From: an uncultured Chloroflexia bacterium
GTDB taxonomy: Bacteria; Chloroflexota; Chloroflexia; QHBQ01; JADMIH01
DNA length: 64,000 nucleotides
Assembly: GCA_963837315.1 (NCBI GenBank)
Contig: CAWINE010000005.1
Span: 189,207 to 253,206, forward strand
Reading direction: 5' to 3'
Part shown: positions 1 through 64,000 of the stretch, in pieces
Position numbering within the stretch: the first letter of the stretch is position 1
Layout of the letters: the number at the start of each line of letters is the position of its first letter
Notes under the pieces: model-generated
What the model was told of the DNA's origin: nothing
Seen by the model: the letters and a program-made list of their open reading frames with translations, nothing else
The model's database searches: none
Program-made: the position numbers and the translations under genes

Positions 1-2722
1 AGACGGTTGAGGAAATCGATATCGCGGTCGTAGGCGAACCAGGAGAATATCTCGGCGATATCCTCAGGCTGCAATCGCTCAAGGTAATTTCCCTCGATCA
101 TCTCGGTGACCATCAGCGCGTTCGTGTCGAAAATGTCCGACAGCCTCTTCGCCTTATACGTTAGCTCGCCTTTGCGAATGTAGCTAAACTGCACAAGCAC
201 GTTCGTGATGCCCTTCAGCGTATTCTGAAGCCGCGTTTCCTCGAACTTGCGGCGCTCGTTAAGCCGGCGCTCGGCGTTATCGCGGTCGATCAGCAGGCGG
301 GCACGCTGCCTGCGAAACGATCGGTGCTCGCTCCGTACATTACAGGCGTGGCAGGGGTGCTTGCGCTCCTCGTCCGCAGCCTCCTTTATCTCGGCCCTGA
401 TTTCGTTGACGTGCGCTTGTGCCTTATCGGCGGCGTCCCCTGTCTGCGCGCCCAATGTAGCGCGATATTCGGCCTTCCATGCCTCAAGATCGGGCAGGTT
501 AGCAAAGGCCTCCGCGAGGCTCTCTGTCAGCGCGGCCATTTCCTCAGGCGTCGCCATCTCCTCCAGCGAGACGGTCGGGGGCACAGCAAGGGTGGTCAAC
601 GCCTGCGGCAGACGCACCACGACCGGGAACTCGGTTAGATAGTCGATGCCTCTGTATTCCGTCAGCGGCAGCACCTCACCCAACTCGGTGCCGTGCTCGC
701 CGACCAGCAGGAAGAGCCCTATAACCGCGCCCAATCCGCGCCCCAGGTAGATCGCCCAACCGCGCCCCTCAAGATGTACCAGCGATCCTTGCGGCATGGC
801 GCGGAACGCTCTGCGCAACACGTCACGCTCTGGTCGCTTCCATGGTATCCCCTCGCGCTGAAGCTGCAAGAACTGGAGGTTTTGCACGGCCTTCTTCTCG
901 CGCCGCCGTACCTCCTCCAGTACCCTGCCCAGGCGCTCGTACTCGTCCAGCAGCGCCTCACCATTCTCGTATCCAATGAGGCAGCCGATAGGGATGGCAG
1001 CAACCCGCTCTTCCTCATCCTCCAGCACGTCCTCGAGGTCGCGCAGGCGGCGGTTCTGCTGGAACTGGAGCAGCGAAGAGCGCATTACCAGAAGCACACG
1101 CTCTTCGGAGTGCGGAATTTGGAATGCGGAATTCGGAATGTCTTCCGCTTCGTCGCCATCCCGCACTTGCAAGGGCGGCTCCCAGAGATTGAGCACGGTG
1201 TTATAGCGCATGGTGAAGGCGCTCTCCACGGGGCGCAGCGGCCCTGTGGCGATATTCAGGGCTTCGTGGAACGTTACCATGGGCGAATAGGGGATGACCA
1301 CGTGGCCCTGCTCGTCGATGCCGCGCCGCCCCGCGCGCCCTGCCATCTGCTGGAACTCGTTGGGCAGCAAGGGCCGCCTGCTCACCCCGTCGTACTTGCT
1401 CATCCTGCCGATAACGACCGTGCGCGCGGGCATATTCACGCCAAGGGCCAGGGTGTCGGTGGCGAACACAACCCGCATGAGGGCTTTGCCGAACAACTCT
1501 TCCACAAGCTGCTTCAGGATGGGCAGGAGGCCAGCGTGGTGGAAGCCGAAGCCGCGCCGCGCAAGGTAGGCCATCAGCTGCACCTGCTCCAGCTTCCTGT
1601 CTTCCGGCGAAAGCCGGTCCAGAAAACTCGCCAGGATCTCGTTGATCCGCGCGCAAGGTCTCAGAGTTGTGTACCGCTTCGAGGCGCATCATGGCGCACA
1701 CCTCGGCTGCGGCCTCGCAGTCGCGGCGTGAGAACTGGAAGTAGATGGCAGGCAGCAGATCGGCCCTTTCCAGCTTCTCCACGATTTCCCGCGGCGCCGG
1801 CTCGGTACGCTCGTGCGTGCGCACGTCCTCGTCGAGCACCGGACCGCCGGCGCCTCTGCGACGAAGTTCTTCTTACGCACCTCGCCGCCCACGTTGAAGT
1901 CCACTATCTGCTGGCCCTTCGAGTTGATGACCAGGTTCAGTTGCCCGTCCAGGAAATAGTAGAGCGAGAGGGGCACAGCTCGCTTGAGGTGCGTCACCAG
2001 GTGGACGGGTTGTGGGTCCTGCTTATCCAATCCGCCACCTCCGGCGCGTTGCTCACCGTGGCAGACAGGCAGACCAGCTGTATGTACTTGGGGCACATGA
2101 TGATCGATTCTTCCCAGGTGGTGCCCCGCTCGGGGTCGGCCAGGTAGTGTATCTCGTCGAAGATGATGCAGCCCACGTCCCACAGCTCCGACGGCGTCTG
2201 CAACAGCATATTGCGCAGCACCTCGGTGGTCATCACCATGATCTGCCCGTTGCGGTTCTCTATGATGTCGCCGGTGAGCAGGCCCACCTTGTCCGCACCG
2301 TATTGCTCGCGCAAATCGCGGAACTTCTGGTTGGAGAGCGCCTTGATCGGCGTGGTGTACATCACCTTGAACCCTTTGCGCGCCGCCCGGAAGACCCCGA
2401 ACTCGGCCACAACCGTTTTGCCCGTGCCGGTGGGCGCGGCAACCATAGCACTCTCGCCCGTCGCCAGGTGCGCGATGGCCTCCTCCTGGAAAGGGTCCAG
2501 CGGGAAGGGATAGCGAGTGCGAAACTCCGCGACCATCGCCTCTTCTTCGGGCGATTGCAGATGGCCCGAATTGGGCGTGCCCAAGGAAACTACGGGCTGC
2601 AAATCATCCGGTTGAGGCGCTTCTTTTGCAGGCCGGCTAGCCGCAGCAGGCGACTTGCGGCTGCGCTTAGGCTTGGATAAAGCTTCAGCTTCTTTGGACG
2701 TAGGTTGGGGCTTTCTCGGCAT
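1..2722 (-). pseudogene. Ski2/HelY-like DEAD/DEAH-box helicase (N-terminus at 2722, runs off the window at 1), broken into 4 or more reading frames
   Basis: Walker A 'AAPTGTGKT' and 'DEIHY' motifs are in ORF 1994..2722. 'HLVTHLKRAVPL' (about 1980), 'LPAIYFQFSRRDCE' (about 1750) and 'VFATDTLALGVNMPARTVVI' (about 1400) each lie in a different frame. A DSHCT-like tail 'ITNVLVQFSYIRKGELTYKAKRLSDIFDTNALMVTEMIEG' translates from 300..1 on the minus strand. The shift near 2008 is a 1-nt change in a CCC run. Confidence 0.8.
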
Positions 2723-2844
2723 TGGGTGGTGACTCTCAGAGGACAGTTATTAAGGTAGACACGGTCTGGCTGCTGGAATTGCTATAATTTCGGCCATAGA
2801 CATTATACAACCTGCATCTCCCAATACCTGGCATTTGCTATACT

Positions 2845-3081
2845 ATGATTATGAACAGCGATTACCACAAGATAATAACCATCGAACCCGGCAAACGGGG
2901 TGGTAAGCCCGTCATCAGGGGTATGCGCATCACCGTCTACGATGTGCTATCCTACCTCGCGGCAGGGATGACACAGGAGCAAATACTCGAAGACTTCCCA
3001 TTTCTCACAGGAGAGGATATTCGAGCCTGCCTCAGCTATGCAGCCGATCGGGAACGGCAAACAACTGTAGCGGTTGAGTGA
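2845..3081 (+). CDS. DUF433 family protein (antitoxin-like)
   Basis: 'GKRGGKPVIRGMRITVYDVLSYLAAGMTQEQILEDFPFLTGEDIRA' matches the DUF433 signature. It overlaps the next ORF by 4 nt. Confidence 0.7.
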   Translation: MIMNSDYHKIITIEPGKRGGKPVIRGMRITVYDVLSYLAAGMTQEQILEDFPFLTGEDIRACLSYAADRERQTTVAVE

Positions 3082-3467
3082 GATTACTTCTCGACCAAAA
3101 CCTGTCCCCTCGCCTTGTCGCGCGCCTTGCTGACTTGTATCCGCAGATTAGGCGAAGCGACGGACTTAGTCTGACCTACGCACGACGTAAATTTGGTCGT
3201 TATACGCGATCTGATTTTAATGATAAGCCTGAGGCTATCCCCGTAATTTGGATCAGCAGGTATTCGCAAGATCGTACGCATCACTACGATGCTGTTATCG
3301 ATTTTGCGAAGGATAGAGCGTTGTTCTTGCTCATAGTAGCGAATGAACATACCTCAATCCGGAAAGCAATTCGGTGGCAGCGAGGCCCTCGACCATCTGC
3401 CCTGGAGGGGACCCTCTCTGATTTTACAATCGCGGTATACCTGCTTAGTCAACCCGCATCGAGCTGA
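3078..3467 (+). CDS. DUF5615-like / PIN-like protein, partner of the DUF433 gene; the C-terminal part is atypical and may be frameshifted
   Basis: The N-terminus 'MRLLLDQNLSPRLVARLAD' is the typical DUF5615 start. The rest diverges from the family. Confidence 0.45.
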   Translation: MRLLLDQNLSPRLVARLADLYPQIRRSDGLSLTYARRKFGRYTRSDFNDKPEAIPVIWISRYSQDRTHHYDAVIDFAKDRALFLLIVANEHTSIRKAIRWQRGPRPSALEGTLSDFTIAVYLLSQPASS

Positions 3468-3574
3468 ACTTCGCCCTGAAAATGAGATGACAGCTGCAGC
3501 GATGGCCGCTATAACCGGGTGGGCTCGACCAGAGCTTGAAGTCTGCCGCCTGGACGTGAGCGCGAACTGGGAAA

Positions 3575-4853
3575 TCACCGTCGAGAACATTCAGGCCGAA
3601 ATGCAGTGCCACGCAACTTCAAGCAGCCTGTAAGACCTCGTTCGTCTGCGGCGTCCGATTTCTGCCGGGCAGCGAGCGCCAATGCACCGATGCCGAGCAG
3701 AGTGAGCACGGCTGCAGCGGGGAACACCAGAAAGATATTTACGGGTGCGAGCACGCTGCCGATGGCAGGACCCACCGCTGAGCCGAGGTTCACAGGCAGA
3801 TAAGCGAACGTCATTACCCGCCCGCGCACCCTGCTCGGGGTTGATGTGGATAGCACGCTGAACGATAGGGCGAACAAGCCGGAGCTAAGGCCGTTGATGG
3901 CTGCCCAAAGTATCGTGAATGTCACAAGGTCGCCGGACAGTGACGGGAGCGGCCAGAGAGCCACCGCAACAGCGGCACCCACAAATAATACGCGCCAGTA
4001 GCCCACCCTGTCGCCTAACCAACCCAGCACAGGACTTAGAACAAGGGTGGTCAGGCCCCCCACGCCCAGTACTATACCTATAGCCGTGCCCGGCTCGTTG
4101 CCATTGTATAGCGCGCCAACGGCGATGGGCACGTACGTGAAGGCGAGCATCCACCCGGCGAAAAGGAGGAAGAGAGCCGGGAAGAGCACCCTCAACCGCT
4201 GTGGACCTCCCGATAATGCCTACCGATGAAACCGCCATGCTCATCAGCGAGCCGCGATCCGTGCCTTTGAAGTTATCCTTATAGCCGAAGGTCATGGCCA
4301 GGATGGTCATGGCCATGAGAGCCACATCCACAGCCATGAGGGCGGGAAAGCCCCAGGCGTCAACGATAGGCCCACCAACCAGCGGTCCCAGGAACGCCCC
4401 CAGCGGCGACGCGCCCGCCATAATCGAGAGGGACAGCCCGAGACGCCGCGCAGGTGCTCTCTCCGAAAGGGTGGTCATCATCAGACCACTGTTGCCGAGC
4501 GACAGGCTCATTACCGACCGCGCCAGCACGAAGAGCCAGATATTGCCGGCCAGCATCGCCACCACCCCGGCCAACATGTGCGCCACGAATGAGCGCACGA
4601 TCACCGGCTGGCGGGCAAAGCGGTCAGCGAGCGCACCCCAGAACGGCAGGAACGGCAGGCCCACCAGGCTGGAAATGGCAACGATAGCCCCCGTCCATGT
4701 CTTTATATCGGCGGGATCGGTAATGCCAAGCCTGGGCAGAAAGATGGGCGTAAAGGCCCCCATCTGGCTCCAGAACGCCGCCTCCACCAGGCTCGCCAGC
4801 GTAAAGAGCGTCAGCAGCCACACCCAGGAATCGCGCCGTGATTGCGTGGTCAT
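3575..4853 (-). CDS. MFS transporter with an apparent frameshift near 4200
   Basis: ORFs 3885..4853 and 3575..4195 are consecutive 6-TM halves in different frames. 'GALADRFARQPV' is the MFS motif A region. Confidence 0.7.
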
Positions 4854-5116
4854 TGCGTGGTCCCCATTAGCTGCTTCCGGCCCATGCTTGCCCTATGGTG
4901 AGAGAGTCCTGGACGCGCCGATATCTGTAATGGTTGGGCCTCGGCACGATTAGCAACGAGAGTAGTTAAAACAGAAAAGCTCTAGCAGACCCGAAAGTCT
5001 ATCAGAGCTTCTGTGCCTTTGAGAGCCTAAACTCTCGCAGTGAGGAGTATAATACAGGATGTTTATCTGTCTTGTCAAGGGCTTTTGACACGTCTTTTGA
5101 GCGAGTTTCACAGTCC

Positions 5117-5686
5117 TTAGTCCGTGAACTCCTGCACGAACATCTTCCCATACACTCCCCCATCCAGCACCCCAATGCCAATCTTGCGGAAGTTGGGGTT
5201 GAGTATATTGGCACGGTGTCCGGGCGAGTTCATCAGCCCATCGTGGGCTATCTGGAGGGTGGGGGCGAGGGCCAGGTTCTCCCCGGCATACTGGTATGTG
5301 ACTCCTGCGTCGTGCATACGGTCGAAGGGGTCTTTGCCCTCAGGCGTGACATGCGCAAAATAGCCGCGCTTGAACATGTCATCGGCATGGCTGCGCGCCA
5401 GTTGCACCAGCGCATCGTCCATCTGGAGGGCCACAAGCCCTCGGCTCGTCCGCTCCTGGTTCACCAGCGCCAGCATGCCCTGTTCGTCCGCCGGGTCAGG
5501 CTGGGCGTTGCTCACCGTGAACTGGAGCTGAATTCCTCCTTCGTTCGCCTCGCCCGGCTGGGTGGGAGGCTCCACGGTGATGAAGCCGAGGGCCTGGCGC
5601 GCGGCGGGACCGAATATGCCCTCGAAGGGCCTCTCAAGCCCCAGCGTGGCCGACACCAGCCGGCCTCCAATGGCCGAATTGAGCAC
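5117..5686 (-). CDS. CAP/SCP/PR1-like domain protein (YkwD-like)
   Basis: 'GYFAHVTPEGKDPFDRMHDAGVTYQYAGENLA...HDGLMNSPGHRANILNPNFRKIGIGV' is CAP-domain signature. Confidence 0.75.
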   Translation of the reverse strand: MLNSAIGGRLVSATLGLERPFEGIFGPAARQALGFITVEPPTQPGEANEGGIQLQFTVSNAQPDPADEQGMLALVNQERTSRGLVALQMDDALVQLARSHADDMFKRGYFAHVTPEGKDPFDRMHDAGVTYQYAGENLALAPTLQIAHDGLMNSPGHRANILNPNFRKIGIGVLDGGVYGKMFVQEFTD

Positions 5687-5754
5687 ATCCTGACGTACGT
5701 TGTTCTGGATAGGCAGCAGGGCCGCCAGGTCAGCAACACTGCGGATAGGATTAT

Positions 5755-6090
5755 CCCCTGTATGGCGCCTGGAATAATGGCAAGGAGGCGGTTGGTCGTC
5801 GACTGCTGTAGCGTGGCGCTATACCGGCGTAACACCGTTCGCTCCAGGGTGTTGAATAGCCCCTCAGTCAAGAGCCACAGCCCCACGAACGCCAGCGGAG
5901 CGCTCCAGATAACCCCCAGATTGAGTTGCCTGTTGATGTAATCGGACAGAGCAGGGGAGAAAGTGAAAGCAACTGCCAGCGATACCACGAAACCGACCAG
6001 CGAAAGTAGCACCGCCACGAAACCACGTCGAGTGGCCGCGTAAGCCGACCAGATAATAATGCCAAGCGCGATGAGGTCAGCCCAGTTCAT
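5755..6090 (-). CDS. CvpA-family membrane domain (N-terminal part), possibly continuous with the CAP domain downstream through a frame change
   Basis: 'MNWADLIALGIIIWSAYAATRRGFVAVLLSLVGFVVSLAVAF' is the CvpA N-terminus. The frame degenerates after about 5760, where the CAP-domain frame opens. Confidence 0.5.
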
Positions 6091-6091
6091 G

Positions 6092-6391
6092 CTAATGGCC
6101 CGCTTCCTCGAAATCGGCGGCCACCTGAACCGCGCAAGCGCCTCTGAACAGGGGCGCGAAGTCGAGATGAGCGGGGTGCGCCGCGTAGTCGGCGAGACCT
6201 TGCATATCGTTGAAACGCATCACAAAGCAGTGGCCGAACGTCTGGTTGCGCCCTCCCACCACAGGCCCATACTCCAGGCTGACCACCGACGGCACTTTAC
6301 GGGCCAGCGCCACCAGATCTGCTTCAATCTGCGTACGCTCCTCAGGAGTGACTTCATCTTTGTAGTTCCAGAGCATGATATGTTGAATCAT
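6092..6391 (-). CDS. Dabb-family stress-responsive dimeric alpha/beta-barrel protein
   Basis: 99 aa. 'MIQHIMLWNYKDEVTPEE...GHCFVMRFNDMQGLADYAAHPAH' fits the Dabb fold family. Confidence 0.7.
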   Translation of the reverse strand: MIQHIMLWNYKDEVTPEERTQIEADLVALARKVPSVVSLEYGPVVGGRNQTFGHCFVMRFNDMQGLADYAAHPAHLDFAPLFRGACAVQVAADFEEAGH

Positions 6392-6705
6392 ATCTCCCCT
6401 ATCAGCTAGCAGCTATCAGCTGTTGGTCGACCTTCGTCCTTCGTCCTTCGTCCTTCGTCCACTGACCCCTGACCCCCATTATAGATGGGCGTAGCATCTG
6501 GGACAATGCAGGCCTCCAGATGTGTGTCTTGTAACCTTCGCCGTATGTCTAAATAGCCTTCCCGCAAGCCAACGACCCTGCCGAACGCCCAGAGGCCGCA
6601 GGTTGGGGCAAGTAGTGCCATGTACCGAGGTACCGAGTTCAAGTGACTGTTACTCGTTACTTCTTTTTATGTTAGTGCCTGATAGGGCAGCAAAGGAATA
6701 ATCTT

Positions 6706-6936
6706 ATGGTGGCAAGAATAGATTGGCTCAATAATTGCATTGATAGAATGCTTGCGGGAAAGAGGCCGTCTACACCTGAGCAATGGGGTGTAAAGGACTG
6801 TATAATGAGCAAGGATGTCGATCTACTCAGGCAGGCGGCCCAGCTCGCCAGCTTGCGCCCGGGAGCATCGGAGCCTGACCCGCTTTTCATCTCGCAAGCT
6901 CGAACGCGGATGCTTGCTGAGGCAGCAAGCGAGTAG
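6706..6936 (+). CDS. hypothetical small protein
   Basis: 76-aa ORF with no recognisable motif. Confidence 0.25.
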   Translation: MVARIDWLNNCIDRMLAGKRPSTPEQWGVKDCIMSKDVDLLRQAAQLASLRPGASEPDPLFISQARTRMLAEAASE

Positions 6937-7034
6937 TAGAATCCCGTGAGAATATTTGAGATCACTCAGGAGGAAATCACTTTTGGTTAATTCCAGGAAC
7001 AGGTTCGTACGTTTTGGTCTTATGATACGTATTA

Positions 7035-7475
7035 ATGGGCATACTCGGCTGGGGCCTCGCCGCGTGCGGTGGGGATACCTCAACAGCCACGCCGCAACAG
7101 TCGGCCACTACTCTCGCGGTGCCAGGAGCTACTGACACTACCGGCGCTACACCAGGAGCAATGAACACTCCAGGCGCCGGCGGCTCTGCAGGCGAACAAG
7201 AAGTTGACATCACTCTTCAGGAGTTTTCGATCACTCCGGCGCAAGTTACAGTCAATGCAGGCAAAGTACGATTTGTTGTAACGAACAAGGGCACTCTAAG
7301 CCATAACTTCACCATAACAACCGATTCGGGCACCCTGGCTGCCACCCCAACTTTCGCAGCCAGCGACAGCCCCCAGGTACTGGAAGTAGACCTGAAAGCC
7401 GGCACCTACCAGACACTCTGCAGCGTCCCCGGCCACGCTCAGCACGGGCAAAGGGGCATGATTACTGTGAAGTAG
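7035..7475 (+). CDS. cupredoxin (plastocyanin/azurin-like type-1 copper) lipoprotein
   Basis: 'MGILGWGLAACGG' is a lipobox. A Thr/Ala/Gly-rich linker follows. Copper ligands are 'HNF...C..PGH...GM' (His, Cys, His, Met). Confidence 0.7.
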   Translation: MGILGWGLAACGGDTSTATPQQSATTLAVPGATDTTGATPGAMNTPGAGGSAGEQEVDITLQEFSITPAQVTVNAGKVRFVVTNKGTLSHNFTITTDSGTLAATPTFAASDSPQVLEVDLKAGTYQTLCSVPGHAQHGQRGMITVK

Positions 7476-7629
7476 GGGACGTAGTTGTCAGTTGTCAGTT
7501 GTCAGTTGTCAGTAGACTCAGTGACCAGTGACCAGTGACCGGTGACCGGTGAGGGTAAGCAGTAAGCAGTAAGCAGTTACAAGCGGGCTACTGACAACTG
7601 ACAACTGACCAACTCGCGTATAATATCCC

Positions 7630-10582
7630 ATGGACGCCATCACCGGCTTCTCCTTCGCACGACCCAGGCACTGCTTCTCCTTCTGCTGCTGGTGCCGCTC
7701 GCGGTCTACCTCTCGCGCACCAGCGTGGCATCTGCTGCGGCCCAGGCGGCGCGGGTCGGCCTCGCTCTCCGGATTGCCCTCATTGCTTTGCTGGTGCTGG
7801 CCCTGGCGGGCACAGGCATCGTGCGCGCCGCCGACAGGCTCTCGGTGGTGTTCTTACTGGACCACTCCGATAGCGTTCCGGCCAGATGCAAATGCGCAGG
7901 CTGCATACGTAAACAGCCGCGATTGGCTCAATGACGGGCGGGGACGCAGCGGGGGTAGTGATGTTCGGGGCCAATGCCCTGGTGGACCGTCCTGTTTCGC
8001 CTGATAAGATCGCCGCCCGACCTCAGCAGCAAACCCACCACCACTTACAGCAACCTGGCGGACGCAATCAATCTGGGACTGGGAATTTTGCCTGCCGGTA
8101 CTCGCTCAAAGGCTCGTGCTCCTGTCGGATGGCCAGGAGAATGTCGGAAGTGCCGAGTGGGCGGCCCGGCTGGCCGCGCGCATGGCGTGCCCGTGGACGT
8201 TGTGCCGCTCGCCTCGTGATCGGGGCCTGAGGTGTGGGTGGACGGGCTGACCGCGCCTTCTCCTGTGCGCGAGGGCGAGCATGTTTCCCTGCAGACAGTC
8301 CGTGTCGAGCAGCACCGACACGACCTCCACTCTGACTCTCCTGATGCGATGGCGCGCCGCTCAGCAGCAGGCACAGTCAGCTCTCTCTCGGCACGAACCG
8401 CTTCGTCCAGCAATTACCCCCCGCCACAAGGGGATTTCATACATATTCTGTGCGATTGAGCCTGCCGCCGGGCGCTGACACCAGAAGGAAAACAACAGCT
8501 ACAGCGCCTTTTCGCTCGTCCTGGGCAAGCCGAGCGTCCTGTATTGTAGAAGGACACGCAGGGAAGCGCGGCTTTGCAAACGCGCTCGGCACTTCTATGC
8601 AAACAGAAGTGGTACCGGCCGCGAACATGCCCGCGACCCAAAGACTCTTGCCGGCTACGATGGCATCGTGCTGGTGAATGTGCCTGCCTCGTCTCTCTCC
8701 GGCGAGACGATGGACAGCCTGCAACTGGCGGTGCGCGACCTGGGGAAAGGGCTGATCGTAATTGGCGGAGACGAGAGCTACGCGGCGGGCGGCTATTTCA
8801 GAACCCCTCTGAAGACATGCTCCCCGTGAACCTGGACCTCCCCTCCAAACTGGACATTCCGAGCGTGGCGATGGTGATGGTGATAGACCGCTCAGGCAGC
8901 ATGGAGGAGGCACACACTGCCGGAGGGGCAGGCGTGAAGAAGATCGAGCTTGCCAAGGAAGCGGCGGCTGAGGCCGTGGCCCAATTGAGCGAGCACGATT
9001 ACGCAGGTGTTATTACGTTCGACAGCGCGGCCGACTGGGTGCTGCCTCTGCAGCAGTTGGGCGACCCTGCGCTCTTCAAGAGCAAGATCGGCAGCATCAC
9101 CGCTGGGGGCGGCACTTATATTTATGCGGGCCTTTCGCCCGCCGTAGACGCGCTGGTACAGAGCAAAGCCAGGAGCAAGCATATTATCCTGCTGACCGAC
9201 GGCGATTCCGAAATGGCGGATTACCAGAGCCTCCTGAAGAAGATGAGCGACAACGACATCACCCTCTCGACCGTGGCGGTGGGGGCAGACGCCGACCAGG
9301 CGCTCATGCAGAGCCTGGCTGCAGGGGGCAAGGGGCAATATTATTACACAGAAGATGGCAACGCCTTGCCGCAGATATTTGCCCACGAGAGCCATATCGC
9401 CTGCGCGCTCCTACCTCATCGAGCACCCATTCACGCCCGAACGCTCGGCCCCATCGCCGATCTTCGATGGCCTGGGCGGGCTGCCGCCATTGCAGGGCTA
9501 TGTGGGCACATCGCCCAGGGCAGGCGGGCAGATTTCGCTCGTGTCAGATGCGGGCGACCCCGTGATGGCGCAGTGGCAGTACGGGCTTGGCCGGGTGGTT
9601 GCCTGGACGTCGGACGCTAAAGGCCAGTGGGCCAAAGATTGGGTCAGCTGGCAGGATTTCGCCCGCTTCTGGTCTCAGGCGGTGGGCTGGTCTACCGGAC
9701 GCGCAATCGGGAGGCGCATTGCAGCCACAGGTCAGATAGAGGCCGGCACGGCAACATACAGCCGTGGATGCCACTGCGCCCGACGGTTCCTACCTGAACG
9801 GCATGACGGCGAGCGCAAGCATCGTCGCGCCTGACAACCTGACTTCCACGGTGACGCTGCGCCAGACCACAGCGGGTCGATACAAGGGAGCTTTCCGAGC
9901 CACCGAAGAAGGAGCTTACCTGGTAAGGGTGCAGGCAAGCGGAGGCGCTGGGGCCGCCGATTTAAGCCAGACGCTGGGCGTGGTCGTGCCCTATTCTCCC
10001 GAATATCGCGGCAACACCGGGGATGACGGCTTGTTGGGCAGGCTCGCGAGTCTGACGGGCGGGCGAACGTTCTGCGCCTGCAAGATACCGCCGCGCCCTT
10101 CGAGCACAATCTTAGCGCAGTGCAGACTACCGCCGATCTTTGGCCCCTGCTGGTGCTGCTTGCCGTTCTGCTGTTGCCGTTCGATATCGGCGTGAGGCGC
10201 ATTTCAATGAGCAAAGCGGACTTATTGCAGGCGATTGACACCATGAAGCGAAGGCTGGGATGGCAACCCCGCTCGCAGCCCGCCGTAGCCTCGGCTTCGT
10301 CGTCTTCGGCTGGAAATGGCCGCTCTATTCGGCGCGAAATCCCGTATTCGACGACCGGCGACCGACGACAGTTCGCTATACACTCATCGACCCGCATCTG
10401 ATGTTGCCCCGCCGGTGTTGGGCGAGCTTTCTTTACCACAAATCGAGAAGAAAGCGGAAACCGAGCCCCTCAGCCAATCGGTTCCCACAAGGTCCGATGC
10501 CGTGAGCGGAGGACCTTCCCCAGATGCGGAAGCTGAAGCGCTAGCAGCCAGGCTGCGGCGCGCTCGCGACCAACGGCGATAA
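7630..10582 (+). pseudogene. large membrane-anchored double-vWA domain protein fragmented into 6 or more frames
   Basis: An N-terminal TM segment and the MIDAS motif 'VVFLLDHSDSV' lie at 7692..7934. 'VLLSDGQENVGSAEWAA' and 'TNLADAINLGLGILPAGT' are in two other frames. The second vWA domain 'VMVIDRSGSMEE...ILLTDGDS' is at 8574..9620. The conserved 'GLGRVVAWTSDAKGQWAKDWVSWQDFARFW' is at 9355..9834. The C-terminal TM 'LWPLLVLLAVLLLPF' is at 10120 onward. Confidence 0.65.
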
Positions 10583-10772
10583 AATGGTATAGTGGGCAGT
10601 GGGCAGTGGGCAGTTGCCCATAACCAGCAAAACATAAACCCCTAATAACCTCTGTGATCTCTGTGCCCTCCTGATCCTGTGATTTAAAACAATAAAAACC
10701 TTGGCGTCTTGGCGTTGAAAACCTCGTCCCTCAACCGACAACTGACAACTGACAACTACGTAGGAGGCCCTT

Positions 10773-11132
10773 ATGAGCTACGAATACAACGAGACATGCA
10801 TATTCTGCAAGCTTGCGAAAGGGATGGCGAGGGCCGAAATTATCTTGCAAGACGATAGAATTATCGCTTTCAAGGACATTCACGCCCAGGCTCCCGCCCA
10901 TGCCCTGATCATTCCACGCGAGCATATCACCGCCCTCTGGGAGGCCGACGCCTCGCACGAGCCTATTTTGGGCCGCCTGCTGACAGCGTGTAACGAAGTG
11001 GCACAGGAGCTTGGCGTGGGCACAAGCGGCTATCGCGTGGTGATCAACTCAGGGCCCGACGCCGGGCAGAGCGTCGACCACCTGCATGTCCACGTGCTAG
11101 GCGGACGCAAGATGGAGTGGCCCCCAGGTTGA
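10773..11132 (+). CDS. HIT-family (Hint) histidine triad protein
   Basis: 119 aa with 'HLHVHVLGG'. Confidence 0.85.
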   Translation: MSYEYNETCIFCKLAKGMARAEIILQDDRIIAFKDIHAQAPAHALIIPREHITALWEADASHEPILGRLLTACNEVAQELGVGTSGYRVVINSGPDAGQSVDHLHVHVLGGRKMEWPPG

Positions 11133-11151
11133 GAATTTAGACTACCAGACA

Positions 11152-11208
11152 AAAAGAAGAGATGGGGTTGGACGCAGGCAAACCCCATCTCTTCTTTTTG
11201 TCTGGTAA
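11152..11208. terminator. hairpin terminator between the HIT gene and the minus-strand region
   Basis: 'aagaagagatggggtt...aaccccatctcttctt' is a perfect 16-bp inverted repeat followed by T-rich sequence. Confidence 0.5.
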
Positions 11209-11405
11209 TCAACTGCCCGCCTTGCGATTGACAATTTGAACAACCTTCGTGTAACATTCCAGAAATCAGGTGCGGCGTTCACAGTGCGGGTCTATAAGGA
11301 CCTTTGTTGAGCGTGCGCCTGGCATGACGACCGGCGACTGGCGACCGACGATGGCTGCGGTCTACTGACAACTGACAACTGACAACTACGGTACGACACA
11401 TAACT

Positions 11406-13430
11406 ATGGACTTGACAATCATTCTCAACTTCTTCAGAGACCTTGTCATCTGGATCGTAATCGGGGTAATAGCATACTTCATGCTATTCCAATGGCTTCG
11501 GCTGCTGGTTGGAAGGACGCTCTTCGAAGCAGACAATATTGTGCTCCGTATCGTGCGCGTGCCCCTGATTGCTGCCATTATTGCTTATGGCTTCGTGAGC
11601 GCCTTCGGTGAGCTACATTTGTCTGAGCCATACGGCTCGCTTATCACTAACGTCTATGTTGTAACCCTGATAGGTGCGACCGTATATCTTGTCTGGCGCA
11701 TCATCAAGGAAGTCATCCTGCGCTGGCTCGGCAACCATGCTGCGGAGACCGACACACGCGTAGACGACCTGGTGATTCCCCTGCTCGGCACCGTGGGACC
11801 GCTCATAGCCTTCCTGACGGGGCTAATCGCTATTTTGCAGTATCTTGGTGTCAATGTCACCGTGCTCGCCACGTCTATCGGCATCATCGGCCTGATCATC
11901 GGCCTGGCCTTTCAGGATCTGCTCTCGAACCTTTTCAGCGGCATCTACTTGATGATCGACCCAGCTTTCATCGAGTACGATCTCATCAGAATAGACGATA
12001 ACAAGGTTTATTCGGTAGAAAAAGTTGGGCTGCGAATGACGCGGCTCTACGATATGGATTCTCACGCGTCCATATTCGTCCCCAACAGCAATCTGACCAA
12101 AACACGGATTGCAAACATCACCAAGCCGACCATCGATATGAAGGCCAGGATGAGCGTGACCGTGCCCGCCACAACCGACCCGGATCTGGCCACAGCGCTT
12201 ATCCGTGACGTGGTGGCATCGCATCGCAATACTCTCGACGCCAACGGCGACCAGGTCCGGGTAATCCACAAGCGGCTGGCAAAGATAGTGCCACAGGATA
12301 GCGAGCGCACTGCCACCCTGTTCGCGACCATGGCCCAGTTGGAAAACTGGCTGAGCAGTGACGCAGGCAACGACGCCGCCCATGCAAACCTCCACGCTGT
12401 GCGCCGGGAGATGACCGGACGCCTATCCGAAGCGCAGGAGGCCTTACGAACGTTGCCACACAATCGAATCCCGCACGGCGACCTGGAGAAATTGCGCGAG
12501 GCGCTCACCGCGGGCGATGCGGGGCCCGAGATGGAGGAGATAGACCAGAAGCGGATGGCCCGCATCTACAAAGCTTTCGCGGTGGTGAAAAGCCGTTTCA
12601 GCCCCGAGGAAATCGCCCCGTTCGAGACAGCCCTGAACAGGCTGGACGAGCTTGACCGCCAGGAAAACGAGCTTGAAACTGCCATAGATCAGAACGAGCA
12701 GGTGCGCGAGAACGAGCTGGATCGTCTCATGTCCACTTTGGTCTGGACGGGCGATTGGGTTGCTGAGGAGCTACTTTCGAGGGGCCAAACCAAAGAGGGC
12801 GCGCGGGTCTCCTTGTGGGTCCGCAATATTGCCGTTTTTTACTCGTATTCGGAGGTTGAAGAATCCCTCAATGGCCTTGACCGCGAGCTAGGCGGCCTGA
12901 TCACCTGGCTTCAATCGATTGAAGCAGGCGGCCTGAGCAAAGTCGAGCGCGCCCGCGTGCGCACCCTTTTCGGCGCGTGGGGTGGTCTGAGGCAGATGGA
13001 GAAGCGGCGGGTGAGCGAGCTGCGCCGCCGTATTCTTCGCTGGGTCGAATGGAAGGAGAAGGCAGCGCTGGACGCGGGTGAATATAGCAGGCTGGTGGCT
13101 TCCTGGGAGCGCAAGCTGCGCACCCTATCGCGCAAGCTGCCCAACGCCGGCCTCAGCGACGAAGAGGCCCTCGATAGCTCTCTCGTTGCGACCCGGAGGT
13201 GGATACACACCGTCAACTTCATCGAGCAGCTCGACGAGTGGAAATTGCCCACCGTCGATCTCAAAGGGTTCGATGAAGCCAAGCTCAATTACACGGTCAC
13301 TTTCTACATAGACGATATCAAAGAACAACACTTCGAGCGCGAGGGCTTCGTCAGAAGCGACATCCTCACCGACTTGCACGAGACATGCGTGCGTGAAGGC
13401 ATACCCAGCCCGGTAGCGCAGGACATCTAG
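11406..13430 (+). CDS. MscS-family mechanosensitive channel with a long coiled-coil C-terminal extension
   Basis: 'LATSIGIIGLIIGLAFQDLLSNLFSGIYLMIDPAF' and 'VGLRMTRLYDMDSHASIFVPNSNL' are the MscS core. About 330 further residues are Glu/Arg/Leu-rich. Confidence 0.8.
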   Translation: MDLTIILNFFRDLVIWIVIGVIAYFMLFQWLRLLVGRTLFEADNIVLRIVRVPLIAAIIAYGFVSAFGELHLSEPYGSLITNVYVVTLIGATVYLVWRIIKEVILRWLGNHAAETDTRVDDLVIPLLGTVGPLIAFLTGLIAILQYLGVNVTVLATSIGIIGLIIGLAFQDLLSNLFSGIYLMIDPAFIEYDLIRIDDNKVYSVEKVGLRMTRLYDMDSHASIFVPNSNLTKTRIANITKPTIDMKARMSVTVPATTDPDLATALIRDVVASHRNTLDANGDQVRVIHKRLAKIVPQDSERTATLFATMAQLENWLSSDAGNDAAHANLHAVRREMTGRLSEAQEALRTLPHNRIPHGDLEKLREALTAGDAGPEMEEIDQKRMARIYKAFAVVKSRFSPEEIAPFETALNRLDELDRQENELETAIDQNEQVRENELDRLMSTLVWTGDWVAEELLSRGQTKEGARVSLWVRNIAVFYSYSEVEESLNGLDRELGGLITWLQSIEAGGLSKVERARVRTLFGAWGGLRQMEKRRVSELRRRILRWVEWKEKAALDAGEYSRLVASWERKLRTLSRKLPNAGLSDEEALDSSLVATRRWIHTVNFIEQLDEWKLPTVDLKGFDEAKLNYTVTFYIDDIKEQHFEREGFVRSDILTDLHETCVREGIPSPVAQDI

Positions 13431-13537
13431 GACGAATTACGAATTACGAATTACGAATTACGAATTGCAGATTATCCTTTCCAGTATATAATTGACCCAG
13501 ACCCGATAATTCGTAATTCGTAATTGCTGGAGTCGCT

Positions 13538-13861
13538 ATGGACGTGCTGACGAGGAACTGGCTGAGAATCCTGATATGGGCGGTGGTTCTGGGCGTGATC
13601 GCTACCTTCATCGCTGATTGGGGTGAGTGGGACCGCTTTCTGCTCAACTTGCTCTGGCGGATATTGATAACGGCCGCGGGGGGCGTGGTCGGGTTGCTGC
13701 TGAATTTTTTCGCGGGCAACTATGTAGGCATGGGCACCAACGTTATCGAGAGCATGGGTATTGTCAAGTTCAGCAACGACACACAGAGGAAGATAGAAAA
13801 CTCCTTCATCTTTGTCGGCGCGCTGGTTGCCGCCATTGCGGCGGCGATTTTTATTCGCTAG
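13538..13861 (+). CDS. hypothetical small membrane protein
   Basis: 107 aa with 3 predicted TM helices. Confidence 0.35.
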   Translation: MDVLTRNWLRILIWAVVLGVIATFIADWGEWDRFLLNLLWRILITAAGGVVGLLLNFFAGNYVGMGTNVIESMGIVKFSNDTQRKIENSFIFVGALVAAIAAAIFIR

Positions 13862-13877
13862 TGTAGAATCAGGACAC

Positions 13878-14100
13878 CTGATAGGGAAAGAGGGGTGTAG
13901 CGGTGCTCCCCTGGCGGGGGTTTGGGGGTGTCGCCACATCTCTCGATACTCTAAGTTGGGAACGGGTGCAGGGGCTCCCTGCCGGGGCTGGGGGTGTCCC
14001 CCATAAGTCTCCACTCCCTAAGTTGGAAGGGGGTGCAGGGGAGCGCCCCTGCAGGGGGTTTGGGGGTGTCCCCCAAATCTCTCTATTCCCTGACAGGTGG
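13878..14100. repeat. three tandem copies of a GC-rich double-hairpin REP-like element of about 70 bp
   Basis: The unit is 'gtgcaggggNNNcccctgc(c/a)ggggNtttgggggtgtcccccaNatctc...', containing two palindromes (ctgcagggg/cccctgcag and ttgggggtgtcccccaa). The same family occurs inverted at 23395..23460 and 25795..25920. Confidence 0.7.
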
Positions 14101-14149
14101 GCTGAACCAGTACCAGTGCCGGCTCAGAGGGCCGACAACCATCACCACA

Positions 14150-14680
14150 ATGCCAGACGAGCAGATACAAATCTATACTATCGGCCACAGCAACTCTGCG
14201 TCGAGCGACTTCCTGGATCTTTTGCACAAGAACGGCGTGCAGATGGTTGTGGACGTGCGCAGCGCTCCTTACAGTCAGTACGCACCTCAGTACAACAGAG
14301 AGCCCATTGCGGCGCTACTGTCTGAGGCCGAGATCGGCTACGTTTACGCGGGTGAATACCTGGGCGGCAGGCCGCAAGACCCTACTTGCTACAAGCATGG
14401 CAAGGTGCCTACAGGCAAAGTGGACTATCTCAAGCTGGTAGATTATGCAGAGGTAGCGCGGCGGCCCTGGTATCTCAAAGGGATAGAACGGCTGATACAG
14501 ATCGCCTCCGAGCGCTCCACAGCCGTTATGTGCAGTGAGGAAGACCCCCACCACTGCCACCGCTACTATCTCATCACCCCAACTCTGGAGGCGCGCGGCC
14601 TGACCGTCACCCACCTGCGCCTCAAAGAAGAGGCCTCGACACCCGACCCCGGCCAGCCGCAACAGCTGAGCATGTTCTAG
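14150..14680 (+). CDS. DUF488-family protein (paralog 1)
   Basis: 'IYTIGHSNSASSDFLDLLHKNGVQMVVDVRSAPYSQYAPQY' matches DUF488. The ORF-track start at 13994 reads through the REP-like repeats and is probably spurious. Confidence 0.7.
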   Translation: MPDEQIQIYTIGHSNSASSDFLDLLHKNGVQMVVDVRSAPYSQYAPQYNREPIAALLSEAEIGYVYAGEYLGGRPQDPTCYKHGKVPTGKVDYLKLVDYAEVARRPWYLKGIERLIQIASERSTAVMCSEEDPHHCHRYYLITPTLEARGLTVTHLRLKEEASTPDPGQPQQLSMF

Positions 14681-14783
14681 CTTTGTGTGAGAAATTCGTC
14701 GTTGGGAAACGATGCGGCGTGCCCAGCTACACGCCGCCAACCCAATATTGTTACCGTAATAGGCACTGAGCACGGAGCAAGTT

Positions 14784-15224
14784 ATGCAGCTCTTTACTAT
14801 CGGGTTCACGAAGAAATCGGCAGAACGATTCTTCAGCTTGTTGCGCGACAACGAGGTGCAGAGGCTGGTGGACATCCGGCTGCGCCCGGGCGGACAGCTT
14901 GCGGGCTTCGCGAAGAGCGATGACCTGGCATATTTCCTGAGAGAGCTCGCGAACTGTGCCTACACGTATCTACCGGAGTTGGCGCCCAGCGAAGAGATAC
15001 GCTCAGCCTACCGCAAAGACCACAAATGGCCTATATACGCGCAGCGCTTCGAGGCCTTGATGGACGAGAGGCGCATTCCATTGGCCCTCGACCGTGCCCT
15101 CTTCGAGCAAGAGCGATGCTGTCTTCTCTGTAGCGAAGCCACGCCGCAGCAATGTCACCGCCGACTGGTAGCCGAGCGGTTGGCCCGGGATTGGGGAGAT
15201 GTGGACATTGTACATCTTGTGTGA
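14784..15224 (+). CDS. DUF488-family protein (paralog 2)
   Basis: 'LFTIGFTKKSAERFFSLLRDNEVQRLVDIRLRPGGQLAGF' is the same family as the upstream gene. Confidence 0.7.
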   Translation: MQLFTIGFTKKSAERFFSLLRDNEVQRLVDIRLRPGGQLAGFAKSDDLAYFLRELANCAYTYLPELAPSEEIRSAYRKDHKWPIYAQRFEALMDERRIPLALDRALFEQERCCLLCSEATPQQCHRRLVAERLARDWGDVDIVHLV

Positions 15225-15227
15225 GGA

Positions 15228-16008
15228 ATGATGCTCGCGCCTGTAACCATAACGGATCTAACCCGAATGCAAGGCGACCACATCTGCGTGGCCGGCTACC
15301 TGCGCGATGGGACTTGCGTCCGACCACTCTTCCAGTGGAAACGGCTCACCGAAGACTGGGTATGGTTCAAGGATAGGGTCGTGATCCGCCCCTTTGCTGA
15401 GGTTGAGCTTGAGCTACTCGAACACAACCCGGATCCGCCCCACTCCGAGGATTGGTGGGTAAATCCCACTTATTACCGCTTACTACGTCTTCTCAAGCCC
15501 GACAAGCAAATCGCTCTGTTGGACAAGATAGAAGACAAAACGGTGGATAGCATTTTCGGCGCGCCTATACAGGCATGAAAACGGCTGGTTCATCGCGGCA
15601 GGCCAGGGTACCCGCTCGCTCGGCACGGTGAAGGCAAACGTTGAGAGAGTAGCGTTCGCAGCGCACCCGGATGGCCGCTGGGACTACAGGATCACCTTTA
15701 CCGATAGCACGGGCACCCAATACAGGCTGGCCGTCACCGATCTGGCGTTTCGATGCTACCTGGACCACACGCGCACGCAGCAAAATATACCGCCTGACAA
15801 TGCGGCGAAAGACCTTACAGAGTTATTTCAATCAGCAACAGTATATCTGCGGATAGGCCTGGCCCGTGGCTGGGAGAAATACCCCGACCGCTGCCACCTA
15901 CAGATCACGGGGGTCTACTCCTACCCCGATTACCTCGAAGGCAAGTGCTTCGCCGATTTCAAGCCGAGGGATAAGAGCGCTGTGACGGACATAGAAGTTC
16001 CGTTCTGA
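15228..16008 (+). CDS. hypothetical protein with an apparent frameshift near 15578
   Basis: ORFs 15228..15578 and 15628..16008 are contiguous, and the second frame is open back to about 15562. Confidence 0.35.
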
Positions 16009-16014
16009 TCCCTA

Positions 16015-16572
16015 CTACAGCGCCTCTGCGCGCTCCCCTTCGTCCAGGGAAAGCCCCACCAACGGCAGCACCTCGCGCAGGTCGGTGATATCGGTGCCGA
16101 ACCGGGAAAATCCGGCACCTAAAGCGGCGTACTGCCCGCGATAAATGTGGTAAGGGTCGTCATCTACGAGCATGGCGTCGCCAGGCTCGATATTATGGCT
16201 GTCCGCACGGGCTTGAGCCAGCATCTTTAGCAGCATTCTGTCCTTGCCGGTGTGCCACTCAGCCACGATGTAATCGACCAGGGGCAGAATCGCGAACGCA
16301 TCGAGGATGCGCCGCACATTCCCTTCGTGGTTGTAGCTAATCACTCCAACCAGTATCCCATGAGCACGCAGGGTTTCCATCACGCCACGCGCTTCGGGAC
16401 GGAGGGCAAAGAGCGGCCCATCGTCGCGCTGCGCGATAAGTGGGTCTTGCGGTGAAGCCTTGAACGTGTAGCGGGGCCACCCGACCGCGTCCGTAGGGGT
16501 GCGGTCGGAGAGATTTACGACGTTCAAGGGCGTCCAGAGAGTATCGTCGCCGTCAAATGCTACGAGCTTCAT
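16015..16572 (-). CDS. HAD-superfamily phosphatase (MDP-1-like)
   Basis: 'MKLVAFDGDDTLW' is HAD motif I. 'MLVDDD' is present later. Confidence 0.65.
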   Translation of the reverse strand: MKLVAFDGDDTLWTPLNVVNLSDRTPTDAVGWPRYTFKASPQDPLIAQRDDGPLFALRPEARGVMETLRAHGILVGVISYNHEGNVRRILDAFAILPLVDYIVAEWHTGKDRMLLKMLAQARADSHNIEPGDAMLVDDDPYHIYRGQYAALGAGFSRFGTDITDLREVLPLVGLSLDEGERAEAL

Positions 16573-16704
16573 AGGTATTATCGAAGCGAGGGGTTGCAGG
16601 GTGCTCGCAACCTCGTTGGCTTCGTTTATTTTTGCTGCTGGTGAATGCCCACAGATCCCTGACAACCGTTTGGAAAGTAAGGGCAGAGTGGGTCGGGGCG
16701 GGGT

Positions 16705-16998
16705 TTACCTGTACCTGAAGGTGATGCGTCCTTTGGTCAGGTCGTAAGGGGAGAGCTCGACGAGTACGCGGTCGCCGGGCACTATCCTGATATAGTTGGT
16801 GCGCATCTTGCCCGAAATGTGGCCCAGGATCTTGATGCCATTTTCAAGCTCGACATTGAACAGGGCGTTGGGAAGCGCGTCAAGGATTGTACCATCCATG
16901 GTGATCACGTCGTCGCGGGTGCGCCTGGGGCCGGCGGGGGCCGTGGTTGTCGCGCGATTGGTTTGCGGTTTCTTTGGGTAAAATGTTTTCTTCTTCAT
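16705..16998 (-). CDS. infA: translation initiation factor IF-1 with an N-terminal basic extension
   Basis: '[55 protein letters not shown]' is the IF-1 S1-like core. Confidence 0.9.
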
Positions 16999-17269
16999 GC
17001 GGTAAGCGTTATCCTCTTTTGATTCTTACAATAAAATAGCCGAGGCAGCATCCTCGGCCCCGGCTGACACCCTTAGCGAGCGACCCATTTTACGGGCGCA
17101 CTCCACATAAATAGTATCTTGAGATTATGAGAGGGAACCATAAGCTCTCTACTCTAGCTCATGCACGGGGCGAAATCACAATGCTACACGTAAAGTATAC
17201 ACCTTGCACGCATAAAATACAATACGGCGGATGATGTAGCAGGGTCTATGCAAAGTCAGTGCCTGGCGT

Positions 17270-17600
17270 GCACTCTTGCCTTTGTCATTCTGATGCGAAG
17301 CGAATAATCTCGTCGTTATAGATGATCTTGGCTTTGCACAATCCCAAGAGTATACGAGAGGGACGAGATTATTCACTTCGCTCAGTGCAATACCAAGTAA
17401 ATTGTTGGAGGAAAGAGTGCCAAGTAAGCTTTGTCATTCCGAGTGTAGCGAGGAATCACTATGGGCAGTAATATGCCTGGATCCAACCACCACCTCCCCC
17501 ACAGTGATTCCTCACTTCGTTCGGAATGACAAAAGAGAGGACGCGCTCTTATCTCCAATAATTTAGTTGGCACAGCACTCAGAATGACAAGGCGTAGTTG
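17270..17600. repeat. nested inverted-repeat (MITE-like) structure in the infA / LmbE divergent intergenic region
   Basis: The motif TTGTCATTC(C/T)GAG occurs 3 times forward (17280, 17430) and 2 times reverse (17527, 17583). Hairpin A spans 17280..17390 and hairpin B 17425..17540, each with an imperfect stem of about 30 bp. A third 13-bp hairpin lies at 17628..17680. Confidence 0.6.
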
Positions 17601-17743
17601 GGTGCCCCTTCCATGGTTCTTTCTCGACTTTGCGTCAGCCCTGATGCCTTCGCACTACGCACTATGACATCAGGGCTGACGCACTTGAAAATAGTTGCTA
17701 AACTGGTTATGTTACGCACTATGCACTACTAAAGGGGGTAAAC

Positions 17744-18463
17744 GTGACTGACAATGATTCGGGCAGGTTGTCCGCGTTCGAGGGGGTCGAGCGGGCTATA
17801 GTTGTGTGCGCACATGCCGACGATATGGAAACCATGATGGGGGGCACCGCCTGGCTCCTGCATGTAAAGGGCGTCCGGTTATACGAGCTGATATGCACCT
17901 CCGGCGACCTGGGCACGCACGATCCGGCTTATACGCGAGAAAGCCTGGCCGCCACTCGGGCCAAAGAAGCGCGGGATGGAGGGGCTGTGCTCGGTTTCGA
18001 TGAGGTAGTATCGCTGGAGTACCATGACGGCGAGCTTGAGCCGTCGCTGGAGCTTCGCGCAATAATAGCGCATTACTATCGCAGGTGGCAGCCCGATGCC
18101 CTCTTCACCTTCGACCCTTCGTGGGCAGGGCAGATTCACGCCGATCACCGCGCTTCGGGCCGTGCGGCGGTGGACGCGCTTATGCCGTCGCGCATGGAGC
18201 TGTACCACCCCGAGCAGTTGGCCGATAGCCAGGTAGGCAAGGTGAGCAAGGTGTTCCTGTTTGGCCCCGCTGCGGCCACCATCCAGGTAGATATCACCGA
18301 TATCTACGATAAGAAGTTGGAAGCCGGCATGGCGCACAAGAGCCAGTTCCCTGATGGAGAAAAGAACCTCGACTGGATGCGCGCTCTCGATGGGCAGGCC
18401 GCCGCCGAAGCTGGGCTCGCAGGGCGACTGGCCGAGCGCTTCGCGGAAATAAGGCTCTGGTGA
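17744..18463 (+). CDS. PIG-L/LmbE-family N-acetylglucosaminyl deacetylase (MshB/BshB-like)
   Basis: 'AIVVCAHADDMETMMGGT' and 'HADHRASGRA' match the LmbE family. Start codon is GTG. Confidence 0.8.
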   Translation: MTDNDSGRLSAFEGVERAIVVCAHADDMETMMGGTAWLLHVKGVRLYELICTSGDLGTHDPAYTRESLAATRAKEARDGGAVLGFDEVVSLEYHDGELEPSLELRAIIAHYYRRWQPDALFTFDPSWAGQIHADHRASGRAAVDALMPSRMELYHPEQLADSQVGKVSKVFLFGPAAATIQVDITDIYDKKLEAGMAHKSQFPDGEKNLDWMRALDGQAAAEAGLAGRLAERFAEIRLW

Positions 18464-19525
18464 GTGTGGAGAGTGGTGTGCGCAAAGTTGTAGACCGGCT
18501 CTGGGGTGAGATCGAGTTCGGACACCCGGCGCTTGAGGAGCTAGCCGAGTCGGAGCCTGTACAGAGACTGCGTGGAATTGCCCTGGCCGGGGCGAGCCAA
18601 TATCTCTTTCCGGACCGGCGGCCAATAACGCGCTACGAGCACAGCCTGGGCGTAATGCACATTCTAAGCATGCTCGGGGCCGGCCTTGAAGAGCAAGTGG
18701 CGGGATTACTCCACGACATTCCGCACACCGCCTTTTCGCATACCGTAGATATCGTCTTTCCGAACAACGAATATAACTACCACGAGCGATTCCAGCGCGA
18801 AATCGTTATGAGCTCCACAATACCGGACATCCTTGCCCGGCATGGCATTGACCAGAAAGCAGCGCTCGAACCCGATAGCTTTCCGCTTCTGGAAAAGCCT
18901 CTCCCCAATATATGCGCCGACCGCATCGACTATGCCCTGCGCGACCTGCGTCGCGCGGACATGGTGACCGCTGAAGAGGCTGCCGGATTTCTGGAGCGTT
19001 TTGTTCCGGCACCCGATGGTCTACTGGTAGCAGACATAGAGACAGCACTCAGGTTCAGCCGACTCTTCCTGGAAGCAAACGACAGAATTCTGGACCGGAC
19101 CGGTAGAGGCAGGCGCTTATTGGGCGCTCGCCGGGGCGATAAGGCGCGCATATACGACCGGTGATTTCAGCGACAGAGACCTCTTCTCCACCGATGAAGA
19201 GGCCATGCGAAAGCTTCGCTCCCTCGACGACAGGCTCGTCCAGGCGTATCTTGTGCTCCTAGAACCAGGCACCATCTTCTACGAGGCAAAAACAGCCGGG
19301 CCATCCTTCACCACCCATATGAAGCAACGTGTCATAGACCCACTGGTAAAAGAGCCTGCCTGGGACCAGGCACTCAGGCTCTCACAAATATCGGACGAAT
19401 ACGCACAACAGCTACGGAGCAGAGGTAACGGCCGGAGCACAGAATATCGCCTCTGGTCGTCGCGCATCACAAGCGATATCGAGAGGTTGCTTGAGGGCGA
19501 TCTGGACGTAAAACGTGAAACGTAA
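18460..19525 (+). CDS. HD-domain phosphohydrolase with an apparent frameshift near 19105
   Basis: 'RYEHSLGV...AGLLHDIPHTAFSH' is the HD motif. The C-terminus continues in the frame of ORF 19205..19525 ('YWALAGAIRRAYTTGDFSDRDLFSTDEEAMRKL'). It overlaps the LmbE gene by 4 nt. Confidence 0.7.
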
Positions 19526-19790
19526 AACGTGAAACGTAACCGCCAAGACGCCAAGATCCGCCAAGGTCCGCCAAGGTTTTTATTGTTTAAGACCAAAAGA
19601 ATCCTCTGTGAGTCTCTGTGATTCAAACCCATAATACCCTTCGTGCTCTTCGTGCTCTTCGTGCTCTTCGTGTTTAAAACCCATAAAACCTTTGTGATCT
19701 TTGTGCCTTTGTGGTTCAAACCGTAGAATCCCTGGCGGATATTGGCGGATCTTAGCGGTGAAACAAAAAGATCGTCTATCAGTGGTGGTG
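19497..19790. repeat. composite STR element (exemplar): ACGTRAA x4, CGCCAAG x4, CTCTGTG x2, CTTCGTGCT x4, CTTTGTG x3 and TTGGCGGAT x3 arrays separated by conserved linkers
   Basis: Read directly from the sequence. The same module order recurs at 35215..35470, 47630..47880, 30016..30190, 28998..29085, 33655..33790 and 38560..38660 (inverted), with partial copies at 10585..10765 and 32690..32880. Confidence 0.8.
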
Positions 19791-19799
19791 AGATGAAGA

Positions 19800-20694
19800 A
19801 TGGAGAAGCAAGCAATGGCCTCTAACGAGCGTCGCGGCCTCGTGTACGCTGCGCTGGCTGCGGCTTTCTTTTCCACGAGCCCGGTGTTCATCGTATGGGC
19901 CGACCCGATGCCCTCGCTCATAAAGACGGTGCTTCGACTGGCCATAGCAGCGGTGGCTATATGGGGCCTTTCACGTTTTCAACCTGCCCGGGAGGCGGTC
20001 GGTGAGGAGCGCCCTGCCGGTGTCAGCGCCTTGCGCTTCGCTGCCTACGGGCTTGTCACAGCGCTCCATTTCCTCTTCTATGTTGCATCGCTCGATTACA
20101 CGACCGCCGCGCATGCCCTGGCAATCGTTTATACAGCCCCGATCTTCGTTACCCTTCTTTCGGGGACCATTCTCAAAGAGTCGATCACGCGCCATCAGTG
20201 GCTGGGGGTGGCTGTGACAGTGGTTGGTATCGCTATCCTTGCCGGGTTGGAGCCGGCCATGACTGCGCGCATGGCGTTCGGGGATTTCCTTGCACTCCTA
20301 TCTGCAATCACCTACGCTCTCTATTCGTTGGCCGGGCGTTACGAGCGCGAGCGTTATTCATTGTTCTCCTATGCGTCGCGCGTGTACGGTGTGGGCGCAC
20401 TCTGGCTGCTGCCTGCCGCCCTCTTTATTTTCCCTTCCGCTCCGGCCGGCTCATGGGGTTGGCAGCAGATCGCCTCTGTGGTGGCCCTCGGCCTTGGCCC
20501 GCACGCACTCGGGCACACCCTTTACACTGCATCGCTCAGGCGCGCCCACGCTACGTATGTCAACATAATTGCGTCGCAGGAAGTGACAGGCGGGATATTA
20601 CTGGCCTTCCTCTATCCCGGGGCAGGTGCCATCGCTCAATGCCTTGCTGGGCGCCGGCGTCACGCTTGCAGGTATTGTGTTGGTGTTGAAATGA
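19800..20694 (+). CDS. EamA/DMT-family transporter with an apparent frameshift near 20615
   Basis: The protein has 10 TM segments. The C-terminus 'PSLNALLGAGVTLAGIVLVLK' is in an alternative frame. Confidence 0.65.
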
Positions 20695-20781
20695 GTTCCC
20701 CATTCTTTGACTAGCATGGGCCTATAATATATAATCAAGTGCATAGTTAAAGAGGTTCCCGGTAACTCGGCTTAGCGAGAT

Positions 20782-22338
20782 ATGCTATTTTGGCTGCTTA
20801 GCTTATCTCTCGTCGAGACCCATCCCAACCGAGCGTCTCAGCGAAAAGGAGCCATCGTGACTGAAAAGGGTAGAAAGAATAGTCCTAGCGTTGTAGAAAA
20901 AGACGACCAAGAAAATCCCAGCCAAGATAGCACCAAAAGTGTGGAACGCAATGGGAAGACCCCCGAGAGCGTAGTGCCCCATATACTGGTCGCGGACGAC
21001 GATAGCGCTATCCGGACGCTGCTGAGGACTTTCCTTGAGGAAGAGGATTATCAGATCACGGAAGCTCTCACCGGCCAGGAAGCACTTGAGGGCCTGCGCA
21101 GCGGCAACTATGACCTTGTGCTTCTGGATATGCGCCTCCCAGGGATGACGGGCCTCGACGTGCTCAAGCAACTGCGTGAGAAGCAGGGTGACATGCCTGT
21201 GATTTTGATGACAGCGTATGGCTCACCCAACACCGCAATCCAGGCTTCCTCGCTGGGTGCGTATGGCTATATCACCAAGCCTTTCGAGCTAGATGATGTT
21301 CTGCACAACATCACGCGCTATTTCGAGCGACAGAGGCTCAAGGAAGAGGTACGCTCGCTAAGATCCCAGATGGAGCCGCGCGATCCCTCAGAGCGGATCA
21401 TCGGCAACTCGCCCGCCATGCACGATATCTATATGGTCATAGGACGGTCGGCCTCAAGCGAGGCAACTGTGCTGATCACAGGGGAGACAGGCACAGGCAA
21501 AGAACTGGTGGCTAACGTCATCCATTCCAACTCCACCTACCGACACGGGCCGCTGATCAAGGTTAATTGCTCGGCGCTCCCCGAGACGCTACTTGAGAGC
21601 GAGCTTTTCGGCCACGAGAAAGGGGCTTTCACCAACGCCCTCACCCAGCGCAAGGGGCGTTTCGAGATGGCCCATAAAGGCTCCATCTTCCTTGACGAGA
21701 TCGGCGACATGTCGCTCAGCACCCAGCGCAAGCTGCTGAGGGTGCTGCAGGAGCGTGAATTTGAGCGAGTGGGCGGCTCGCTACCGATCAAGGTGGATAC
21801 ACGCGTGATCGCGGCCACCAACAAGAACCTCGAAACCGAGGTAGAGGCAGGGCGCTTCCGAGAGGACCTCTACTACAGGCTGAACGTCATCCGCATTACC
21901 ATGCCTCCGCTGCGTGAGCGTAAAGACGACGTGCCATTGCTGGTCGAACACTTCCTTGAGAAGCACCGCTACAGCCCTACCGCTCCCGCTGCTCGCATCT
22001 CCGAAGAAGCCATGCAGGTACTTATCAAGCACGACTGGCCGGGCAATGTGCGCGAGCTCGAAAACACCGTGCAGCGCGCCGTAGTAATGGCGCAGGGTGG
22101 GATCATCACGAGCCATCACATCGTTCTTTCCAATTTCAGCGACCGCCAGATCATGGATATCGCCCGCCTGGTGCGCGAGAATACACCGCTTGCCGAAATC
22201 GTCGGCCAGGCTGAAAAGTTGTCGCTCACAGAAGCATTGCAGGTGTGCGACGGTGACCGCAACGAGGCCGCACGCATGCTCTCGCTCGATCGGGCAGCAT
22301 TTTATGAGAAATTGCAGGAATACGGGCTCGCGTCTTAA
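20782..22338 (+). CDS. sigma-54-dependent response regulator (NtrC family: REC + AAA+ + HTH)
   Basis: '[10 protein letters not shown]...[10 protein letters not shown]' is the receiver domain. '[10 protein letters not shown]', 'GAFTNA', 'SIFLDEIGD' and 'EDLYYRLNV' are the sigma-54 activator domain. The first 60 aa or so are low-complexity, and the true start may be internal. Confidence 0.9.
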
Positions 22339-22396
22339 CTTCTGAGTTCTGAGTTTTAGTTTCAACTCAGAACTCAGAACCCGGAACTAAAAAATT
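22339..22396. terminator. hairpin terminator (TCTGAGT x2 ... ACTCAGA x2) followed by an A-rich run
   Basis: 'cttctgagttctgagttttagtttcaactcagaactcagaa' forms the stem. Confidence 0.5.
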
Positions 22397-22398
22397 CA

Positions 22399-22414
22399 CG
22401 GCACAACTCCTGCT
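22399..22414 (+). promoter_or_regulatory. candidate sigma-54 (-24/-12) promoter upstream of the REC-GGDEF gene
   Basis: 'GGCACaactccTGCt' has GG at 22400-01 and GC at 22412-13 with consensus spacing (TGGCAC-N5-TTGC, one mismatch), about 57 nt upstream of the 22471 start. rpoN and an NtrC-type activator are adjacent. Confidence 0.4.
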
Positions 22415-22470
22415 ATAGAAGCGGGTAATAAGGCGTGTATTACGCGTTGTAGAAAAATAATAACTACTTT

Positions 22471-23298
22471 GTGGGTGCTATGAGCAGAATACTGATCGTC
22501 GATGACGAACCGGCCATCGTAGAGTTACTCGAGGAACACCTCCAGAGCGAGGGTTATGATACCGAGCACGCCTTCTCCGGCGAAGAAGCGCTGGCGAGGC
22601 TGGATAAATCGGCCCCCGACCTGGTGATACTTGATCTAATGCTGCCAGGCATGGACGGCTATGAAGTCTGCAGGCTTATGCAGGCCGATGCTCGGCTGAA
22701 CCATGTGCCGGTGATTATGCTCACGGCGCGTAGCGCAGTGCCGAACAAAGTGCTCGGCTACCAGCGCGGGGCCGATGATTATATAGTCAAGCCATTCGAC
22801 CCCGACGAGCTAAGTGTGAGGGTGCGTGCCCAGTTGCACCATCTCTACCACGATAACGTGTCGGAGCTCACAGGGCTGGCAGGCACCGAGGTCGTCGAGC
22901 AGAAGTTACGAGAAGTGACAGCCAACGGTAACGAGGATTGGGCGATAGTCTACGTAGACATCGAGAATTTCACCGCTTACAACGAATCGTATTCCTTCAT
23001 CGAAGGCGACGACATGATAAATATGGCCGCCCATGCGCTGCAGCAGGCACTGGAGGAAGTGGGCAAACCGGGCGATTTCGTAGGGCATACAGGCGGAGAT
23101 AAGTTCGTTGTTATCACCCACCCGGACCGCGTTGAGCCAATTCAAGGGGCCGCCAACCGTATCTTCCTGGAGGCCACGCAAGATTTCTACTCGCCCACCG
23201 ATCGCGAACAGGGCTACCTGGTGATAATTGACCACCAGGGCAACCTATCGCACAGCAAATTATGCTCCCTTGGCTTTGATCTGGTGACGAGCCAGTAG
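22471..23298 (+). CDS. response regulator with REC and a degenerate GGDEF domain (motif GGDKF)
   Basis: 'ILIVDDEPAI...LDLMLPGMDGYEV' is the receiver domain. 'DIENFTAYNESYSFIEGDDMI...GHTGGDKFVVIT' is a GGDEF fold with the E replaced by K. Confidence 0.75.
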   Translation: MGAMSRILIVDDEPAIVELLEEHLQSEGYDTEHAFSGEEALARLDKSAPDLVILDLMLPGMDGYEVCRLMQADARLNHVPVIMLTARSAVPNKVLGYQRGADDYIVKPFDPDELSVRVRAQLHHLYHDNVSELTGLAGTEVVEQKLREVTANGNEDWAIVYVDIENFTAYNESYSFIEGDDMINMAAHALQQALEEVGKPGDFVGHTGGDKFVVITHPDRVEPIQGAANRIFLEATQDFYSPTDREQGYLVIIDHQGNLSHSKLCSLGFDLVTSQ

Positions 23299-23482
23299 CG
23301 CCACACGAAAGCTCATACGTAGAATAAGCAAATGGACCGTCCAGGCGGTCCATTTGCTTATTCTTCGTAATCATGACCCTACGGGCCACAGTGCCAGAGA
23401 AGATAAGGGGAGAAGTTTTGGGGACACCCAAGCCCGGCAGGGTTAGCCGCCCCTGCACCCCTATTCTCAGAGGGGCCGAAAC

Positions 23483-24052
23483 CTATATACCCATTGCAAA
23501 TTGGAGGCTATACTCCTCTTCAGCGGCCAGGATACCCATCAGACTGTGGAGTGCCCGATACTGCAAGGCACGAATAGCGCTCTCGTTCTTGTCCATGATG
23601 GATGCTATCTCGCTGTTCTCGTAACCCTCGATAAATTTCAGACAAATCACCTGGCGCTGTTCGGAGGTGAGCTTTGCGATTGCCCCTTCCAACTCATCGG
23701 CATCGAGTGTCTGGTGGAACGCGTTGCGCTGCTCAGCAGGCTCGAAGGGCGTGGAAATAATTGTGCTCAATGGAGTGGTATCGCGCCGTGTCCGGTAATG
23801 GTCAACCACCAGGTTATGGGCGAGCCTGTACAGCCATGACGAGAAGGGGAAGCCCTGCCAGGTGAAGCGCCCGATAGCCTCCCAAGCTTTCATGAATACC
23901 TGCTCGCAGAGGTCTTCAGCGTCCTGCGGATTGCCCACCTTGTAGAATATGTACTTGTAAATCTTGTCGAGGTAAGCGTTGTAAAGCTCGGCAAAAGCTG
24001 CTGGATCGTGTCCCGACGCCCGTCGAACAAGTTCGGCTTCGTTGCTAATCAT
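23483..24052 (-). CDS. ECF (sigma-70 family group IV) sigma factor
   Basis: 'FAELYNAYLDKIYKYIFYKVGNPQDAEDLCQEVFMKAWEA' is region 2. 'RQVICLKFIEGYENSEIASIMDKNESAIRALQYRAL' is region 4. Confidence 0.85.
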   Translation of the reverse strand: MISNEAELVRRASGHDPAAFAELYNAYLDKIYKYIFYKVGNPQDAEDLCEQVFMKAWEAIGRFTWQGFPFSSWLYRLAHNLVVDHYRTRRDTTPLSTIISTPFEPAEQRNAFHQTLDADELEGAIAKLTSEQRQVICLKFIEGYENSEIASIMDKNESAIRALQYRALHSLMGILAAEEEYSLQFAMGI

Positions 24053-24311
24053 CGTCTGATATAGTCTCCAATGAGAATGGGTAAGCGCCCCTATGAACCG
24101 GTATTTCGTGGTTACTGGTTAGTGCTCCATGGCTGGCGGTTAGTTGAATGTGCTAGCCCCTGGCACCTGGCCCCAACCACTCGTTAAGCACAGAGCCAAT
24201 TTGCAATATATGTGCCAATACATATAATGACAGGGTAATGACATTGTCATGCACTAACAACAGAAACTTGTGGCCTGGTTTTGCAGGAGGAATTTAGTCG
24301 TGGACCAGAGT

Positions 24312-25751
24312 ATGCAAACGGTCCCCGAACAATCGATGAGGGTGTCGCCCACCCTTATCATGGTGAACCAGCTCCTGGCTCTCTCTTCGATCGAGCTTCA
24401 GCAGATCGTTCATGCCGAGCTTGAAGAGAATCCTGCGCTGGAAAGTGTAGAAACCACCACCTGCATCTCTTGCGGTGCCGGTACCTCCGGTCTTTATTGC
24501 CCTGTTTGCATGCAACTGGTCGCGCCTAACGCGATGACCGAGAAGGGCGCCGCCAACGATACCGATTCGGACGACAATGCCGGCAACGGCTCAACTGATA
24601 GGGACTACGAATTCGAGAATTACCGGCCAAAGCAAACGCAGGGCGCCCTCTTTGACGAGGACGAGTACGACCCACTCGCCGTGGTGGCCTCGGAAGACGA
24701 CATGGCCGGGCAGTTGTTGACGGATCTGGCTGTGACTCTGCCTCAAGAGGATTATTATATTGCGGAATTTCTCGTGGGTAGCCTGGACGAGCAGGGTTTC
24801 CTTAGCTGTAGTGTGAAATGGGCCGCACGGGAGCTTGGCGTCCCGGTCAGTCGGGTCGAAGCGGTGCTGGAGGCGCTGCAGCGCACCGGCGCTGCGGGCG
24901 TGGGGGCGCGTGACCTTCGCGAGTGCCTGTTAATCCAACTGCGCGAAATGAAAGCGGCCAACACGCCGGAGCTTGTGCCTCATGTTGAAGAGATCATCGA
25001 CAAGTATCTGACCGAGCTTGGCGAACACAAGTATACGGTGATAGCGCAGCGCCTCGGCGTAAGCTATGAGACCGTGGAGGCGGCACGCGACTTCATTAAG
25101 CGGCACCTACAGCCGCGGCCTCTGCAAGAGCAGCCGGGTGGGCGCTCGTGGCGTCTCCCCACGCAAACGCGGTTCGTGATGCCCGACGTCATAATCCAGT
25201 TGCGCGATGGCAGACTCGAAGCCGAAGTGGTCGAGACCTACCGGTTCAGCCTTCGAGTGAACTCTCTTTACCAGAAACTGGTCGCCGAAAGCGGCCTATC
25301 GGAAAATGAGCGCGATCACATCCGCCGTTATGTCAACCGCTCGAAGTTGTTCATTTCCAATATCAACCAGCGCCGCGAAACTATCAAACGGATAACGGAA
25401 TGCCTGATAGGCATCCAGGAAGAGTACATATTGCACGGTGTGCGCCTTCTTAAGCCACTCACCAGGGCACAACTGGCGCAATACCTGGGCATCCACGAAA
25501 GCACCGTCAGCAGGGCCACCGCCGACAAGTACGTGATGCTGCCCAACAAGCAGGTGATCCCGTTCAGCGACTTCTTCTCGGCCTCTCTATCCGCCAAAGA
25601 CGTGATAAGGGAGATTATTACAACCGAGGCGCGGCCCATCACCGACAAAGAGATCGTACGGCGTCTCACAGAGCAGGGCATCCGTGTTGCTCGCCGCACC
25701 GTCACCAAGTATCGCAACCAGCTAGGTATTCTCCCCTCGACCTTTCGGTAG
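24312..25751 (+). CDS. rpoN: RNA polymerase sigma-54 factor with a Cys4 insertion
   Basis: The C-terminal RpoN box is 'ARRTVTKYRNQLGI'. The N-terminus is Gln/Leu-rich ('LALSSIELQQIVHAELEENPALE'). The insertion is 'CISCGAGTSGLYCPVC'. The alternative start at 24270 is not excluded. Confidence 0.85.
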   Translation: MQTVPEQSMRVSPTLIMVNQLLALSSIELQQIVHAELEENPALESVETTTCISCGAGTSGLYCPVCMQLVAPNAMTEKGAANDTDSDDNAGNGSTDRDYEFENYRPKQTQGALFDEDEYDPLAVVASEDDMAGQLLTDLAVTLPQEDYYIAEFLVGSLDEQGFLSCSVKWAARELGVPVSRVEAVLEALQRTGAAGVGARDLRECLLIQLREMKAANTPELVPHVEEIIDKYLTELGEHKYTVIAQRLGVSYETVEAARDFIKRHLQPRPLQEQPGGRSWRLPTQTRFVMPDVIIQLRDGRLEAEVVETYRFSLRVNSLYQKLVAESGLSENERDHIRRYVNRSKLFISNINQRRETIKRITECLIGIQEEYILHGVRLLKPLTRAQLAQYLGIHESTVSRATADKYVMLPNKQVIPFSDFFSASLSAKDVIREIITTEARPITDKEIVRRLTEQGIRVARRTVTKYRNQLGILPSTFR

Positions 25752-25938
25752 TTGTCACTGAATTGGGAACTGGTGCAGCTCCAACCTATTAGGGAATGGA
25801 TAGATATTGGGGACACCCCAAGCCCCGGCAGGGAGATCCCTGCACCCCTATTCCCAACTCATGTGAATAGAGATATTTTGGAGACACCTATGCCCCGGCA
25901 GGGTTAGCCGCCCCTGCACCCCTTCGTCTTTCGTCACC

Positions 25939-26790
25939 TTACGCCGCGACGCCCTGGCAGTTAGGGCAGAAGAAGGTGATACGGCCCGATCCCGGCCCCT
26001 GGCGCTTCTGCCGGATGGGCGTGCCACACACTTTGCAGGGCTGGTTGGTATGGCGGAAAACCCAATGGCGCTGCCGCCAGGTAGCCTTCTGAGCTTGTGC
26101 TTCGATATGCGCCATGACTTCGTCCGTGACCGTCTGGCCCCCATGCAAGAGGGCCCGCTGCGCTACTAGTGGGATGGTGTCGGCCAGGCATTCTTCCTGG
26201 TGCGCTGTAAGCTCTCCAACCTTTGTCCAGGGATTTATCCGACACTCGAAGAGCATATCACTCTTCAAGTAATTGCCAAGACCTGCCGCCACCGTTTGAT
26301 CGAGCAGTACAGGCGCAATTTCCTGCTCGAGATTATCGGGACGGTGGAGGCGTTGCAAGAAGAGCGCACGGTCGAAGGGCACCGCACAAATATCAGGGCC
26401 GATATCTCTCAGGGAGGGTAATTCCTCTAAGGGATCACCCTGTCCGATATTGAACACCTGCACGTTGGTAAGCAGGGCCTGACGGGCAGTAGATACGATC
26501 AGGCCGCGTGTGCTGCGATCATACTCGATCCGGTGGCGCAAAGAGTAAGTGCGAATCTTGCCGAACATGAGCAGGTGGATATGGAAGTAAATCTGGTCCT
26601 CAAGGTCCCAGATCAGATTCTTGCCCATAGCATAGACACGCTCTATCTGTTTGCCGTTCACCAGACCATCGTGCGCTTCGAGCCAGGCGCGCGTTTTCTT
26701 GAGCCTGGTATCCACGGCCACGATACGACTTCCTGCGAACTCCGAATTGAGCACGCCCGCCAATCTGTGAACCTCAGGTCCTTCTGACAT
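25939..26790 (-). CDS. Fpg/Nei-family DNA glycosylase / AP lyase
   Basis: 'MSEGPEVHRLA' places Pro and Glu at positions 2-3. The H2TH region is present. The C-terminal zinc finger is 'CKVCGTPI...FFCPNCQ'. Confidence 0.8.
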   Translation of the reverse strand: MSEGPEVHRLAGVLNSEFAGSRIVAVDTRLKKTRAWLEAHDGLVNGKQIERVYAMGKNLIWDLEDQIYFHIHLLMFGKIRTYSLRHRIEYDRSTRGLIVSTARQALLTNVQVFNIGQGDPLEELPSLRDIGPDICAVPFDRALFLQRLHRPDNLEQEIAPVLLDQTVAAGLGNYLKSDMLFECRINPWTKVGELTAHQEECLADTIPLVAQRALLHGGQTVTDEVMAHIEAQAQKATWRQRHWVFRHTNQPCKVCGTPIRQKRQGPGSGRITFFCPNCQGVAA

Positions 26791-26995
26791 AGCAGGATAT
26801 GCATACGCAAAATCAATGCCAGGCGGGTAACTGGTTCAATATGCCTATGGATGTGCAAAACTTTGGGGACCGCCCATTGACGGCGAATACAAAGGGCCAT
26901 ATACTGAGGGAGTTCGGGAGCCGACATTCGCAAGAATGAAAGCTGATGAACAACAGAGGCTCGGACGGTCGTTCGCGATTGTTCGAGTTTTCTGT

Positions 26996-27050
26996 TTAAG
27001 CAACAAAGAGAGGCGGTCCAGGCAGGGGCTACCTCTCTTTGTTGCTTAAT
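26996..27050. terminator. hairpin terminator downstream of the lipoprotein gene
   Basis: 'aagcaacaaagagagg...cctctctttgttgctt' is a 16-bp inverted repeat. Confidence 0.5.
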
Positions 27051-27056
27051 TAGCCT

Positions 27057-27782
27057 TTACTTCACGACAGGCGTCTCGATCTTCACATTCTCGTTGAAGC
27101 TCTTGATGCTGATTGTGCGGACGAGGTCCGGAGGCTCATCGGTCAGAAGGGGGCCCTGGAGACTTACCTTGCGGACCAGAAAGTCGCTCGTGCCTACCCA
27201 GAGGGTTGTAGTGAGGTCGCCCGTGGCGGTCACCTCGGGGCTGAGGGACTTCAGAGCGGTGGCGGGAACGCTCCCTTTCAATCGATAAGTGTTGGTATTG
27301 TCGATTGTCTCGGTGCCGTCCGAGGTAGCTCCTTTGATATTGGCGATAATATCCGAGACACCCTTCGACGGGTCGAAGAAGCTCGCCATATCAAGCTCGG
27401 TGGGCATGGGCGCCCATGCGCCGGAGGTCGGGTCGGTCCAGTACTGGGACTTGCCGTCTACCACCACTTTTATCTTCACGGGAATGCCGCTGTATGTCGC
27501 GGTAACGTCGCCCATCAGCCCGTTCGGCTTTACTACATCGCCGTCCACGCCCGTGATAAAGATACCCGGCGGCGCTTTCGCCACCTTGCCTGTCTCGAGC
27601 GTGAAGTGGAACGAGTTGACGGCCTGGATCGCAGGGGAGGCCTTCTGTATGACCTGGTCGGCGGGCAGCGTGGGAGAATTATCCCCGCAGCCGCTAGCCA
27701 CCCCGAGAAGCGCAATCCCTAACGTCAGAAACACCGCTCTTTTAGATAGATTTCGCACAAGCATAACTACTCCCCGATTCAT
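27057..27782 (-). CDS. LppX/LprAFG-like lipoprotein
   Basis: The lipobox is 'LGVASGCG'. The length and pattern ('YRLKGSVPATAL...WVG') resemble the LprG/LppX family. Assigned by eye only. Confidence 0.45.
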   Translation of the reverse strand: MNRGVVMLVRNLSKRAVFLTLGIALLGVASGCGDNSPTLPADQVIQKASPAIQAVNSFHFTLETGKVAKAPPGIFITGVDGDVVKPNGLMGDVTATYSGIPVKIKVVVDGKSQYWTDPTSGAWAPMPTELDMASFFDPSKGVSDIIANIKGATSDGTETIDNTNTYRLKGSVPATALKSLSPEVTATGDLTTTLWVGTSDFLVRKVSLQGPLLTDEPPDLVRTISIKSFNENVKIETPVVK

Positions 27783-27944
27783 CGCTATTGGATAAGCATA
27801 CCATAAATGCCCGGCGCGAAGTGCAAAGGGAAAGCCGATGGAAAGCCAACCATATGTGGAAACATCCTATCCGATCGCGATCACCATGCTATATTGGGTC
27901 CACGGGGACGCCCGAAGAGTTGTCTGAAGGTATGCTGAGATAGG

Positions 27945-28997
27945 ATGGTACGAGATATGTCTGAACCAGTTGATTTTTTGGAAGAAGAGGTCTTGCTAAC
28001 GGCTGACTATCCTGACGAAAGTGAGTTAGAGACTAATCATCTTCGCAGCGGAAATCTCGCGCAACACCAATCGCTGGTCGAGGAAATAGATTGGCTGCTC
28101 AAGCTGCGCACGAAAAACCTCGCCACGCGCCTCCTTGGTGAGGAGGGCCTGAAACCGGAGCTGAGGCCGTCGGGCATGGCAGCGCACACATCCGCTGTGA
28201 AGATCATACCCACGCGAGCAGCGCGCATCAGAACAGGTCTGCGGCGCGGAACACTGATGGTAACGCTGCTGGTGGTAGCGGCGGGCGTGCTGGCAAGCGG
28301 AGGCTATCTGCTTGCGTCCACTCCCTGGGTATCCAGCCTTTTCTCTGCGTCTGCCCCTAACTCGCCGAGTGCGCCCGTACAATCTCAACAGCCATCAGCA
28401 CTGCCTGTCATCGCCCAGCAGCCTGCACAGCCACCGCCGGCGGGCACCGGCGGCAGCCAGGATAGCGCTCGCGAACCGGCAGCGCCCCAGGCCGACCCCA
28501 ACCAATCTACCAACCCGAATACCTCGTCACCCGCCGATTCGTCGGCACTTTCCGGACTCGATTCCCGCGACTTGCGCGATAAAGGTATCGCCGCATACAA
28601 AGCAGGCAGCTACGCTGATGCGGTGAATGACCTGGAAGCGTCGGTCAACATGAGCAGCGACGACCCTGTGGCCCAGTACCAGCTTGGGCTTGCATATATG
28701 GCCGTGCAGAGCCGCGACCACTCGCTCGACGACGCTGAGCTTGCTTTCCGCACCGCCATATCGCTGCAGCCTAGCTGGGCCGCAGCCTACCAGATGCTGG
28801 CCGAAACGCTCATGCGCCGCGGCTACTACGAACAGGCCCTGGCACCTGCTCTTCAAGCCACCCAGCTCGACCCCACCATGGGCGAAGCCTGGATGACCCT
28901 GGGCCGGGCCTATTCAGGCGCAGGCAAAGAAGCCGAAGCCACCAAAGCCTTCGCCCAGGCCGCGAAATACGCGCCTGCGCCTCCACAGCAGCCGTAA
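27945..28997 (+). CDS. membrane-anchored TPR-repeat protein with a Pro/Ala/Gln-rich linker
   Basis: One TM segment lies at residues about 105-125. The C-terminal part carries TPR-like helices ('AYKAGSYADAVNDLE...LGLAYMA...'). Confidence 0.5.
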   Translation: MVRDMSEPVDFLEEEVLLTADYPDESELETNHLRSGNLAQHQSLVEEIDWLLKLRTKNLATRLLGEEGLKPELRPSGMAAHTSAVKIIPTRAARIRTGLRRGTLMVTLLVVAAGVLASGGYLLASTPWVSSLFSASAPNSPSAPVQSQQPSALPVIAQQPAQPPPAGTGGSQDSAREPAAPQADPNQSTNPNTSSPADSSALSGLDSRDLRDKGIAAYKAGSYADAVNDLEASVNMSSDDPVAQYQLGLAYMAVQSRDHSLDDAELAFRTAISLQPSWAAAYQMLAETLMRRGYYEQALAPALQATQLDPTMGEAWMTLGRAYSGAGKEAEATKAFAQAAKYAPAPPQQP

Positions 28998-29194
28998 ACG
29001 TAAAACGTGAGACGTGAGACGTAACCGCCAAGACGCAAAGAGCGCCTGGCGAGCCTTGGCGCTCTTTGCGTCTTGGCGGTTAAGAAAATACTCACTACGC
29101 TATTACCTTGTTTATGGTATAATAAGCCGCTTCTTACCTGGCGTCTATTAGCGTCAGCCAGTTTGCCAACCCAATATTATCCCGTAGACAAAGC

Positions 29195-29545
29195 ATGATT
29201 GGACCCGTCGTCAAAAGTCTCCGGCTGGAGCGAAAGCTAAGCCAGGAGGCTTTAGCCAATTCAGCGCACGTCAGCAGCGGTTACCTCTCCAAGTTGGAGC
29301 GCGGCCTCTACCGAGAGCCGTCGTATGAGGTGCTGAGCCGCATCGCGGGTGCGCTCGCCATACAGACCGCCGACCTCTATGTCGCCGCAGGCCTCGAACA
29401 CCTGATCGCAGAGTCTGATCCAAGCCTGGAGCCTGTCATGGCGCCGTACGAAGAGAAGCTGGACGACCTGCCGCGCCGTGACCGCCAGATTATTATGACC
29501 GAAATCCGCCGCATCTTCCTGGAAGAGAATGGAGAGGCCAACTGA
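29195..29545 (+). CDS. XRE-family (Cro/C1-type) HTH transcriptional regulator
   Basis: 'LRLERKLSQEALANSAHVSSGYLSKLERG' is the HTH. Confidence 0.8.
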   Translation: MIGPVVKSLRLERKLSQEALANSAHVSSGYLSKLERGLYREPSYEVLSRIAGALAIQTADLYVAAGLEHLIAESDPSLEPVMAPYEEKLDDLPRRDRQIIMTEIRRIFLEENGEAN

Positions 29546-30015
29546 GCACGCTAAACGACGAGCTCCTCGATACGATCGAGTTCCTCATTTACCGCCACCG
29601 CCTGCACACTCGCCTTCCGGTGGAGCTTGGCCCCTTGCTGGAAAGATTTGATATTCGCAGGTACAATTTCACCCCCATGACCATGGGCTTCGCGCTCGTG
29701 CGGCCCAAGGGGATGCACCTGGGTATCAACAAGAACCTCGACGTGGCAAGCCAACGAATGGCAATCGCTCACGAAGCCGCCCATATTATCGCAAACCAGC
29801 CCCACCAGATCTTCGTTTGCAAGACCAGCGATTGGTCAAAAGAGCAGGACGAGCGCGAGGCCCAGTTGATAGCAGCTTGCCTCCTCGTCCCCTTGAAGAT
29901 CGTCGCCGAAAATTACCGCGTCGGCGTGGCGAACCAACTCGCAAGAACACTAAAAGTGCCCCCCGACCTTGTTGACCTGCGCTGGTCCTTCGCGCGAGTT
30001 CATGGCGACATATAG
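29542..30015 (+). CDS. ImmA/IrrE-family zinc metallopeptidase (DUF955)
   Basis: 'IAHEAAHII' is an HExxH motif. The gene is adjacent to and overlaps the XRE gene. The listed ORF starts at 29620 but the frame is open from about 29542. Confidence 0.65.
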   Translation: MSTLNDELLDTIEFLIYRHRLHTRLPVELGPLLERFDIRRYNFTPMTMGFALVRPKGMHLGINKNLDVASQRMAIAHEAAHIIANQPHQIFVCKTSDWSKEQDEREAQLIAACLLVPLKIVAENYRVGVANQLARTLKVPPDLVDLRWSFARVHGDI

Positions 30016-30193
30016 CGGAATGCGGATTGCGGAATGCGGAATGCGGATTTACGTAACCGCCAAGACACCAAGAACGCCAAGGTTCGCTAAGGTTCTTAAA
30101 GGTGCCAGAGGAAGCAGTAAAAAACAATAAGCAGTACGGCCAGTCCGCAGTCCGCAGTCCGCATTCCGCATTCCGCATTCCGCAATTGAAAAG

Positions 30194-30634
30194 ATGACTG
30201 ACACCACCAAAGTTATTGCCTATATTACCAGGGACAATGCAGCAGGTAGGCGTGAGTTGCTTGTGTTTGAGCATCGGGACTATCCGGATGCGGGCATTCA
30301 GGTGCCCGTCGGTACTGTGGAGACCGGCGAGCTGCCCGAAGTTGCGGTGATGCGTGAGGCGGAGGAAGAAACAGGGCTTGCGGGGTGCCGGCTGGTCGCG
30401 AAGCTGGGCGTGTACGACTGGCTCAACACTTACACCGGCGAGATGAACGAGCGACATGTGTTCCACCTTGCCGCGCCATGCCGGAACCCAGGATAGCTGG
30501 ACGTGGGTGGAGACGGATGGGGGCAGACTGTCCGAGCTTGAGGGATATGTATTCCTGCTGAGGTGGGTGGGCCTGGACGAACGGTTAGAGCTGGCCAGAG
30601 ACCAGGGCCATTATCTCGGCGATATTGGCTAGGA
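30194..30634 (+). CDS. NUDIX hydrolase with an apparent frameshift near 30480
   Basis: The Nudix box is 'GTVETGELPEVAVMREAEEETGL'. The C-terminus 'WTWVETDGGRLSELEGYVFLLRWVGLDERLELARDQGHYLGDIG' is in another frame. Confidence 0.7.
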
Positions 30635-30636
30635 GT

Positions 30637-31338
30637 CTACTTCAAGCCCATTCCAAAGGCCATCGCTACGGTGGCCGCGTAAATGTGCTCTGTGCCTGCG
30701 GACATAAGGGCGAACGCGCATTCGGAGAGGGTCGCGCCCGTCGTGCAAACATCGTCTACCAGGAGCACGTGGGGCGGCGCCTCTTCGCCCAGCCATTGGA
30801 ATGCGTCGCGGACGTTTTCGTGGCGCTCCTCTCCGTGCAAGCCGACCTGCGCGCGTGTGGCTCTTATCCGCACCAGGCGCTTGTCGACCGGCCACCCGGT
30901 CAAGCGGCTCACCTCTCTCGCCAACAAATCCGATTGATTGTAGCCGCGCGCCCGTTTCCTTGAGGAATGGAGTGGCACGGCTACGATCACCGGAGGCTCA
31001 CCGTCTTCGGCAACCCAGCGGCCGTCGCGGGCGAGAGCGTTCGAAATCAGCAGTGCAAGAGGTTTCGCCAGAGGCGTATCCAACTCGTACTTGAGCTTGT
31101 GGATCGCGCTACGCAGAGGCTCTTTGAAGTCCCCTGCACTGACCACAGCATCCAGCCGCTCGATAGACCTCAAGGTCTGAGGAGTACCGATCAGAGCCAA
31201 ACAGGCTTCGCACATCAGCGTGCCTCGCCGGTCGCACCCTCCGCACCGCGGCGGATAGACCAGGTCGAGCACCAACGACCAACCTCTCGCAAGGCTCAAG
31301 GGGATGGCTTTGGACATCGCCTTCCGACGGTATGTCAT
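30637..31338 (-). CDS. ComF-family phosphoribosyltransferase-domain protein
   Basis: An N-terminal Cys4 cluster is 'YPPRCGGC...CEAC'. 'GYNQSDLLA' and 'VLLVDDVCTTGAT' are the PRTase motifs. Confidence 0.75.
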   Translation of the reverse strand: MTYRRKAMSKAIPLSLARGWSLVLDLVYPPRCGGCDRRGTLMCEACLALIGTPQTLRSIERLDAVVSAGDFKEPLRSAIHKLKYELDTPLAKPLALLISNALARDGRWVAEDGEPPVIVAVPLHSSRKRARGYNQSDLLAREVSRLTGWPVDKRLVRIRATRAQVGLHGEERHENVRDAFQWLGEEAPPHVLLVDDVCTTGATLSECAFALMSAGTEHIYAATVAMAFGMGLK

Positions 31339-31426
31339 ACCTTACTGCCTGATCCTTCTATAGCCCTGGCGAGCCTCGCGTCGTAGCGTCTTTGCAGTGA
31401 AGGTAAATCCGCAATCCGCAATCCGT

Positions 31427-32437
31427 TTAGCCGCCTATATGCGACATCTCTACTTTGGGCTTGTGGGAGGTTTCGGCGGTGCGGATTTCAGAGTAGCGAT
31501 CGGAGCGGTGTCTCCAGACCCGGCCAATGAAGGCTGCTATCTCAGGGTCGGATTCGCCACCGCGCAGGCGGGCGCGCAAGTCGTGGCCCAGCGAGCCGAA
31601 CAGGCAGGTGTATAGGAGGCCCTCCGAGGAGAGGCGGGCGCGAGTGCAGTTGCCGCAGAAAGGCTGGGTGACAGAGGAAATGATGCCTATCTCGCCGGTG
31701 CCGTCCCGGTAGCGGTAGCGCTGTGCCACCTCGCCCCGGTAGTTGGGATCGGCAGGCTCGATGGGCAGATCTGCGTGGATCATCCTGACGATCTCGCCGG
31801 CGCTCACCACATCATCGAGCTTCCAGCCATTGGTCGTTCCCACGTCCATGTATTCGATGAAGCGGAGGATGTAGCCTGTACCTTTGAAATGCCGGGCCAT
31901 ATCGACAATCGATGTGTCGTTCATGCCACGCTTAACGACCATATTGATCTTGATGGGCCATAGTCCTGCGGCTCGGGCCACTTCCATCCCTTCCAGCACC
32001 CGCTCGACCGGAAAATCTACGTCGTTCATCGCTTTGAAGACGGCGTTGTCAAGCGAGTCGAGGCTTACGGTAATGCGCTGCAAACCGGCGTCTTTGAGTG
32101 CATGTGCTTTCTTAGCAAGCAAAGAACCGTTGGTAGTGAGAGTCAGGTCTTTGAGGCCGGGCAGCGATGCGAGCATTTCCACAAGCTTTTCGAGGTCGCG
32201 CCTCACGAGCGGCTCGCCTCCCGTGAGGCGTATCTTTTCAATTCCTTGCTCAATGAAGATGCGAGAAAGGCGTCTAATCTCCTCGAACGAAAGGAGAGCA
32301 GTGGGCGGCAGGAACTGGAAATCGCGCCCAAACACCTCTTTTGGCATACAGTAAGTGCAGCGAAAGTTGCACCTGTCCGTCACGGAGATGCGGAGATCAT
32401 GCAGTGGCCGGTTCAGTTGGTCGGTAAGATTCGGCAT
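31427..32437 (-). CDS. moaA: GTP 3',8-cyclase (molybdenum cofactor biosynthesis protein A)
   Basis: The radical-SAM motif is '[10 protein letters not shown]'. The C-terminal cluster is '[20 protein letters not shown]'. Confidence 0.9.
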
Positions 32438-32894
32438 TGAGTCAGGTACTTGAAGTCAGAGGTTAGAGGTCAGAGGCGCAAGGGAATAATCAATTATATC
32501 ACACATAGAGGAAGAAGGAATGTTGGCAGCCACTGGAGCTAAGATCATCGGACTTTGGGCACCTTGCTCGGTTAAATTGGAGCCGATTCGTTGCTTAATT
32601 GCTCGATGAGCCAATAAGCCATGTTGCTGGCTATGCTAAAAATGAGACAGGAAATAAGCCGCCTGCGTCGTTTGCCTATTTGTCGAAGCTGTTGTTGCGG
32701 TACATGTCTGCGTGGACCATAGAAATACTCTGTGATCTCCGTGCAATTCATGTGATCCGTGCAATTCAAATCCATATCGTGATCTTCGTGATCTTCGTGA
32801 TTCCAACAAATAGAAACCTTTGTGACCTTTGTGTCTTTGTGGTTCAAACCGTAGAAATCCCGGCGTCTTTGCAGTAGAGGAGATCCTCGCCGCC

Positions 32895-33653
32895 CTATAG
32901 CTCTATTTCTGCGACCGAGCCGACGATATGTGTGGGTCGATACGGGAAGCGCTCGGCTTGCTCGCGGGTGGTGACACCTGTGAGAACGAGGATGGTCTCA
33001 AGGCCGCTTTCGATACCCATAACAATATCGGTGTCCATGCGGTCGCCGATCATGGCGGTATCCTCGGAGTGTGCGTCTATGGCACGCAGGGCCGTGCGCA
33101 GCATCAGCGGGTTCGGCTTGCCCACGAAGTAAGGTGCAACGCCGGTGGCCCTCTCGATGAGCGCAGCCACGGCCCCGGTCGCAGGCGCTATGCCTCCTTC
33201 CGCAGGACCTGTGGTGTCGGGATTGGTGGCGATGAAGCGTGCACCGCCCATGATAAGCCGTATAGCCCTGGTGATGCGCTCGAAGCTATACGTTGAGGTC
33301 TCGCCCAGCACAACATAATCCGGGTCGTGTTCACTGAGCGTATAGCCGATATCGTGTAGGGCCGTTGTGAGGCCGGCCTCTCCAATTGCATAGGCAGTGC
33401 CGCGTGGCCTCTGCGAATGCAGAAAACGCGCCGTAGCCACACCCGACGTATATACGTGCTCTTCGGACACCTCAATTCCCGAATGGCGTAGCCTGCTGGC
33501 AAGGTCGCGAGGCGTGTAAATAGAGTTATTAGTGAGTATGAGAAAGCGCCGCCCCGCGTCGGCCAACCGGCCTATGAACTCGGCTGCTCCGGGCACAGGC
33601 TGCGTGCCCACAACGATTACTCCGTCCATATCCATGATGTACTGCTTAGCCAA
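32895..33653 (-). CDS. HAD-IIA family hydrolase (NagD-like)
   Basis: 'MDMDGVIV' and 'LTNNS' with a C-terminal '[10 protein letters not shown]' match the HAD-IIA family. Confidence 0.8.
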
Positions 33654-33900
33654 GACTCGACCCCCTTTTCGATTGCGGATTGCGGATTGCGGATTGCGGA
33701 TTTATTTAACCGCCAAGACGCTAAGGACGCTAAGGTTCACCAAGATTTCTATTGTCTTGAATTACAGAGGCTACGGAGGACTCAGAGATCGTTCATGACT
33801 TACGATTTACGTTTCATCAACTCGTCATGTAACCAGTAAGCAGTACAGCCAATCCGCATTCCGCATTCCGCATTCCGCATTCCGCATTCCGCGATCGCCC

Positions 33901-35103
33901 TTACTGGAGGTAAGAATAGACCTTTTCGCCGTTCACGTAGACATGTTCGGGACGCTGGTAAATGTCGAGGGGGTCGCCTGACCATATCACGACGTCGGCG
34001 TCTTTGCCGGGGGCGAGGGAGCCGATACGGTCGGACACGCCCAGGATCTCAGCGGGATTTATGGTGATCAGCTTGAGGGCCTGGCCGCGGTCAAGCCCTT
34101 CTCGGACGGCCATGATGAGGGTCAGTGGGAGGTATTGTACCGCTACCACCATGTGATCGGTGGTGAGCGCCACCTTTACCCCGGCTCGGACCAGCACGTT
34201 TGGTGTGCTTAGGGTGCGGCCCTTCAACTCGACCTTGTACCTGGCAGTGAGGGTGGGGCCGACCACGGCGGGGATATTGCGCTCCACCAGCTCGTCAGGG
34301 AGTAAGTGGGCTTCCGTAGAATGATCGAGCACCATGTCAAAGCCGAACTCGTCGCGTATACGCAGGGCGGTCAGGATGTCGTCCGAGCGGTGGGCGTGCC
34401 AGCGCATCGGAATCTCTTTGCGCAGCACGTAGCCGATATGCTCCATCTTGATATCGCGCTCGAAAGGCTTGGTGGGGTCGTTAGCCAGCTTCGCGGCGTC
34501 CTGCCTGGCCAGGTAGTTCTGGGCTCGCACAAGGTTCTCGCGCATGAGGGCAGCTATGCCAAGGCGCGTAGTGGGCATCCTCTTTTGATCGCCGTAGTTG
34601 CGCTTGGGGTTCTCACCCATAGCCGCTTTGAGGCCGGTGGGGTGCCGCACTACCATATCGTCAATACGCATCCCGTGCGTCTTGATGAGCACCGCCAGGC
34701 CGCCGATCACGTTGCCGCTGCCGGGCATCACATTCACCGCGGTTATACCGGCCGCCAGCGCATCGTGGAAGGCAGTATCGCCCGGATAGGTGGCATCGAT
34801 GGCGCGCACCTGCGGCGTGATAGGGTCGGAGCTTTCGTTGGTGTCCGCGCCCTCGCGCCCGACACCCATCTCGCCGATTCCGACGTGGGTATGGGGGTCG
34901 ATGAAGCCGGGCGTGATAACTTTGCCCGAGGCGTCCACAATGGTGGCGCCCTCCGGTATCTCTACGCCACTTTCGTCGCCAACAGCCACAATCTTACCAT
35001 CATCGCCTATGAGAACCGTGCCTCGCTCCCACATCTGGTCGCGTCCATCGGCGTCCTGGGTAACAGGCAAAACTCGCCCTCCCTTGATGGCAACAACAGT
35101 CAT
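33901..35103 (-). CDS. amidohydrolase-family metal-dependent hydrolase
   Basis: 'ITPGFIDPHTHVGIGE' and a C-terminal 'GKDADVVIW' match the family. The start is taken at 'MTVVAIKGG'. The ORF track extends upstream to 35394 through a repeat element with no stop codon. Confidence 0.75.
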   Translation of the reverse strand: MTVVAIKGGRVLPVTQDADGRDQMWERGTVLIGDDGKIVAVGDESGVEIPEGATIVDASGKVITPGFIDPHTHVGIGEMGVGREGADTNESSDPITPQVRAIDATYPGDTAFHDALAAGITAVNVMPGSGNVIGGLAVLIKTHGMRIDDMVVRHPTGLKAAMGENPKRNYGDQKRMPTTRLGIAALMRENLVRAQNYLARQDAAKLANDPTKPFERDIKMEHIGYVLRKEIPMRWHAHRSDDILTALRIRDEFGFDMVLDHSTEAHLLPDELVERNIPAVVGPTLTARYKVELKGRTLSTPNVLVRAGVKVALTTDHMVVAVQYLPLTLIMAVREGLDRGQALKLITINPAEILGVSDRIGSLAPGKDADVVIWSGDPLDIYQRPEHVYVNGEKVYSYLQ

Positions 35104-35890
35104 ATCTGAGCCTCCTGTTTCTGGCAGCCGCATCCGATTATTTTGGGACAGTTCGTTGTACCACCGGAGCGGGGTGTTGTCAAAACGATGGGCGCTGACC
35201 GGTAGGCAGTGGGCAGTGAGGCAGTGAAGACGTAAGACGTAACCGCCAAGGCGCCAAGAACGCAAAGGCTCGCCAAGGTTTTTATTGTTACAAACCATAA
35301 CAATCCTCTGCGATCTCTGCGCACTCTGGTCTCTGCGCACTCTGTGGTCATGAGCAGGGTGCCCTCTGGGCCGCGAGCTCTGATTCAAACCCATAATATC
35401 CTTCGTGGTCTTCGTGATCCTCGTGATCTTCGTGGTTAAAACCGTAAATATCTTGGCGGAACTTGGCGTCTTGGCGGTGAACGGAATCGTTCGCCGGTAG
35501 TCCTTTGCACAACATTACGTAAATCTAAGGAAGATGCATCAAGCAAAGATACGTTGTATTACGTAGCCGAATCGTTGACAGCGTTTTCCCCAAAGTGGTA
35601 TCCTCTGGAAGCGTTTTGAGCGTCGAGTTACGACCTTTCGTACGGAAAGGGTCCCTTATTGCGGGGAGGATAACGGCCACAGCCCAAGGCTGGAGACATG
35701 TTTGCCTGCTCGTTTCACTGCACTACTATACAAACAGGATGGCCCTTCAATAGCATACCGGTGATCTTATAGGCTCCCCTGGAGCCGGCACAATTTTCTC
35801 CCACTCTGGGAAACGGACACGTTTCACTACCGGCAGTATGGCAATAGCCATCGCCTGTAAAACTTACACCCTCAAGTTTGGAGGCGCATT

Positions 35891-37642
35891 TTGAGCTTCA
35901 CCTCACAGTTAAGTGCACGCACCGCCAGAATCATCGCAGCATCAGGTCTTTTTCTCGCAATCATATTCGGAATTATAGCGGCAAATCCATCTTCTACTTA
36001 TGCAGCATATCCTATTGTTGCGGGCGGCGCGGCCCTTGTCGCAAACACCGACGGCGGCACAGTACGCGTCCGCAACGGCGCAGGCACCACCTACGACCAG
36101 GTAGCCGAAGCCCATGAGGGCGAGGTAGTGTCGATCCTCGATGGCCCGGCCAAAGACAGCGGGGGAAGCAACTGGTACAAGGTATCGGCTCCCGGCGGCA
36201 CAGGATGGGTCATCAGCGATTATCTCCAGGGCACGCCGGTCAAAATTGTCAAGGGCGGAAATGCCACGATCGCAAACACCGACGGCGGCACAGTACGCGT
36301 CCGCAACGGCGCAGGCACCACCTACGACCAGGTAGCCGAAGCCCATGAGGGCGAGGTGGTGTCCATCCTCGATGGCCCGGCCAAAGACAGCGGAGGGAGC
36401 AACTGGTACAAGGTATCGGCTCCCGGCGGCACAGGATGGGTCATCAGCGATTATCTCCAGGGCAAAATCAGCGTCCCGGCAAACGCCAATAATACTACAA
36501 GCAAAGGCACATCTACAGCCGGTAAGTCTGGCGTCTATCAGGGCGGACAAGCCACCGTGTCCAATACCGGCGGCGATCCAATCCGCGTCCGCAACGGCGC
36601 AGGCACCACCTACGACCAGGTAGCCGAAGCCCATGAGGGCGAAGTGGTGTCCATCCTCGACGGTCCGGCCAAAGACAGCGGGGGGAGCAACTGGTACAAG
36701 GTATCAGCTCCCGGCGGCACAGGATGGGTCATCAGCGATTATCTCCAGGGCACGGCGGGTAGCTCCAATGCCAAGCTCGCCGGACCCAGGCTCACGGGCT
36801 TCGCCCGCGTGGGCAATTCCGATGGGGACCCCGTACGCCTGCGCACAGACGCGAGCAGTAACGGCAGTGTGATCACCGAGTTTGCCGCCGATACCTCAGT
36901 GGCGATCAAACAGGGACCGTTAACGAGCAGCGACGGCATTGCGTGGTACCAGGTATCCGGCAATGGCCTCACCGGTTGGATGATGGCCCAGTACCTCGTC
37001 CAATCTACTGCCCCGGCCTCCCCGCCTCCTGCCGAGACACCCGTGGCGAAACCTGCTGTTGTGACCAAGCCCGCCGCGCCCGCCGCGCCGGCTCCCACAG
37101 CCGTTCCGGCACCACCGGCAGCCGCCGCGCCTCCTGCAGCCGTAGCACCACCCGCACAGCCCGCCGCGCCAACGGCCGCGCCTGCTGCAACCCCGGCTCC
37201 GCCACGTAGCTCCAGCCAACCGCAGGCCCAGGCTGTATCTGCACCTTCCAGTTCTTCCAGCACCGGTAGCGCCGTGGTGAGCCTGGCCCTCAAGTATGTC
37301 GGATCGTACTATGTTATGGGCGGCGTCGGACCAAGGGGCTTCGATTGCAGCGGTTTCGTCTATTACATATTGAACCACTCAGGCGTGCGTATGTCCCGCG
37401 ACATGTACGCGCAATGGGCCAGCGGCACGCACATCTCAAGCAACAATCTGAAACCTGGCGACCTGGTCTTCTTCTCGAATACCTACAAAGCGGGTCTTTC
37501 ACACGTCGCCATCTATATCGGCAACGGCAGGATTGTCCACGCCGAAAATGAAAGCACCGGTGTAACTATCAGCGACCTCTGGAGCAGCTACTATAGCTCT
37601 CACTACACAGGAGCTGTCCGGCCCAGCAACTACGGCAGGTAA
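35891..37642 (+). CDS. secreted cell-wall hydrolase: signal/TM + 4 SH3b repeats + Pro/Ala-rich linker + NlpC/P60 peptidase
   Basis: Three near-identical copies of about 200 nt encode 'GGTVRVRNGAGTTYDQVAEAHEGEVVSILDGPAKDSGGSNWYKVSAPGGTGWVISDYLQG'. A fourth SH3b copy is divergent. The NlpC/P60 domain is 'GFDCSGFVYYIL...HVAIYIGNGRIVHA'. Confidence 0.85.
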   Translation: MSFTSQLSARTARIIAASGLFLAIIFGIIAANPSSTYAAYPIVAGGAALVANTDGGTVRVRNGAGTTYDQVAEAHEGEVVSILDGPAKDSGGSNWYKVSAPGGTGWVISDYLQGTPVKIVKGGNATIANTDGGTVRVRNGAGTTYDQVAEAHEGEVVSILDGPAKDSGGSNWYKVSAPGGTGWVISDYLQGKISVPANANNTTSKGTSTAGKSGVYQGGQATVSNTGGDPIRVRNGAGTTYDQVAEAHEGEVVSILDGPAKDSGGSNWYKVSAPGGTGWVISDYLQGTAGSSNAKLAGPRLTGFARVGNSDGDPVRLRTDASSNGSVITEFAADTSVAIKQGPLTSSDGIAWYQVSGNGLTGWMMAQYLVQSTAPASPPPAETPVAKPAVVTKPAAPAAPAPTAVPAPPAAAAPPAAVAPPAQPAAPTAAPAATPAPPRSSSQPQAQAVSAPSSSSSTGSAVVSLALKYVGSYYVMGGVGPRGFDCSGFVYYILNHSGVRMSRDMYAQWASGTHISSNNLKPGDLVFFSNTYKAGLSHVAIYIGNGRIVHAENESTGVTISDLWSSYYSSHYTGAVRPSNYGR

Positions 37643-37728
37643 GTCGATCGAATTCGGCAAACAAAAAGAACGGCACCTCGCGAGGTGCCGTTCTTTTTGT
37701 TTGCCGCCTGGTCACTTTTGCCGCCTGG

Positions 37729-38487
37729 TCACCGGTATTCGTCGGACACGATATTGCCATCCTGCACTCTTATGACCCGCCTGGCGCTTGCGGCCAGATG
37801 CACATCATGGGTGACAAAGACCACAGACTTGCCCTGGCGGCTCAGGTCGGATAGAAGGCGCATAACGTCTTCGCCCGTCGCGGTGTCGAGGTTGCCGGTC
37901 GGCTCGTCGGCTATGATGATAGGCGGATCGTTGGCGAGGGCGCGAGCAATCGCCACCCGCTGCTGCTCGCCTCCAGACAATTCGCTGGGCAAATGGCTTG
38001 CCCTCTGTGCCAGCCCGACCCGGTCGAGCAACGCCAGAGAACGCTCGCGACGCCTCCCGGTATAGCTGTTGAGGAAATCCATCGGCAGCATCACATTCTC
38101 CAGTGCTGTGAGGGTAGGTAGAAGCTGGAAGAATTGGAAGACGATGCCTACGTTAGCTCCGCGCCACTTAGCAAGCTCATTCTCGCTCATCAGGTGCAAT
38201 GGACGTCCTGCCATCAAGACCTGACCCCTGGTGGGACGATCGATGCCGGTAATCATGTTGAGTATGGTGGACTTTCCGCTGCCCGACGGGCCGACTATAG
38301 CTGTGAATTCGCCAGGATACAGGGCCAAATTGACACCGCGCAAGGCGATATATTCCCTGTTGCCCATCGGATAAGCCTTGACGACCCCCACGAGCCTCCC
38401 TGCAGGTAGTTTACCTGGCCTATCGCCCGGCAAGGGTGGGACCGTGCCATTCTCGGGTAAGGTCGCGCTCATAGGGCAATTGTACAT
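37729..38487 (-). CDS. ABC transporter ATP-binding protein (MacB/LolD/FtsE-like)
   Basis: Walker A is 'GPSGSGKST'. The ABC signature is 'LSGGEQQRVAIARAL'. Walker B is 'IIIADEPTGNLD'. Confidence 0.85.
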   Translation of the reverse strand: MYNCPMSATLPENGTVPPLPGDRPGKLPAGRLVGVVKAYPMGNREYIALRGVNLALYPGEFTAIVGPSGSGKSTILNMITGIDRPTRGQVLMAGRPLHLMSENELAKWRGANVGIVFQFFQLLPTLTALENVMLPMDFLNSYTGRRRERSLALLDRVGLAQRASHLPSELSGGEQQRVAIARALANDPPIIIADEPTGNLDTATGEDVMRLLSDLSRQGKSVVFVTHDVHLAASARRVIRVQDGNIVSDEYR

Positions 38488-38780
38488 TATGGCCGCGTAG
38501 TCTTACAATCGCCTTCAGCCATGCATACCAAAGCGATAGCATCTCCTGCCGCGTTAGCCAAGTCGTAGTGCTTACTGCTTACTGCTTACATCTATAAAAC
38601 CTTGGCGCCCTTGGGGGAACTTAGCGTCTTGGCGGTTACCGTAAATCCGCAATCCGCAATCCGCAATGGGTAGTCCGCACCAAGCCCGGGTGGAAGAGCT
38701 AATTGGGCGGTAAGAAGCAGAAAGTTGCCTTTGTGCCTGCTCCTTGTTCGCCGGACTCTATACTGAAGGCTCCCTGCAGG

Positions 38781-40781
38781 TCACTTACGACGAGCGTCCG
38801 CACTATATTGAGACCCAGGTTCCCACTCACGGTGGGGTCGAAGTCTTCCGGCAGACCCGACGCCATTATCCTCTACCTCAATCCTTATTCGAGAGGATGG
38901 CTTGCGCATCGCACCGGGTGACGTGGAATCCTCCAGCAGCGAGTCCTGGAACACACGAATTGCGATCTCCCCATGCTTCAGCCCTGCGAAGCCATGCAGG
39001 ATGGCGTTAGATACAAGCTCATTGAAGAGGAGGGCCAGCAAGGTGGCCTCGTGGGAGCCAACGCGTATCTTCTCGGCCTCAGCCTGTTCAATGTTGATTT
39101 TCAGCTTGAACCCCGGCGAGGAGAGGGTCGAGACAACAGCATCGGTAATCTTACGGGCCAACTCGTAAAGGCTGATCAATTCGATCTCCACATCGCCAAG
39201 CATCATCAAATCGTGTACTGCAGCGATGCTTTGCACCCTCGATATGCTTTCACGCACGGCCACAGCGCCATCGCTGTCGGCGGGTATGCGGCGCAACTGC
39301 ATTGAGAGGAGGCCCGCCACGGTTTGCAGGTTATTGCGCACACGGTGGTTCATCTCCTGCAACATAGCCGACTTGGCTTGCAGTCCACGCAACGCCGCAT
39401 CGTACAGTCGAGAGTTCTCCAGGGCGATCGCGGCTTCGTGGGCGAATGCGTCGAGCAAGCGCACCTGCTCGTCGCTGAAGGTCTTGGCGTCGGAATTGTA
39501 GAGGCAGATGCCCCCCATGATTCCGCGTGGGGCCACAAGCGGCACGCAAAACATGGATAGATAGCCCTTAGAGGCGAACGGGATGTCCAGCGCAGCGTCC
39601 GAGTCGGGCCGCATAGGAACAGGCACGCCGCGTCCCACCGTGCTGGCGATGATGCTATGCTCGATAGGCAACGCCAGACGTGGAGCGGTTTTCCACTCGT
39701 GGATGTTGTTGTGGGTGGGGTGCTGCAGATCGTATTGAGCCACCATTTCCAGGATCCCTGCCTCCTGGTGAAGCTCGTAGATTGCGGCTGCATCGGCACG
39801 CACCAGATGGGCAGCCTGGTGAGCAATAAGGGATAGCACTTCGGTCAGGTTGAGGGTGGCGGCGATGTGGGCCGAAACACCCTGCAAAGTTGTAAGCTCG
39901 GTAACTTTCTGGCGGAGGGCGCTGTCAGTCTGCTCGTAGAGGCGAGCGTTTTCGATGGCGATGGCTATTTCACCCGCCACCGTTTCGAGAAACCTGATCT
40001 CGTTTTCGCTGAAATCGCATTCCTCAAAAGTATGCACGTCTATCACGCCGACGAGCTTCTCATTCGTAAAGAGCACTACAGGCACCGCCAGTATCGAGAC
40101 GGTCCGCTCCTCCTCGAGGGTGGGCACAAACTTAAAATGCGGGTCGGACCAGGCGTCGGTCACGGCGACCGGTTTGCCAAGCAGCGCCGCCCAACCTGTG
40201 AGGCCTTCGCCCAGGCGGAGTCTGAGCTTGCCCACCGAGTCCTGGTTCAGGCCGCTCGTGGCGGTAAGCACGATCTGGTCCCATTCCTGTTCATACAAAA
40301 AGATAGAGCAGATATCTGCGTGCGTGACAGCCACCACGGCCTGGGCGATTTCATGCAGCATATCGTTCAGCTTGAGCGAGGAGTTGGCCGCGCTGTTGAT
40401 GCGATGGAGGGCTGTTAGCTCGGCCAGGCGCTCTCGCATCTGGCGGCCGGGCGTTGCTCGTGAAACGGGCACCTTGCTAACAGCGATGTAGCCCTCAATG
40501 GCCTCGCTGACAAGCTTTGGCGACAGCTCTCCCGCATCCGGCAGAGCGCCGTCCAGAGCCTCTACAACGGACATTATGCGTTCCACGAGGGTTTGCACTT
40601 GCTCGCCCGAACGAGATAGCTCTTCACCCTGCTCACGCGCCCAGCGGTGGAGGAGCCCGCGATCCCCGCTCTCCAGCACTCCCATCAAAGTTCCTTCGAT
40701 CGATCTTGTATCAACGCCCGCGTTTTGCAGCCTGGCTACGATATGCTGGACACTCTGTTCGTTTTCAATGTTTATGGACAT
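38781..40781 (-). CDS. cytoplasmic sensor histidine kinase: GAF-GAF-HisKA_2-HATPase
   Basis: There are two GAF-like regions. The H-box 'EMNHRVRNNLQTVAGLLSMQ' is HisKA_2 type. The C-terminal ATPase has 'VEDNGVG'. Confidence 0.8.
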   Translation of the reverse strand: MSINIENEQSVQHIVARLQNAGVDTRSIEGTLMGVLESGDRGLLHRWAREQGEELSRSGEQVQTLVERIMSVVEALDGALPDAGELSPKLVSEAIEGYIAVSKVPVSRATPGRQMRERLAELTALHRINSAANSSLKLNDMLHEIAQAVVAVTHADICSIFLYEQEWDQIVLTATSGLNQDSVGKLRLRLGEGLTGWAALLGKPVAVTDAWSDPHFKFVPTLEEERTVSILAVPVVLFTNEKLVGVIDVHTFEECDFSENEIRFLETVAGEIAIAIENARLYEQTDSALRQKVTELTTLQGVSAHIAATLNLTEVLSLIAHQAAHLVRADAAAIYELHQEAGILEMVAQYDLQHPTHNNIHEWKTAPRLALPIEHSIIASTVGRGVPVPMRPDSDAALDIPFASKGYLSMFCVPLVAPRGIMGGICLYNSDAKTFSDEQVRLLDAFAHEAAIALENSRLYDAALRGLQAKSAMLQEMNHRVRNNLQTVAGLLSMQLRRIPADSDGAVAVRESISRVQSIAAVHDLMMLGDVEIELISLYELARKITDAVVSTLSSPGFKLKINIEQAEAEKIRVGSHEATLLALLFNELVSNAILHGFAGLKHGEIAIRVFQDSLLEDSTSPGAMRKPSSRIRIEVEDNGVGSAGRLRPHREWEPGSQYSADARRK

Positions 40782-40801
40782 AGATTTCTCACACCTTCTT
40801 T

Positions 40802-41815
40802 TTATGGACGACTTGCCAACCTCTTCAAGAAATGCAGCCAGTGGCGGGTTACCTGAAAACCCGCTCTGAGGGCCAGGCCATGCGCGGCGGCATTATCGCC
40901 CGACGTATCGAGATCGGCACTTCGCACACCCTTCCCGGCCAGGTAATGGAGGGCGGCTAACAGCATACCCCTCCCCAGGCCGATGCCACGGGAGGCAGGC
41001 TCAAGCCTTATCTCGTGCAGGTAGCCGCGCCCGGTGCGCACCCCGCTCGCTCTTATGACTCCCACTATGCGCCCGGAAGGGTCGAACGAGAATAATACGC
41101 CATCCGGCTCCCAGCCCGTGCTCGATACCAGGGCTTGCATCTCTTCCGGGCGGATAAGCGAGAATCCGCTGTCATAAGATCCGAGGCGGTTAGCCGTTTC
41201 CATGTAAAGCTCCGGTGCCTCACCCAGCTCGGCGAGCGAGCGTATATCGTAACCATCCGGAAGGGTCGCCGGAGCCGGATCGTCCAGGTTGTAGCGGGTA
41301 AGATGCATATACTGGCCCACGACCTCGAAGCCATGGCGCATGAGAAAGGCGGTCGATTGAGCATCTTCCTGCGCAATAGTGGTTTCGAGAACAGGGTAGC
41401 CCCGCGTAGCGCCGGCCTGTTCGACATGAGCCAGCAGCCGCGAGCCGAGGCCATGCCGCCGGTGCTCTGGAACAACGTACATGTCGAAGTTGCCCGGAGG
41501 GCGGTCGTGAAAGATAGCCCTGGGGTAGAGCACCGAGGCGGCCACAGGCTCATCGACCAGAAACACCAGCCAGCAGTTATCCCGCAAGCTGAAGCCCGGC
41601 CTGTCGTAGAGGCGCGCCATGTCATCGCCGTCCGCCTCCTCGAAGTCTTCGGGCAGGCTGACTGCCCGCAATGTGTCATTCCTCACGCGAGCAAGGGCCG
41701 TGTAATCCCCAGGCGAGCCGTCAAATGCTCGCAAAAGGAGCCCGCGTGGATCGCCCTGCCATTTCTTGCCTACATGGATTGGCGGCACATTTGCCTCCCA
41801 ATTACCAATTACCAA
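40802..41815 (-). CDS. tandem-GNAT N-acetyltransferase (MshD-like architecture)
   Basis: There are two acetyl-CoA binding regions ('VVPEHRRHGLGSRLL' and 'RLEPASRGIGLGRGML'). Confidence 0.55.
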   Translation of the reverse strand: MVIGNWEANVPPIHVGKKWQGDPRGLLLRAFDGSPGDYTALARVRNDTLRAVSLPEDFEEADGDDMARLYDRPGFSLRDNCWLVFLVDEPVAASVLYPRAIFHDRPPGNFDMYVVPEHRRHGLGSRLLAHVEQAGATRGYPVLETTIAQEDAQSTAFLMRHGFEVVGQYMHLTRYNLDDPAPATLPDGYDIRSLAELGEAPELYMETANRLGSYDSGFSLIRPEEMQALVSSTGWEPDGVLFSFDPSGRIVGVIRASGVRTGRGYLHEIRLEPASRGIGLGRGMLLAALHYLAGKGVRSADLDTSGDNAAAHGLALRAGFQVTRHWLHFLKRLASRP

Positions 41816-42075
41816 TTGCTGCTGTCAGTTGTCAGTTGTCAGTTGTCAGTTGTCAGTTGTCAGTAGACGGTGGGCAGCAATAAACAGTGAGCAACACCTA
41901 CCGGCATCATCTTCGTGCTCAAGTCGGGTTTGCAGTGGGGGATCCTTCCGCAGGAGATAGGTTGTGCCAGTGGGATTGGATGTCTCCCAGGAGGTCACCG
42001 GCGAAAACCGTGCTCCCAACGCCGACAAAGGTTATCTTTGGCATTCTCCACCTCGCTATGAGGATACCAAAACTT

Positions 42076-43674
42076 TCACCTGGCGCGTTCTGCCAGATGC
42101 ACAATATGAGCTACTCCCTCTGCAGCCTGCCGCAACATTTGCTGATCCTCTTTGCTATAGACCATCCCGTCGCGCCGAGCACCCAGTTTGAGCAAGCCTA
42201 CTTGCTCGCCTTCACTTTCCAGGGGCACCGTGAGCGCTCCGTTCCCCACGTTCCCGTCCCACCCTGGTAGAAGATGAACCACCTCCAACGCTCCGTTCTG
42301 CATCAGGTACACAGCGCCCGATTTGGCATTGAACGCAGTGGTAGTTTCGTCCAGCAGCCTTCTGCTTAGCTGCCTGGTGTCAAGCACGTCCCCAACCGAC
42401 CTTACCTGCTGGTCAAACGACTTCAGTTTCTTGGTGGCGTCCCGCGTTTCCTTGAAACGCTTGTCTACTGCCGATTGCAGGAGGTTCTTTATAGGGGTGA
42501 AGGTCGTAGTGAGTAGGAGGGTCGTTATTACGATAGCCGCGTCTGATTTCTCACCCGTCGCCGCAACAAACAGCTTTTGGAGCAACGCAATAGAGGCCGA
42601 GTAGAGACCCGCAAGTATAGCAGTGAGCGGCACGTATACGAGGGTGCGGTTAACGATGACGTCAATGTCGTACAGCCGGTATCGCAGCACAGAGAAAGCG
42701 ACTGTTAGCGGTAAGCAAAGAATCAGCAAGTTAGTGATGGGCGCGATTATCAGGTCATAGAGCATTCTAGTGGAATTAGGCAGCCCAGAGTCCTGGAGAA
42801 CAACGTAGGGCACAAATTGTGCAAAAATCCCGGCTACTAACATTGCCATGCCAAACACTACCCATTTGGTTTGGTGCCTCCGCGCCGGGCCTGACACCCG
42901 ACGATAGCGGTACACCTGGGCGTATACTCCGATACCCAGCACACCGATCGTAGCTGCAATTATGATCTCAATCGGCCAATTATTCGCATTGATAGGTGAA
43001 TTGTCGGGGATAATGAAATAGGCGGAAGAATAGGCTATCCAGAGGATAGCCCAAAGACGCATCCACCTCGGCTCAAACTTGCCGTCCGGGAACAAACCGA
43101 GGAATATCAGCCCGAAAGTAGTCCAGCCGATACTCAGAGAATTGACGGCAAGCCTCCATTCGGGTTGGGCTGCCACAAGCGTATTTGCGGTAAAAGAGAG
43201 AGCGGGGCCAAATGTGATGAGTGTGAACGAGACGGCGATTGCCATTAAGTCATTGGACTTACGCAAGAAGATAATGGTGCCAACAACGAGGAAACCGAGC
43301 ACCATGATCAGTTCGAGCGCAACGTTGTAGGCAGCATAGAAGCCGGGGGAGATGCCTAGCTGTTGCAAGCCATTCTGCACAGCATGCGGGTCAAGGTCGC
43401 CTGCTCTTGTAGTTGATGTGTCAATTATGAAAATAGACAGGAAGTTGAGCAGTTTGCTGAAGCGAACGGGAACGGCAGCAATAAGGATAACCACGGCAAG
43501 CGCCATCGCCGCCAGCCAACCCCCCCTGGCGAGCAAGAGCCAAACGCCATGCAAGCGAGTGCGAGTACCTACTTCACTTCCACTTTGGTGCTTGTCGGCA
43601 CTTGCGGTCGTGCTAGCTTCCACCGCGGCTTGCTGGCTTGCCGGTGCTGCTGTTGAGGGATGCTGAAGGTCCAT
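42076..43674 (-). CDS. polytopic membrane sensor-like protein with a C-terminal GAF-like domain and no output domain
   Basis: About 9 TM helices are followed by 'RYRLYDIDVIVNRTLVY' and then a soluble domain of about 150 aa. Confidence 0.4.
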   Translation of the reverse strand: MDLQHPSTAAPASQQAAVEASTTASADKHQSGSEVGTRTRLHGVWLLLARGGWLAAMALAVVILIAAVPVRFSKLLNFLSIFIIDTSTTRAGDLDPHAVQNGLQQLGISPGFYAAYNVALELIMVLGFLVVGTIIFLRKSNDLMAIAVSFTLITFGPALSFTANTLVAAQPEWRLAVNSLSIGWTTFGLIFLGLFPDGKFEPRWMRLWAILWIAYSSAYFIIPDNSPINANNWPIEIIIAATIGVLGIGVYAQVYRYRRVSGPARRHQTKWVVFGMAMLVAGIFAQFVPYVVLQDSGLPNSTRMLYDLIIAPITNLLILCLPLTVAFSVLRYRLYDIDVIVNRTLVYVPLTAILAGLYSASIALLQKLFVAATGEKSDAAIVITTLLLTTTFTPIKNLLQSAVDKRFKETRDATKKLKSFDQQVRSVGDVLDTRQLSRRLLDETTTAFNAKSGAVYLMQNGALEVVHLLPGWDGNVGNGALTVPLESEGEQVGLLKLGARRDGMVYSKEDQQMLRQAAEGVAHIVHLAERAR

Positions 43675-43711
43675 AGGAGCTTACTCCAACTAAGAATGCC
43701 TAACAAAATGT

Positions 43712-44028
43712 CTAAGACAAGTAGCACCAACAGATGAGAGCACAGCCTATCTCACCAGCTTCGTTGAGCTTATCAAGCAGCAGTTTGTGCAGCTTCTTCC
43801 CCACACCTGCCCCTTGCCGGTCTCTGACCCCACGCCAACACTTCATGCCGCTGCCACAACCCATCTCTTGTGGCAACATTTCCCATTGCAAGCCACTTTT
43901 GAGCACGAACACCATGCCGGTGAGCGCCGCTCGATCTGGAACACGAGGTCGTCCACCTTTTGGCTTGGGTTCTTCAGCAGGTAAGAGCGGCTCGATTACC
44001 TCCCACGAGCTCGTCTCATATCAGTGGT
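43712..44028 (-). mobile_element. IS5-family (IS427-group) transposase N-terminal remnant; the start codon and DDE domain are missing
   Basis: The minus-strand translation is 'SWEVIEPLLPAEEPKPKGGRPRVPDRAALTGMVFVLKSGLQWEMLPQEMGCGSGMKCWRGVRDRQGAGVGKKLHKLLLDKLNEAGEI'. It opens immediately after a TGA and runs about 95 aa before degenerating, and lies 100 nt from tRNA-Arg. Confidence 0.6.
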
Positions 44029-44129
44029 TTTGCCGTACCTAACTCTACCAAATCGGAGGGTTTTTGTTGGGCCTTCTAAGCTTGACACTGCATTTCCGTT
44101 ACCCTATTATAGCAGGGAGTAATATTAAT

Positions 44130-44205
44130 GCGCCCGTAGCTCAGGGGAGAGAGCAACTACCTTCTAAGTAGTGGGTCGGGGGTTCGAATCCCCTCCGGGC
44201 GCGCA
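44130..44205 (+). tRNA. tRNA-Arg (anticodon TCT)
   Basis: The gene shows a 7-bp acceptor stem, a GCTC/GAGC D-stem, the anticodon stem-loop ACTAC-CTTCTAA-GTAGT and a TTCGAAT T-loop, and is close to E. coli argU-type tRNA. It has one extra C between the T-stem and acceptor stem (cccctCc), which may be a homopolymer indel. Confidence 0.8.
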
Positions 44206-44476
44206 CCATACAGTTTGACACTCCCACAGACCCTCAAACTGTATCAAGGTTCGGAAAACCGATAGCCACGCCGACTATCCAGCCACAAACTGGAGGTTTT
44301 CTACGGTACTTCGTGATAGTCCGAATTGCGATATCGCTGGTATCCTGGATGTTCCTGGATGTTCCTGGATGTTCTGAGCACCTGGTGGAACTGCGTTGGT
44401 ATTTTTGGGACGGTTCCACAGGTAGCCTTTTTTTTGAGAATTTTGTCAATAATTGCTAGACTGCGGGGGGTTGCAG

Positions 44477-44863
44477 ATGTCACAAATACAGATCGAATTT
44501 GATAACCAAAAGCAGATGGAGCGCATAAGGGCGATGATCACTCCTCCGGAGATCCTTTACGCAGTATTTGACGAAAAAGGGCGCGGCACCGGCTTCGTGG
44601 GCATAACAGACCGGCGCATCATTTTCCTGGATGTGGGTGTGATCCGCAAAAAGAAACTTATTGTCTCGCTCCCTTATTCGAAAATCACCTCGATTGCAAC
44701 GGAAGATACGGGAGGCGTCATTTTTAACAGTAGCTATCTCCTCATCATGGCTGGCAACCGTGAATATGATTTCGAATTCCATACGAAGGAAAAGGCCCAT
44801 CGCGCTCACGAGCTGATCATGTGGAATCTGCTCGAAAACGAGCGCGCTGGGATAATGAGATAA
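44477..44863 (+). CDS. bacterial PH-domain protein (bPH_2 / YokE-like)
   Basis: 'TGFVGITDRRIIFLDVGVIRKKKLIVSLPYSKITSIATED...EFHTKEKAHRAHELI' matches the bPH_2 family. Confidence 0.6.
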   Translation: MSQIQIEFDNQKQMERIRAMITPPEILYAVFDEKGRGTGFVGITDRRIIFLDVGVIRKKKLIVSLPYSKITSIATEDTGGVIFNSSYLLIMAGNREYDFEFHTKEKAHRAHELIMWNLLENERAGIMR

Positions 44864-44899
44864 AAGTTCGCAGAGGTTCAGATTACGAGGAGGAAATCT

Positions 44900-45926
44900 A
44901 TGTCCAAGCGTATGTTGTCATACGTGGTAGTGTTGTTTGTAGGCATCATTCTGGGTGCGGCCTTACAACCGTTCCGAGCGCTACCGAGCTTTGCCCAGGC
45001 CGGTTGTCAGACATTCCCTGAAACCGGAAAGATAGTCTGTGATCCGTTCCCTGAGCTACTGGCAGACCCACGGTGGGCTTGCTCAGCAGGGTTATCCGCT
45101 CACCAATGCCTTCCCTGAGGTGAGCGACACTGATGGCAAAACATATACTGTCCAGTATTTTGAGCGTGCTGTATTTGAGGCTCACCCTGAAAACCAGCCG
45201 CCGAACAATGTTCTTCTTTCGCTCTTGGGCGCATTCAGACTGAAGGCCAAATACCCCGGCGGCGATCCCAGCGTTGCCGGCGGGGGGCCACCGCCTCCCG
45301 CGCAGGCTACTCCCACCACTGCACCGCCACCACCCGCGCAGGTTTTTGACATCGGGCCTGCAACGATCTATAAGGACTCGATTGGCTATCTACATGTCGT
45401 TGGTATTATTCACTATAATGGCACCGACGACCGCGCCAACCCTAATGTGACCATCACGCTATCGGATGCCGCCAAAAAAGTGCTCGCAACCGAGAACTCC
45501 TCGATGAGCCCCAGTCTCGTAAAGCCGGGGACGCTTATCCCATATCATGCGATTTTCGACTCGCCGCCCGCTTCGTATGCGAACGTCGAAATTAAATTTC
45601 AAGCCGATAAAGCATCCGACTTCGACGAAACGGAAAATCTCGCGAACTTTGCCGTTGACCAGCCAAGCATTATACAGCCGACCACTCAGTATGATCCCGT
45701 TAAAGTTGTAGGTAGGGTCGTAAATAACAACCCCAAGGCAGCGACGTTGGTTGAGATTATCGTGGTCATATATGACGGGAGCGGTAAGGTGTTGGACGTG
45801 GCTTCTTCCTTCGCCAAGCAGGACACCATCGAGGCCGGTCAATCCAGCCCCTTCGAGGTAGACAGCTATAATGCCAAGGGCGCAGCGAAAGTTGATTTCG
45901 TTATGAACGGCACGCCGTCCAACTGA
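44900..45926 (+). CDS. secreted hypothetical protein with an apparent frameshift near 45045
   Basis: The signal/TM is 'MSKRMLSYVVVLFVGIILGAA'. 'CQTFPETGKIVCDPF' in one frame continues as 'YWQTHGGLAQQGYPLTNAF...YTVQYFERAVFEAHPEN' in ORF 45039..45926. Confidence 0.5.
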
Positions 45927-45948
45927 GCGAAAGAGAGGGAAATCGATA

Positions 45949-46320
45949 ATGCCGGCACATCAGTCAATCGGGTTTCTAAAAGGCATGGGGATAGTCTTTC
46001 TTATCGCCGGCGTGCTTTTTTGCTTCGCGTATGGCGTTCAAGCTTTCCAGGGTGCCGTTGCGCCTTACGGAAGCATCGAGCATGGGTTGGCCACACTTTT
46101 CGCTATCGTTGCGGCTGCTGGCCTCCTCGCGGGTGGCTTTGTATGGTCGCTTTGCTTCGTGCTGGCCATCGTTGCCGAGGGCATATTGGATAATGGCGAT
46201 CGTCTCGATGAGGTCAATCGTAATCTTTACAGGATAAGACGCGCTACCCGCAATTCATCCCGCTCGGCTTCCTCGATCCAATCCTCTGAGCCTTCGCGCC
46301 TGCCAAGAATCAATCGCTAG
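45949..46320 (+). CDS. hypothetical small membrane protein
   Basis: It has 3 TM helices and a Ser/Arg-rich tail. Confidence 0.3.
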   Translation: MPAHQSIGFLKGMGIVFLIAGVLFCFAYGVQAFQGAVAPYGSIEHGLATLFAIVAAAGLLAGGFVWSLCFVLAIVAEGILDNGDRLDEVNRNLYRIRRATRNSSRSASSIQSSEPSRLPRINR

Positions 46321-46329
46321 GCTGCTCAT

Positions 46330-46520
46330 GACCCGCAAGCGCACCATGCCCACGAACTGATCATGTGGGATCTGCTCCAAAACGAGCGCGATGGAATGAT
46401 GGGATAACTGAGGAACAACAAACTGCACGAAAAGCGCGTGCCTAGCGTGCGGGACTTTATGCCGGGACGTACTGCACGGTCCTCTAAGTAGTGGGTCGGG
46501 GTTCGGATCCCACCGAGCGC
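46330..46520 (+). other. 3' stub of a diverged second bPH_2 gene (46330..46405) plus a partial tRNA-Arg 3'-half copy (46478..46520)
   Basis: 46337..46405 is about 80% identical to 44800..44865, the last 20 codons of the bPH gene. 46478..46520 ('cctctaagtagtgggtcggggttcggatcccaccgagcgcgcac') matches the tRNA-Arg anticodon loop through its 3' end. Confidence 0.65.
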
Positions 46521-46627
46521 GCACGACACGCAACCGCTCGCGGTGACTATTCGTTACACGGATGAGCAGAGGCGCGGAGGGTTTTCCTCACGCATAAACA
46601 CTTGCTCTACTCTGGTATAATAGTGCC

Positions 46628-47564
46628 ATGCCTACACTGGCTATCATAATTGTCAATTACAATACTCGCGAGCTGCTCAGCCACTGCCTCAAATCCGTAT
46701 ACGCGAGCCAAACGCGCAACCGGTATAACGCCATCGTCGTTGACAACCATTCGTCAGACGGCAGTGCCGAGCTAGTCTCAGCGCGCTTTCCCCAGGCAAC
46801 CCTCATCCGGAGTGACCGCAATGGAGGGTTCGGCTACGCGAACAACCTGGCGCTGCGATGGCTGGCAAGCCAGAATGCTCTCCCGGAGGAAGGCACGAAA
46901 GGCGGAAGCATCACCGCGACGGACCTGCCCGGGTAAACAACCGCGGACGAAGTGCCGGAATACGGTAGCTCGCCATACAAGTTCCCCTGCGACTATGTGC
47001 TCTTCCTCAATCCCGACACAGTCCTCCCCGAGAACGCTCTCGGGGTCACGGTGGACTTCATGGAGCAGCGCCGCGAGGCGGGCATTATGGGGCCGAAAGT
47101 TATCAAGCCCGACGGCACGCTCGATCTCGCATGCAGACGCTCTTTCCCGACGCCCACATCGGGCCTCTTCAAGCTGGCGGGCCTCAGCAAACTATTTCCC
47201 AGGAATCGTGCCCTGGCCAGATATAATCTCACCTATTTGAGCGACGACGAGACCGCCGAAGTGGATTCGGTGATGGGCGCTTATATGCTGGTACGCTCCG
47301 AGGCATTGGCGCAGGCCGGGCCTGTACGACGAGCGGTTTTTCATGTACGGCGAAGACCTGGACATGGCTTTTCGCGTCAAGGAGCGAGGCTGGAAGGTGT
47401 TTTATCACCCTGCCGTGGAAGTGCTCCACCACAAAGGAGCGAGCAGCCGTAAGCAGAGCGAGCGCTCGATACGCGAGTTCTACCTGGCAATGCACATCTT
47501 CTACCGCAAGCACTACGCTGAGCGCTACAATGGCCTGGTAAATGCTGTCGTAAAGCAGGTATAA
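46628..47564 (+). CDS. GT2-family glycosyltransferase with 2 apparent frameshifts (near 46930 and 47340)
   Basis: 'LAIIIVNYNTRELL...VVDNHSSDGS' and 'DYVLFLNPD' lie in the first two frames. 'MYGEDLDMAFR' lies in three consecutive ORFs. Confidence 0.7.
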
Positions 47565-48077
47565 CCGCCAGGGGCACGCTTGCCCTGACCCAAAACGCCC
47601 TCAGGCCCGTGGAGCGAAAGCGGGTAACCTGAGGACGGAAACGTGAAACGTGAAACGTAAGACGTAACCGCCAAGACGCCAAGTTCCGCCAAGGTCGCCA
47701 AGATTATTCAAGATTATTATTGTTTTGACCGTAAAATACCATTAGCGAAGCGAACTCTTGTCACTAAATTCTCTGTGATTTAAAACCACAAAACCTTCGT
47801 GATCTTTGTGCTCTTAGTGTCTTTGTGGTTCAAATCGTAAAAACCTTGGCATCTTGGCGTCTTGGCGTTGAAAAATAAGTAGTAAGCAGTAGAAGCATGA
47901 CACTGGACCAGTCTTCGAGGGCAACAGAAGGGCGTAGGGAAGTGCGTAGTATACCCCGTGTAGCGGGCGGCCACGCGCCTATGGCCGAGCCTGAGCCTGA
48001 CGCGGCTGAGAACGGCGTGGCGGCTGTCACCCGCATTCTCAGCCCGGAGGAAGCCGTCGCCATAGCCCGCTCGTCCC

Positions 48078-49574
48078 ATGCGCAAGCTCAAATCCCACCA
48101 ACGGTGGCCGAAGAGACGCGCAGCCCGGTGCCCATACCCTCCCTGCCGCCCGGCAGCGCATGCGCCTCTCCGGCTGACGCCGGTCGTGCTCGTGCTGGTG
48201 CAGATGGTGATCGACGTGATGAGCGTGGCCGGCGCATTTGGGCTGGCGTACTGGCTCCGCTTCAAGTCGGACATTATCCCCCAATTCGCCGAACCGGATA
48301 ACCCCACATACGCGACCATGCTCGCTGTGACGATCGTCACGATGCTGGTCACTTTCTACTTCAGCAGGCTCTATAGCTTCAAGCGTGGGGCCTCCCGGGT
48401 GGATGAATTCTACAAAATAGCGGCTGCCGTCTCGATGGGCACCGTGCTTACCCTGGCGATCAACTCGCTCATACTTGGCGATAAATTCGTCTATTCGCGC
48501 CAGATTCTGCTGATAGGCTGGCTGATGGCCATCGGCTTCGTCACGATCAGCCGCATCCTTTACAGCGTCGCCGTGGGCGAGCTTCGCAAGCATGGGGTGG
48601 ACCGTGCGCGGGTGCTCGTAGTGGGCACAGGGCCGACCGCTTACGCAGTCGTAACAAGGCTGGACAAGCACCGCACACTCGGCTACAAAGTCGTGGGCAT
48701 GGTAAGCGAAAACTACCTGGGCGACGTCCCGCAGGAAACTGTCGGGCGCATTCAAGTGCTGGGCAAGTTATCGAACCTCCTGGAGATCGTGCGCCGTGAG
48801 AAAGTGGACGAGGTAGTCGTGGCGCTGCAGGGCGCGTCGGACCGCGATTTGCGCGATATCATGAACTTGATCCAGGACGAAAGCGTGTCGGTGAAGATTT
48901 ACCCCGATGCGTTCCAGCTTATGACCCAGAACGAAGTGAGCGTCGGCGAGCTGAGTGGCCTTCCTTTGATCACGGTAAAGGATGTAGCGCTGCGCGGCTG
49001 GAACCGGCGGCTAAAGCGCGCTTTCGATATTTTCTTCAGTGCGCTCATACTTGTGCTGACAGCGCCCATCATGCTGGTTATTGCCCTGGCGGTAAAGCTG
49101 AGCAGTTCCGGCCCGGTCTTCTTCATACAGGAGCGCGTGGGACTGGATGGCAACCCGTTCGCGCTGGTAAAGTTCCGCAGTATGCGTACCGATGCCGACC
49201 CCACAGGCTGGACTACCGAAAACGACCCACGCCGCACGAAGGTCGGTAGCTTTATCCGCAGGTTTTCGCTTGACGAGCTGCCGCAATTTTTCAACGTGCT
49301 TGTGGGCGAGATGAGCATAGTCGGCCCCCGCCCTGAGCAGCCCGAATACGTCAAGGAGTTCACTGAGAAGATCGGCCAGAGGTATCTGCTCCGCCACAGG
49401 GAGAAAGCAGGCATAACAGGCTGGGCGCAAATCAACGGTATGCGCGGCGATAGCTCCATCGAGCTACGCACTGCCATGGACATCTACTATGTGGAGCACT
49501 GGTCGGTGCTGTTCGACCTCAAGATCATCGTGCGCACCGTCGTCGCGATGTTCCGGGGCAAAAACGCCTACTAA
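48078..49574 (+). CDS. undecaprenyl-phosphate hexose-1-phosphate transferase (WbaP/WcaJ-like bacterial sugar transferase)
   Basis: The C-terminal domain 'KRAFDIFFSALILVLTAPIMLVIALAVKLSSSGPVFFIQERVGLDGNPFALVKFRSM...SIVGPRPE' is the sugar-transferase core. The true start is probably internal to the listed ORF. Confidence 0.85.
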   Translation: MRKLKSHQRWPKRRAARCPYPPCRPAAHAPLRLTPVVLVLVQMVIDVMSVAGAFGLAYWLRFKSDIIPQFAEPDNPTYATMLAVTIVTMLVTFYFSRLYSFKRGASRVDEFYKIAAAVSMGTVLTLAINSLILGDKFVYSRQILLIGWLMAIGFVTISRILYSVAVGELRKHGVDRARVLVVGTGPTAYAVVTRLDKHRTLGYKVVGMVSENYLGDVPQETVGRIQVLGKLSNLLEIVRREKVDEVVVALQGASDRDLRDIMNLIQDESVSVKIYPDAFQLMTQNEVSVGELSGLPLITVKDVALRGWNRRLKRAFDIFFSALILVLTAPIMLVIALAVKLSSSGPVFFIQERVGLDGNPFALVKFRSMRTDADPTGWTTENDPRRTKVGSFIRRFSLDELPQFFNVLVGEMSIVGPRPEQPEYVKEFTEKIGQRYLLRHREKAGITGWAQINGMRGDSSIELRTAMDIYYVEHWSVLFDLKIIVRTVVAMFRGKNAY

Positions 49575-49712
49575 TTGCGGACCGTCCAATTGCGGATTGC
49601 GGATTGCGGATTAAAGTATGACCACTGACGACCAAAGAAATCAGAATACAGACCAGAGCGAATTGGAGCCGGTCAATCCGCAATCCGCAATCCGCAATCC
49701 GCAATCTAACAC
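49575..49712. repeat. inverted heptamer arrays TTGCGGA x3 ... TCCGCAA x4 forming a potential long hairpin in the moaC leader / 5' end
   Basis: Read directly. The moaC reading frame stays open back through the TCCGCAA array. Confidence 0.7.
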
Positions 49713-49738
49713 ATCTTGACGACCGGGGCAATGCCCGC

Positions 49739-50170
49739 ATGGTCGATGTGGGGGCCAAGTCCGACACGGAGCGTACCGCGACAGCGCGTGGCGAGGTGAC
49801 ATTGAGCCGTGCAACTCTTGACCTCATCCGCGATGGAAAGACGCCCAAAGGTGATGTGCTGGCGGTGGCCCGCGTGGCGGGCATTATGGCGGCCAAGAAA
49901 ACGCCCGACCTTGTGCCACTATGCCACCCTATAATGCTCACATCGGTGCACCTCGACTTCGAGCTGCAAGAATGGGGCATCGAGATAACGGCAACCACCA
50001 AAAGCGTCGGGCCAACGGGCGTCGAGATGGAAGCCCTCACGGCTGTCTCGGTGGCCGCACTCACCGTCTATGATATGCTCAAAGCCGTCGAGCGCAACGC
50101 CACTATCACCAACATCCGGCTTGAGTACAAAGAGGGCGGCAAAAGCGGGATCTGGAAGCGCAACGATTAG
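49739..50170 (+). CDS. moaC: cyclic pyranopterin monophosphate synthase accessory protein MoaC
   Basis: 'DVGAK..TER.A.A...V' and 'PLCHPI' with 'GVEMEALTA' match MoaC. The true start is probably about 30-40 nt upstream at a non-ATG codon ('[15 protein letters not shown]'). Confidence 0.85.
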
Positions 50171-50399
50171 CCCGTTGCATAATCCAGCCCAACCCCAGCA
50201 CGATCAAGGGACGTCATAGAGGAATAAGCGTGCCCGTGAAGCAAGGGCGAAACTGCGTCCTTGCTTCACGGGCGCGGACCCGCGCTGCCAGGTCATGGGC
50301 GCCCCTGCAGGGCGGCAGCCGCCAAATGGGGCACAGGTTTGCTTGTCGCTGTGTCCTCGAAATGGGCACAGTCGCCCACCGCGTAGACGTTCGCTTTGC

Positions 50400-52743
50400 T
50401 CACTTCTTGTCCCCCTGTTCCGTGTCCGCTTCACGCGATGTCTGTACGTTCCGACTTCCCTGCCTGCTCTGGGGTGGAGTGTGCTTCACCTGGACGTCCA
50501 GCCCACCGTCCGCTCGCGTAACTTCTACCTCGATATCATCGCCATGGCGGACAAAGCGGAGGTCGGCGCTGCCTTTGCCAACCTGAAGGCCGCATACCTC
50601 AAGGCTGTCGACCATGTTCGGGAGGGAGGGGTGGCCCACGATTAGACTGTTGTTGAATCCATCCGGCTCAAAGCCCAGCATAGTAGTTACCATATAAGGC
50701 ACCGAACCAGCCGCCCAGGCCTGAGGGTGGCAGGCGACCGGATAATGCACCGGCACGCCAAATCGCTTGCGCTCGAAACCGGCGAACAACTCCGGGAGAC
50801 GGTAATGGTTGAAGCGCATGGCCGCATCCACGATCCCGTTGCATACTTTGGCCGCTTCTTCAACGGCACCATGTCGCCTGAACCCCGCTGCGATTATTGA
50901 GTTGTCATGCGGCCACACGGTGCCCAGGTGATAGGCTATAGGATTGAAGCGCCTGGCTTTTGATGTCAGCGTACGGATGCCCCACCCGCTGTACATTTCG
51001 TCTGACATCAACTGCTCGACCGTACGCGCTGCCTTGTCCCGGTCGCAGATGCCTGTCCAAATGCGCCTGTCCGGGATTGGAAGAGAGCACAGCGCATGGT
51101 TCTCCGCCCTTTTGCAACGCCAGCGCGTAGAAGCCATCTTTGTCCAGCCAGAAGTCTCGGTTGAAGCGCTCTTTCAGGTCGGCAGCCTCCTTCTCCAGTT
51201 GGGCAGCTCTTTTCTCGTCACCGGCTCGCCTGTAAAGGTTGGCTATTTCACGTTTGGCGTAGTAAGCATAACCTTGCACCTCCACGAGTGCTATGGGGGG
51301 CCGGGCCAGGCTGCCGTCGGCGTTGACTATGGCATCGCCCGAGTTTTTCCAGCCCTGGTTTGCGAGGCCCCCTCATCCTTGGTCCCCCGAGCGCTCTCGT
51401 AGTCTATGTAGCCATCGCCATCCGTATCGCCGTAGTCGCGCATCCAGTTGAGTGCCTGTTCGATGTTATCCTTGAGATCGGTGAATATCCGCTTGTCGCC
51501 GGTCCATTTAGTGTATTCGCCCATTAGGACCAGAAAGAGGAGGGTCGCATCGATGCTACCGTAGTAGGGCGACTGAGGTATCTCGTTCAGGCGGGCCATC
51601 TCTCCAACACGTAACTCGTGTAATATCTTGCCCGGTTGCTCGTCCCGATAGTCATCCACCTTCGTGCCCTGATACTTCGCAAGGAGGCGCAAGGTCTGCT
51701 CGGCAATGGACGGACGAAAAGCCAGGGTTTGCAGGGCGGTGATCAGGCTGTCGCGCCCGAAGAGAGTGCCGAACCAGGGCAGGCCCGCGGCAAAGAAGTT
51801 TTCCTCGTCAAGACAACTTCTCAAGACATGGAGGTCGCGCAGCGAGCGGTCGAGGACATTATTCACAAGGAGAGAGTCGGTAGTTACAGAGGTCTGGTCG
51901 CTCAGCCACTTATCGGCTGACTTATCGAATTGTTTGGTAGCTCCTTTAACATCAGGGTGGAACCTCGTCTTTGGTCGGGCATCCTCTTTCTTCTCCGTCT
52001 CGGCCAGGACTACCGAAATAAGGAGTTGTTTGCGCTCCCTCGCTTTCAGGCTGATGTCGAAGTGGGCTGTCTCATCATGTGTGGCCCTGGGTTGCTCCGA
52101 GAAGATAGATCGAGACGCTCCTATAAAGGCCGTCCGCGCCATCATACGCAAAGGTGAGCGCATCGCCTTCCCATTTGCTCGGGTGCAGCTTGCCCAGCTT
52201 CTTAGGTAACAGCCCGCGCACGTCGAATATGTCCTCGAACTCGGCGCGAAATCGGAAGGAGAGCGGGAAAGATGCGGGTTCTTCGCTGTAGTTTTCGAAG
52301 GTAAGCAAGTCGCTCAACATAAGCTTTTCGTTGTCGAGCATGCGCTCCCACTCGATCCCTATCTTCTCCTTTTCAATGAGAGTGCCATCTTGCATGTGCA
52401 GGTCAGGGTTGGTCAGCTCAAAGACCGACATGTAGCCCCGCTCGGCGCTTGCCACCAGACTGCTTGGGCGCACGCCGGCAATTTTCATTTCGAAGCCGTT
52501 CAGGTAGCGGCAGTCGTGGTAATAGAGGCCGTAGCCATGTCCCTCGCTCATCGGCACTCGCCCGTCGGGTAACGTTAGAAAGAAAATGTCGCCTTCCTTG
52601 ATGACAATAGCGTCCGATATGTTGCGCACAACCGAAGGCGTGCCCTGGGTAAGCACACGCTGCTTACGCTCGCTCTTCTGCTGGGGCGTCATCTCATGCT
52701 TCTTACTGTTTTCTGATTGAGCTACGTGGTCTGTTTGCTGCAT
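50400..52743 (-). pseudogene. glycogen-debranching / amylo-alpha-1,6-glucosidase family protein (GDE_N + GDE_C) split into 4 frames
   Basis: The N-terminal domain is 'IKEGDIFFLTLPDGRVPMSEGHGYGLYYHDCRYL' (52075..52743). The GDE_C domain is 'FAAGLPWFGTLFGRDSLITAL' (51327..52163). The C-terminus 'MYSGWGIRTLTSKARRFNPIAYHLGTVWPHDNS' is at 50400..51137. Confidence 0.7.
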
Positions 52744-53299
52744 TACTTCTATCTCCTATAGCGAGTACCAGGTACCACTCTCATTTCTCATTTCTCATTT
52801 CTTCGTGAAGCGAGACCCTGTCCCTGGGCTAAGTCCTTCAGTAAGACATACGCAAGGTGCAGGCCATTGCGCCCGCCCCTTTCAGAGGACTGGGCCTGCA
52901 CTTGCAGGCGATGATCTATTTCCCATGCGATGTACAAGTGTGGGTGATGTAGAAGCGTGGCGCTCATGTACCCGCACCGGTCTCCTTCACGTTCTGCTGC
53001 CGGTTGGATTCGGTGTTGCCTCCCATTTGTGGGCTCTGCTCATGGTGAGGGTTCAAACCTGTGCCGTGCGAAGTTGTGCGTCCGGCGCGCTGCGCCCAAC
53101 TGAGAGAATCGCCCGCCGGATGGAGCCACGACCGCACCCACCAGCCGGCTACCGCCCGTACTTCCGGCCACCGGCCCACCAGGCCCCTGGTTTCACCTTT
53201 CGATGGTCCTGCCATGTCGTTCCTCCAATTACGAATTACGAATTACGAATTACGAATTCCGATTCATACGTAATTCGTGTAATTCGTAATTCCTTAGCG

Positions 53300-54949
53300 T
53301 CAGCTAAGGCCGCCCCGGTTGCGCGCTAGCTCACCGTTGGGCGCGGCATGGCGGATCCAGTCTGCGGTGCGGGCCGCGAGGGCCGAGATGGTGAGGGCCG
53401 GATTGGCCGAGCCTTGCGTGGGGAGCACGCTGCCGTCGCAAACGAAGAGGTTGGGCACATCCCAGCTCCGGCACCAGCGGTCAACGACCGAATCGGATGG
53501 GTCGAAGCCCATCCGGCAGGTGCCGACCAGGTGGGCGTACCGGCGGACGTACTGGGTCGACTTGGCCCCTGCCGCTCTTAGCACTTCCTCCGCTTTCGTA
53601 ATCCCGGCTGCCATCATCTTCTTATCGTTGTCGAAGAGGTTGAAGTGCACGTATGGCACCGGTATGCCGAACCGGTCGGTGGCTGTCGGGTGGATAGAGA
53701 CGTAGTTGCGCTCGTCCGGCAGTATCTCGCCGAGCACACCTATTGCCGCGTAGCGGTTGTAATCCTGCATCGCCTCCAGCAACTCTTCACCGAAGGTGCC
53801 GTCCTCGCTGAGTATATGCGACATTGCGATGGGGAGCGGGCTGACGGTCTGCAGAGCATACCCTCTCACGAAATCGTTGCGGGGGTCGGTCTCGTAGAAC
53901 TCCTCCGAGCAGGCACACGCCGGGGGAGCTTTGTACTGGCGGATCATCCGATCAAATCGCCCCCAAATCACAGGCCCTGCCTGCGCCATTAGGAACTTGC
54001 CTACGTGCCCGCTGGAGTTTGCAAGCCCGGCAGGGAATCGGCTCGACTTCGAGTTGAGCAGCAGCCTGGGCGACTCGATCGCGTAGCCCGCCACGATGAC
54101 GGCTTTGGCGCGCTGCTCTTCCTCGCGAAATCCCCCGTCCTCCGTTGTGCGGAAGTAGCGCACGCTCGTAGCCCGGCCTTCGTCGTCAACCGGTACCTCG
54201 TACACCATACAATCAGTGCGAATCTCCGCGCCGTGCTCTATGGCGTAGGGTATATGGCTGACCATAGTGCTGCTCTTGGCCCCCACCTTGCACCCAAGCA
54301 GACAGAAGCCGCGCATGATGCAATGCGGTCGCTTACCCACGCGTCCCGCCGGGATCGCTACAGGGCCGCCGGCCACCACGGGGATCCCTAGCTTTTCGCA
54401 CCCATCTATAAGCACCTGGCCCGCTGTGCCCGCCTCCAGGGCAGCATAAGGGTAGCCATGCGGCTTGCCCCATGGATATAGGGCCGGGCCGGAGACAGGG
54501 TATTCGCGCTCCATCTGCTCATAGTATGGCTCCAATTCATCGTAGGAGAGAGGCCAGTCGGCAGCCACGCCGTCCTGCGTTTTCACCTGGAAGTCAGATG
54601 GGTGAAAGCGAGGGCAAAAGCCCGCGTAGTGGATCGTGCTGCCTCCCACCCCCTTGCCCGAGTTGTTCGCTCCCATCTCGAGAGGCTCTGTGCCTCCCGT
54701 TATCCGCAGGTCGTTCCAGTACATACGCCCCGACCCCGCCTCGTCGGAGACCATATCGCGCTCCGTGTCGTGCCACGGCCCCGCATCGAGCGCCACCACA
54801 GAGAAGCCATATCGAGCAAGCCTCTGCGCTAACACGCCCCCGCCCGCGCCCGTACCAACAATACAAAAGTCCACTTCCTCACGCGGGGAGTACTCGCGCA
54901 TCTCTGTGTCAAGGATCCAATCGGAAGAAAGATGTACGTGTAAACGCAT
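53300..54949 (-). CDS. GMC-family FAD-dependent oxidoreductase
   Basis: The FAD-binding N-terminus is 'DFCIVGTGAGGGVLAQRLA'. The protein is 549 aa with GMC-like C-terminal motifs. Confidence 0.8.
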   Translation of the reverse strand: MRLHVHLSSDWILDTEMREYSPREEVDFCIVGTGAGGGVLAQRLARYGFSVVALDAGPWHDTERDMVSDEAGSGRMYWNDLRITGGTEPLEMGANNSGKGVGGSTIHYAGFCPRFHPSDFQVKTQDGVAADWPLSYDELEPYYEQMEREYPVSGPALYPWGKPHGYPYAALEAGTAGQVLIDGCEKLGIPVVAGGPVAIPAGRVGKRPHCIMRGFCLLGCKVGAKSSTMVSHIPYAIEHGAEIRTDCMVYEVPVDDEGRATSVRYFRTTEDGGFREEEQRAKAVIVAGYAIESPRLLLNSKSSRFPAGLANSSGHVGKFLMAQAGPVIWGRFDRMIRQYKAPPACACSEEFYETDPRNDFVRGYALQTVSPLPIAMSHILSEDGTFGEELLEAMQDYNRYAAIGVLGEILPDERNYVSIHPTATDRFGIPVPYVHFNLFDNDKKMMAAGITKAEEVLRAAGAKSTQYVRRYAHLVGTCRMGFDPSDSVVDRWCRSWDVPNLFVCDGSVLPTQGSANPALTISALAARTADWIRHAAPNGELARNRGGLS

Positions 54950-54995
54950 AGTCGCTTAGCTCCGGTTATGAGTTGTGAGTTCGGCTCGGGTCAAC

Positions 54996-55610
54996 TCACA
55001 ACTCCGTCGGGTTGCTCTCCCATGGCTCGGGTGCGCCGTTGTTGAGCGCGAAGTAGCCACGAGGGTAGGCTGGGCCGCCGAAACCTATCTCATCCCAGGC
55101 GTATGGATGAGAGTAATATATGCCGCAAATCTGCCGCAAGGCTATATAGACCCACCAGCGTCTGGGCGGCATCTTTTGCCAGATCTCGCCTGGTGGGTCG
55201 CCTGCATTTACGATCCTGAGTACCTGGTCTTGCTGTATGCCCTCCAAATCGGCGAAGTCGCCTCCAAATATCAGCACTGACGTTTGGTCGAGACCATCGA
55301 GGCCCCACTCCCATGCGATTTCGTCGGGGGGCATATCGTCGAAGCGGAAGCCTGAGACGATACGCTCTTTGCATCTCTGGTCGATCCAGGGCGCGATGGG
55401 CACCTTCCTTTCCTGGGGACGGTGCGCCTGTGGTATGACGCGGTCGCATAGCGCCTGGAGAGTGGCGCGCCTGTGCTCATCGAAGTATTCGTGATCGGGT
55501 ACGTTGTGCACCCGGTCCATGATCACCCGGCGGGTGGCATCGTCCCAGTGCCCGCGCTGGGCAAGCACGTCTGCTTTTGGATAAAGATCTTTCATGTCGC
55601 TTCGCTCCAA
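54996..55610 (-). CDS. gluconate 2-dehydrogenase subunit 3-like small subunit
   Basis: Its size and position directly upstream of a GMC oxidoreductase fit this role. The family assignment is by eye and is moderate. Confidence 0.45.
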   Translation of the reverse strand: MERSDMKDLYPKADVLAQRGHWDDATRRVIMDRVHNVPDHEYFDEHRRATLQALCDRVIPQAHRPQERKVPIAPWIDQRCKERIVSGFRFDDMPPDEIAWEWGLDGLDQTSVLIFGGDFADLEGIQQDQVLRIVNAGDPPGEIWQKMPPRRWWVYIALRQICGIYYSHPYAWDEIGFGGPAYPRGYFALNNGAPEPWESNPTEL

Positions 55611-55648
55611 TTATGAATTTTAAATGTCGATTAATTCACAATTAGAAT

Positions 55649-56630
55649 TTAAGAATTCCTAATTCCCTCAGGGTTAGAGCGCCTGAGCAGCGCAGCCAGG
55701 AGGCCGAGGAGGCCCACCGACGAAAGGAGGAGCGGGGCGAACAGGGGTGGCCCCATCGTAATATTGAAGCGCAGGTTACCGAAGCCGCCAGGCATCCGCT
55801 TGATCCCTTGCAGATGGAGGAAGAAGCCGAGCACGCCATCGAGCAGCGTGGCCGCTGAAGCGATAGGGAGCACCGTGCGCGCCGCTCGCTCACTGACCGC
55901 CGCCGCTACTCCGGCAGCCACCATGGGAGGCGTCACCCATACGGGCGTCCACATCACTCGCTTGTTATAGCTGCCCCGCAGGTGCTCGAAATATGCCTCG
56001 CCCCCTGCGAGCACGGCAAAGAAAGCTGAGGTGAGCGCCATATACCTCTGGAACTTGCCATGCGCCACCCTCGAAGCCAGCCGCTCCAGGGGAGTGTGAG
56101 GCTCCTCATGGGTTATCAGCTTGCTCAGGGTGGCGGCCAGGTCGGCTCGTATGGGGTCGGGCGTCTCGCGGCGGAGGAGGCCCGCGAGCACGCCCAGCAC
56201 CCCAACGAGACAGGTGAGGAGGGGAGCAAAGATTGGAGGGCCCATTACGATGTTATACTGGCCCAGCTTGTACCCGCCCGGCAGATTTCTTGATCCCTTT
56301 CAGGTGGTAGACGAAGCCGACCACCCCGTCCACAAGCGAGACGAGGGACACCAGGGGCAGAAGTACCCGGCCGGCCTTCTTGCTGAAAATGGTGAGTGCA
56401 GAGGCCAGCGCGGCGGGCGGGGTAAGCCACACCGGTGTCCACATCAGCCAATGGTTGAACGCACCACGCTGATGCTGTACGTACGCCTCAAAACCGCTTA
56501 CGATGGCAGAAAAAGCGGTTATGAAGGCCATACTGCGCTGGAATCGCCCTTCTCGCACTTCCGTCGCCGCTAATCGTGCGTCGTGTTCGGCAATATGAGC
56601 CAGGTGCTTTTCTCTGGTGAATACGCTCAT
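55649..56630 (-). CDS. membrane protein with an internal tandem duplication and an apparent frameshift near 56250
   Basis: The two ORFs share the repeated module 'QR..A..TAF.A...G.EAY..H.RG..N...MWTPVW.TPP...LP..S...L.DG..GF..HL.GIK'. Confidence 0.45.
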
Positions 56631-56663
56631 GTGTGTCTTTACTTTCTTCCGATAGTGAAATCT

Positions 56664-56867
56664 CTATCTTGGCGAGGATGTGCCTACGTGCTGGTGTCGT
56701 TCTGATGGCACCTGGCCGCTCGAGGGTGGCCCTTCTGCGCGCCTCTTGCCTCGCGTAAGGTCGCCTCCCACTCGCCCGATAGCGAGCAGCCCGAACCCGC
56801 CAAGCAAGAGCGCCCCCACCAGCCCCACGCCGATTTCCAACGCTCTCTCCAGGTGCTCATCCTTCAT
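56664..56867 (-). CDS. hypothetical small membrane protein
   Basis: 'MKDEHLERALEIGVGLVGALLLGGFGLLAIG...' is the likely product. The longer listed ORF reads through heptamer repeats. Confidence 0.3.
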   Translation of the reverse strand: MKDEHLERALEIGVGLVGALLLGGFGLLAIGRVGGDLTRGKRRAEGPPSSGQVPSERHQHVGTSSPR

Positions 56868-56989
56868 CGTTGTCTTCTCCAAGAAGTGAGAAGTGAGAAG
56901 TGAGAAATGAGAAATGAGATGTGAGATCGTCGACCCTGATTCCATTTCTCTTCGTCGACCTCTCACTTCTCATTTCTCATTTCTCATTT

Positions 56990-58130
56990 CTATAAAACCC
57001 GATACGGCGCGGCGTCCTGCCGCTTTAACTCGAGACCCATCCCCGGTCGAGAAAGGTCAGGGCGCAGCTCGCCATCCACCGGGTCGAGCGCACCGTCGAA
57101 GATCATATGCTCGATGCGAGCGTGGTCGTGGAAGTATTCGAGGTGCCGCAGCTTGGGCACAGAGCAGCAAGGGTGAACGTGGATAGAGGGCCCGCAGTGA
57201 GCAGATAGCGGTATAGGACGTGCCTCGCACAGCGCGCCCACTTTGAGGAAGCCGCTTATCCCCAGGCAGCGGGTAGCGTCCGCCTGTAGCACGTCCACCG
57301 CCTCCGCATCCAACATGCGCCGGAAGTAGAAAGGGTCATATCCATACTCACCTGCCGCAATGTCTATGCCTGCAGGCGCTCGGTCCCGGAGGAGACGCAA
57401 ACCTTCCAGGTCGTCCGAGGAGACCGGTTCCTCGAACCAGGTCACTCCCTGTGCTGCGAACGCCTCCGCGAAGGCTAATGCCTGCTTGCGGCTGTATGCG
57501 CCGTTGGCGTCCACGAAAAGCTCAACGTGAGGGCCGATTGCCTGCGCGGGCCGCCTTCACCCTCTCGAGGTCGATGGATGGGTCGGTGCCGATCTTCATC
57601 TTCACCCGCTTGAACCCCTGCTCGGCCCAGCCTCCCAGTTGGTCGCGCATCTGTTCTGGAGTGTAAGTGGTGAAGCCGCCGCTGCCGTAGAGTGGCACCG
57701 AGGTGCGCACGGCACCCAGGAGCGTCACCAATGGCAGGCCGAGGAGGCGGGCTTTGAGGTCCCAAAGGGCAGAGTCGACTGCCGAGATAGCCATGGCCGC
57801 GACCCCAGGGCGGCCCAGGTTGCGAATGGAACCCAGCATCGCGTCCCATGCGCCCGGTACCGCCATGGCATCGTGGCCACCAAGGAGGGTAGGAAAATTG
57901 TCAAGGATAAGCTGTGCAGTGGCGCGGTTTGCGTAGGTATAGCCGAGGCCGGTCATGTCTCCCGCGCTGACCTCCGCCACGACGATAGTGCTGTTGTGCC
58001 AGAGGTATGTGCCGTCGCCCTCCGGCGCATCGGTCGGTATCGTGTAAGCCGAAGCTCGCACCGATTCTATAGGAACGTCAATCACGGTCGCTTCTCGCGA
58101 GTTATGAGTTCTCATTATCTCCTGTCTCAT
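56990..58130 (-). CDS. enolase-superfamily enzyme (mandelate racemase / muconate lactonizing enzyme family) with an apparent frameshift near 57520
   Basis: The N-terminal capping domain and 'KMKIG' lie in 57522..58130. The C-terminal barrel ('DANGAYS', 'WFEEP', 'DIAAGE') lies in 56990..57514. Confidence 0.7.
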
Positions 58131-58165
58131 TTCTCATTTCTCCGCCACTCAGAACTCATGACCGG

Positions 58166-59920
58166 TCAGATAACCTCCCGCACCTTGTCTTCGAGCACGG
58201 TCTTTATGATGTCGAAGCGGTCCTTCTCACCCCTTGCCAGGGCTTTCGCGAAGTGGATCGCCTGCTCCGTGGTGATCTTGCCGGGCATCGGAGGCTCGTT
58301 GGCGTCCACGACTGCCTGTATGAGGGCAGGGCCGTCGTGCGCGAGGGCCTCACGCAATATACCCTCGGCGTCGTTCGGGTCCTCTATCGTGTAGCCCGCA
58401 GCGCCGCAAGCCTTCGCATACGCCGCGAAATCGATAGGCTGCAACTCCACACCGTACTGAGGGTTGGCGTTGAGCACCATCTGCTCCCATTTGATCATGC
58501 CGAGCACGTTGTTCTTGATGACCACCACCTTCACAGGCAGCTTGTATTTGACCAGCGTAGCCATCTCGCCCATCAGCATGGTGAAGCCGCCGTCCCCCAC
58601 GATACACACCACCTGCCTGCCCGGGTTGCCAATCGCCGCGCCGATGCTGTACGGGAGGCCATTGGCCATGGTAGCCAGCGAGCCTGAAAGCGAGAACTGC
58701 ATATTGCCGCGTATCTGGATGTAGCGCGCCGCCCATGTGGCGATCGTGCCGCTGTCTGCCGAAACGATGGCGTCGTCGTTCAAGAGCTTGTTCAGTTGGT
58801 AAGTGACCACCTGCGGCTTCATCGGCATGTCGGTGCGGGTACCCCGCTCCTCCATCAAGCCATTCCAATCCTTCATCCGCTCCTGTGCCTTCTTCAAGAA
58901 ATCTCGATTTACTTTACGCTCGATGAGTGGCAGAAGCGCCTGGAGCACACCCTTGCAGTCGCCCACCAGGCCAACGTCGACGGAGTGGCGCAGCCCTATC
59001 CTCTCGGGGAAGAGGTCGATCTGCACCGTCTTCGCCTTGTCGGGATCGGGGTAGAACTCCATATACGGGAAGCTACTGCCCGCAATGAGCAAAGCATCGC
59101 AGTCGTCCATAGCGTCCTGGGAAGGCGCTGTGCCGAGGAGGCCAATGCCACCAGTGGTGTAAGGGCTATCGTCGGGCACCACCGCTTTGCCGAGCAGCGG
59201 CTTGATGATGACCCCACCCACCTTCTCGGCTAGCTGCGTGATCTCGTCCCTTGCGCCCAGGCAGCCGCGCCCGGCCAGGATCGCCAGCTTAGAGCTACCG
59301 TTGATGAGGTCGGCGGCGCGCTGCACGGATTCCCTGGATGGGAGAGGACGCGGCATAGAGTAGATGTCCTCGCTGTGCATCGCCACGTTGGCAGGCGAGC
59401 GGTCTTCGTCGTCTTTGGTCCATTCCTGTATGTCTTTAGGAATGGTGATGTGAGCCACGCCGTGCCGCGCTAATGCGGTCTTGATCGCCTCATCCACTAC
59501 ATTGTTGGTGTGCGCCGGCCCCATGATGCGCTGGTTATATACCGACACGTCCATGAAGAGCTTGTCGAGGTCGACATCCTGCTGGTAGTGGGTGCCGATC
59601 AGGTCGTGGAAGGTGTGCCCGGTTATGGCGAGCACCGGCTGCATATCGCACTTGGCGTCGTACAGCCCGTTGAGGAGGTGGATACCGCCCGGCCCTGAAG
59701 TTGCCAGGCAGACGCCAAGTCTGCCTGTATATTTGGCATAGCCTACGGCAGCGAAAGCAGCCGCTTCCTCGTGCCGCACCTGCACAAACTTCAGCTTGCC
59801 CTCGTTCGTACGCAATGCCTCGAAGATGCCGTTCACACCGTCTCCGGGGAAGCCGAATATCGTGTCAACTCCCCAGCTAATGAGCCGCTCGACCAGCAGG
59901 TCAGCTACCGTTTTTGCCAT
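58166..59920 (-). CDS. thiamine-diphosphate-dependent pyruvate oxidase / pyruvate dehydrogenase (quinone) family enzyme
   Basis: 'TIFGFPGDGVNG' is at the N-terminus. The TPP-binding motif is 'GDGGFTMLMGE...N'. The protein is 584 aa. Confidence 0.8.
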   Translation of the reverse strand: MAKTVADLLVERLISWGVDTIFGFPGDGVNGIFEALRTNEGKLKFVQVRHEEAAAFAAVGYAKYTGRLGVCLATSGPGGIHLLNGLYDAKCDMQPVLAITGHTFHDLIGTHYQQDVDLDKLFMDVSVYNQRIMGPAHTNNVVDEAIKTALARHGVAHITIPKDIQEWTKDDEDRSPANVAMHSEDIYSMPRPLPSRESVQRAADLINGSSKLAILAGRGCLGARDEITQLAEKVGGVIIKPLLGKAVVPDDSPYTTGGIGLLGTAPSQDAMDDCDALLIAGSSFPYMEFYPDPDKAKTVQIDLFPERIGLRHSVDVGLVGDCKGVLQALLPLIERKVNRDFLKKAQERMKDWNGLMEERGTRTDMPMKPQVVTYQLNKLLNDDAIVSADSGTIATWAARYIQIRGNMQFSLSGSLATMANGLPYSIGAAIGNPGRQVVCIVGDGGFTMLMGEMATLVKYKLPVKVVVIKNNVLGMIKWEQMVLNANPQYGVELQPIDFAAYAKACGAAGYTIEDPNDAEGILREALAHDGPALIQAVVDANEPPMPGKITTEQAIHFAKALARGEKDRFDIIKTVLEDKVREVI

Positions 59921-60045
59921 CTTCTTTTACCCCCACTGTTGCTTGTCCATCTTGTTGGCCATGCGAGCCCGGTCCGGAAATGGGTATTGACAACAGGTCC
60001 GCTATTACCCTATAGTTGTAAGCATATATCGTACCACGACGTAAA

Positions 60046-60573
60046 TTGGGGGACGAGAAGATGATAGGAGACAATCTAACAATCGAGGATTACCAGGCGC
60101 TGGCCGAGTTCAGGTACCAACTGCGCCGCTTTATCGGCTTCAGCGAGCAGATGGCGCGCTCGGCCGGCATAGAGCCGCAGCAACACCAGTTGCTCCTGGC
60201 GCTCAAGGGCTTCCCAGGAGGCGGACCTGCCACGATGAGTGGCCTGGCGGAAAGGCTGAGCTTGCGACACCACAGCGCCGTGGAGCTGGTCAACCGTACG
60301 GAAGAGCGAGGGTTTGTGCGCAGGAGGCGAGCCGAGGAAGACCGCAGAGAGGTTTACATCGATCTGACCGACGAAGGCGAACAGGTACTCCGCGAGCTTT
60401 CACTCTATAATCGCGCCGAGCTGCGTAATCAGGGTCCCGCCCTTGTGAACGCACTCAAAGGCCTGCTGAAGGAAAGCCGGCACTTGGAACGTAGCAAGCC
60501 GGTTCTTGACCGGTTCTGCGTTGAAAGTAATGACTCAGAAGTCACAACTCACAACTCAAAACAAGGAGAGTAA
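60046..60573 (+). CDS. MarR-family transcriptional regulator
   Basis: The winged HTH is 'QHQLLLALKGFPGGGPATMSGLAERLSLRHHSAVELVNRTEERGFVRRR'. Confidence 0.75.
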   Translation: MGDEKMIGDNLTIEDYQALAEFRYQLRRFIGFSEQMARSAGIEPQQHQLLLALKGFPGGGPATMSGLAERLSLRHHSAVELVNRTEERGFVRRRRAEEDRREVYIDLTDEGEQVLRELSLYNRAELRNQGPALVNALKGLLKESRHLERSKPVLDRFCVESNDSEVTTHNSKQGE

Positions 60574-60730
60574 GCGCAATATATGAAAGGGATAGACGGA
60601 GACGAAGACAATTACATCAAAAGAGCTCTCAAAGGGCTGAGATCGAATTGCACACCCTGGCGAGTCGGACAGCCTGGGTGACTTCATAACTACAGCCCGC
60701 GTCATACCGATTTCGCTTATCGCCATAGGC

Positions 60731-62479
60731 GTGGGAGTCATCAGCTCGTTCGTGGCGCTGGTTCTGTTGAGGCTGATAGGGCTCTGCACCAACCTTTTCT
60801 TCTTCCAGCGCTTTGATACCACGCTGGTTTCTCCCGCAGGCAATAACCTGGGCATCTTCGAGATATTGGTGCCGGTGATAGGAGCGATCGCAATAGGCTT
60901 CATGGCCCGTTATGGCTCGGAGAGGATACGGGGACACGGCATCCCGGAAGCAATCGAAGCGATATTAATCAACGGGAGCAAGGTGCAGCCGCGAGTGGCT
61001 ATCCTGAAGCCTATAGCCTCAGCCATTTCGATAGGTTCGGGCGGGCCGTTTGGTGCGGAGGGGCCAATCATCATGACGGGTGGGGCGTTCGGCTCAATGA
61101 TCGCCCAGCTCTTCCACCTGACGAGCGCCGAGCGCAAGACGCTGCTCGTGGCAGGTGCTGCCGCCGGTATGTCCGCTACCTTCGCCTCGCCGGTGGCAGC
61201 AGTGCTCCTGGCGGTGGAGCTTCTCCTCTTCGAGTGGCGGCCACGCAGTGTGATACCTGTGGCCCTCGCCAGCGCCACAGCCGCTGCCACCCGCCAATAT
61301 ATCCTCGGCACGGGCCCCCTTTTCCCGACGCCCGCCCACCCGATCTTTATCGGTCCTCTGGGTCTCCTTAGCTGTATAGTTGTCGGATTGCTTGCGGGGG
61401 CGCTGTCGGCGTTGCTCACCCTGATGGTATATGCTTCGGAAGATGCTTTTCACAAGCTGCGTATACACTGGATGTGGTGGCCGGCAATAGGCGGACTTGT
61501 GATCGGCATCGGCGGCCTCATTTTCCCGCAGGCGCTCGGCGTTGGCTACGACACTATCGGCGCGCTCTTGCAGGGGAACGTGCCGGCCCAAATCGTCCTT
61601 GGCATCCTCCTGGTGAAGTCGATAATCTGGGCCGTATCGCTCGGCTCGGGCACATCGGGGGGCGTGCTGGCTCCGCTCCTGATGATGGGCGGGGCGCTGG
61701 GTGGGTTGGAAGCGCTAGTGCTTCCCAACGAAGGAGCGGGCTTTTGGCCGCTGGTGAGCATGGGAGCGATTCTTGGCGGCACTATGCGCTCTCCTTTTAC
61801 GGGCATCGTGTTCGCCCTCGAGTTGACGCACGACGTGAATATGCTTCTACCGCTGGTGGTGGCGGTGTTCGTAGCCCACGGCTTCACGGTTCTCACGCTA
61901 CGCCGTTCCATCCTGACTGAAAAAGTGGCCCGGCGCGGGTATCACTTGAGCCGAGAATATGCCGTGGACCCTCTGGAGATACTGAAGGTGCGTGAGGTGA
62001 TGAGGACCAACATAGCCGCCCTCCCCGCCGCCACCTCCATCTCAAATCTCGCGAACGTTACCGTTGACACGCCGAAGCGAGGCCAGCACCTGATACCGGT
62101 GCTGGACCAGGATGATCTCATGGTCGGTGTGGTGACTCGGAGGGATCTTCAACGCTTGCTGCAGGAAGCCCAGGCCGTGCCTCCGGATGGTTATGAGAAG
62201 GACCGGAAGCTTGCCGACCTCGTAAAATCCAACCCCCATATTGCCTACGACGACGAGCCACTGCGCGCGGTGGTTTACAGGATGGCTGAGACGGGCCTGA
62301 CCCGCTTCCCCGTGGTAGAGCGGCGTAACCCACGTAAGATTGTGGGCATGGTCTCTCTGAACGACCTGCTGAAAGCAAGGGAGCGCAACCTCGAGGAGGA
62401 GCGCGAACGCGAGCGGGTGCTCAAGGTGCGCTTCTTCAGGCCCACAAGCTCAACCATAGAAATGAGAAGTGAGAAATGA
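60731..62479 (+). CDS. ClC-family chloride channel / H+-Cl- antiporter with a C-terminal CBS pair
   Basis: 'GSGGPFGAEGP', 'GMSATFASPVAA' and 'GSGTSGGVLAPLL' are the selectivity motifs. Two CBS-like segments follow. Confidence 0.85.
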   Translation: MGVISSFVALVLLRLIGLCTNLFFFQRFDTTLVSPAGNNLGIFEILVPVIGAIAIGFMARYGSERIRGHGIPEAIEAILINGSKVQPRVAILKPIASAISIGSGGPFGAEGPIIMTGGAFGSMIAQLFHLTSAERKTLLVAGAAAGMSATFASPVAAVLLAVELLLFEWRPRSVIPVALASATAAATRQYILGTGPLFPTPAHPIFIGPLGLLSCIVVGLLAGALSALLTLMVYASEDAFHKLRIHWMWWPAIGGLVIGIGGLIFPQALGVGYDTIGALLQGNVPAQIVLGILLVKSIIWAVSLGSGTSGGVLAPLLMMGGALGGLEALVLPNEGAGFWPLVSMGAILGGTMRSPFTGIVFALELTHDVNMLLPLVVAVFVAHGFTVLTLRRSILTEKVARRGYHLSREYAVDPLEILKVREVMRTNIAALPAATSISNLANVTVDTPKRGQHLIPVLDQDDLMVGVVTRRDLQRLLQEAQAVPPDGYEKDRKLADLVKSNPHIAYDDEPLRAVVYRMAETGLTRFPVVERRNPRKIVGMVSLNDLLKARERNLEEERERERVLKVRFFRPTSSTIEMRSEK

Positions 62480-62571
62480 GAAGTGAGAAGTGAGAAGTGA
62501 GAATTGCCTGACCGGTATGGTATTATGAGGTCGGCTCGGTTGGCATAAGAAGCCCTTAGCAGGAGAGGTTC

Positions 62572-62862
62572 ATGCGATACGAAACCCACACCCAACTGAA
62601 GCGGGCAGCCGTTTTCGAGGCCGCAAAGAAATTCTTCGGGGACGCCGAGGGCGGCCTGGGCATGAAGAAGAGCGCCGAGCAGGGCAACCAGATCGCCTTC
62701 TTCGGTGACGGCCTCATCTGGGTAACGGTTTGGCCGGCGAAACCTGGCGAGAAAATCCGAGTGGACGTGGATGTCTCCGATCGGGACAAGGACGCGAAGG
62801 CGTTCATAGAGAAGGTTCTGAAAGCGCACCCGGTGGCGGACAGTGCAGGAACTGGAGTCTAG
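62572..62862 (+). CDS. hypothetical protein
   Basis: 96-aa ORF with no recognisable motif. Confidence 0.25.
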   Translation: MRYETHTQLKRAAVFEAAKKFFGDAEGGLGMKKSAEQGNQIAFFGDGLIWVTVWPAKPGEKIRVDVDVSDRDKDAKAFIEKVLKAHPVADSAGTGV

Positions 62863-62867
62863 CCCAC

Positions 62868-63720
62868 ATGGCTGACAAGGGTAAGCCTGCCCCTGCAAGG
62901 CTGTTCGTCCACCTGGCCAGGGAAGCACCGGTTGGCGTCATCTTGCGTCGCGGTCCCACCGCGTGGGTGCAGATTATCCTCTGGCATACAGACACTGACA
63001 CGTTCGAGTTCGGGCAATGGTTCCATGGGCGTATTAACGAGCGGGCCTGCGATGTCTCACCTGATGGCTCGCTGTTCCTCTATTGCGCGGCTGACTATAG
63101 TGAGAGGATATGGGATGCTCCGGACAGTTCCATGTGGCAATGGACTGCCATGAGCCGACCGCCATATCTCACAGCGCTCGCGCTTTGGCCGAAAATCAAT
63201 GATCGCGCTATATGGGCGGTGGTTACTTTGTGGATGGGCACACGGCTTACTTTTATGGCGAGGAAACAGAGACGCGCCCGGCGAAAGGCAATGTTCCTCA
63301 AGATATGGAGGTCAAACGAGTGCTCGTATTAAAGAAAGGAGCTGTGCTGCTCGACCATGACAGCCTCAATGGATGGCATCTAGTTCAGGAAGCATGTATG
63401 GCAATATCCTCCAGGCAGAGTGCTCATACCTGCTATATTACGCAAGGACGGCGGACACGCAAGCACATAGCTTACTGCAAGAATTCCGAACGTTCACGAG
63501 TATCACTACTTTCTCCTCGACCATACAGTAGACGCAGAAATCAGCCTCGCGAATGCAACCTGGGCAGATTTCGACCAGAGGGGCAGGCTCGTATTTGCCA
63601 GAGATGGCAAGCTATTCGCCCTCGAAAACGCCGATCCCCAGGACAACGCGCAAGAGATAGCCGCCTTCAATGAGCAACGCTTCACACCGATAACAGCGCC
63701 TGAATGGGCGCAACACTGGT
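62868..63720 (+). CDS. hypothetical protein, apparently frameshifted near 63300 to 63480
   Basis: The 62730..63332 ORF and a C-terminal frame ending at 63720 ('DAEISLANATWADFDQRGRLVFARDGKLFALENADPQDNAQEIAAFNEQRF') look contiguous. Confidence 0.25.
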
Positions 63721-64000
63721 AACTGCTGTTGCGCGCCAGTCGCCTTGACAAGGTTCGTGCCCGACTTATACTTATTGCGAACGCATCCCAGCAAGTCACA
63801 GGTTCCAAGTAAGAGTTCAGACTTGGGCAGTGAACGAAGTCGAGCGGGCAGACCATGTGTCTGCCCCCCCTACAACCCAATTCGCAACGCTTACGGTATC
63901 AGCCTAAAATGACAAATGAAGCGTAGAAGTCAAGGGCAGTCACTTGGCCTGGGCTGGATCCTGGGTATGGTCCAGTATGGTGTTTGCCTGGCCGGCGGGG

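Follow-up and report, generated by a model that had tools for sequence, protein, structure and literature searches.

Lineage-specific intergenic hairpins built from tandem repeats in an uncultured clade of Chloroflexota

Results

Period-7 arrays in the window

The window, a 64-kb stretch of a contig from the metagenome-assembled genome (MAG) of an uncultured Chloroflexia bacterium, has a GC content of 57.6% and encodes RpoN (24270-25751); an earlier note on this DNA had called the genome high-GC and rpoN-containing. The genes that neighbor the repeats are ordinary housekeeping genes, with no surface or host-interaction genes among them. Tandem Repeats Finder (TRF) returned a match at all 22 places where the earlier note had listed heptanucleotide arrays, as well as three that it had missed (1104-1140, 44343-44374 and 60533-60562). 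The prevalence of 7-nt units was also confirmed, as the window contains 41 non-overlapping TRF arrays of period 7 compared to 6, 10 and 6 of periods 8, 9 and 10. Counting only exact arrays of at least three copies, we found 23 of period 7 (630 nt in total), one each of periods 9 and 10, and none of periods 4-6, 8, 11 or 12. Fifty second-order Markov simulations yielded no exact period-7 array, placing the 23 in the window far beyond chance. Across the window and three relatives (114 kb), 80 of 139 TRF arrays have period 7 (0.70/kb); in 80 unrelated genomes (1.31 Mb) the density of period-7 arrays is 0.07/kb, and periods 9, 12 and 6 dominate.

The loci are listed below, with the strand where one was assigned and copy numbers after each unit; "composite" denotes the dispersed element described further on.

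1104-1140: (TTCGGAA/TGCGGAA) x5 array in a region with poor gene calls (TRF, sequence)
6399-6476: adjoining (CTATCAG)3.3, (TCGTCCT)4.9 and (CTGACCC)2.1, no inverted partner (TRF, sequence)
7483-7614: hairpin, arms (AGTTGTC)4.4 and (ACTGACA)3.4, 22-nt arms 100% complementary, loop (CAGTGAC)4.9 and (GTAAGCA)3.3; -62.9 kcal/mol, z -4.8; 8 nt from the upstream cupredoxin gene stop and 16 nt short of ATG 7630; promoter-like CTGACA-17-TAATAT at 7598-7626
10591-10757, plus: (AGTGGGC)3.4, partial composite at 10636-10721 (CTCTGTGAT units, spacer, CTTGGCGT x2; nhmmer E=3e-16) and (CAACTGA)3.7, which stops 15 nt upstream of a HIT gene ATG
11328-11387, plus: (CGACCGG)3.4, (ACTGACA)3.4 (TRF, sequence); 5' region of an MscS-like gene, with a promoter-like site and, at 11140-11210, a plain 30-bp hairpin upstream of the arrays
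13432-13525: hairpin (ACGAATT)5 ... (AATTCGT)2.7, z -3.8; leaves 2 nt to the preceding stop and 13 nt to the following ATG; promoter-like TTGCAG-N16-TATAAT in the loop
19506-19767, plus: full composite (nhmmer E=7.6e-45 and 1.2e-20) in the order (ACGTRAA)5, (CGCCAAGNN)4, (CTCTGTGAN)2, (CTTCGTGCT)4, (CTTTGTGNN)3, (TGGCGGATNT)3; starts within the stop region of a split HD-domain gene; ortholog at 5309-5536 of relative L081
22340-22388: hairpin (TTCTGAG)2.3 ... (AACTCAG)3.6, z -5.9; begins 2 nt past the stop of an NtrC-type gene; a conserved sigma-54-type promoter comes next
28996-29082: composite short form, (ACGTRAR)4 and a perfect 25-nt inverted repeat of CGCCAAGA/CGCAAAGAG 9-mers with arms 100% complementary; -58.2 kcal/mol, z -9.6; overlaps a TPR gene stop, with a conserved TGGTATAAT promoter next
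30015-30184: hairpin (GCGGAWT)4.7 ... (CAKTCCG)6.3, 36-nt arms, 92% (TRF, nhmmer), enclosing a composite left half (CCGCCAAGA...)4 at 30057; runs from an M78 peptidase stop to 10 nt before the next ATG
31360-31425, plus: remnant of a composite right end and (AATCCGC)2.9 (sequence comparison), separated by 1 nt from the MoaA stop; in L081 the orthologous site holds a full 330-nt element
32455-32882, plus: (GTCAGAG)3.1 and partial composite (32699-32882; nhmmer E=1.1e-28) between two minus-strand genes
33671-33892: hairpin (GATTGCG)4.6 ... (TCCGCAT)5.7 (TRF, nhmmer) with a composite left half inside; fills the spacer between two minus-strand genes
35204-35486, plus: (AGGCAGTG)3 and full composite in a divergent spacer (nhmmer E=1.4e-62); start of the gene beside it corrected to 35103
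38569-38667: (TGCTTAC)3, (CTTGGCG..)4 arm, (AATCCGC)3.4 (TRF, nhmmer)
41798-41864, minus: (ACTGACA)6 then (ATTGGTA)3 (TRF, sequence), abutting, on the upstream side, the GGGAGG ribosome-binding site of a GNAT gene whose GTG start is at 41788
47638-47879, plus: full composite between two plus-strand genes (nhmmer E=2.1e-58); fold -71.6 kcal/mol, z -4.2, arms paired
49575-49706: hairpin (ATTGCGG)3.4 ... (CAATCCG)4.7, 24-nt arms 100% complementary; -59.1 kcal/mol, z -8.7; from a sugar-transferase stop to 33 nt before the moaC ATG
52779-52802, minus: (GAAATGA)3.4, 36 nt upstream of a gene start (TRF, sequence)
53227-53292: ACGAATT-family hairpin, z -4.9, polarity and boundaries equal to 13432-13525; 7 nt from a GMC oxidoreductase stop
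56882-56991: hairpin (AGAAGTG)6.4 ... (TCTCATT)4.4, -54.7 kcal/mol, z -6.6; abuts an enolase-superfamily ORF stop
58109-58142, minus: (ATGAGAA)4.7, in the spacer that separates a pyruvate oxidase stop from the next start (TRF, sequence)
60533-60562, plus: (ACTCACA)4.3 at a MarR gene 3' end (TRF, sequence)
62458-62503, plus: (AGAAGTG)6.6, containing the stop codon of a CLC channel gene (TRF, sequence)

Position, vocabulary and pairing

All arrays but two lie outside coding sequence, as had been claimed, and where they overlap a gene call it is only at its stop codon or at an over-extended ORF start. Because arrays occupy 22 of the 47 spacers of at least 80 nt (47%), the statement that they sit in nearly every intergenic region was too strong. 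Occupancy is 17 of 26 for co-directional spacers, 4 of 11 for divergent ones and 1 of 10 for convergent ones, which hold plain long palindromes in their place. In 13 of 16 cases the element starts at most 15 nt from the upstream stop codon, five overlapping it; stems begin 0-15 nt past the stop and finish just ahead of the ribosome-binding site or promoter that follows.

Few different units are in use, and all four reuses of a motif at distant loci that the earlier note described are correct. When rotations and reverse complements are merged, the 56 arrays of the window and its relatives use only 26 canonical units, from about 1,170 possible classes, and these group into 14 one-mismatch families. 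AACTGAC (10 times) and AATCCGC (9 times) are used most. Unrelated loci share array boundaries and flanks, and each unit family has a fixed polarity and phase. Outside arrays the heptamers are not enriched (6 CAACTGA singletons compared to 6.3 expected). Of seven sense-oriented (CAACTGA)n arrays, five stop 15-32 nt upstream of start codons.

Eight inverted pairs are clear (7483/7590, 13432/13507, 22340/22364, 30015/30141, 33671/33853, 49589/49674, 53227/53269 and 56882/56961). The arrays do often come with their reverse complements, at separations of 8-117 nt instead of the 30-80 nt first described. Same-unit neighbors within one spacer are inverted in 8 of 8 cases, and we found no direct same-unit neighbors among the array pairs. 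As predicted, the pairs fold into repeat-built stems: the seven regions tested gave z-scores of -3.8 to -9.6, and only 0 or 1 of 200 shuffles folded equally well. Predicted stems are 20-36 bp long, and the two arms of a pair differ in copy number. The array hairpins lack U-tracts, and a scan for canonical terminators found 21 compared to 16.6 expected, which is no enrichment; termination is therefore just one among several possible RNA roles.

A dispersed composite element

Many of the listed arrays are modules of one dispersed composite rather than independent microsatellites. This family, aligned over ~230 nt, accounts for about nine loci in the window (19506, 28996, 30057, 32699, 33707, 35222, 38587, 47638 and 10636). 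One end consists of (ACGTRAA)n, and inverted arms that pair with each other, (CGCCAAGNN)4 / (CTTGGCGNN)3, flank 9-mer arrays with CTCTGTG, CTTCGTG and CTTTGTG; its CGCCAAG units are spaced 9-10 nt. Among 99 loci (1.56 Mb), nhmmer detects the composite only in the window and L081. Copies are 77-89% identical, orthologous or paralogous alike, compared to 69% at four-fold degenerate sites. This above-neutral conservation reaches non-repetitive spacers such as GGTTCAAACCGTAGAA, which hints at sequence-specific recognition over mere pairing. All full copies lie on the plus strand, whichever strand the neighboring genes use, and this bias is easier to explain by a determinant in the DNA than by one in the mRNA.

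Relatives and a phage

The arrays are found well beyond this contig. Three relatives, each assembled independently (GCA_936418845.1, GCA_039932335.1 and ENA ERZ25039577), carry them at the same density (~0.35/kb), often at orthologous sites, and they also occur in IMG/VR contigs. Density is 0.36/kb in the window, 0.37 in L081 (RpoN 92% identical) and 0.33 in L095 (76%), and L099 (80%) likewise has arrays; it is 0.05 in L084 (71%), 0 in L097 (68%) and 0.015 in the 80 other genomes.

Orthologous sites in relatives hold either unrelated hairpins or the same hairpin with its unit altered on both arms, and orthologous arrays differ in copy number. Between the TPR gene stop and the conserved TGGTATAAT promoter, each of four lineages has a different hairpin: the 25-nt 9-mer stem in the window, a 270-nt composite in L081, a plain 20-bp stem in L095 and (TTAGGGG)/(CCTAACC) in L099. 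After the NtrC-type stop, the window has (GAGTTCT)n/(AGAACTC)n, L081 has (GAGTTAT)n/(ATAACTC)n and L095 has an ordinary GC stem with a T-run. Between the window and L081 one base has changed identically in each unit on both arms, the single clean case of concerted change. At the TPR and NtrC-type gene ends a hairpin is retained even as its sequence is replaced. The array in the sig70/rpoN spacer is clean in L081, and the window and L082 have degenerate versions of it.

One genuine phage contig, L105, which has portal, major head protein, protease and adaptor genes, carries both element types, with two CGCCAAG hairpins and a (TCAGAAG)5/(CTGACTT)5 pair filling spacers of its co-directional structural module. 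Its sample also yielded a relative with an 81% identical RpoN. If the structural block is co-transcribed, a full terminator within it seems unlikely, which favors processing, stability or attenuation over plain termination.

Discussion

An uncultured clade of Chloroflexota carries a lineage-specific system of intergenic hairpins built from repeats. Units of 7 nt, or of 8-10 nt in one family, are laid out as inverted pairs or as nested inverted modules, and the stems occupy gaps between genes that mostly run in the same direction. From their position and by analogy, we tentatively read them, at a little short of an even chance, as REP/BIME-like hairpins of gene boundaries that grow by slippage, are partly dispersed and work on transcripts. 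Whole units would be gained and lost by replication slippage, and arm complementarity would be kept by within-strand template switching (quasi-palindrome correction) or by selection for pairing, either of which would explain why the units of the two arms change together. Some families (the CGCCAAG composite, GTCT-(ACTGACA)n-ACT-ACG and (AATCCGC)nAAT) may have been copied to many loci and into phage, as REP/BIME or MITE elements are; such movement is no longer visible. Action as stem-loops at the gene boundaries of transcripts is the least certain step; the stems could damp read-through, block 3'-to-5' exonucleases or offer sites to double-strand RNases, and their length might be tuned in one-unit steps. 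Several observations speak against this reading: the missing U-tracts and the lack of terminator enrichment, the plus-strand bias of the composite and the conservation of its non-repetitive spacers, the single clean case of concerted change, and array ends at coding boundaries that unconstrained expansion would equally give. The scarcity of arrays in convergent spacers, where plain palindromes take their place, is likewise unexpected if any gene-end hairpin could grow them.

It is possible, if rather unlikely, that the arrays are instead functionless debris, mutational or selfish. A lineage-specific change in replication or repair would make 7-nt slippage frequent, template switching would make the palindromes, a few elements would spread selfishly, and arrays would persist where harmless, expanding up to a coding sequence or ribosome-binding site. 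Heptanucleotides are the commonest class of long SSR in many bacteria, where polymerase slippage is blamed (Mrazek 2007, as cited in PMC4679880). The sharp clade boundary of array density, the unequal arms and the decay in the sig70/rpoN spacer agree with such an origin; arrays that touch or overlap stop codons and fill all free bases up to the next ribosome-binding site are also expected from unconstrained expansion, and in viral contigs permuted control heptamers form arrays too (15 and 19 stretches compared to 34 and 54). Debris would not readily account for a hairpin kept at one gene boundary by four lineages with four unrelated sequences, for composite copies conserved above four-fold degenerate sites, for the same CGCCAAG hairpin in a compact phage genome, or for a small vocabulary with fixed array boundaries. 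Nor have the plain hairpins of convergent spacers acquired arrays.

The composite's conserved unique spacers and strand-bound orientation, together with the small vocabulary, the fixed polarity and phase of each family, a CGCCAAG spacing near one helical turn and identical arms in the phage, are what one would expect if one or more sequence-specific DNA- or RNA-binding proteins recognized the heptamers and/or the CGCCAAG, CTTCGTG and CTTTGTG 9-mers, making the arrays a regulatory or chromosome-organizing network. The same idea was proposed for the TAACTGA repeats of Beggiatoaceae (PMC4679880), which the sense (CAACTGA)n arrays shortly before start codons resemble, and for the heptamers of Nostoc, where their deletion changed promoter-reporter activity (bioRxiv 10.1101/2022.06.06.494920). 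We nevertheless consider this doubtful: no candidate protein was found, with nothing suggestive among the window genes, at least 26 units would demand many binders or one very tolerant binder, one site can carry entirely different units from lineage to lineage, and heptamers are not enriched outside arrays. Far less probable is a role as phase-variable contingency loci, at which promoters or 5' UTRs would gain and lose units and so switch adjacent genes or grade their expression; the model is hmw1A of Haemophilus influenzae, with its upstream heptanucleotide repeats. Some arrays do lie in 5' regions (10732, 11362 and 41798-41864) or with promoter-like hexamers, as at 7598-7626, copy number varies between orthologs, and heptanucleotide SSRs can control expression (PMC8262952 and PMC12721329). 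However, the neighbors are housekeeping genes, most arrays directly follow stop codons rather than occupying promoters, and contingency loci lack the inverted pairing seen here. Several genes in the window are split, the HD-domain, glycogen-debranching enzyme and enolase-superfamily genes among them, which suggests assembly frameshifts, possibly of long-read origin, but exact multi-copy units with perfect 22-25-nt inverted arms do not look like errors. An artefact limited to this contig is refuted by the same arrays, at the same density, in three independent assemblies of relatives but not in more distant ones.

The arrays do resemble cyanobacterial STRR heptamers, as the earlier note said, but are not members of that family, as the host belongs to the Chloroflexota and, to our knowledge, none of the three classical STRR units equals any unit found here. 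The arrays belong to a known kind, the functionally unexplained STRR/LSSR-type heptamer repeats of bacteria, in a very dense and structured form. What is new is that same-unit arrays within a spacer are always inverted, that a ~230-nt composite unites many of them, that hairpins turn over at orthologous sites and that a phage carries them.

Heptamer arrays mark a Chloroflexota clade

Tandem Repeats Finder returned 85 rows for the window, and each of the 22 loci listed in the earlier note holds an array, with sequences that are clear-cut on direct reading. A strict periodic count gave 23 exact runs of at least three copies at period 7, one apiece at periods 9 and 10, and zero at periods 4-6, 8, 11 and 12. 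Fifty second-order Markov simulations of the window yielded no period-7 array, confirming that the 23 real ones go beyond chance. Counted without overlap, period 7 has 41 arrays, period 8 has 6, period 9 has 10 and period 10 has 6. The four cases in which a motif had been said to recur at distant loci were all right. In unit size and in excess over chance, the arrays with 7-nt units are LSSRs (5-11-nt units, longer than chance).

The host had been described as rpoN-containing, and RpoN is indeed encoded at 24270-25751, along with an NtrC-type activator elsewhere in the window. The closest RpoN proteins (95, 94 and 92% identity) come from NCBI and JGI assemblies, and the named relatives at 50-76% identity are all Chloroflexota or Chloroflexia MAGs.

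Exact arrays in the window and in loci from its relatives, with RpoN identity
The window: 0.36 exact arrays/kb
L081 (GCA_936418845.1): RpoN 92%; 21 kb syntenic with window ~14.5-33.7 kb; 0.37 exact arrays/kb
L099 (ENA ERZ25039577): RpoN 80%; seven period-7 arrays in 7 kb
L095 (GCA_039932335.1): RpoN 76%; 0.33 exact arrays/kb
L084: RpoN 71%; 0.05 exact arrays/kb
L097: RpoN 68%; zero exact arrays

Across a background of 80 loci from other phyla, the mean is 0.015 exact arrays/kb. These loci carry a pyruvate-oxidase-like gene (58166-59920 in the window) and were reused here after the gene had been rejected as a guide to relatives, its best genome matches (79%) being spread across Acidobacteriota, Gemmatimonadota and Chloroflexota. 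Array density falls off beyond the near relatives, so the trait marks a clade of about genus-to-family depth.

Arrays lie at gene boundaries

We built the gene map from codon statistics and corrected it by Pfam matches, ribosome-binding sites and the gene calls of the syntenic relative; calls outside 14-36 kb are our own. On this map the arrays are located in spacers. Some apparent overlaps are explained by ORFs over-extended upstream, with true starts at 35103 and 41788. Stop codons fall inside the arrays at 28996, 30015, 56991 and 62458, and also at 19506 if a split HD-domain gene is read as one, the form it has in L081. The description "nearly every intergenic region" was too broad: only 22 of the 47 spacers of at least 80 nt hold arrays (17/26 co-directional, 4/11 divergent and 1/10 convergent). 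The element starts no more than 15 nt from the upstream stop codon in 13 of 16 cases, and the 3' arm typically ends 10-33 nt ahead of the next start codon, leaving room just for a ribosome-binding site or promoter.

Adjacent ORFs mark split genes in the regions 18460-19525, 50400-52743, 56990-58130 and 1994-2722. One is the HD-domain gene, which is intact in L081. A glycogen-debranching enzyme gene is in three pieces, an enolase-superfamily gene is in two and a DEAD helicase is truncated. Such genes may be pseudogenes or assembly frameshift errors.

Several other features share the window with the arrays:
13859-14091 and 25790-25935 (inverted), dispersed GC-rich repeat with a unit of ~67 nt, also at L081 2960-3150 and L095 ~16480-16600
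37655-37706, 23316-23369, 50229-50276 and 11140-11210, long plain palindromes
17240-17650, infA/PIG-L divergent spacer with several long hairpins, e.g. 17430-17533 with 36-nt arms
36039-36464, 231-nt tandem repeat, 1.8 copies, 97% identical, in an SH3-repeat NlpC/P60 cell-wall hydrolase gene
44130-44204, tRNA-Arg(TCT)
44343-44374, decamer array (TCCTGGATGT)3.2, ~140 nt beyond the tRNA and followed by a stem and a T8 run

The ~67-nt repeat is unrelated to the arrays, contains two small stems (GCAGGGG..CCCTGC and GGGGGTGTCCCCC), is tandem at 13891-14091 (x2.9) and has no Rfam match. The palindromes have arms of 21-30 nt that are 90-100% complementary, loops of 0-11 nt, and internal A-runs and T-runs without tandem arrays; three lie between convergent genes and one after a HIT gene, and they look like bidirectional terminators. 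About 400 nt of the infA/PIG-L spacer is found inverted elsewhere in L081 (20047-20252), and this segment may be mobile or RNA-coding. The 231-nt repeat is a coding domain duplication, outside the intergenic system.

Arrays form inverted pairs with fixed arm order

The proposal that arrays come with their reverse complements stood up well. Two same-unit arrays in one spacer are always inverted (8 pairs), and no direct same-unit neighbours were found within a spacer among the pairs examined. Seven inverted-pair regions fold at z -3.8 to -9.6 relative to dinucleotide shuffles. Complementarity is 86-100% for arms of 19-36 nt. Unit number on the two arms is usually off by one or two, which would let the stems pair in several registers. 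A minimum free energy scan of the 90 nt after every stop codon gave no discrimination, since coding windows are nearly as stable (median -26.6) and many array stems exceed 90 nt.

Twenty-six canonical units cover 56 arrays in the window, L081, L095 and L082, the last from another array-bearing relative. The commonest are AACTGAC (10 times) and AATCCGC (9 times). Arm order is fixed within each family: GCGGAWT precedes AWTCCGC, ACGAATT precedes AATTCGT, and GTTGTCA precedes CAACTGA. We discarded an argument from the polarity of the GCGGAWT arms relative to transcription, as an inverted pair reads alike on both strands and arm order alone is informative. That order (X...X' or X'...X) is constant within families (~7 informative loci, p ~0.03), the polarity and phase statistics resting on ~7-10 partly dependent loci.

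Array boundaries are likewise the same at unrelated loci and across genomes. The (AATCCGC)n arrays nearly always start at A1 and end in ...GCAAT(C), (ACTGACA)n has GTCT before it and ACT-ACG after it, and two ACGAATT hairpins have common AGG...G flanks around unrelated loops. Recurrent boundaries and fixed order point to descent from dispersed copies over independent slippage from random seeds. For CAACTGA, 16 of 22 occurrences are inside arrays and the 6 singletons compare with 6.3 expected chance matches; by these counts heptamers are not enriched outside arrays. Five of seven (CAACTGA)n arrays in sense orientation stop 15-32 nt short of a start codon, and the rest are hairpin arms after stops.

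A composite element unites many arrays

Many of the listed arrays turned out to be modules of one dispersed composite family of ~230 nt, without coding capacity.

Modules of the composite in consensus order
1, (ACGTRAA)3-5
2, (CGCCAAGNN)4
3, AT-rich spacer
4, (CTCTGTGAN)2-4
5, TCAAACCCATAA
6, (CTTCGTGAT)4
7, spacer
8, (CTTTGTGNN)3
9, GGTTCAAACCGTAGAA
10, (CTTGGCGNN)3

The (CGCCAAGNN)4 arm pairs with the (CTTGGCGNN)3 arm: as the first CGCCAAG block repeats the last module in inverted form, the composite closes as a long stem round a ~150-nt interior. In this CGCCAAG/CTTGGCG nested-array element, the AACCGCC...GGCGGTT base and the unique spacers are conserved. Eight copies went into a profile, which located five places in L081 and these nine in the window:
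19511, 35222 and 47638, plus strand, full copies
32699 and 10636, partial copies
28995, 30051, 33707 and 38587, half or short forms

The same profile had zero matches in the other 97 loci (1.5 Mb), L095 included; CTTGGCG-type arrays by themselves occur in L095 and L099. All full copies are plus-strand, irrespective of the direction of the neighbouring genes.

Copies of the composite, orthologous or paralogous alike, are 77-89% identical over aligned positions, a range somewhat inflated by low-complexity alignment, compared to 69% at four-fold degenerate sites of seven orthologous genes. The unique spacers, such as GGTTCAAACCGTAGAA, are nearly invariant. Conservation above four-fold sites would imply constraint or homogenisation. 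No Rfam family matches the composite. RNAalifold on five copies gave 49 pairs, of which only 3 show compensatory changes, and its covariation term was positive; this is no evidence that selection maintains an RNA fold other than the inverted repeat as such.

We also considered whether (ACGTGAA)n is related to parS. ACGTGAA is a rotation of GTGAAAC, half of the parS consensus TGTTTCAC-GTGAAACA; allowing for multiple comparisons, the likeness is probably coincidence, and the repeats here are direct, not a palindrome. Terminal units of this kind lie at window 19506-19539 and 47638-47658 and at L081 5309-5334 and 18645-18662. Separately, the decamer GCGAAGCGAA occurs in the loops or interiors of three otherwise unlike repeat elements (window 17295 and 47745; L081 1587).

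Hairpins turn over at conserved sites

All six composite sites of L081 are occupied in the window too, and this shared occupancy gives no sign of recent transposition. The occupants differ greatly in their inner make-up: after the TPR gene, 270 nt in L081 corresponds to a 90-nt perfect hairpin in the window, and after moaA, 330 nt corresponds to a 65-nt remnant. At the TPR boundary, four lineages have four unrelated hairpins between the stop and a conserved TGGTATAAT promoter. At the boundary of the NtrC-type gene, hairpins lie upstream of a conserved sigma-54-type promoter, and L081 differs from the window at one position that is altered in every unit of both arms.

Hairpins at two orthologous gene boundaries
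TPR, the window: stem built of 9-mers
TPR, L081: long composite
TPR, L099: (TTAGGGG)/(CCTAACC)
TPR, L095: plain 20-bp stem
NtrC-type, the window: (GAGTTCT)n/(AGAACTC)n
NtrC-type, L081: (GAGTTAT)n/(ATAACTC)n
NtrC-type, L095: ordinary GC stem and T-run

Array copy number also differs between species at the orthologous loci compared. The stem of the L095 terminator at the NtrC-type boundary consists of 1.6 copies of the heptamer that forms a 4.9-copy array at window 6427-6460. The convergent DuOB/HAD spacer has a heptamer hairpin in L081 that is absent in the window, by either gain or loss; its unit, TGATCCC, matches the sequence of the empty window site, stop codon included.

The sigma-54-type promoter-like motif, GGCAC-N5-CTGCT (CACGGCACAACTYCTGCTATA), has been kept by four lineages (window 22400-22414, L081 8235-8249, L082 1250-1264 and L095 8197-8211). 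It lies beside rpoN, with the NtrC-type activator gene on one side and a response-regulator/GGDEF gene on the other, and its conservation suggests a sigma-54 regulon in a Chloroflexota lineage.

The element occurs in phage

We followed the DNA motifs more widely through viral contigs and 99 fetched loci. An exact 16-mer of the composite arm matched IMG/VR contigs; by a rough estimate, many of the single matches may be chance. As an inverted pair, AACCGCCAAGACGCCAAG ... loop ... CTTGGCGTCTTGGCGGTT, it occurs in at least six distinct IMG/VR contigs. One is a phage contig, L105 (IMG/VR 3300047160_013159), with portal, major head protein, protease and head-tail adaptor genes. Its structural gene module holds two CGCCAAG hairpins, and a (TCAGAAG)4.9/(CTGACTT)4.7 inverted pair fills the 100-nt spacer of two structural genes. 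CGCCAAG-array hairpins and inverted heptamer arrays lie at:
L105 2451-2584
L105 5077-5152
L105 8170-8205
L105 10208-10342

The JGI sample that yielded L105 also yielded a relative with an 81% identical RpoN, and the contig may be a phage of the window's clade. Another IMG/VR contig, L143, has a fully palindromic nested form, in which ATCCTGTGA arrays are enclosed by arrays of CGCCAAG. Neither GenBank phages nor PLSDB plasmids matched. The same sequence in phage argues against a purely mutational process of the host, which leaves a spreading element or a sequence in use.

Sharing across phyla is weak evidence. AATCCGC occurs in a Blastocatellales MAG, CAGGGAT in a Vicinamibacterales MAG and AATCCAA in three lineages. 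We abandoned the idea of a common vocabulary because permuted control heptamers also match (15 and 19 viral stretches vs 54 and 34 for the real ones) and because loci picked by one unit lack the window's other units. Isolated inverted pairs are present at low density in two Chloroflexia MAGs (L063, L075), Thermoanaerobaculia (L079), Vicinamibacterales (L094, L050) and Blastocatellales (L010), e.g. (GTTCAAA)/(TTTGAAC), (GCAGAAG)/(CTTCTGC), (GATTTTG)/(AATCCAA) and (CAGGGAT)/(GATCCCC). Repeat-built hairpins are thus not unique to the clade; their density and diversity are unusual.

Comparison with known repeat systems

Cyanobacterial STRR heptamers, reportedly described by Mazel and colleagues in 1990, include STRR1-3 with the units CCCCAGT, TTGGTCA and CAACAGT. 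The resemblance drawn in the earlier note holds in part. Both systems have 7-nt units in few-copy tandem arrays, with a few families dispersed over many intergenic loci and no known function. In contrast to the (heterocystous) cyanobacteria in which STRR heptamers occur, the host is a Chloroflexota bacterium of higher GC, the arrays are systematically inverted and 8-10-nt arrays join them in the composite. None of the 26 canonical units matches the STRR1-3 units in any rotation or complement (the nearest differ by at least one base), and literature text matches to the unit strings were chance ones only. STRR heptamers are mentioned in PMC4692102; heptamer repeats have been known in cyanobacteria since 1990, with origin and function unsettled to date (PMC4679880, PMC4692102, bioRxiv 10.1101/2022.06.06.494920).

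As PMC4679880 summarizes Mrazek 2007, heptanucleotides are the commonest class of long simple repeat in many bacteria and slippage is the proposed generator of LSSRs. The arrays resemble LSSRs in their excess, intergenic location, phylogenetic patchiness, predominance of heptanucleotides and suspected generator. LSSRs are a statistical category without architecture, however; the window's arrays pair as hairpins, keep fixed boundaries, turn over at conserved sites and in part belong to a dispersed composite. TAACTGA repeats occur in marine Beggiatoaceae, cyanobacteria and some Bacteroidetes, mostly a short way ahead of start codons (MacGregor 2015, PMC4679880). The window's commonest unit, CAACTGA, is one base off and likewise occurs in 2-6 copies, five of seven sense arrays lying upstream of starts, with no heptamer excess outside arrays. 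BOGUAY has one dominant unit, inverted repeats in 1/170 and array ends ~1 nt from the start codon, whereas the window has many units, frequent inverted pairs and ends 15-32 nt upstream, leaving space for a Shine-Dalgarno sequence; Tandem Repeats Finder output for the window contains no TAACTGA arrays.

The Xanthomonas GGGAATC and Nostoc GGGGAYT arrays are intergenic, include some inverted repeats able to fold as stem-loops and occupy the same gene gaps in related species with extensive variation in length and sequence (Rehm et al. 2015, PMC4692102). For heptamers in Nostoc, reporter evidence indicates an effect on expression (bioRxiv 10.1101/2022.06.06.494920). Ours share the location, inverted pairs and variation at conserved sites; theirs are G-rich quadruplex units with one family per genome, and the window's units are not G-tracts. 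Within the phylum, Chloroflexus aurantiacus has (GATAGRA)n-derived satellites scattered through its genome (Subirana and Messeguer 2019, PMC6749651). They too are a scattered heptamer-derived family, yet a single one, described without hairpin or composite architecture, and GATAGRA is absent in the window.

REP/BIME elements, whose proposed roles are mRNA stability and attenuation, are what the window's system works most like. Both are extragenic, high-copy and hairpin-forming, with mosaic modules at gene boundaries, and REPINs are also inverted doublets with variable spacers. A REP or REPIN is, however, a unique palindrome of 20-35 nt rather than array arms of 7-10-nt units, the window's arrays are depleted in convergent spacers instead of enriched, and the window's genes include no RAYT (IS200/IS605-type) transposase. 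Proteobacterial REP/BIME/REPIN elements are treated by, e.g., Bertels and Rainey 2011 (PMC3116915). The composite is MITE-like in being non-coding and multi-copy, with ~230-270 nt and inverted arms of ~45 nt, and unlike MITEs in its interior of tandem arrays. That reading is weakened by the missing target-site duplication (no flanking direct repeats at three full copies, whose ends are blurred by adjoining arrays) and by the missing insertion polymorphism (6/6 sites common to the window and L081).

Like intrinsic terminators, the elements place a GC-rich stem-loop just after a stop codon, ahead of the next promoter, and L095 has a canonical stem and T-run at one orthologous site. Unlike them, stems measure 20-36 bp with loops up to ~100 nt, and a phage has such stems within its block of structural genes. 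We found no U-rich tract after the stems, the sequence past the 3' arms not being T-rich, and a consensus scan for canonical terminators gave 21 matches vs 16.6 expected, none at any array. Against Rfam 15, tRNA-Arg alone passes the gathering score, and for the repeats neither that score nor the E-value threshold was reached; sub-threshold matches are miRNA precursors, i.e. generic long hairpins. Defining features are missed for STRR, REP/REPIN, MITE and intrinsic terminators, so we regard the system as a variant within the known heptamer-repeat kind. No compared system combines multi-family, systematically inverted arrays with a nested 7-10-nt composite found in phage.

Origin and possible role of the hairpins

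Taken together, our results show a system, specific to the clade, in which gene boundaries carry repeat-built hairpins, partly of dispersed families. Across the orthologous sequences, copy number and units turn over fast at conserved positions. For nif regions, too, intergenic structures have been described that vary in sequence and keep their fold. Whole-unit slippage would generate the arrays, and arm complementarity could arise by arm-to-arm template switching, the mutagenesis known as quasi-palindrome correction, or by selection for pairing; in an earlier phase, elements would have been copied to many sites. Stem-loops in transcripts may insulate neighbouring genes. The case for this is indirect: they sit after stops and before promoters or ribosome-binding sites, relatives carry ordinary hairpins at the same sites, and a phage has elements between co-directional structural genes, a place where full termination seems unlikely. 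Against insulation stand the lack of U-tracts and of enriched canonical terminators, the plain palindromes that convergent spacers bear instead (37655-37706, 23316-23369 and 50229-50276), and a composite orientation that tracks the DNA strand. The whole account, from boundary system through slippage and copying to insulation, is our tentative preference, at a little short of an even chance.

That the arrays are a functionless by-product comes next in likelihood; against it, a phage holds the same sequence, which a purely mutational process in the host would not produce. Arrays of protein-binding sites seem improbable, and phase variation highly so. Several split genes, perhaps frameshift errors, could speak for an artefact, and a restriction to this contig would have had the same meaning; however, arrays occur at like density in L081 and L095 and also in L099, which are independent assemblies, and we consider an artefact practically negligible. 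Beyond insulation, the hairpins, the CGCCAAG/CTTGGCG element above all, could be a sequence-specific gene-boundary code read by a host factor and copied by phages, a speculative idea that we think is probably wrong. The factor would act on DNA or RNA, for example as a termination, processing or nucleoid protein, and phages would copy elements to plug into host gene expression. If true, the elements would be no slippage debris but a class of recognised element that had not been described before.

In practical terms, the arrays affect MAG assembly, gene calling (through stops inside arrays) and terminator prediction in Chloroflexota. The clade is also an unusually instructive natural experiment: one genome holds several unit families, hairpin position is conserved as sequence turns over between close relatives, the composite appears conserved above the neutral rate, and the same elements are present in a phage. 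Three hypotheses are therefore testable with metatranscriptomes and long-read population data, culture not being required, as these features together separate "needs a hairpin here" from "needs this sequence" and from "just slippage".

Follow-up and report, generated by a model that had tools for sequence, protein, structure and literature searches.

In the 64-kb window, by which we mean the whole stretch of DNA analysed (64,000 nucleotides), infA and the LmbE/PIG-L (LmbE-HD) operon diverge from a long intergenic region that holds a cluster of palindromes. A promoter-like site for the LmbE/PIG-L operon lies at 17685–17713 on the plus strand (TTGAAA, 17-nt spacer, TATGTT). Reading and alignment of the sequence also point to a candidate infA promoter at 17194–17222 on the minus strand (TTGTAT, 17-nt spacer, TATACT). 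Both sites fall outside the element, and the cluster is upstream of both. The −35 box of the candidate infA promoter has three matches out of six, which is why the promoter scan left the site unlisted; in relatives, its −10 box reads TATACT or TATAAT. The LmbE/PIG-L site, downstream of the cluster, is kept in four relatives (L121, L128, L129 and L130).

In the window, the motif TTGTCATTCYGA is present at four places, and not at three as the first-pass annotation had counted. All copies are within 17282–17590, two on the plus strand (17282 and 17431) and two on the minus strand (17521 and 17579). The chance expectation for 64 kb is 0.44 copies, and none of 100 shuffles reached four; a scan of the rest of the 64 kb found neither another copy nor anything similar. 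The outermost copies, 17282 and 17579–17590, make a perfect 12-nt inverted pair with termini TG...CA. Folding of the whole cluster as RNA gave −160 and −164 kcal/mol (z −13.2 and −12.3 against shuffles), and folding as single-stranded DNA gave −82 kcal/mol (z −10.3). With a motif that is local and a region that folds far better than shuffles, the nested inverted-repeat structure reported before is real.

We consider it probable that 17283–17590 is a cluster, in part tandem and in part nested, of three partly decayed units of one repeat family (A, B nested in C, and a solo tag). The TGTC tags of its arms are at 17283, 17432, 17531 (minus strand) and 17589 (minus strand), and the arms of B and A alike finish in ...AATC. 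The left arm of unit A (17283–17309, plus strand) consists of the TGTC tag, an ATTCT stem, GA, an inserted T, a GCGAAGC mini-hairpin, GA, ATAAT and C, and is degenerate relative to the family consensus by this inserted base and one stem mismatch. The long hairpin of unit A covers 17295–17381; its stem had been put at about 30 bp, but the palindrome has 20-nt arms (17295–17314/17362–17381) with 95% complementarity around a 47-nt copy-specific spacer. The right arm of unit A (17367–17392, minus strand, reading TATTGCACTGAGCGAAGTGAATAATC) is decayed, with seven mismatches to the consensus and a tag short of 3 nt, and the right terminus of the hairpin is the decayed motif TCAG--TG-CAA at 17382–17392. 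The junction of this arm with the outer palindrome C appears to have collapsed.

Palindrome C was delineated by folds and repeat search. Its left arm (17393–17428, plus strand, beginning ACCAAGTAAATTGTTGGAGGAAAGAGTGCC) carries no tag of its own and pairs with the right arm at 17534–17578 (plus strand), so that this extra arm pair surrounds hairpin B. Unit B (17430–17533), nested in the loop of C, is an intact inverted dimer with 36-nt arms (17430–17465/17498–17533) that are 86% complementary, in line with the earlier description of this hairpin, and a 32-nt loop. Its left arm (17432–17457, plus strand, TGTCATTCCGAGTGTAGCGAGGAATC) has one mismatch to the family consensus and its right arm (17506–17531, minus strand, TGTCATTCCGAACGAAGTGAGGAATC) has two, which jointly turn a G-C pair of the mini-hairpin into A-T; the same type of pair (AU) is found at that position in 8 of 139 arms of the family. 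Only B is near consensus, while A and C are decayed. The solo tag (17579–17590, minus strand, TTGTCATTCTGA) is missing the second half of the hairpin, has eight mismatches to the full arm and pairs with 17282–17293 as the "outer TIR" pair; tandem solo tags are also found elsewhere in the family. In the arrangement we propose, dimer A would have lost its right end by decay, dimer B would sit intact in the loop of the older palindrome C, and the solo tag would close C. The peptides "CHSERSEESL / FVRNDK" are spurious, being a translation of the cluster DNA. The cluster should be masked as repeat DNA and annotated neither as an RNA gene nor as ORFs.

A separate hairpin downstream, previously noted as 13 bp long, is present but is a perfect 16-bp one (17631–17683, arms 17631–17646/17668–17683). 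It is unrelated to the repeat family and has no counterpart in the relatives. The direct repeat CGCACTAYGCACTA is at 17651 and 17715, and the loop of this hairpin echoes this 5′ UTR motif.

The cluster is an insertion at this position. It is missing in five orthologous infA/LmbE spacers with conserved synteny (L121, L122, L124, L125 and L130), and about 20 nt in the spacer of L130 correspond at this point to about 445 nt of the window. A 90%-identical relative (L129) has an element end at the same place, and a piece related to the left arm of palindrome C is present in L128. It is reasonable to suppose that this lineage of Chloroflexota acquired the cluster, between the two divergent promoters of infA and LmbE, in its recent ancestry. 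Across the relatives, the flanking DNA diverges too rapidly for the steps of insertion within 17240–17686 to be retraced. Other palindromes occupy this spot in relatives, L122 having heptamer arrays and L121 another kind of repeat. The (GTTGTCA)n heptamer arrays of the window and L122 recall the terminal TTGTCA, a resemblance that we take as coincidental.

These comparisons bear on two functional readings. The first-pass annotation had allowed for a large structured leader RNA, and a 5′ leader or cis-regulatory RNA for the LmbE-HD operon or infA would agree with the very stable predicted RNA fold and with the location in a long divergent intergenic region. However, five syntenic spacers do without the cluster, one of them being minimal, and the conserved promoter-like sites of both genes are gene-proximal of it. 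Both strands fold equally well, as a DNA palindrome would, and solo arms across the family show no preferred orientation with respect to adjacent genes (22 sense, 24 antisense). Rfam searches of the region at E ≤ 10 and of 18 canonical loci of the family at the gathering threshold returned no match apart from miRNA-hairpin noise and, elsewhere, a T-box and a tRNA; the first-pass annotation had seen no RNase P, tmRNA, SRP or 6S signatures. We see hardly any likelihood in the leader reading. A hammerhead or other ribozyme, considered for the CTGATG...GAA of unit A, was rejected as the canonical arm has no such core and Rfam is silent.

The other functional reading is that the repeats were co-opted as DNA-level regulatory or architectural sites, e.g., a cruciform-prone insulator or a protein-binding platform. 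The position exactly between two divergent promoters, arms long and perfect enough to extrude, and the other palindromes at the same spot in L122 and L121 would all be expected from it. Against this, L130 manages with its short spacer, the copies are decaying, and the fact that the palindromes of the relatives are unrelated suggests a permissive dumping ground over a selected function. We hold co-option to be very unlikely; most likely, the cluster has no role in the expression of infA or LmbE. The structure, a passenger lodged between the two promoters, matters little for the locus itself.

What gives the cluster wider interest is the family to which it belongs. Every arm is a hairpin module of 26 nt with a defined orientation, TGTC|ATTCY|GA|GCGNAGC|GA|RGAAT|C, which we read as a TGTC tag, a 5-bp covarying stem (ATTCY/RGAAT) followed by tandem G.A/A.G pairs, a GCGNAGC mini-hairpin and, 3′ of the stem, a conserved C. 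Two such arms in inverted orientation with a copy-specific spacer between them constitute a dimer. The exact arm pattern matches at least 120 stretches of the genome collection in about 16 phyla, isolate genomes included, whereas by our own arithmetic about 0.02 chance matches are expected in 596 Gb; IMG/VR holds about 100 more arm matches. Uniqueness within the 64-kb window is the one observation that would suit a fortuitous palindrome without relatives, the outcome that the first-pass annotation had tied to a lack of other copies and of covariation. Given the numerous exact matches and the shuffle statistics, that reading has practically no probability.

Among 170 arms collected with the Y and R positions of the pattern free, the innermost stem pair is T-A in 107, C-G in 45 and another combination in 18, and the remaining stem pairs also vary in a compensatory manner. 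In 139 arms gathered by protein neighbourhood, 92.9% of the cells are paired vs. 84.7% in shuffles (0/500), and double-sided changes number 101 vs. 26 (0/500). Compensatory changes are found in all seven pairs of this set, and slid controls pair at 21–52%. The TGTC tag and a C at column 29, 3′ of the palindrome, are each conserved in at least 90% of the 139 arms. In the set of 170 arms, the free base of GCGNAGC is A in 71, C in 52, T in 31 and G in 16, and in the set of 139 the two G-C pairs of the mini-hairpin covary. This loop is exactly the d(GCGNAGC) of the Hirao group, a DNA mini-hairpin that is very stable for any N (review PMC13037366); that motif is a physico-chemical one, known from phage and plasmid single-strand origins and not a repeat family, and it may have a role in the arm. 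With standard nearest-neighbour DNA parameters, a model to which GNA triloops and tandem G.A pairs are foreign, the isolated arm folds at −2.7 kcal/mol (z −0.2) and the neisserial NTS, discussed below, at −8.9 kcal/mol. In a long single strand, the hairpin between two arms would compete with the one internal to each arm.

A strict pattern picks out 56 full dimers vs. 111 solo arms, and 139 of these 167 units are intergenic. Only the 26-nt arm is conserved between copies, the spacers being copy- or lineage-specific. This is relevant to the proposal of a single classical MITE, i.e., an insertion sequence of the DDE-transposase kind reduced by deletion, with 12–13-bp TIRs at 17282 and 17590, and moved by cut-and-paste. 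The perfect outer pair with its TG...CA termini, the many copies elsewhere and the orthologous sites without the cluster are what a MITE would offer, and the family resembles Correia/NEMIS, RUP and Nezha in being small, non-coding, repeated, intergenic near promoters and bounded by inverted termini. Such elements, on the other hand, have full-length similarity, transposase-derived TIRs and target-site duplications, none of which holds for the arm family. The supposed TIR is present four times inside 310 bp, heading separate hairpin units, and the arm contains a covarying hairpin for which a transposase-binding TIR has no need. The repeats flanking 88 full dimers are of the same length as in a shuffled-partner control, so that no target-site duplication is seen beyond it. 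When the 1,771 ORFs that lie no more than 2 kb from arms at 120 loci were clustered all against all, no protein family or transposase recurred; this clustering overlooked the GIY-YIG genes described below because the gene is present in only two to three of the loci. Since the "TIRs" are conserved tags of separate hairpin units, the structure is not one 320-bp MITE. The first-pass idea of a small, repeated, non-autonomous element in a promoter region stands, and the other copies that it asked for were found at no fewer than 120 loci, but its 320-bp MITE with 13-bp TIRs is highly improbable.

A better place for the family than among MITEs is the CGTC/TGTC-tagged REP superfamily (Di Nocera, De Gregorio and Rocco, BMC Genomics 2013, PMC3733652). 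CGTC-type repeats have a CGTC or TGTC tag (also the variant CCTC), an 8–9-bp stem beginning with AT and a 4–5-nt loop, and they form inverted dimers with 20–100-bp spacers and have no dedicated transposase (PMC3733652). The arm shares with this superfamily, which includes Neisseria dRS3 and Rickettsia RPE-4/RPE-6, a terminal tag that is often TGTC. It also shares the short tail after the stem, the mainly intergenic location, the absence of a dedicated transposase and the prevalence of inverted dimers whose 20–100-bp spacers have complementary ends. Written ATTCYGAG / CGNAG / CGARGAAT, the arm has stem and loop lengths in the described range and A-T and T-A as the first pairs, but its stem positions 6 and 7 (two of eight) are G.A and A.G instead of Watson–Crick pairs. 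For CGTC repeats, the 2013 survey names five phyla, and Chloroflexota and Acidobacteriota are not among them (PMC3733652).

Mobilization of a BIME-like REP/REPIN cluster by a RAYT, an IS200/IS605-type Y1 transposase, deserves consideration for the same features. Like GTAG REPs, REPINs and BIMEs, the family has short palindromes that are extragenic, inverted dimers whose spacers vary, and tandem, nested or mosaic clusters; target duplication is lacking, and action on single-stranded DNA hairpins is plausible (PMC3733652). A single-copy associated gene flanked by repeats and the recognition of hairpins in single-stranded DNA are further points in common with GTAG REPs. The tag, however, is TGTC and not GTAG, and the gene between arms is a GIY-YIG gene and not one for an HUH Y1 transposase. 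A tblastn search with the E. coli RAYT found nothing beside arms in any fetched locus, and Di Nocera et al. (PMC3733652) did not find CGTC-type repeats on the two sides of any gene for a tyrosine transposase. We find a RAYT-driven origin very unlikely. An integron attC site was also considered and set aside, the arm having no GTTRRRY/RYYYAAC core.

The enzyme gene that does accompany the arms encodes a single-domain GIY-YIG protein of about 95 amino acids. One locus (L087) has this gene between a left and a right arm, inside the dimer, and two others (L068 and L105) have it beside arms. The surroundings of 80 metagenomic homologues show forward arms no more than 250 nt upstream in 31 of 75 and reverse arms downstream in 27 of 77 cases. 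Over the first 100 nt from the gene there are 3.5 arms per kb vs. 0–0.05 per kb beyond 500 nt, and arms are enriched about 70-fold at the ends of these genes. The associated protein matches the Pfam GIY-YIG domain (E 9e-15) and is 49% identical by BLASTP to the protein of the N. gonorrhoeae ssnA locus (E 7e-28). The tblastn hit (E 3e-18), to be read beside the criterion of E < 1e-10 for SsnA homologues in PMC11893778, falls on a single N. gonorrhoeae locus, around which there are seven NTS copies. At E ≤ 1e-10, the clade, to which the Planktothrix protein WP_083616022.1 belongs, has at least 7,981 database clusters; arm-associated proteins are 75–84% identical across more than a dozen phyla, with near-identical 26-nt arms. 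It is likely, in our judgement, that the family is the cognate repeat of this GIY-YIG clade homologous to Neisseria SsnA. No GIY-YIG homologue was found within the 64-kb window (best tblastn E 1.1), and therefore the window copies are orphan copies.

In Neisseria, the locus has the architecture NTS-ssnA-NTS (Chenal et al., Nat Commun 2025, PMC11893778). The NTS is CGTCATTCCCGCGMAVGCGGGAATCYRG, whose forward strand SsnA binds and cuts strand-specifically, only as single-stranded DNA and a few nucleotides 5′ of the tag, with no activity on double-stranded DNA or RNA (PMC11893778). Binding depends critically on the 3′ C, and cutting on the 3 nt that precede the palindrome on its 5′ side (PMC11893778). 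NTS and the broader SRM group resemble the arm in several respects: (i) an oriented hairpin whose palindrome, ATTCC...GGAAT, has an xGTC tag immediately on its 5′ side and a conserved C after it; (ii) an extragenic repeat of the hundreds-of-copies type, often clustered; and (iii) copies inverted around the gene for the GIY-YIG protein. The catalytic-motif positions of the arm clade, Y5/Y16/E64, are close to the published Y6/Y17/E64. The differences are a stem interior of tandem G.A pairs and a GCGNAGC mini-hairpin, with a much lower predicted stability, a TGTC instead of a CGTC tag, a window without an ssn gene, and a distribution mostly in Chloroflexota, Acidobacteriota, Bacteroidota and others, not Pseudomonadota. 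The published SRM search pattern (HGTCWYN(0-2)YYVSBRHN(0-5)WNVSBRGN(0-2)RNCYNB) is an operational string from 29 genomes and not a mechanistic definition (PMC11893778). The canonical arm fails it because of its tandem GA positions, the window has no match, and the NTS control passes.

By analogy with SsnA and NTS, we infer Ssn-type cleavage of the arms and any present activity in the host genome. A forward arm would fold once the DNA is single-stranded, as in replication, transformation, conjugation or repair, and the nuclease would bind the stem and the 3′ C and nick the strand a few nucleotides ahead of the tag, on its 5′ side. The form with the gene between two arms looks like the autonomous unit. 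A more speculative proposal, unlikely in our view, is that an arm-gene-arm unit such as that of L087 is a mobile element, whose GIY-YIG single-strand nickase copies the unit and gene-less dimers into single-stranded hairpin loops. If so, B nested in C, the tandem layout and the runs of solo tags elsewhere would be its footprints, and near-identical arms and proteins across more than a dozen phyla would be explained. Prokaryotes would then have a new class of transposition or homing, one that operates without a DDE, HUH, serine or tyrosine enzyme.

Taken as a family, one 26-nt module with a covarying stem and GCGNAGC is almost letter-identical across about 16 phyla, is linked to a very large and highly conserved SsnA-like GIY-YIG clade, and slips past the published Ssn-related motif search. 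The recently described Ssn/NTS system is thereby extended well beyond Pseudomonadota, the enzyme and its site become a candidate pair for tools that cut single-stranded DNA, and the question of how such repeats multiply is made sharper. Literature searches with the DNA strings and the spurious peptides retrieved nothing relevant. Compared with plasmid and phage DNA, the canonical dimer was found in four cyanobacterial plasmids and one unverified 5.6-kb contig, the repeat being unannotated in all of them, and a Planktothrix plasmid has the same arrangement of arms and GIY-YIG gene.

The palindromic structure between the divergent infA (minus strand) and LmbE (plus strand) genes is real and clearly non-random. 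The window holds four copies of TTGTCATTCYGA, two on the plus strand (17282 and 17431) and two on the minus strand (17521 and 17579), against 0.44 expected by chance and with none of 100 shuffles holding four; the first-pass annotation had counted three. The rest of the 64-kb window holds no further copy, and no more arms (oriented 26-nt hairpin modules opening with a TGTC tag) rise above shuffle noise there. Folded as RNA, the two strands of the cluster reach −160 and −164 kcal/mol (z −13.2 and −12.3 versus shuffles) and, folded as DNA, −82 kcal/mol (z −10.3). The proposed stem length of about 30 bp holds only loosely, as hairpin B has arms of 36 nt (17430–17465 and 17498–17533, 86% complementary) and hairpin A of just 20 nt (17295–17314 and 17362–17381, 95% complementary).

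Folds and base-by-base comparison parse the cluster into three units. Unit A (17283–17392) has a recognisable left arm; its right arm now ends in TCAG--TG-CAA, a decayed form of TCAGAATGACAA. Unit B (17430–17533) is intact, its arms being one and two positions off the family consensus. Around it lies an outer palindrome, C, whose loop it occupies; in C, approximately 17393–17428 pairs with 17534–17578, and a solo tag on the minus strand (17579–17590) closes the structure. The outermost inverted pair (17282 and 17579–17590), previously read as 13-bp terminal inverted repeats of one element, is a perfect match of 12 nt whose tags belong to different units. The right arm of A meets the left arm of C as CGCTCAG directly followed by TGCAATACC, which is what excision of a perfect palindrome formed by two abutting tags would leave. 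The window copies are orphan, gene-less units, of which A and C are decaying; B, near consensus, would plausibly serve as a substrate should the genome encode the cognate enzyme.

Comparison with relatives shows that the cluster is a lineage-specific insertion upstream of both promoters. No database entry is identical to the window LmbE protein; homologues (61–95% identity) were found in Chloroflexota and Chloroflexia MAGs, and the order DUF488, DUF488, DuOB, HAD, infA (minus), spacer, LmbE (plus) is kept in L121, L122, L124, L125 and L130, with spacers of 908, 565, 371, 355 and 318 nt, respectively, versus 745 nt in the window; none of the five spacers carries the tag. The infA-proximal 235 nt are conserved, as is a promoter-like site just upstream of LmbE (17685–17713, TTGAAA-17-TATGTT; L121, L128, L129 and L130), and the gap between the two is about 20 nt in L130 versus about 445 nt in the window. 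A candidate infA promoter has its −10 box, TATACT, at 17199→17194 on the minus strand (conserved as TATACT/TATAAT in relatives). Heptamer palindromes occupy the corresponding spot in L122, and a different repeat with an ORF does so in L121; L129 (90% identical) starts within an element whose right end, ...ACTCGGAATGACAAGG, is at the corresponding place, and L128 (95% identical) has a piece resembling the C arm. This differing content marks the spacer as a hypervariable landing zone. GAYGTAG-like words flank the cluster (17234–17257 and 17592–17643) and are similar to the L130 empty site, GACGTAGTGCG; 17240–17257 and 17626–17643 are 78% complementary, and the whole 17240–17592 block may have arrived as one piece.

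A separate hairpin, annotated earlier as 13 bp at 17628..17680, does exist but is a perfect 16-bp stem at 17631–17683. It immediately precedes the LmbE −35 box, occurs once in the window and is absent from L121, L128, L129 and L130. Its loop repeats the 5′ UTR motif CGCACTAYGCACTA (17715–17728), and the direct repeat reported near the LmbE start is confirmed at 17651 and 17715.

Other copies, which the first-pass annotation had proposed looking for in the same genome, occur in many other genomes. The pattern TTGTCATTCYGA-N(4,5)-AGCGARKAAT, scanned against one genome per species, matched at least 120 stretches, against about 0.02 expected by chance in 596 Gb by our own arithmetic. By record title, the matches listed include Chloroflexota, Acidobacteriota, Bacteroidota (with isolates of Mucilaginibacter, Pedobacter and Hymenobacter), Ignavibacteria/Chlorobi, Nitrospirota, Nitrospinota, Planctomycetota, Verrucomicrobiota, Desulfobacterota, Pseudomonadota (e.g., Luteimonas), Bacillota, Armatimonadota, Gemmatimonadota, Patescibacteria, Poribacteria, Bdellovibrionota and one Nanoarchaeota MAG. 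The exact arm also occurs in about 100 IMG/VR contigs; canonical copies are rare in plasmid and phage records.

Aligned in register, the matches give a canonical element, TTGTCATTCY GA GCGNAGC GA RGAATC, 20–80 nt of variable stem/loop, then GATTCY TC GCTNCGC TC RGAATGACAA. Conservation is confined to the arms, spacers being copy- or lineage-specific. Many loci hold a solo arm. A minimal 31-nt version occurs in L050, L037 and L072, and tandem arrays in L031 and L050. TGTC is preceded by T in 47% of arms and by C in 33%.

A single arm forms a hairpin of its own. With the Y and R positions left free in the search pattern, the 5-bp stem around the loop GAGCGNAGCGA is ATTCT/AGAAT in 82 arms, ATTCC/GGAAT in 35, ATCCT/AGGAT in 12, ATCCC/GGGAT in 3, and ATGCT/AGCAT, ACCCT/AGGGT and ATTTC/GAAAT in 2 each. 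A second sample, not ascertained by stem (139 arms beside GIY-YIG genes, eight stem positions as wildcards), has 92.9% of cells paired versus 84.7% in shuffles and 101 double-sided changes versus 26 (0/500 for both), with slid controls pairing at 21–52%. Compensatory changes affect 7 of 7 pairs, including both G-C pairs of the inner mini-hairpin. At its core, the loop reads GCGNAGC with N unconstrained (A 71, C 52, T 31 and G 16 arms), identical to the "mini-hairpin DNA" described by Hirao and colleagues, which is stable with any N and melts at 70–76 °C as a heptamer (PMC13037366). As a caveat, standard DNA parameters give an isolated arm only −2.7 kcal/mol (z −0.2), versus −8.9 kcal/mol for the Neisseria NTS hairpin repeat; the predicted fold is the proposed hairpin, and these parameters do not cover GNA triloops and tandem sheared G.A pairs.

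The repeat belongs to the CGTC/TGTC-tagged REPs, i.e., the Ssn-related hairpin repeats. CGTC-tagged REPs, known from five phyla and including Neisseria dRS3 and Rickettsia RPE-4/-6, have a terminal CGTC (often TGTC) tag, an 8–9-bp stem opening with A-T and T-A, a 4–5-nt loop and a short tail, form mostly inverted dimers with 20–100-bp spacers and lack a dedicated transposase (Di Nocera et al. 2013, PMC3733652). The arm fits when parsed as TGTC / ATTCYGAG / CGNAG / CGARGAAT / C, although stem positions 6 and 7 deviate as G.A and A.G. Because of these tandem GA positions, it fails the degenerate search string published for the Ssn-related motif, which the NTS control passes. NTS, CGTCATTCCCGCGMAVGCGGGAATCYRG, is bound and cut solely as ssDNA, on the forward strand alone and a few nt 5′ of the motif, by SsnA, a 94-aa single-domain GIY-YIG nuclease; binding depends critically on the C that follows the palindrome and cutting on the three bases that precede it, and loop identity is dispensable (Chenal et al. 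2025, PMC11893778). Repeats typically lie on both sides of ssnA genes, IS-like, and the system limits the transformation of N. meningitidis with NTS-bearing DNA (PMC11893778).

The large structured leader RNA offered earlier is argued against by the position upstream of both promoters, by the absence of the tag from the five orthologous spacers and by the lack of strand bias, solo arms being sense to flanking genes in 22 cases and antisense in 24. Units are intergenic in 139 of 167 cases (convergent 28, divergent 17, co-directional 69), so that contexts and orientations do not indicate an oriented RNA function. Rfam, proposed as a check on RNA identity, was silent for the window region at E ≤ 10 and for canonical copies at the gathering threshold, and we rejected an RNA element. 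The MITE idea was right about a repeated, non-autonomous, inserted element; a TIR-bounded MITE was set aside, since target-site duplication in 88 full dimers was no better than in a shuffled-partner control and no recurrent protein family was found within 2 kb of the repeat. A RAYT-REP system was likewise discarded, with no RAYT-like genes found beside the arms.

GIY-YIG genes lie next to some of the arms. A signature scan of all fetched loci found one beside arms at 3 of 120 motif-ascertained loci among the matches listed (L087, L068 and L105). In L087, the order is left arm (2983–3015), gene (3037–3372) and right arm (3343–3373), and because of this order the gene sits in the dimer spacer; a gene-less dimer lies just upstream. 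Its protein matches Pfam GIY-YIG (E 9e-15). Database relatives at E ≤ 1e-10 number at least 7,981, and 75–84% identity extends over Deltaproteobacteria, Binatia, NC10 and Anabaena. Around homologues 61–81% identical to it (80 metagenomic loci), a forward arm lies ≤250 nt upstream of the gene in 31/75, a reverse arm ≤250 nt downstream in 27/77, and both in 11/72; on the expected side, arms occur at 3.5 per kb within the first 100 nt versus 0–0.05 per kb further than 500 nt away.

In the plasmid collection, tblastn matched two N. gonorrhoeae chromosomes at a single locus each (E 3e-18); these are 2.17-Mb chromosomes labelled as plasmids in PLSDB. The ssnA locus (NZ_CP119142.1 1881019–1882673) has seven NTS copies in 1.65 kb and encodes a product that shares 49% identity with the L087 protein (E 7e-28). 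A Planktothrix plasmid carries a 74%-identical gene amid TGTCATTCTGAGTGAAACGAAGAATC-type dimers and solo tags. From the gene association and the SsnA homology, we take the family to be the hairpin cognate to a distinct Ssn clade that is very widespread and whose enzyme, by analogy with SsnA, would cut the arms as ssDNA. The window encodes no GIY-YIG homologue (best tblastn E 1.1), and Ssn-type activity in this organism would depend on an enzyme encoded elsewhere in its genome. The near-identical arms across about 16 phyla among the matches listed, together with their escape from the published search pattern, make the family somewhat more interesting than the window locus, which is of modest interest.

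The Planktothrix locus (L212, NZ_LR882964.1 18147–19825) is a defence-island context, in which the ssn-like gene and its repeats have an MmeI-type restriction-modification gene on one side and drmA, the DISARM helicase gene, on the other. Solo tags (TGTCATTCTGAG plus 8–11 nt) stand in tandem directly 5′ of full arms there (1036–1090) and in L050 (7124–7229), and in about 10 of 134 matches printed in register; repeated rounds of cutting and repair at the tag may have left them behind.

The conserved infA 5′ leader (16999–17222, minus strand; about 190 nt, with the −10 box) has a terminator-like hairpin and U-run at 17059→17038, about 40 nt ahead of the start codon; a further hairpin in it shows compensatory changes across six Chloroflexota sequences. 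The leader has no Rfam match and may be an attenuator or autoregulatory. L121 is the closest long relative (87% aa identity); downstream of its LmbE promoter (3390–3990) lies a GC-rich inverted repeat of a different type, GGGGTGTCYCCCA..., with a called 63-aa ORF inserted in the LmbE 5′ UTR. L122 has (GTTGTCA)n arrays (3750–3900) in the infA/LmbE spacer where the window has the cluster.

Elsewhere in the window, inverted arrays of tandem heptamers (GTCAGTT, AATTACG, GCGGAAT, ATTGCGG, AGAAGTG) form intergenic palindromes at 7487–7609, 13435–13525, 30012–30186, 49589–49705 and 56882–56991. Two further repeat families (19549–19757 and 13800–14100) give long spurious ORFs, one a 9-mer CGCCAAGRT palindrome yielding the peptides HEEHEEHEG and TKSTKSTK, the other translating as GGVPHKSPLPKLEGGAGERPCRGFGGVPQ. 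Three mechanical ORFs (66, 63 and 54 aa; 17176–17573) cross the cluster itself, and the peptides CHSERSEESL, VIPHFVRNDK and VIPRYTRNDK from those at 17382–17573 (minus) and 17402–17566 (plus) are translated repeat arms, typical spurious gene calls.

Follow-up and report, generated by a model that had tools for sequence, protein, structure and literature searches.

A modular intergenic palindrome in a Chloroflexia genome and the occurrence of its arm in other bacterial phyla

A 64,000-nt stretch of a Chloroflexia genome (the window, as we call the whole stretch analysed) carries at the end of an HD-domain gene a block of short tandem repeats, which raises the question of what kind of element this is and how it came to be there. 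A sequence-only reading had described the interval 19497..19790 as six arrays of short units joined by linkers, and had proposed that it belongs to a dispersed, modular and hypervariable family with conserved linkers. We examined the copies in the window, syntenic loci in related genomes and a wider set of bacterial genomes, and the proposal held: copies are dispersed and array numbers differ between relatives. The main point could not be seen from one stretch of DNA, namely that the arm of the palindrome is common to many bacterial phyla and almost unchanged among them.

Related loci were reached via homologues of window proteins (labelled L115, L131, L132 and so on), the proteins themselves having no exact match on record. 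The element proposed earlier is real; comparison of an empty-site relative (L131) with a filled one (L132) sets the inserted unit at 19506-19798, which moves its boundaries by a few nucleotides. The unit, which lies between genes, is a mosaic in which AT-rich linkers join tandem arrays of 7-10-nt units (Table 1), and all six arrays named earlier were found in place by sequence and TRF. The TAA stop codon (19523-19525) of the upstream HD-domain ORF lies inside the ACGTRAA array, the last codons and the stop of this gene being supplied by the element's first ~20 nt. The left arm opens with the core found across phyla, (T)AACCGCCAAG-A-CGCCAAG, and is complementary to the right arm, with an arm duplex dG of -53.4 (shuffles: mean -20.3, minimum -34.9). 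The ends had been taken to be mutually reverse-complementary and to fold the element into one long hairpin; the outer arms do pair, but the pairing is limited to (CCGCCAAGnn)x3-4 with (CTTGGCGnn)x3, about 35-45 nt per end. Between them lies an interior of 100-150 nt, whose CTCTGTG, CTTCGTG and CTTTGTG arrays run as direct repeats and do not pair.

Table 1. Parts of the inserted unit (19506-19798) and other copies in the window.
Feature	Position	Strand	Basis or details
Heptamer array (ACGTRAA)x4.9, left boundary of inserted unit	19506-19539	+	Sequence, TRF, L131 vs L132
Left arm, (C)CGCCAAG plus 1-3 nt, x4 (CRCNRAG boxes)	19540-19575	+	Sequence, TRF (CCGCCAAGnn x3.8)
Linker L1, GTTTTTATTGTTTAAGACCAAAAGAATC	19576-19603	+	Sequence, copy alignment; reverse-complement type of TTCAAACC..TAA linkers
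Direct array CTCTGTG x2, interior, unpaired	19604-19620	+	Sequence
Linker L2, ATTCAAACCCATAATA(CC)	19621-19638	+	Identical at 35383
Direct array CTTCGTGCT x3.8, interior, unpaired	19639-19672	+	Sequence, TRF
Linker L2', TTTAAAACCCATAAAAC	19673-19689	+	Sequence, copy alignment
Direct array CTTTGTG x3	19690-19713	+	Sequence
Linker L3, GTTCAAACCGTAGAATC	19714-19730	+	Same sequence at 32836, differs at 2 positions at 47822; present twice in L115 and also in L132
Right arm, CCTGGCGG-AT-ATTGGCGG-AT-CTTAGCGG, degenerate CTTGGCG x3	19731-19758	+	Duplex energy, fold; TRF TGGCGGAnn x2.6 at 19733-19758
Tail TGAAACAAAAAGATCGTCTATCAGTGGTGGTGAGATGAAG, right end of inserted unit	19759-19798	+	
Partial copy, right half only	10620-10722	+	CTCTGTG array, linker TTTAAAACAATAAAAAC, CTTGGCGT x2, TGAAAAC
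Minimal copy	28996-29085	+	(AAACGTR)x4, then near-perfect 26-bp hairpin TAACCGCCAAGACGCAAAGAGCGCC / GGCGCTCTTTGCGTCTTGGCGGTTA
Variant	30015-30184	+	(GCGGAAT)x4.7, left CGCCAAG arm 30053-30095, spacer, (CAGTCCG/CATTCCG)x6.3
Decayed right-arm remnant	31363-31426	+	With (AATCCGC)x2.9
Partial copy, right half	32700-32880	+	CTCTGTG/CTCCGTG, CTTCGTG, CTTTGTG arrays, linker GTTCAAACCGTAGAA, decayed right arm
Variant	33671-33892	+	(GATTGCG)x4.6, left CGCCAAG/CGCTAAG arm 33706-33745, spacer, (TCCGCAT)x5.7
Full composite copy	35204-35482	+	Left arm 35243-35277, L1, CTCTGCG arrays 35306-35346, L2 35383-35398, CTTCGTG x3.8 35401-35434, right arm 35452-35477
Single arm, reverse	38569-38667	-	(TGCTTAC)x3, CTTGGCG..CTTAGCGTCTTGGCGGTTAC, (AATCCGC)x3.4
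Full composite copy	47634-47872	+	(GAAACGT)x3, left arm 47668-47702, CTTCGTG/CTTTGTG array 47795-47827, linker, right arm 47845-47868

The module order of this unit is repeated at five or more further sites in the window. The copies listed earlier all exist, and a MAFFT alignment of eight of them gives a ~205-nt consensus with one shared module order. At two places for which the same order had been claimed (30016..30190 and 33655..33790) the likeness is confined to the left CGCCAAG arm, and the palindrome is formed by the flanking heptamer arrays (GCGGAAT/ATTCCGC and similar). CTYNGYG arrays with at least two units number 22 in the window, against 0.74 in 100 dinucleotide shuffles (maximum 4). 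The linkers likewise recur beyond chance, with GGTTTTTATTGTT at four sites (0.52 expected), ATTCAAACCCATAATA at three (0.17), TTTGTGGTTCAAACCGTAGAA at three (0.00) and CCGCCAAG at 15 (3.6), and they were also found outside the window in the related genomes L115 and L132, so that a refuting condition named in the sequence-only reading, linkers confined to the window, does not apply. Complementary arms occur in every composite copy, with dG values from -44 to -59 where shuffled minima range from -26 to -41; the minimal copy starts at the stop codon of ORF 27945-28997, and its hairpin reaches -58.2 (z = -9.6). TRF finds ~28 non-overlapping period-7 arrays in the window, so the flagged element is one case of a genome-wide repeat grammar. 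Other observations on these arrays are that all ten interior arrays in the window lie on one strand, that the partial copy at 32700-32880 is antisense to both neighbouring genes, and that (C)AACTGA arrays stand 8-25 nt upstream of four start codons.

Among syntenic relatives the element is gained, lost and remodelled quickly. Both kinds of polymorphism that the sequence-only reading had suggested looking for, presence or absence and array copy number, were seen. At orthologous sites whose flanks are identical, a whole element may be there in one genome and missing in another: L131 is a clean empty site (...gcttgctg/agtggaaaagca..ATG), and its closest relative L132 (90-92% nucleotide identity) has an insert of ~235 nt between identical flanks, the outgroups L116 and L133 both being empty. 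The L131 state could also reflect deletion by microhomology rather than a site never filled, and the L132 state recombination with a filled allele rather than insertion. Elsewhere, L017 has a hairpin between pdhB and pdhC where L106 (E1beta 97% identical in protein) has 16 nt, and L115 has a full composite element (18640-18895) whose window ortholog is the decayed remnant at 31363-31426.

Arrays were observed to expand, contract and become homogenised unit by unit. The CTCTGTG array of the flagged element has two units in the window and four in the L115 ortholog, which also lacks the module formed by the following array and linker L2' (19639-19689), and a single 'gatcgtc' in the window's tail corresponds to (CGGTCGT)x8 in L115. 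At equal positions the window has CTTTGTG x3 and L132 has CTTGGTG x3, every unit having changed in concert. Arms co-vary: GCGGAAT/ATTCCGC in the window (30015-30184) is GCGGATT/AATCCGC in L115 (15091-15210), compensated on both arms, and the central hairpins of two L090 copies differ at four positions, all compensated. Centres are replaced while arms are kept, as between L017 and L106, where the centre is wholly different; the minimal copy and its L115 ortholog have equal ends around interiors of 10 nt and ~190 nt, the latter holding extra modules. Interiors are unrelated in nine of 11 same-genome copy pairs.

A species-level genome scan with the arm core found at least 114 loci in at least 10 phyla and more than 100 genomes. 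The conserved arm is ~28 bp long, tTTAACCGCCAAG-R-CGCCAAG-RN-CGCCAAG (shorter form TAACCGCCAAG-R-CGCCAAG; terminus ACCGCCAAGRCGCCAAGRNCGCCAAG), with three CGCCAAG boxes 8-10 bp apart. Carriers among the matches listed include Planctomycetota, Chloroflexota, Pseudomonadota, Bacteroidota, Cyanobacteriota, Acidobacteriota, Armatimonadota, Verrucomicrobiota and some phage contigs. Among these matches the spacers between boxes are fixed at 1 nt and then 2 nt, positions +21 to +27 are 61-85% conserved, the third box is present in 100 of 126 without being demanded by the search pattern, and the consensus of 123 arms ends in tTTAACCGCC, the ends in the window being ACGTAACCGCC. An inverted partner lies within 300 nt in 58 of the 126 matches listed, 73-226 nt away across a hypervariable centre, and about half of the listed cross-phylum loci are single arms. 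Isolate replicons with the arm are the Lacipirellula limnantheis I41 chromosome and Nostoc plasmids, where a single-arm CGCCAAG unit is nested in another hairpin; phage contigs gave 10 arm loci against two for a reversed control pattern. No match occurred in 5,426 E. coli genomes. A metagenome scan with the lineage-specific linker TGTGGTTCAAACCGTAGAA gave one match only, which we take as chance since it falls in an unrelated AT-rich coding contig. In the literature we found no tandem CGCCAAG/CTTGGCG string and no account of the element; the only single-arm string was in the Widom 601 nucleosome sequence, where TTAACCGCCAAG occurs by coincidence.

The structure is a DNA-level one, not an RNA-level one. 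Mismatches in the arms are divided evenly between G-U (15) and A-C (14), fold energy is without bias by gene direction, and single arms occur in either orientation relative to genes; on the counts and the energy symmetry we reject selection at the RNA level. No element matched Rfam at gathering score or E <= 1; Rfam matches elsewhere were chance miRNA-like hairpins only. Nor do the hairpins look like intrinsic terminators: TGAAA or TTAAGAAAA, and not a U-tract, follows them, and no terminator- or promoter-like site lies within 19497-19800. A likeness to sigma-54 promoters (TGGCAC-N5-TTGC vs TTGGCG-N2-3-TTGGCG) fails by inspection of the spacing, and the arm is also found in cyanobacteria, which to our knowledge lack sigma-54. 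Likenesses of single heptamers or linkers to parS, IHF sites and 5S rRNA were within chance by a rough count.

As to what kind of DNA this is, we tentatively prefer, with a probability of about 0.45, a non-autonomous, selfish or near-neutral intergenic palindrome that is mobile, foldback- or REPIN-like and made of slippage-prone arrays. Its conserved cis-part is the ~28-bp triple-box arm, usually an inverted pair around a fast-changing centre. In the Chloroflexia lineage the unit has become a higher-order mosaic of ~50-nt supermodules, in each of which an AT-rich linker of 16 nt (TTCAAACC-N-TAAAA type) precedes three or four copies of a 9-nt CTYNGYG unit; the arms are one inverted supermodule pair, with two or three direct supermodules inside and heptamer arrays outside. 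Slipped-strand mispairing may alter the arrays, intramolecular template switching or fold-back synthesis may keep the palindromy, and processing of hairpin tips may turn the centres over. The arm would be bound by a trans-acting protein, of DNA-binding or recombination type, by which the unit is copied or excised, and copies on phage contigs and plasmids suggest spread between phyla by horizontal transfer. A conserved host factor could equally be the reader of near-identical 28-nt arms in at least 10 phyla. A scan of ~30 of the roughly 70 window ORFs gave neither a transposase nor a RAYT-like gene, no gene recurs around the 114 loci listed, and no kb-scale arm pair able to bound an autonomous element was found among the matches listed, only separate neighbouring elements. 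Where one clean pair of empty and filled sites could be compared, the junction is ambiguous by no more than 2 nt (GA), which gives no convincing target-site duplication, and the left boundary is the heptamer array, not a TAACC terminus.

Close parallels to such a palindrome are the REP, BIME and REPIN elements of Proteobacteria (PMC3116915, PMC3333891, PMC2817692), which are likewise short, multi-copy, intergenic and non-autonomous, often lie just 3' of genes and rarely in divergent promoter regions, form inverted doublets that fold around a variable spacer, combine palindromic units with a small set of conserved linkers as a mosaic, and vary between close relatives. The element shares their defining plan of two inverted conserved units around a variable spacer, in many extragenic copies. 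It differs in that a REP unit is a single 20-40-nt imperfect palindrome, whereas the arms here are arrays of 7-nt boxes with 1-3-nt spacers, lack the GTAG or CGTC tag and enclose extra direct arrays; REP sequences are also species-specific, while this arm is nearly identical over at least 10 phyla. The RAYT gene is normally single-copy per genome, and no RAYT was found among ~30 window ORFs, nor does any gene family recur in the flanks of the 114 loci listed.

The foldback plan, inverted arms of tandem sub-repeats in variable number around a variable loop, is that of the Drosophila Foldback (FB) transposons, which have long arms of this kind and are mostly non-autonomous. Sub-repeat arms, variable copy number, variable loops and frequent excision or rearrangement are common to both. 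The Nostoc small dispersed repeats (SDR), 21-27 nt long and described from cyanobacteria alone, reportedly insert into otherwise conserved intergenic sequence and nest in other repeats or hairpins, with no known enzyme; units of ~27 nt, such insertion, the lack of a known enzyme and nesting, as of the single arm in the Nostoc plasmid hairpin, are shared. Repetitive hairpin-forming elements are described from sponge mitochondria (PMC2800124). FB transposons and these mitochondrial hairpins belong to another domain of life and are of kilobase size, and the likeness is architectural, without sequence relation.

A functional cis-element, the CGCCAAG/CTYNGYG boxes and heptamer arrays serving as protein-binding arrays or 3'-end hairpins that tune adjacent genes, is possible but in our judgement unlikely. 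Candidate readers would be nucleoid-associated or RHH-type proteins on DNA, or cold-shock, S1 or CsrA-type proteins on mRNA; in the hairpin version transcripts would be stabilised or terminated, as by REP elements. Such a role is favoured by boxes that keep their sequence, and their spacers of 1 nt and then 2 nt, across phyla, by very stable stems, and by interior arrays that run sense to the gene downstream in four of five window copies. Position fits too, in that elements come after stop codons and seldom separate divergent genes (the contexts being 21 co-directional, 11 convergent and four divergent), most of those in co-directional contexts adjoining the upstream stop codon. The (C)AACTGA arrays stand where MacGregor found TAACTGA arrays before starts and proposed post-transcriptional regulators (PMC4679880). 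Against this, the strand and energy symmetry described above, the two orientations of single arms, hairpins lacking a U-tract, the lack of terminator- or promoter-like sites inside the element and the empty Rfam search all count, the 8, 9 or 10-nt spacing lacks helical phasing, and close relatives differ in presence or absence before the same housekeeping genes.

A classical MITE would be an internally deleted derivative of a DDE transposon, making a TA duplication (IS630/Tc1-mariner type) or a TAA/TTAA one (IS5-type), with three transposase-binding sub-repeats in its terminal inverted repeats (TIRs) and mobilisation in trans by an autonomous element elsewhere in the genome whose termini should read ACCGCCAAGRCGCCAAG. 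The ~28-bp TIRs, the length of 73-226 nt and the multi-copy intergenic placement suit this, and ends are always TA-ACCGCC...GGCGGT-TA, or GGCGG-TAA in L017, L030, L036 and L106. A broad host range would be expected of a transposase independent of host factors. The Correia/NEMIS elements of Neisseria and the cyanobacterial Nezha (PMC3184786) are also intergenic with TIRs and 70-300 nt long, sometimes lie between genes of one operon and can fold in mRNA. We nevertheless think this origin rather improbable. The TAA...TTA ends are inverted and so are part of the palindrome, not a direct duplication; the one clean pair shows neither a demonstrable target-site duplication nor a TA where the flanks meet, and a heptamer array opens the inserted unit. 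Neither an autonomous copy (among the 122 loci listed or in the window) nor a parent IS was found, interiors are unrelated between copies, and the distribution crosses phyla. The stop codon TAA as target is ruled out, the terminal TAA being not preferentially an in-frame stop (long open frames number 21, 11 and 21 for the three frames).

Slippage and quasi-palindrome template switching in situ might instead have produced functionless copies unrelated by transposition, a mutational origin that we consider improbable. In-situ expansion is seen directly (gatcgtc to (CGGTCGT)x8), arrays are homogenised unit by unit and many different heptamers are in use; according to the summary in PMC4679880, Mrazek et al. 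2007 found that in several genomes no class of long repeats is commoner than heptamers, and proposed polymerase slippage. It leaves unexplained why non-repetitive linkers of 13-21 nt are identical between separate loci, why a 28-nt arm keeps fixed spacers in at least 10 phyla, and how a whole 235-293-nt unit is cleanly gained or lost. The heptamers do link the element to the STRR/LSSR repeats, including the TAACTGA arrays of Beggiatoaceae, Cyanobacteria and Bacteroidetes (PMC4679880), through varied intergenic tandem heptanucleotide arrays, some directly before start codons, and a sporadic cross-phylum distribution suggestive of horizontal spread. Head-to-tail 7-nt repetition as in STRR is found in the flanking arrays only (e.g. 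ACGTRAA x4.9); the CGCCAAG/CTYNGYG core arrays have 8-10-nt periods around a conserved 7-nt box, unlike STRR, and inverted arms with conserved non-repetitive linkers are a composite outside the STRR description. STRR hosts are (heterocystous) cyanobacteria, whereas the host here is a Chloroflexia bacterium: its closest RpoN and EamA homologues are in Chloroflexota/Chloroflexia MAGs, sigma-54 and activators of NtrC type are encoded in the window, where HIP1 shows no enrichment. The earlier view that the element stands outside described kinds keeps its ground as to Rfam and a nearby transposase, neither of which was found, and yields to STRR/LSSR-like heptamer arrays and a mosaic that parallels BIME/REPIN.

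An assembly or binning artefact, adapter-like or chimeric sequence common to metagenome assemblies, could be suspected from the listed matches being nearly all metagenome-assembled genomes and from split genes in the window suggestive of indel errors, but is effectively refuted by the isolate replicons and orthologous comparisons, by elements lying between intact, syntenic, lineage-specific genes at loci of 45-68% G+C, by different assemblers and read types (judged by contig names: k141_, NODE_, long-read), and by each copy having its own centre and array counts.

For the host, the elements mean that gene ends are rewritten, genes that overlap in relatives are parted, and operons are entered (pdhB/pdhC in L017); being hypervariable, they could serve as strain markers and probably cause assembly breaks in metagenomes. 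We know of almost no non-coding sequence, apart from rRNA, tRNA and a few riboswitches, that stays near-unchanged between bacterial phyla. A 28-nt non-coding arm common to many phyla implies that tiny mobile DNA passes very often between phyla or that a shared protein reads the arm, and either outcome would bear on the long-standing questions of how REP, SDR and STRR-like repeats spread with no obvious enzyme and on the patchy cross-phylum distribution of heptamer-type arrays. Beyond this, and as a possibility to which we give rather little weight, the CGCCAAG-triplet arm may be the cis-site of an unrecognised pan-bacterial system, either a copying or excising machinery (protein, ssDNA or RNA-guided) or a horizontally shared 'box code'. 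In the first case ~28-nt units would be made palindromic and would form a new prokaryotic 'foldback' class of mobile DNA that crosses phyla via phages and plasmids; in the second, conserved proteins that bind nucleic acids would read the boxes. The most elaborate known form of such a pan-bacterial arm system would be the Chloroflexia composite.

The composite repeat unit at 19506-19798 separates two + strand genes, one for an HD-domain protein and one for an EamA/DMT transporter, and the TAA stop of the HD ORF (19523-19525) falls within the third ACGTRAA unit. All arrays that the sequence-only reading had named in this interval are present, by direct reading and by Tandem Repeats Finder, and AT-rich linkers lie between them. 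The claimed recurrence of the linkers was borne out by counts far above those in dinucleotide-preserving shuffles of the window: GGTTTTTATTGTT has 4 sites (0.52 expected), ATTCAAACCCATAATA has 3 (0.17 expected), TTTGTGGTTCAAACCGTAGAA has 3 (0.00 expected) and CCGCCAAG has 15 (3.6 expected). CTYNGYG arrays (at least 2 units, 1-3 nt spacing) number 22 on both strands, compared with 0.74 and a maximum of 4 in 100 shuffles. Every further copy named from the sequence was found as well, and eight copies from the window and one relative align to a single ~205-nt consensus with a common module order. The elements form a dispersed homologous family. No promoter- or terminator-like site was found inside the focal element, and no transposase among the ~30 window ORFs examined.

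Tandem arrays of the focal element, located by sequence reading and Tandem Repeats Finder
Array	Window position	Remark
ACGTRAA x4.9	19506-19539	heptamer array outside left arm
CCGCCAAGnn x3.8	19540-19575	
CTCTGTG x2	19604-19620	
CTTCGTGCT x3.8	19639-19672	
CTTTGTG x3	19690-19713	
TGGCGGAnn x2.6	19733-19758	

The basic repeating unit is a supermodule of ~50 nt, in which a ~16-nt AT-rich linker (TTCAAACC-N-TAAAA type) precedes 3-4 copies of a 9-10-nt repeat with the 7-nt core CTYNGYG (CTCTGTG, CTTCGTG, CTTTGTG or CTTGGCG). The focal element has one reverse-complement module on its left, (CCGCCAAGnn)x4 followed by GGTTTTTATTGTTTAA, and three or four forward-oriented modules. The proposal that each element folds into a long hairpin holds only for its ends: in folds of the composite element the outermost modules pair, CGCCAAG arm with CTTGGCG arm, and an interior of 100-150 nt stays unpaired. 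Arm-arm duplex energies are -44 to -59 kcal/mol in 8/8 composite copies, all beyond the best of 200 shuffles (-26 to -41). At 28996-29085 the minimal copy amounts to a near-perfect 26-bp hairpin (dG -58.2, z = -9.6), and at 30015-30184 and 33671-33892 the palindrome is made by heptamer arrays around a single CGCCAAG arm. The intergenic region 7476-7629 follows a grammar like that of the focal element with different units, its outer arrays (AGTTGTC)x4.4 and (ACTGACA)x3.4 being complementary and its inner arrays (CAGTGAC)x4.9 and (GTAAGCA)x3.3 direct.

We recovered five syntenic relatives. Nucleotide identity is 80-92% for L115, L131 and L132, both to the window and among themselves, and 62-73% for the outgroups L116 and L133. 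The HD/EamA junction is filled in the window and in L115, and empty in both outgroups. In L131 the element is absent (...gagggcttgctg|agtggaaaagcaatcaATGgcc) and the genes overlap; L132, the closest to L131 (90-92% nucleotide identity), has identical flanks at this junction and carries a ~235-nt element with the module order of the focal element. Whole units are cleanly gained and lost; a single gain with a later clean loss in L131 would be the simplest history here, the alternative being transfer of the filled allele into L132. The L131/L132 boundary is ambiguous by 2 nt (GA) only, and there is therefore no convincing target-site duplication. Clean presence/absence pairs numbered only two in the whole comparison. 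The HD/EamA spacer of L133 (4040-4085) contains a degenerate heptamer run, CCACCGT CCACTGT CCACCAT CCATCGT; this outgroup has an independent array where the focal composite element would lie.

The check on close relatives proposed in the sequence-only reading thus gave presence/absence (L131 empty, L132 filled), together with copy-number differences between the window and L115. The orthologous focal copies of these two have CTCTGTG x2 and x4, respectively, and differ by one whole module, present in one and absent in the other. A single gatcgtc of the window corresponds to (CGGTCGT)x8 in L115, an expansion in place. The same array position holds CTTTGTG x3 in the window and CTTGGTG x3 in L132, so all units changed together: arrays become homogenised as well as expanding. 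The window's minimal hairpin and its L115 copy have common ends, with ~190 nt more modules inside the latter, and where L115 has a full element (18640-18895), the window has a decayed right arm (31363-31426). The window arms (GCGGAAT)n/(ATTCCGC)n have as their L115 counterparts (GCGGATT)n/(AATCCGC)n, and the change is therefore a compensating one in both arms; the two arms co-vary.

The window has a G+C content of 51-63% (mostly 54-62%), encodes sigma-54 and NtrC-type activators and shows no HIP1 enrichment; its RpoN and EamA have their closest homologues in uncultured Chloroflexota/Chloroflexia. The HD-domain gene looks split (ORFs 18460-19164 and 19205-19525; a single ORF of ~350 aa in relatives), and a glycogen-debranching-like gene (50400-52743) is spread over three ORFs; each split reflects either a pseudogene or indel errors of a long-read assembly. 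Because several window genes are split, array counts may contain small indel errors; the arrays as such recur in independent assemblies, which confirms them. The gene at 35891-37642, encoding four SH3_3 domains and NlpC/P60, contains a 231-nt tandem duplication (36039-36464, 97% identical), which is a recent in-frame domain duplication of 77 codons.

The heptamer vocabulary of the window is small and recurring. Array/reverse-complement-array pairs also occur within the single intergenic regions 13432-13525, 49589-49706, 53227-53292 and 56882-56991, with the heptamers ACGAATT/TAATTCG, ATTGCGG/CAATCCG, AATTACG/CGTAATT and, pairing only with G-T wobbles allowed, AGAAGTG/TCTCATT. A separate repeat family, with a ~67-nt unit bearing a GGGGGTGTCCCCC hairpin, has three tandem copies at 13891-14091 and is also found in L116 (16470-16600) and L115 (2960-3150). 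(C)AACTGA(C) heptamer arrays with common flanks (CTACTGAC...AACTAC) lie at 7590-7614, 10732-10757, 11364-11387 and 41823-41864 (reverse strand); each is on the sense strand and precedes a start codon (7630, 10773, 11406 and 41815) by 8-25 nt. The family also occurs in L116 and in L092, an arm carrier. In placement the arrays match the TAACTGA arrays reported in front of start codons for Beggiatoaceae, cyanobacteria and Bacteroidetes (MacGregor, PMC4679880).

Scanning one genome per GTDB species for the arm pattern TAACCGCCAAGRCRCNAAG gave at least 114 loci, against ~70 chance matches by our own estimate for the entire collection (596 Gb, two strands, equal base frequencies). The matches are not chance ones, since among those listed a third CGCCAAG box that the pattern does not demand is present in 100/126, the unconstrained positions of the consensus tTTAACCGCCAAG-R-CGCCAAG-RN-CGCCAAG-aaa are 61-85% conserved, and 58/126 are accompanied within 300 nt by an inverted CTTGGCGGTTA, so that elements of 73-226 nt result. 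The arm sequence is common to many phyla: by record titles, whose taxon names we kept (at least a 'Streptomycetaceae' MAG looks mis-assigned), carriers among the matches listed include Planctomycetota, Chloroflexota, Alpha-, Beta- and Gammaproteobacteria, Bacteroidota, Cyanobacteriota, Acidobacteriota, Armatimonadota, Verrucomicrobiota/Lentisphaeria, Sumerlaeota and Desulfobacterota, with locus G+C from 0.45 to 0.68. Finished isolate replicons with the arm include the Lacipirellula limnantheis I41 chromosome and Nostoc plasmids, the latter with a single arm. Phage contigs have 10 arm loci versus 2 for the reversed control pattern, some with typical hairpins between genes. There was no arm match in 5,426 E. 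coli genomes.

On Nostoc sp. UHCC 0926 plasmid pn1 (L119, 1455-1555) a CGCCAAG x3 arm lies within another hairpin (AGGACTTACGCA ... TGCGTAAGTCCT), and Rhizonema (L020) and Nostoc have extra flanking bases in common (TTAATTTAT..AACCGCC...TCGTAGAGT), which suggests that cyanobacteria may have a sub-family of their own, lying inside a second repeat. A sister box family, TAACCGCAGAnnnCGCAGA (CGCAGAG/CTCTGCG units), adjoins CGCCAAG arms in L024, L060 and L092, its hosts being Verrucomicrobiota, Acidobacteriota and Chloroflexia; the CTCTGCG array of the 35204 copy (35306-35346) also belongs to it. In pVA1-type AHPND plasmids an unannotated region holds a perfect (ACGCCAAG)x7 array (1477-1530 in L120, Vibrio parahaemolyticus plasmid pVP2HP, NZ_AP014859.1), and ACGCCAAG arrays occupy 1-5 places per plasmid in 16 such plasmids; the box is as in the arm, but the organisation is simple tandem.

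Centres turn over and arms persist. Two Burkholderiales relatives (L017 and L106, E1beta 97% identical at the protein level) have a 100-nt hairpin and 16 nt, respectively, in the pdhB-pdhC spacer; upstream of pdhA both have an element with identical flanks and arms and an entirely different centre. Two copies in the Chloroflexia genome L090 have arm details in common and different central hairpins, each perfect, with four compensated differences between them, and interiors are unrelated in 9/11 same-genome pairs. No gene family recurs in the neighbourhoods of the listed loci, and none of these loci has an arm pair with the spacing of an autonomous IS. Crude gene calls (stop-to-stop ORFs in foreign loci) gave 21 co-directional, 11 convergent and 4 divergent contexts; most elements in (+,+) contexts directly adjoin the upstream stop codon, and the terminal TAA showed no preference for serving as an in-frame stop.

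Arm mismatches on the + strand of composite copies comprise 15 of G-U type and 14 of A-C type, beside 254 Watson-Crick pairs and 32 transversion mismatches. Sense and antisense fold energies do not differ systematically in co-directional contexts, single arms occur in either orientation relative to genes, and an Rfam search on the elements, as had been suggested, matched no known structured RNA family. Complementarity therefore belongs to the DNA, or to either of its single strands, rather than to one transcript. The + strand carries 10/10 of the window's interior CTYYGTG arrays irrespective of gene direction (copies 10620, 19506, 32700, 35204 and 47634), which, from five or six linked elements only, hints at a replication-strand effect.

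Our tentative reading, with a probability of about 0.45, is a mobile palindrome that is remodelled by slippage and fold-back, serves as the site of a trans-acting protein and spreads by phages and plasmids. The main alternative, that conserved proteins read the boxes as functional binding sites or 3'-end hairpins, would also account for their conservation and placement after genes, but we think it unlikely given its poor fit with strand symmetry and with presence/absence before the same housekeeping genes. A classical MITE of a TA- or TAA-duplicating transposon is rather improbable, as target duplication, parent element and shared interior are all missing. Pure slippage is more doubtful still, leaving the common non-repetitive linkers and the cross-phylum arm unexplained, and an assembly artefact is excluded by isolate genomes and orthologous comparisons. 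For a mobile palindrome, slipped-strand mispairing would change the arrays, and intramolecular template switching or fold-back synthesis, known behaviour of quasi-palindromes, would keep the arms complementary. Hairpin-tip processing may renew the centre, the triple-box arm may be the site at which a trans-acting protein copies or excises the unit, and phages and plasmids would be the inter-phylum vehicles.

Of known kinds, REP/BIME/REPIN elements are closest in behaviour and placement, but the elements here lack the GTAG/CGTC tag, and no RAYT turned up among the ~30 window ORFs examined. Their flanking heptamer arrays resemble STRR/LSSR, although the host is no cyanobacterium and boxed arms with linkers fall outside the STRR/LSSR description. 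Elhai's small dispersed repeats of Nostoc are reportedly like the ~27-nt single arm in size and nesting, and eukaryotic Foldback elements have a similar architecture of arms made of sub-repeats. The tandem box strings had no match in the literature; all literature matches for single-arm strings are explained by the Widom 601 nucleosome-positioning sequence, which contains TTAACCGCCAAG by coincidence. We class the elements with small palindromic mosaic repeats; their distribution across phyla is unusual.
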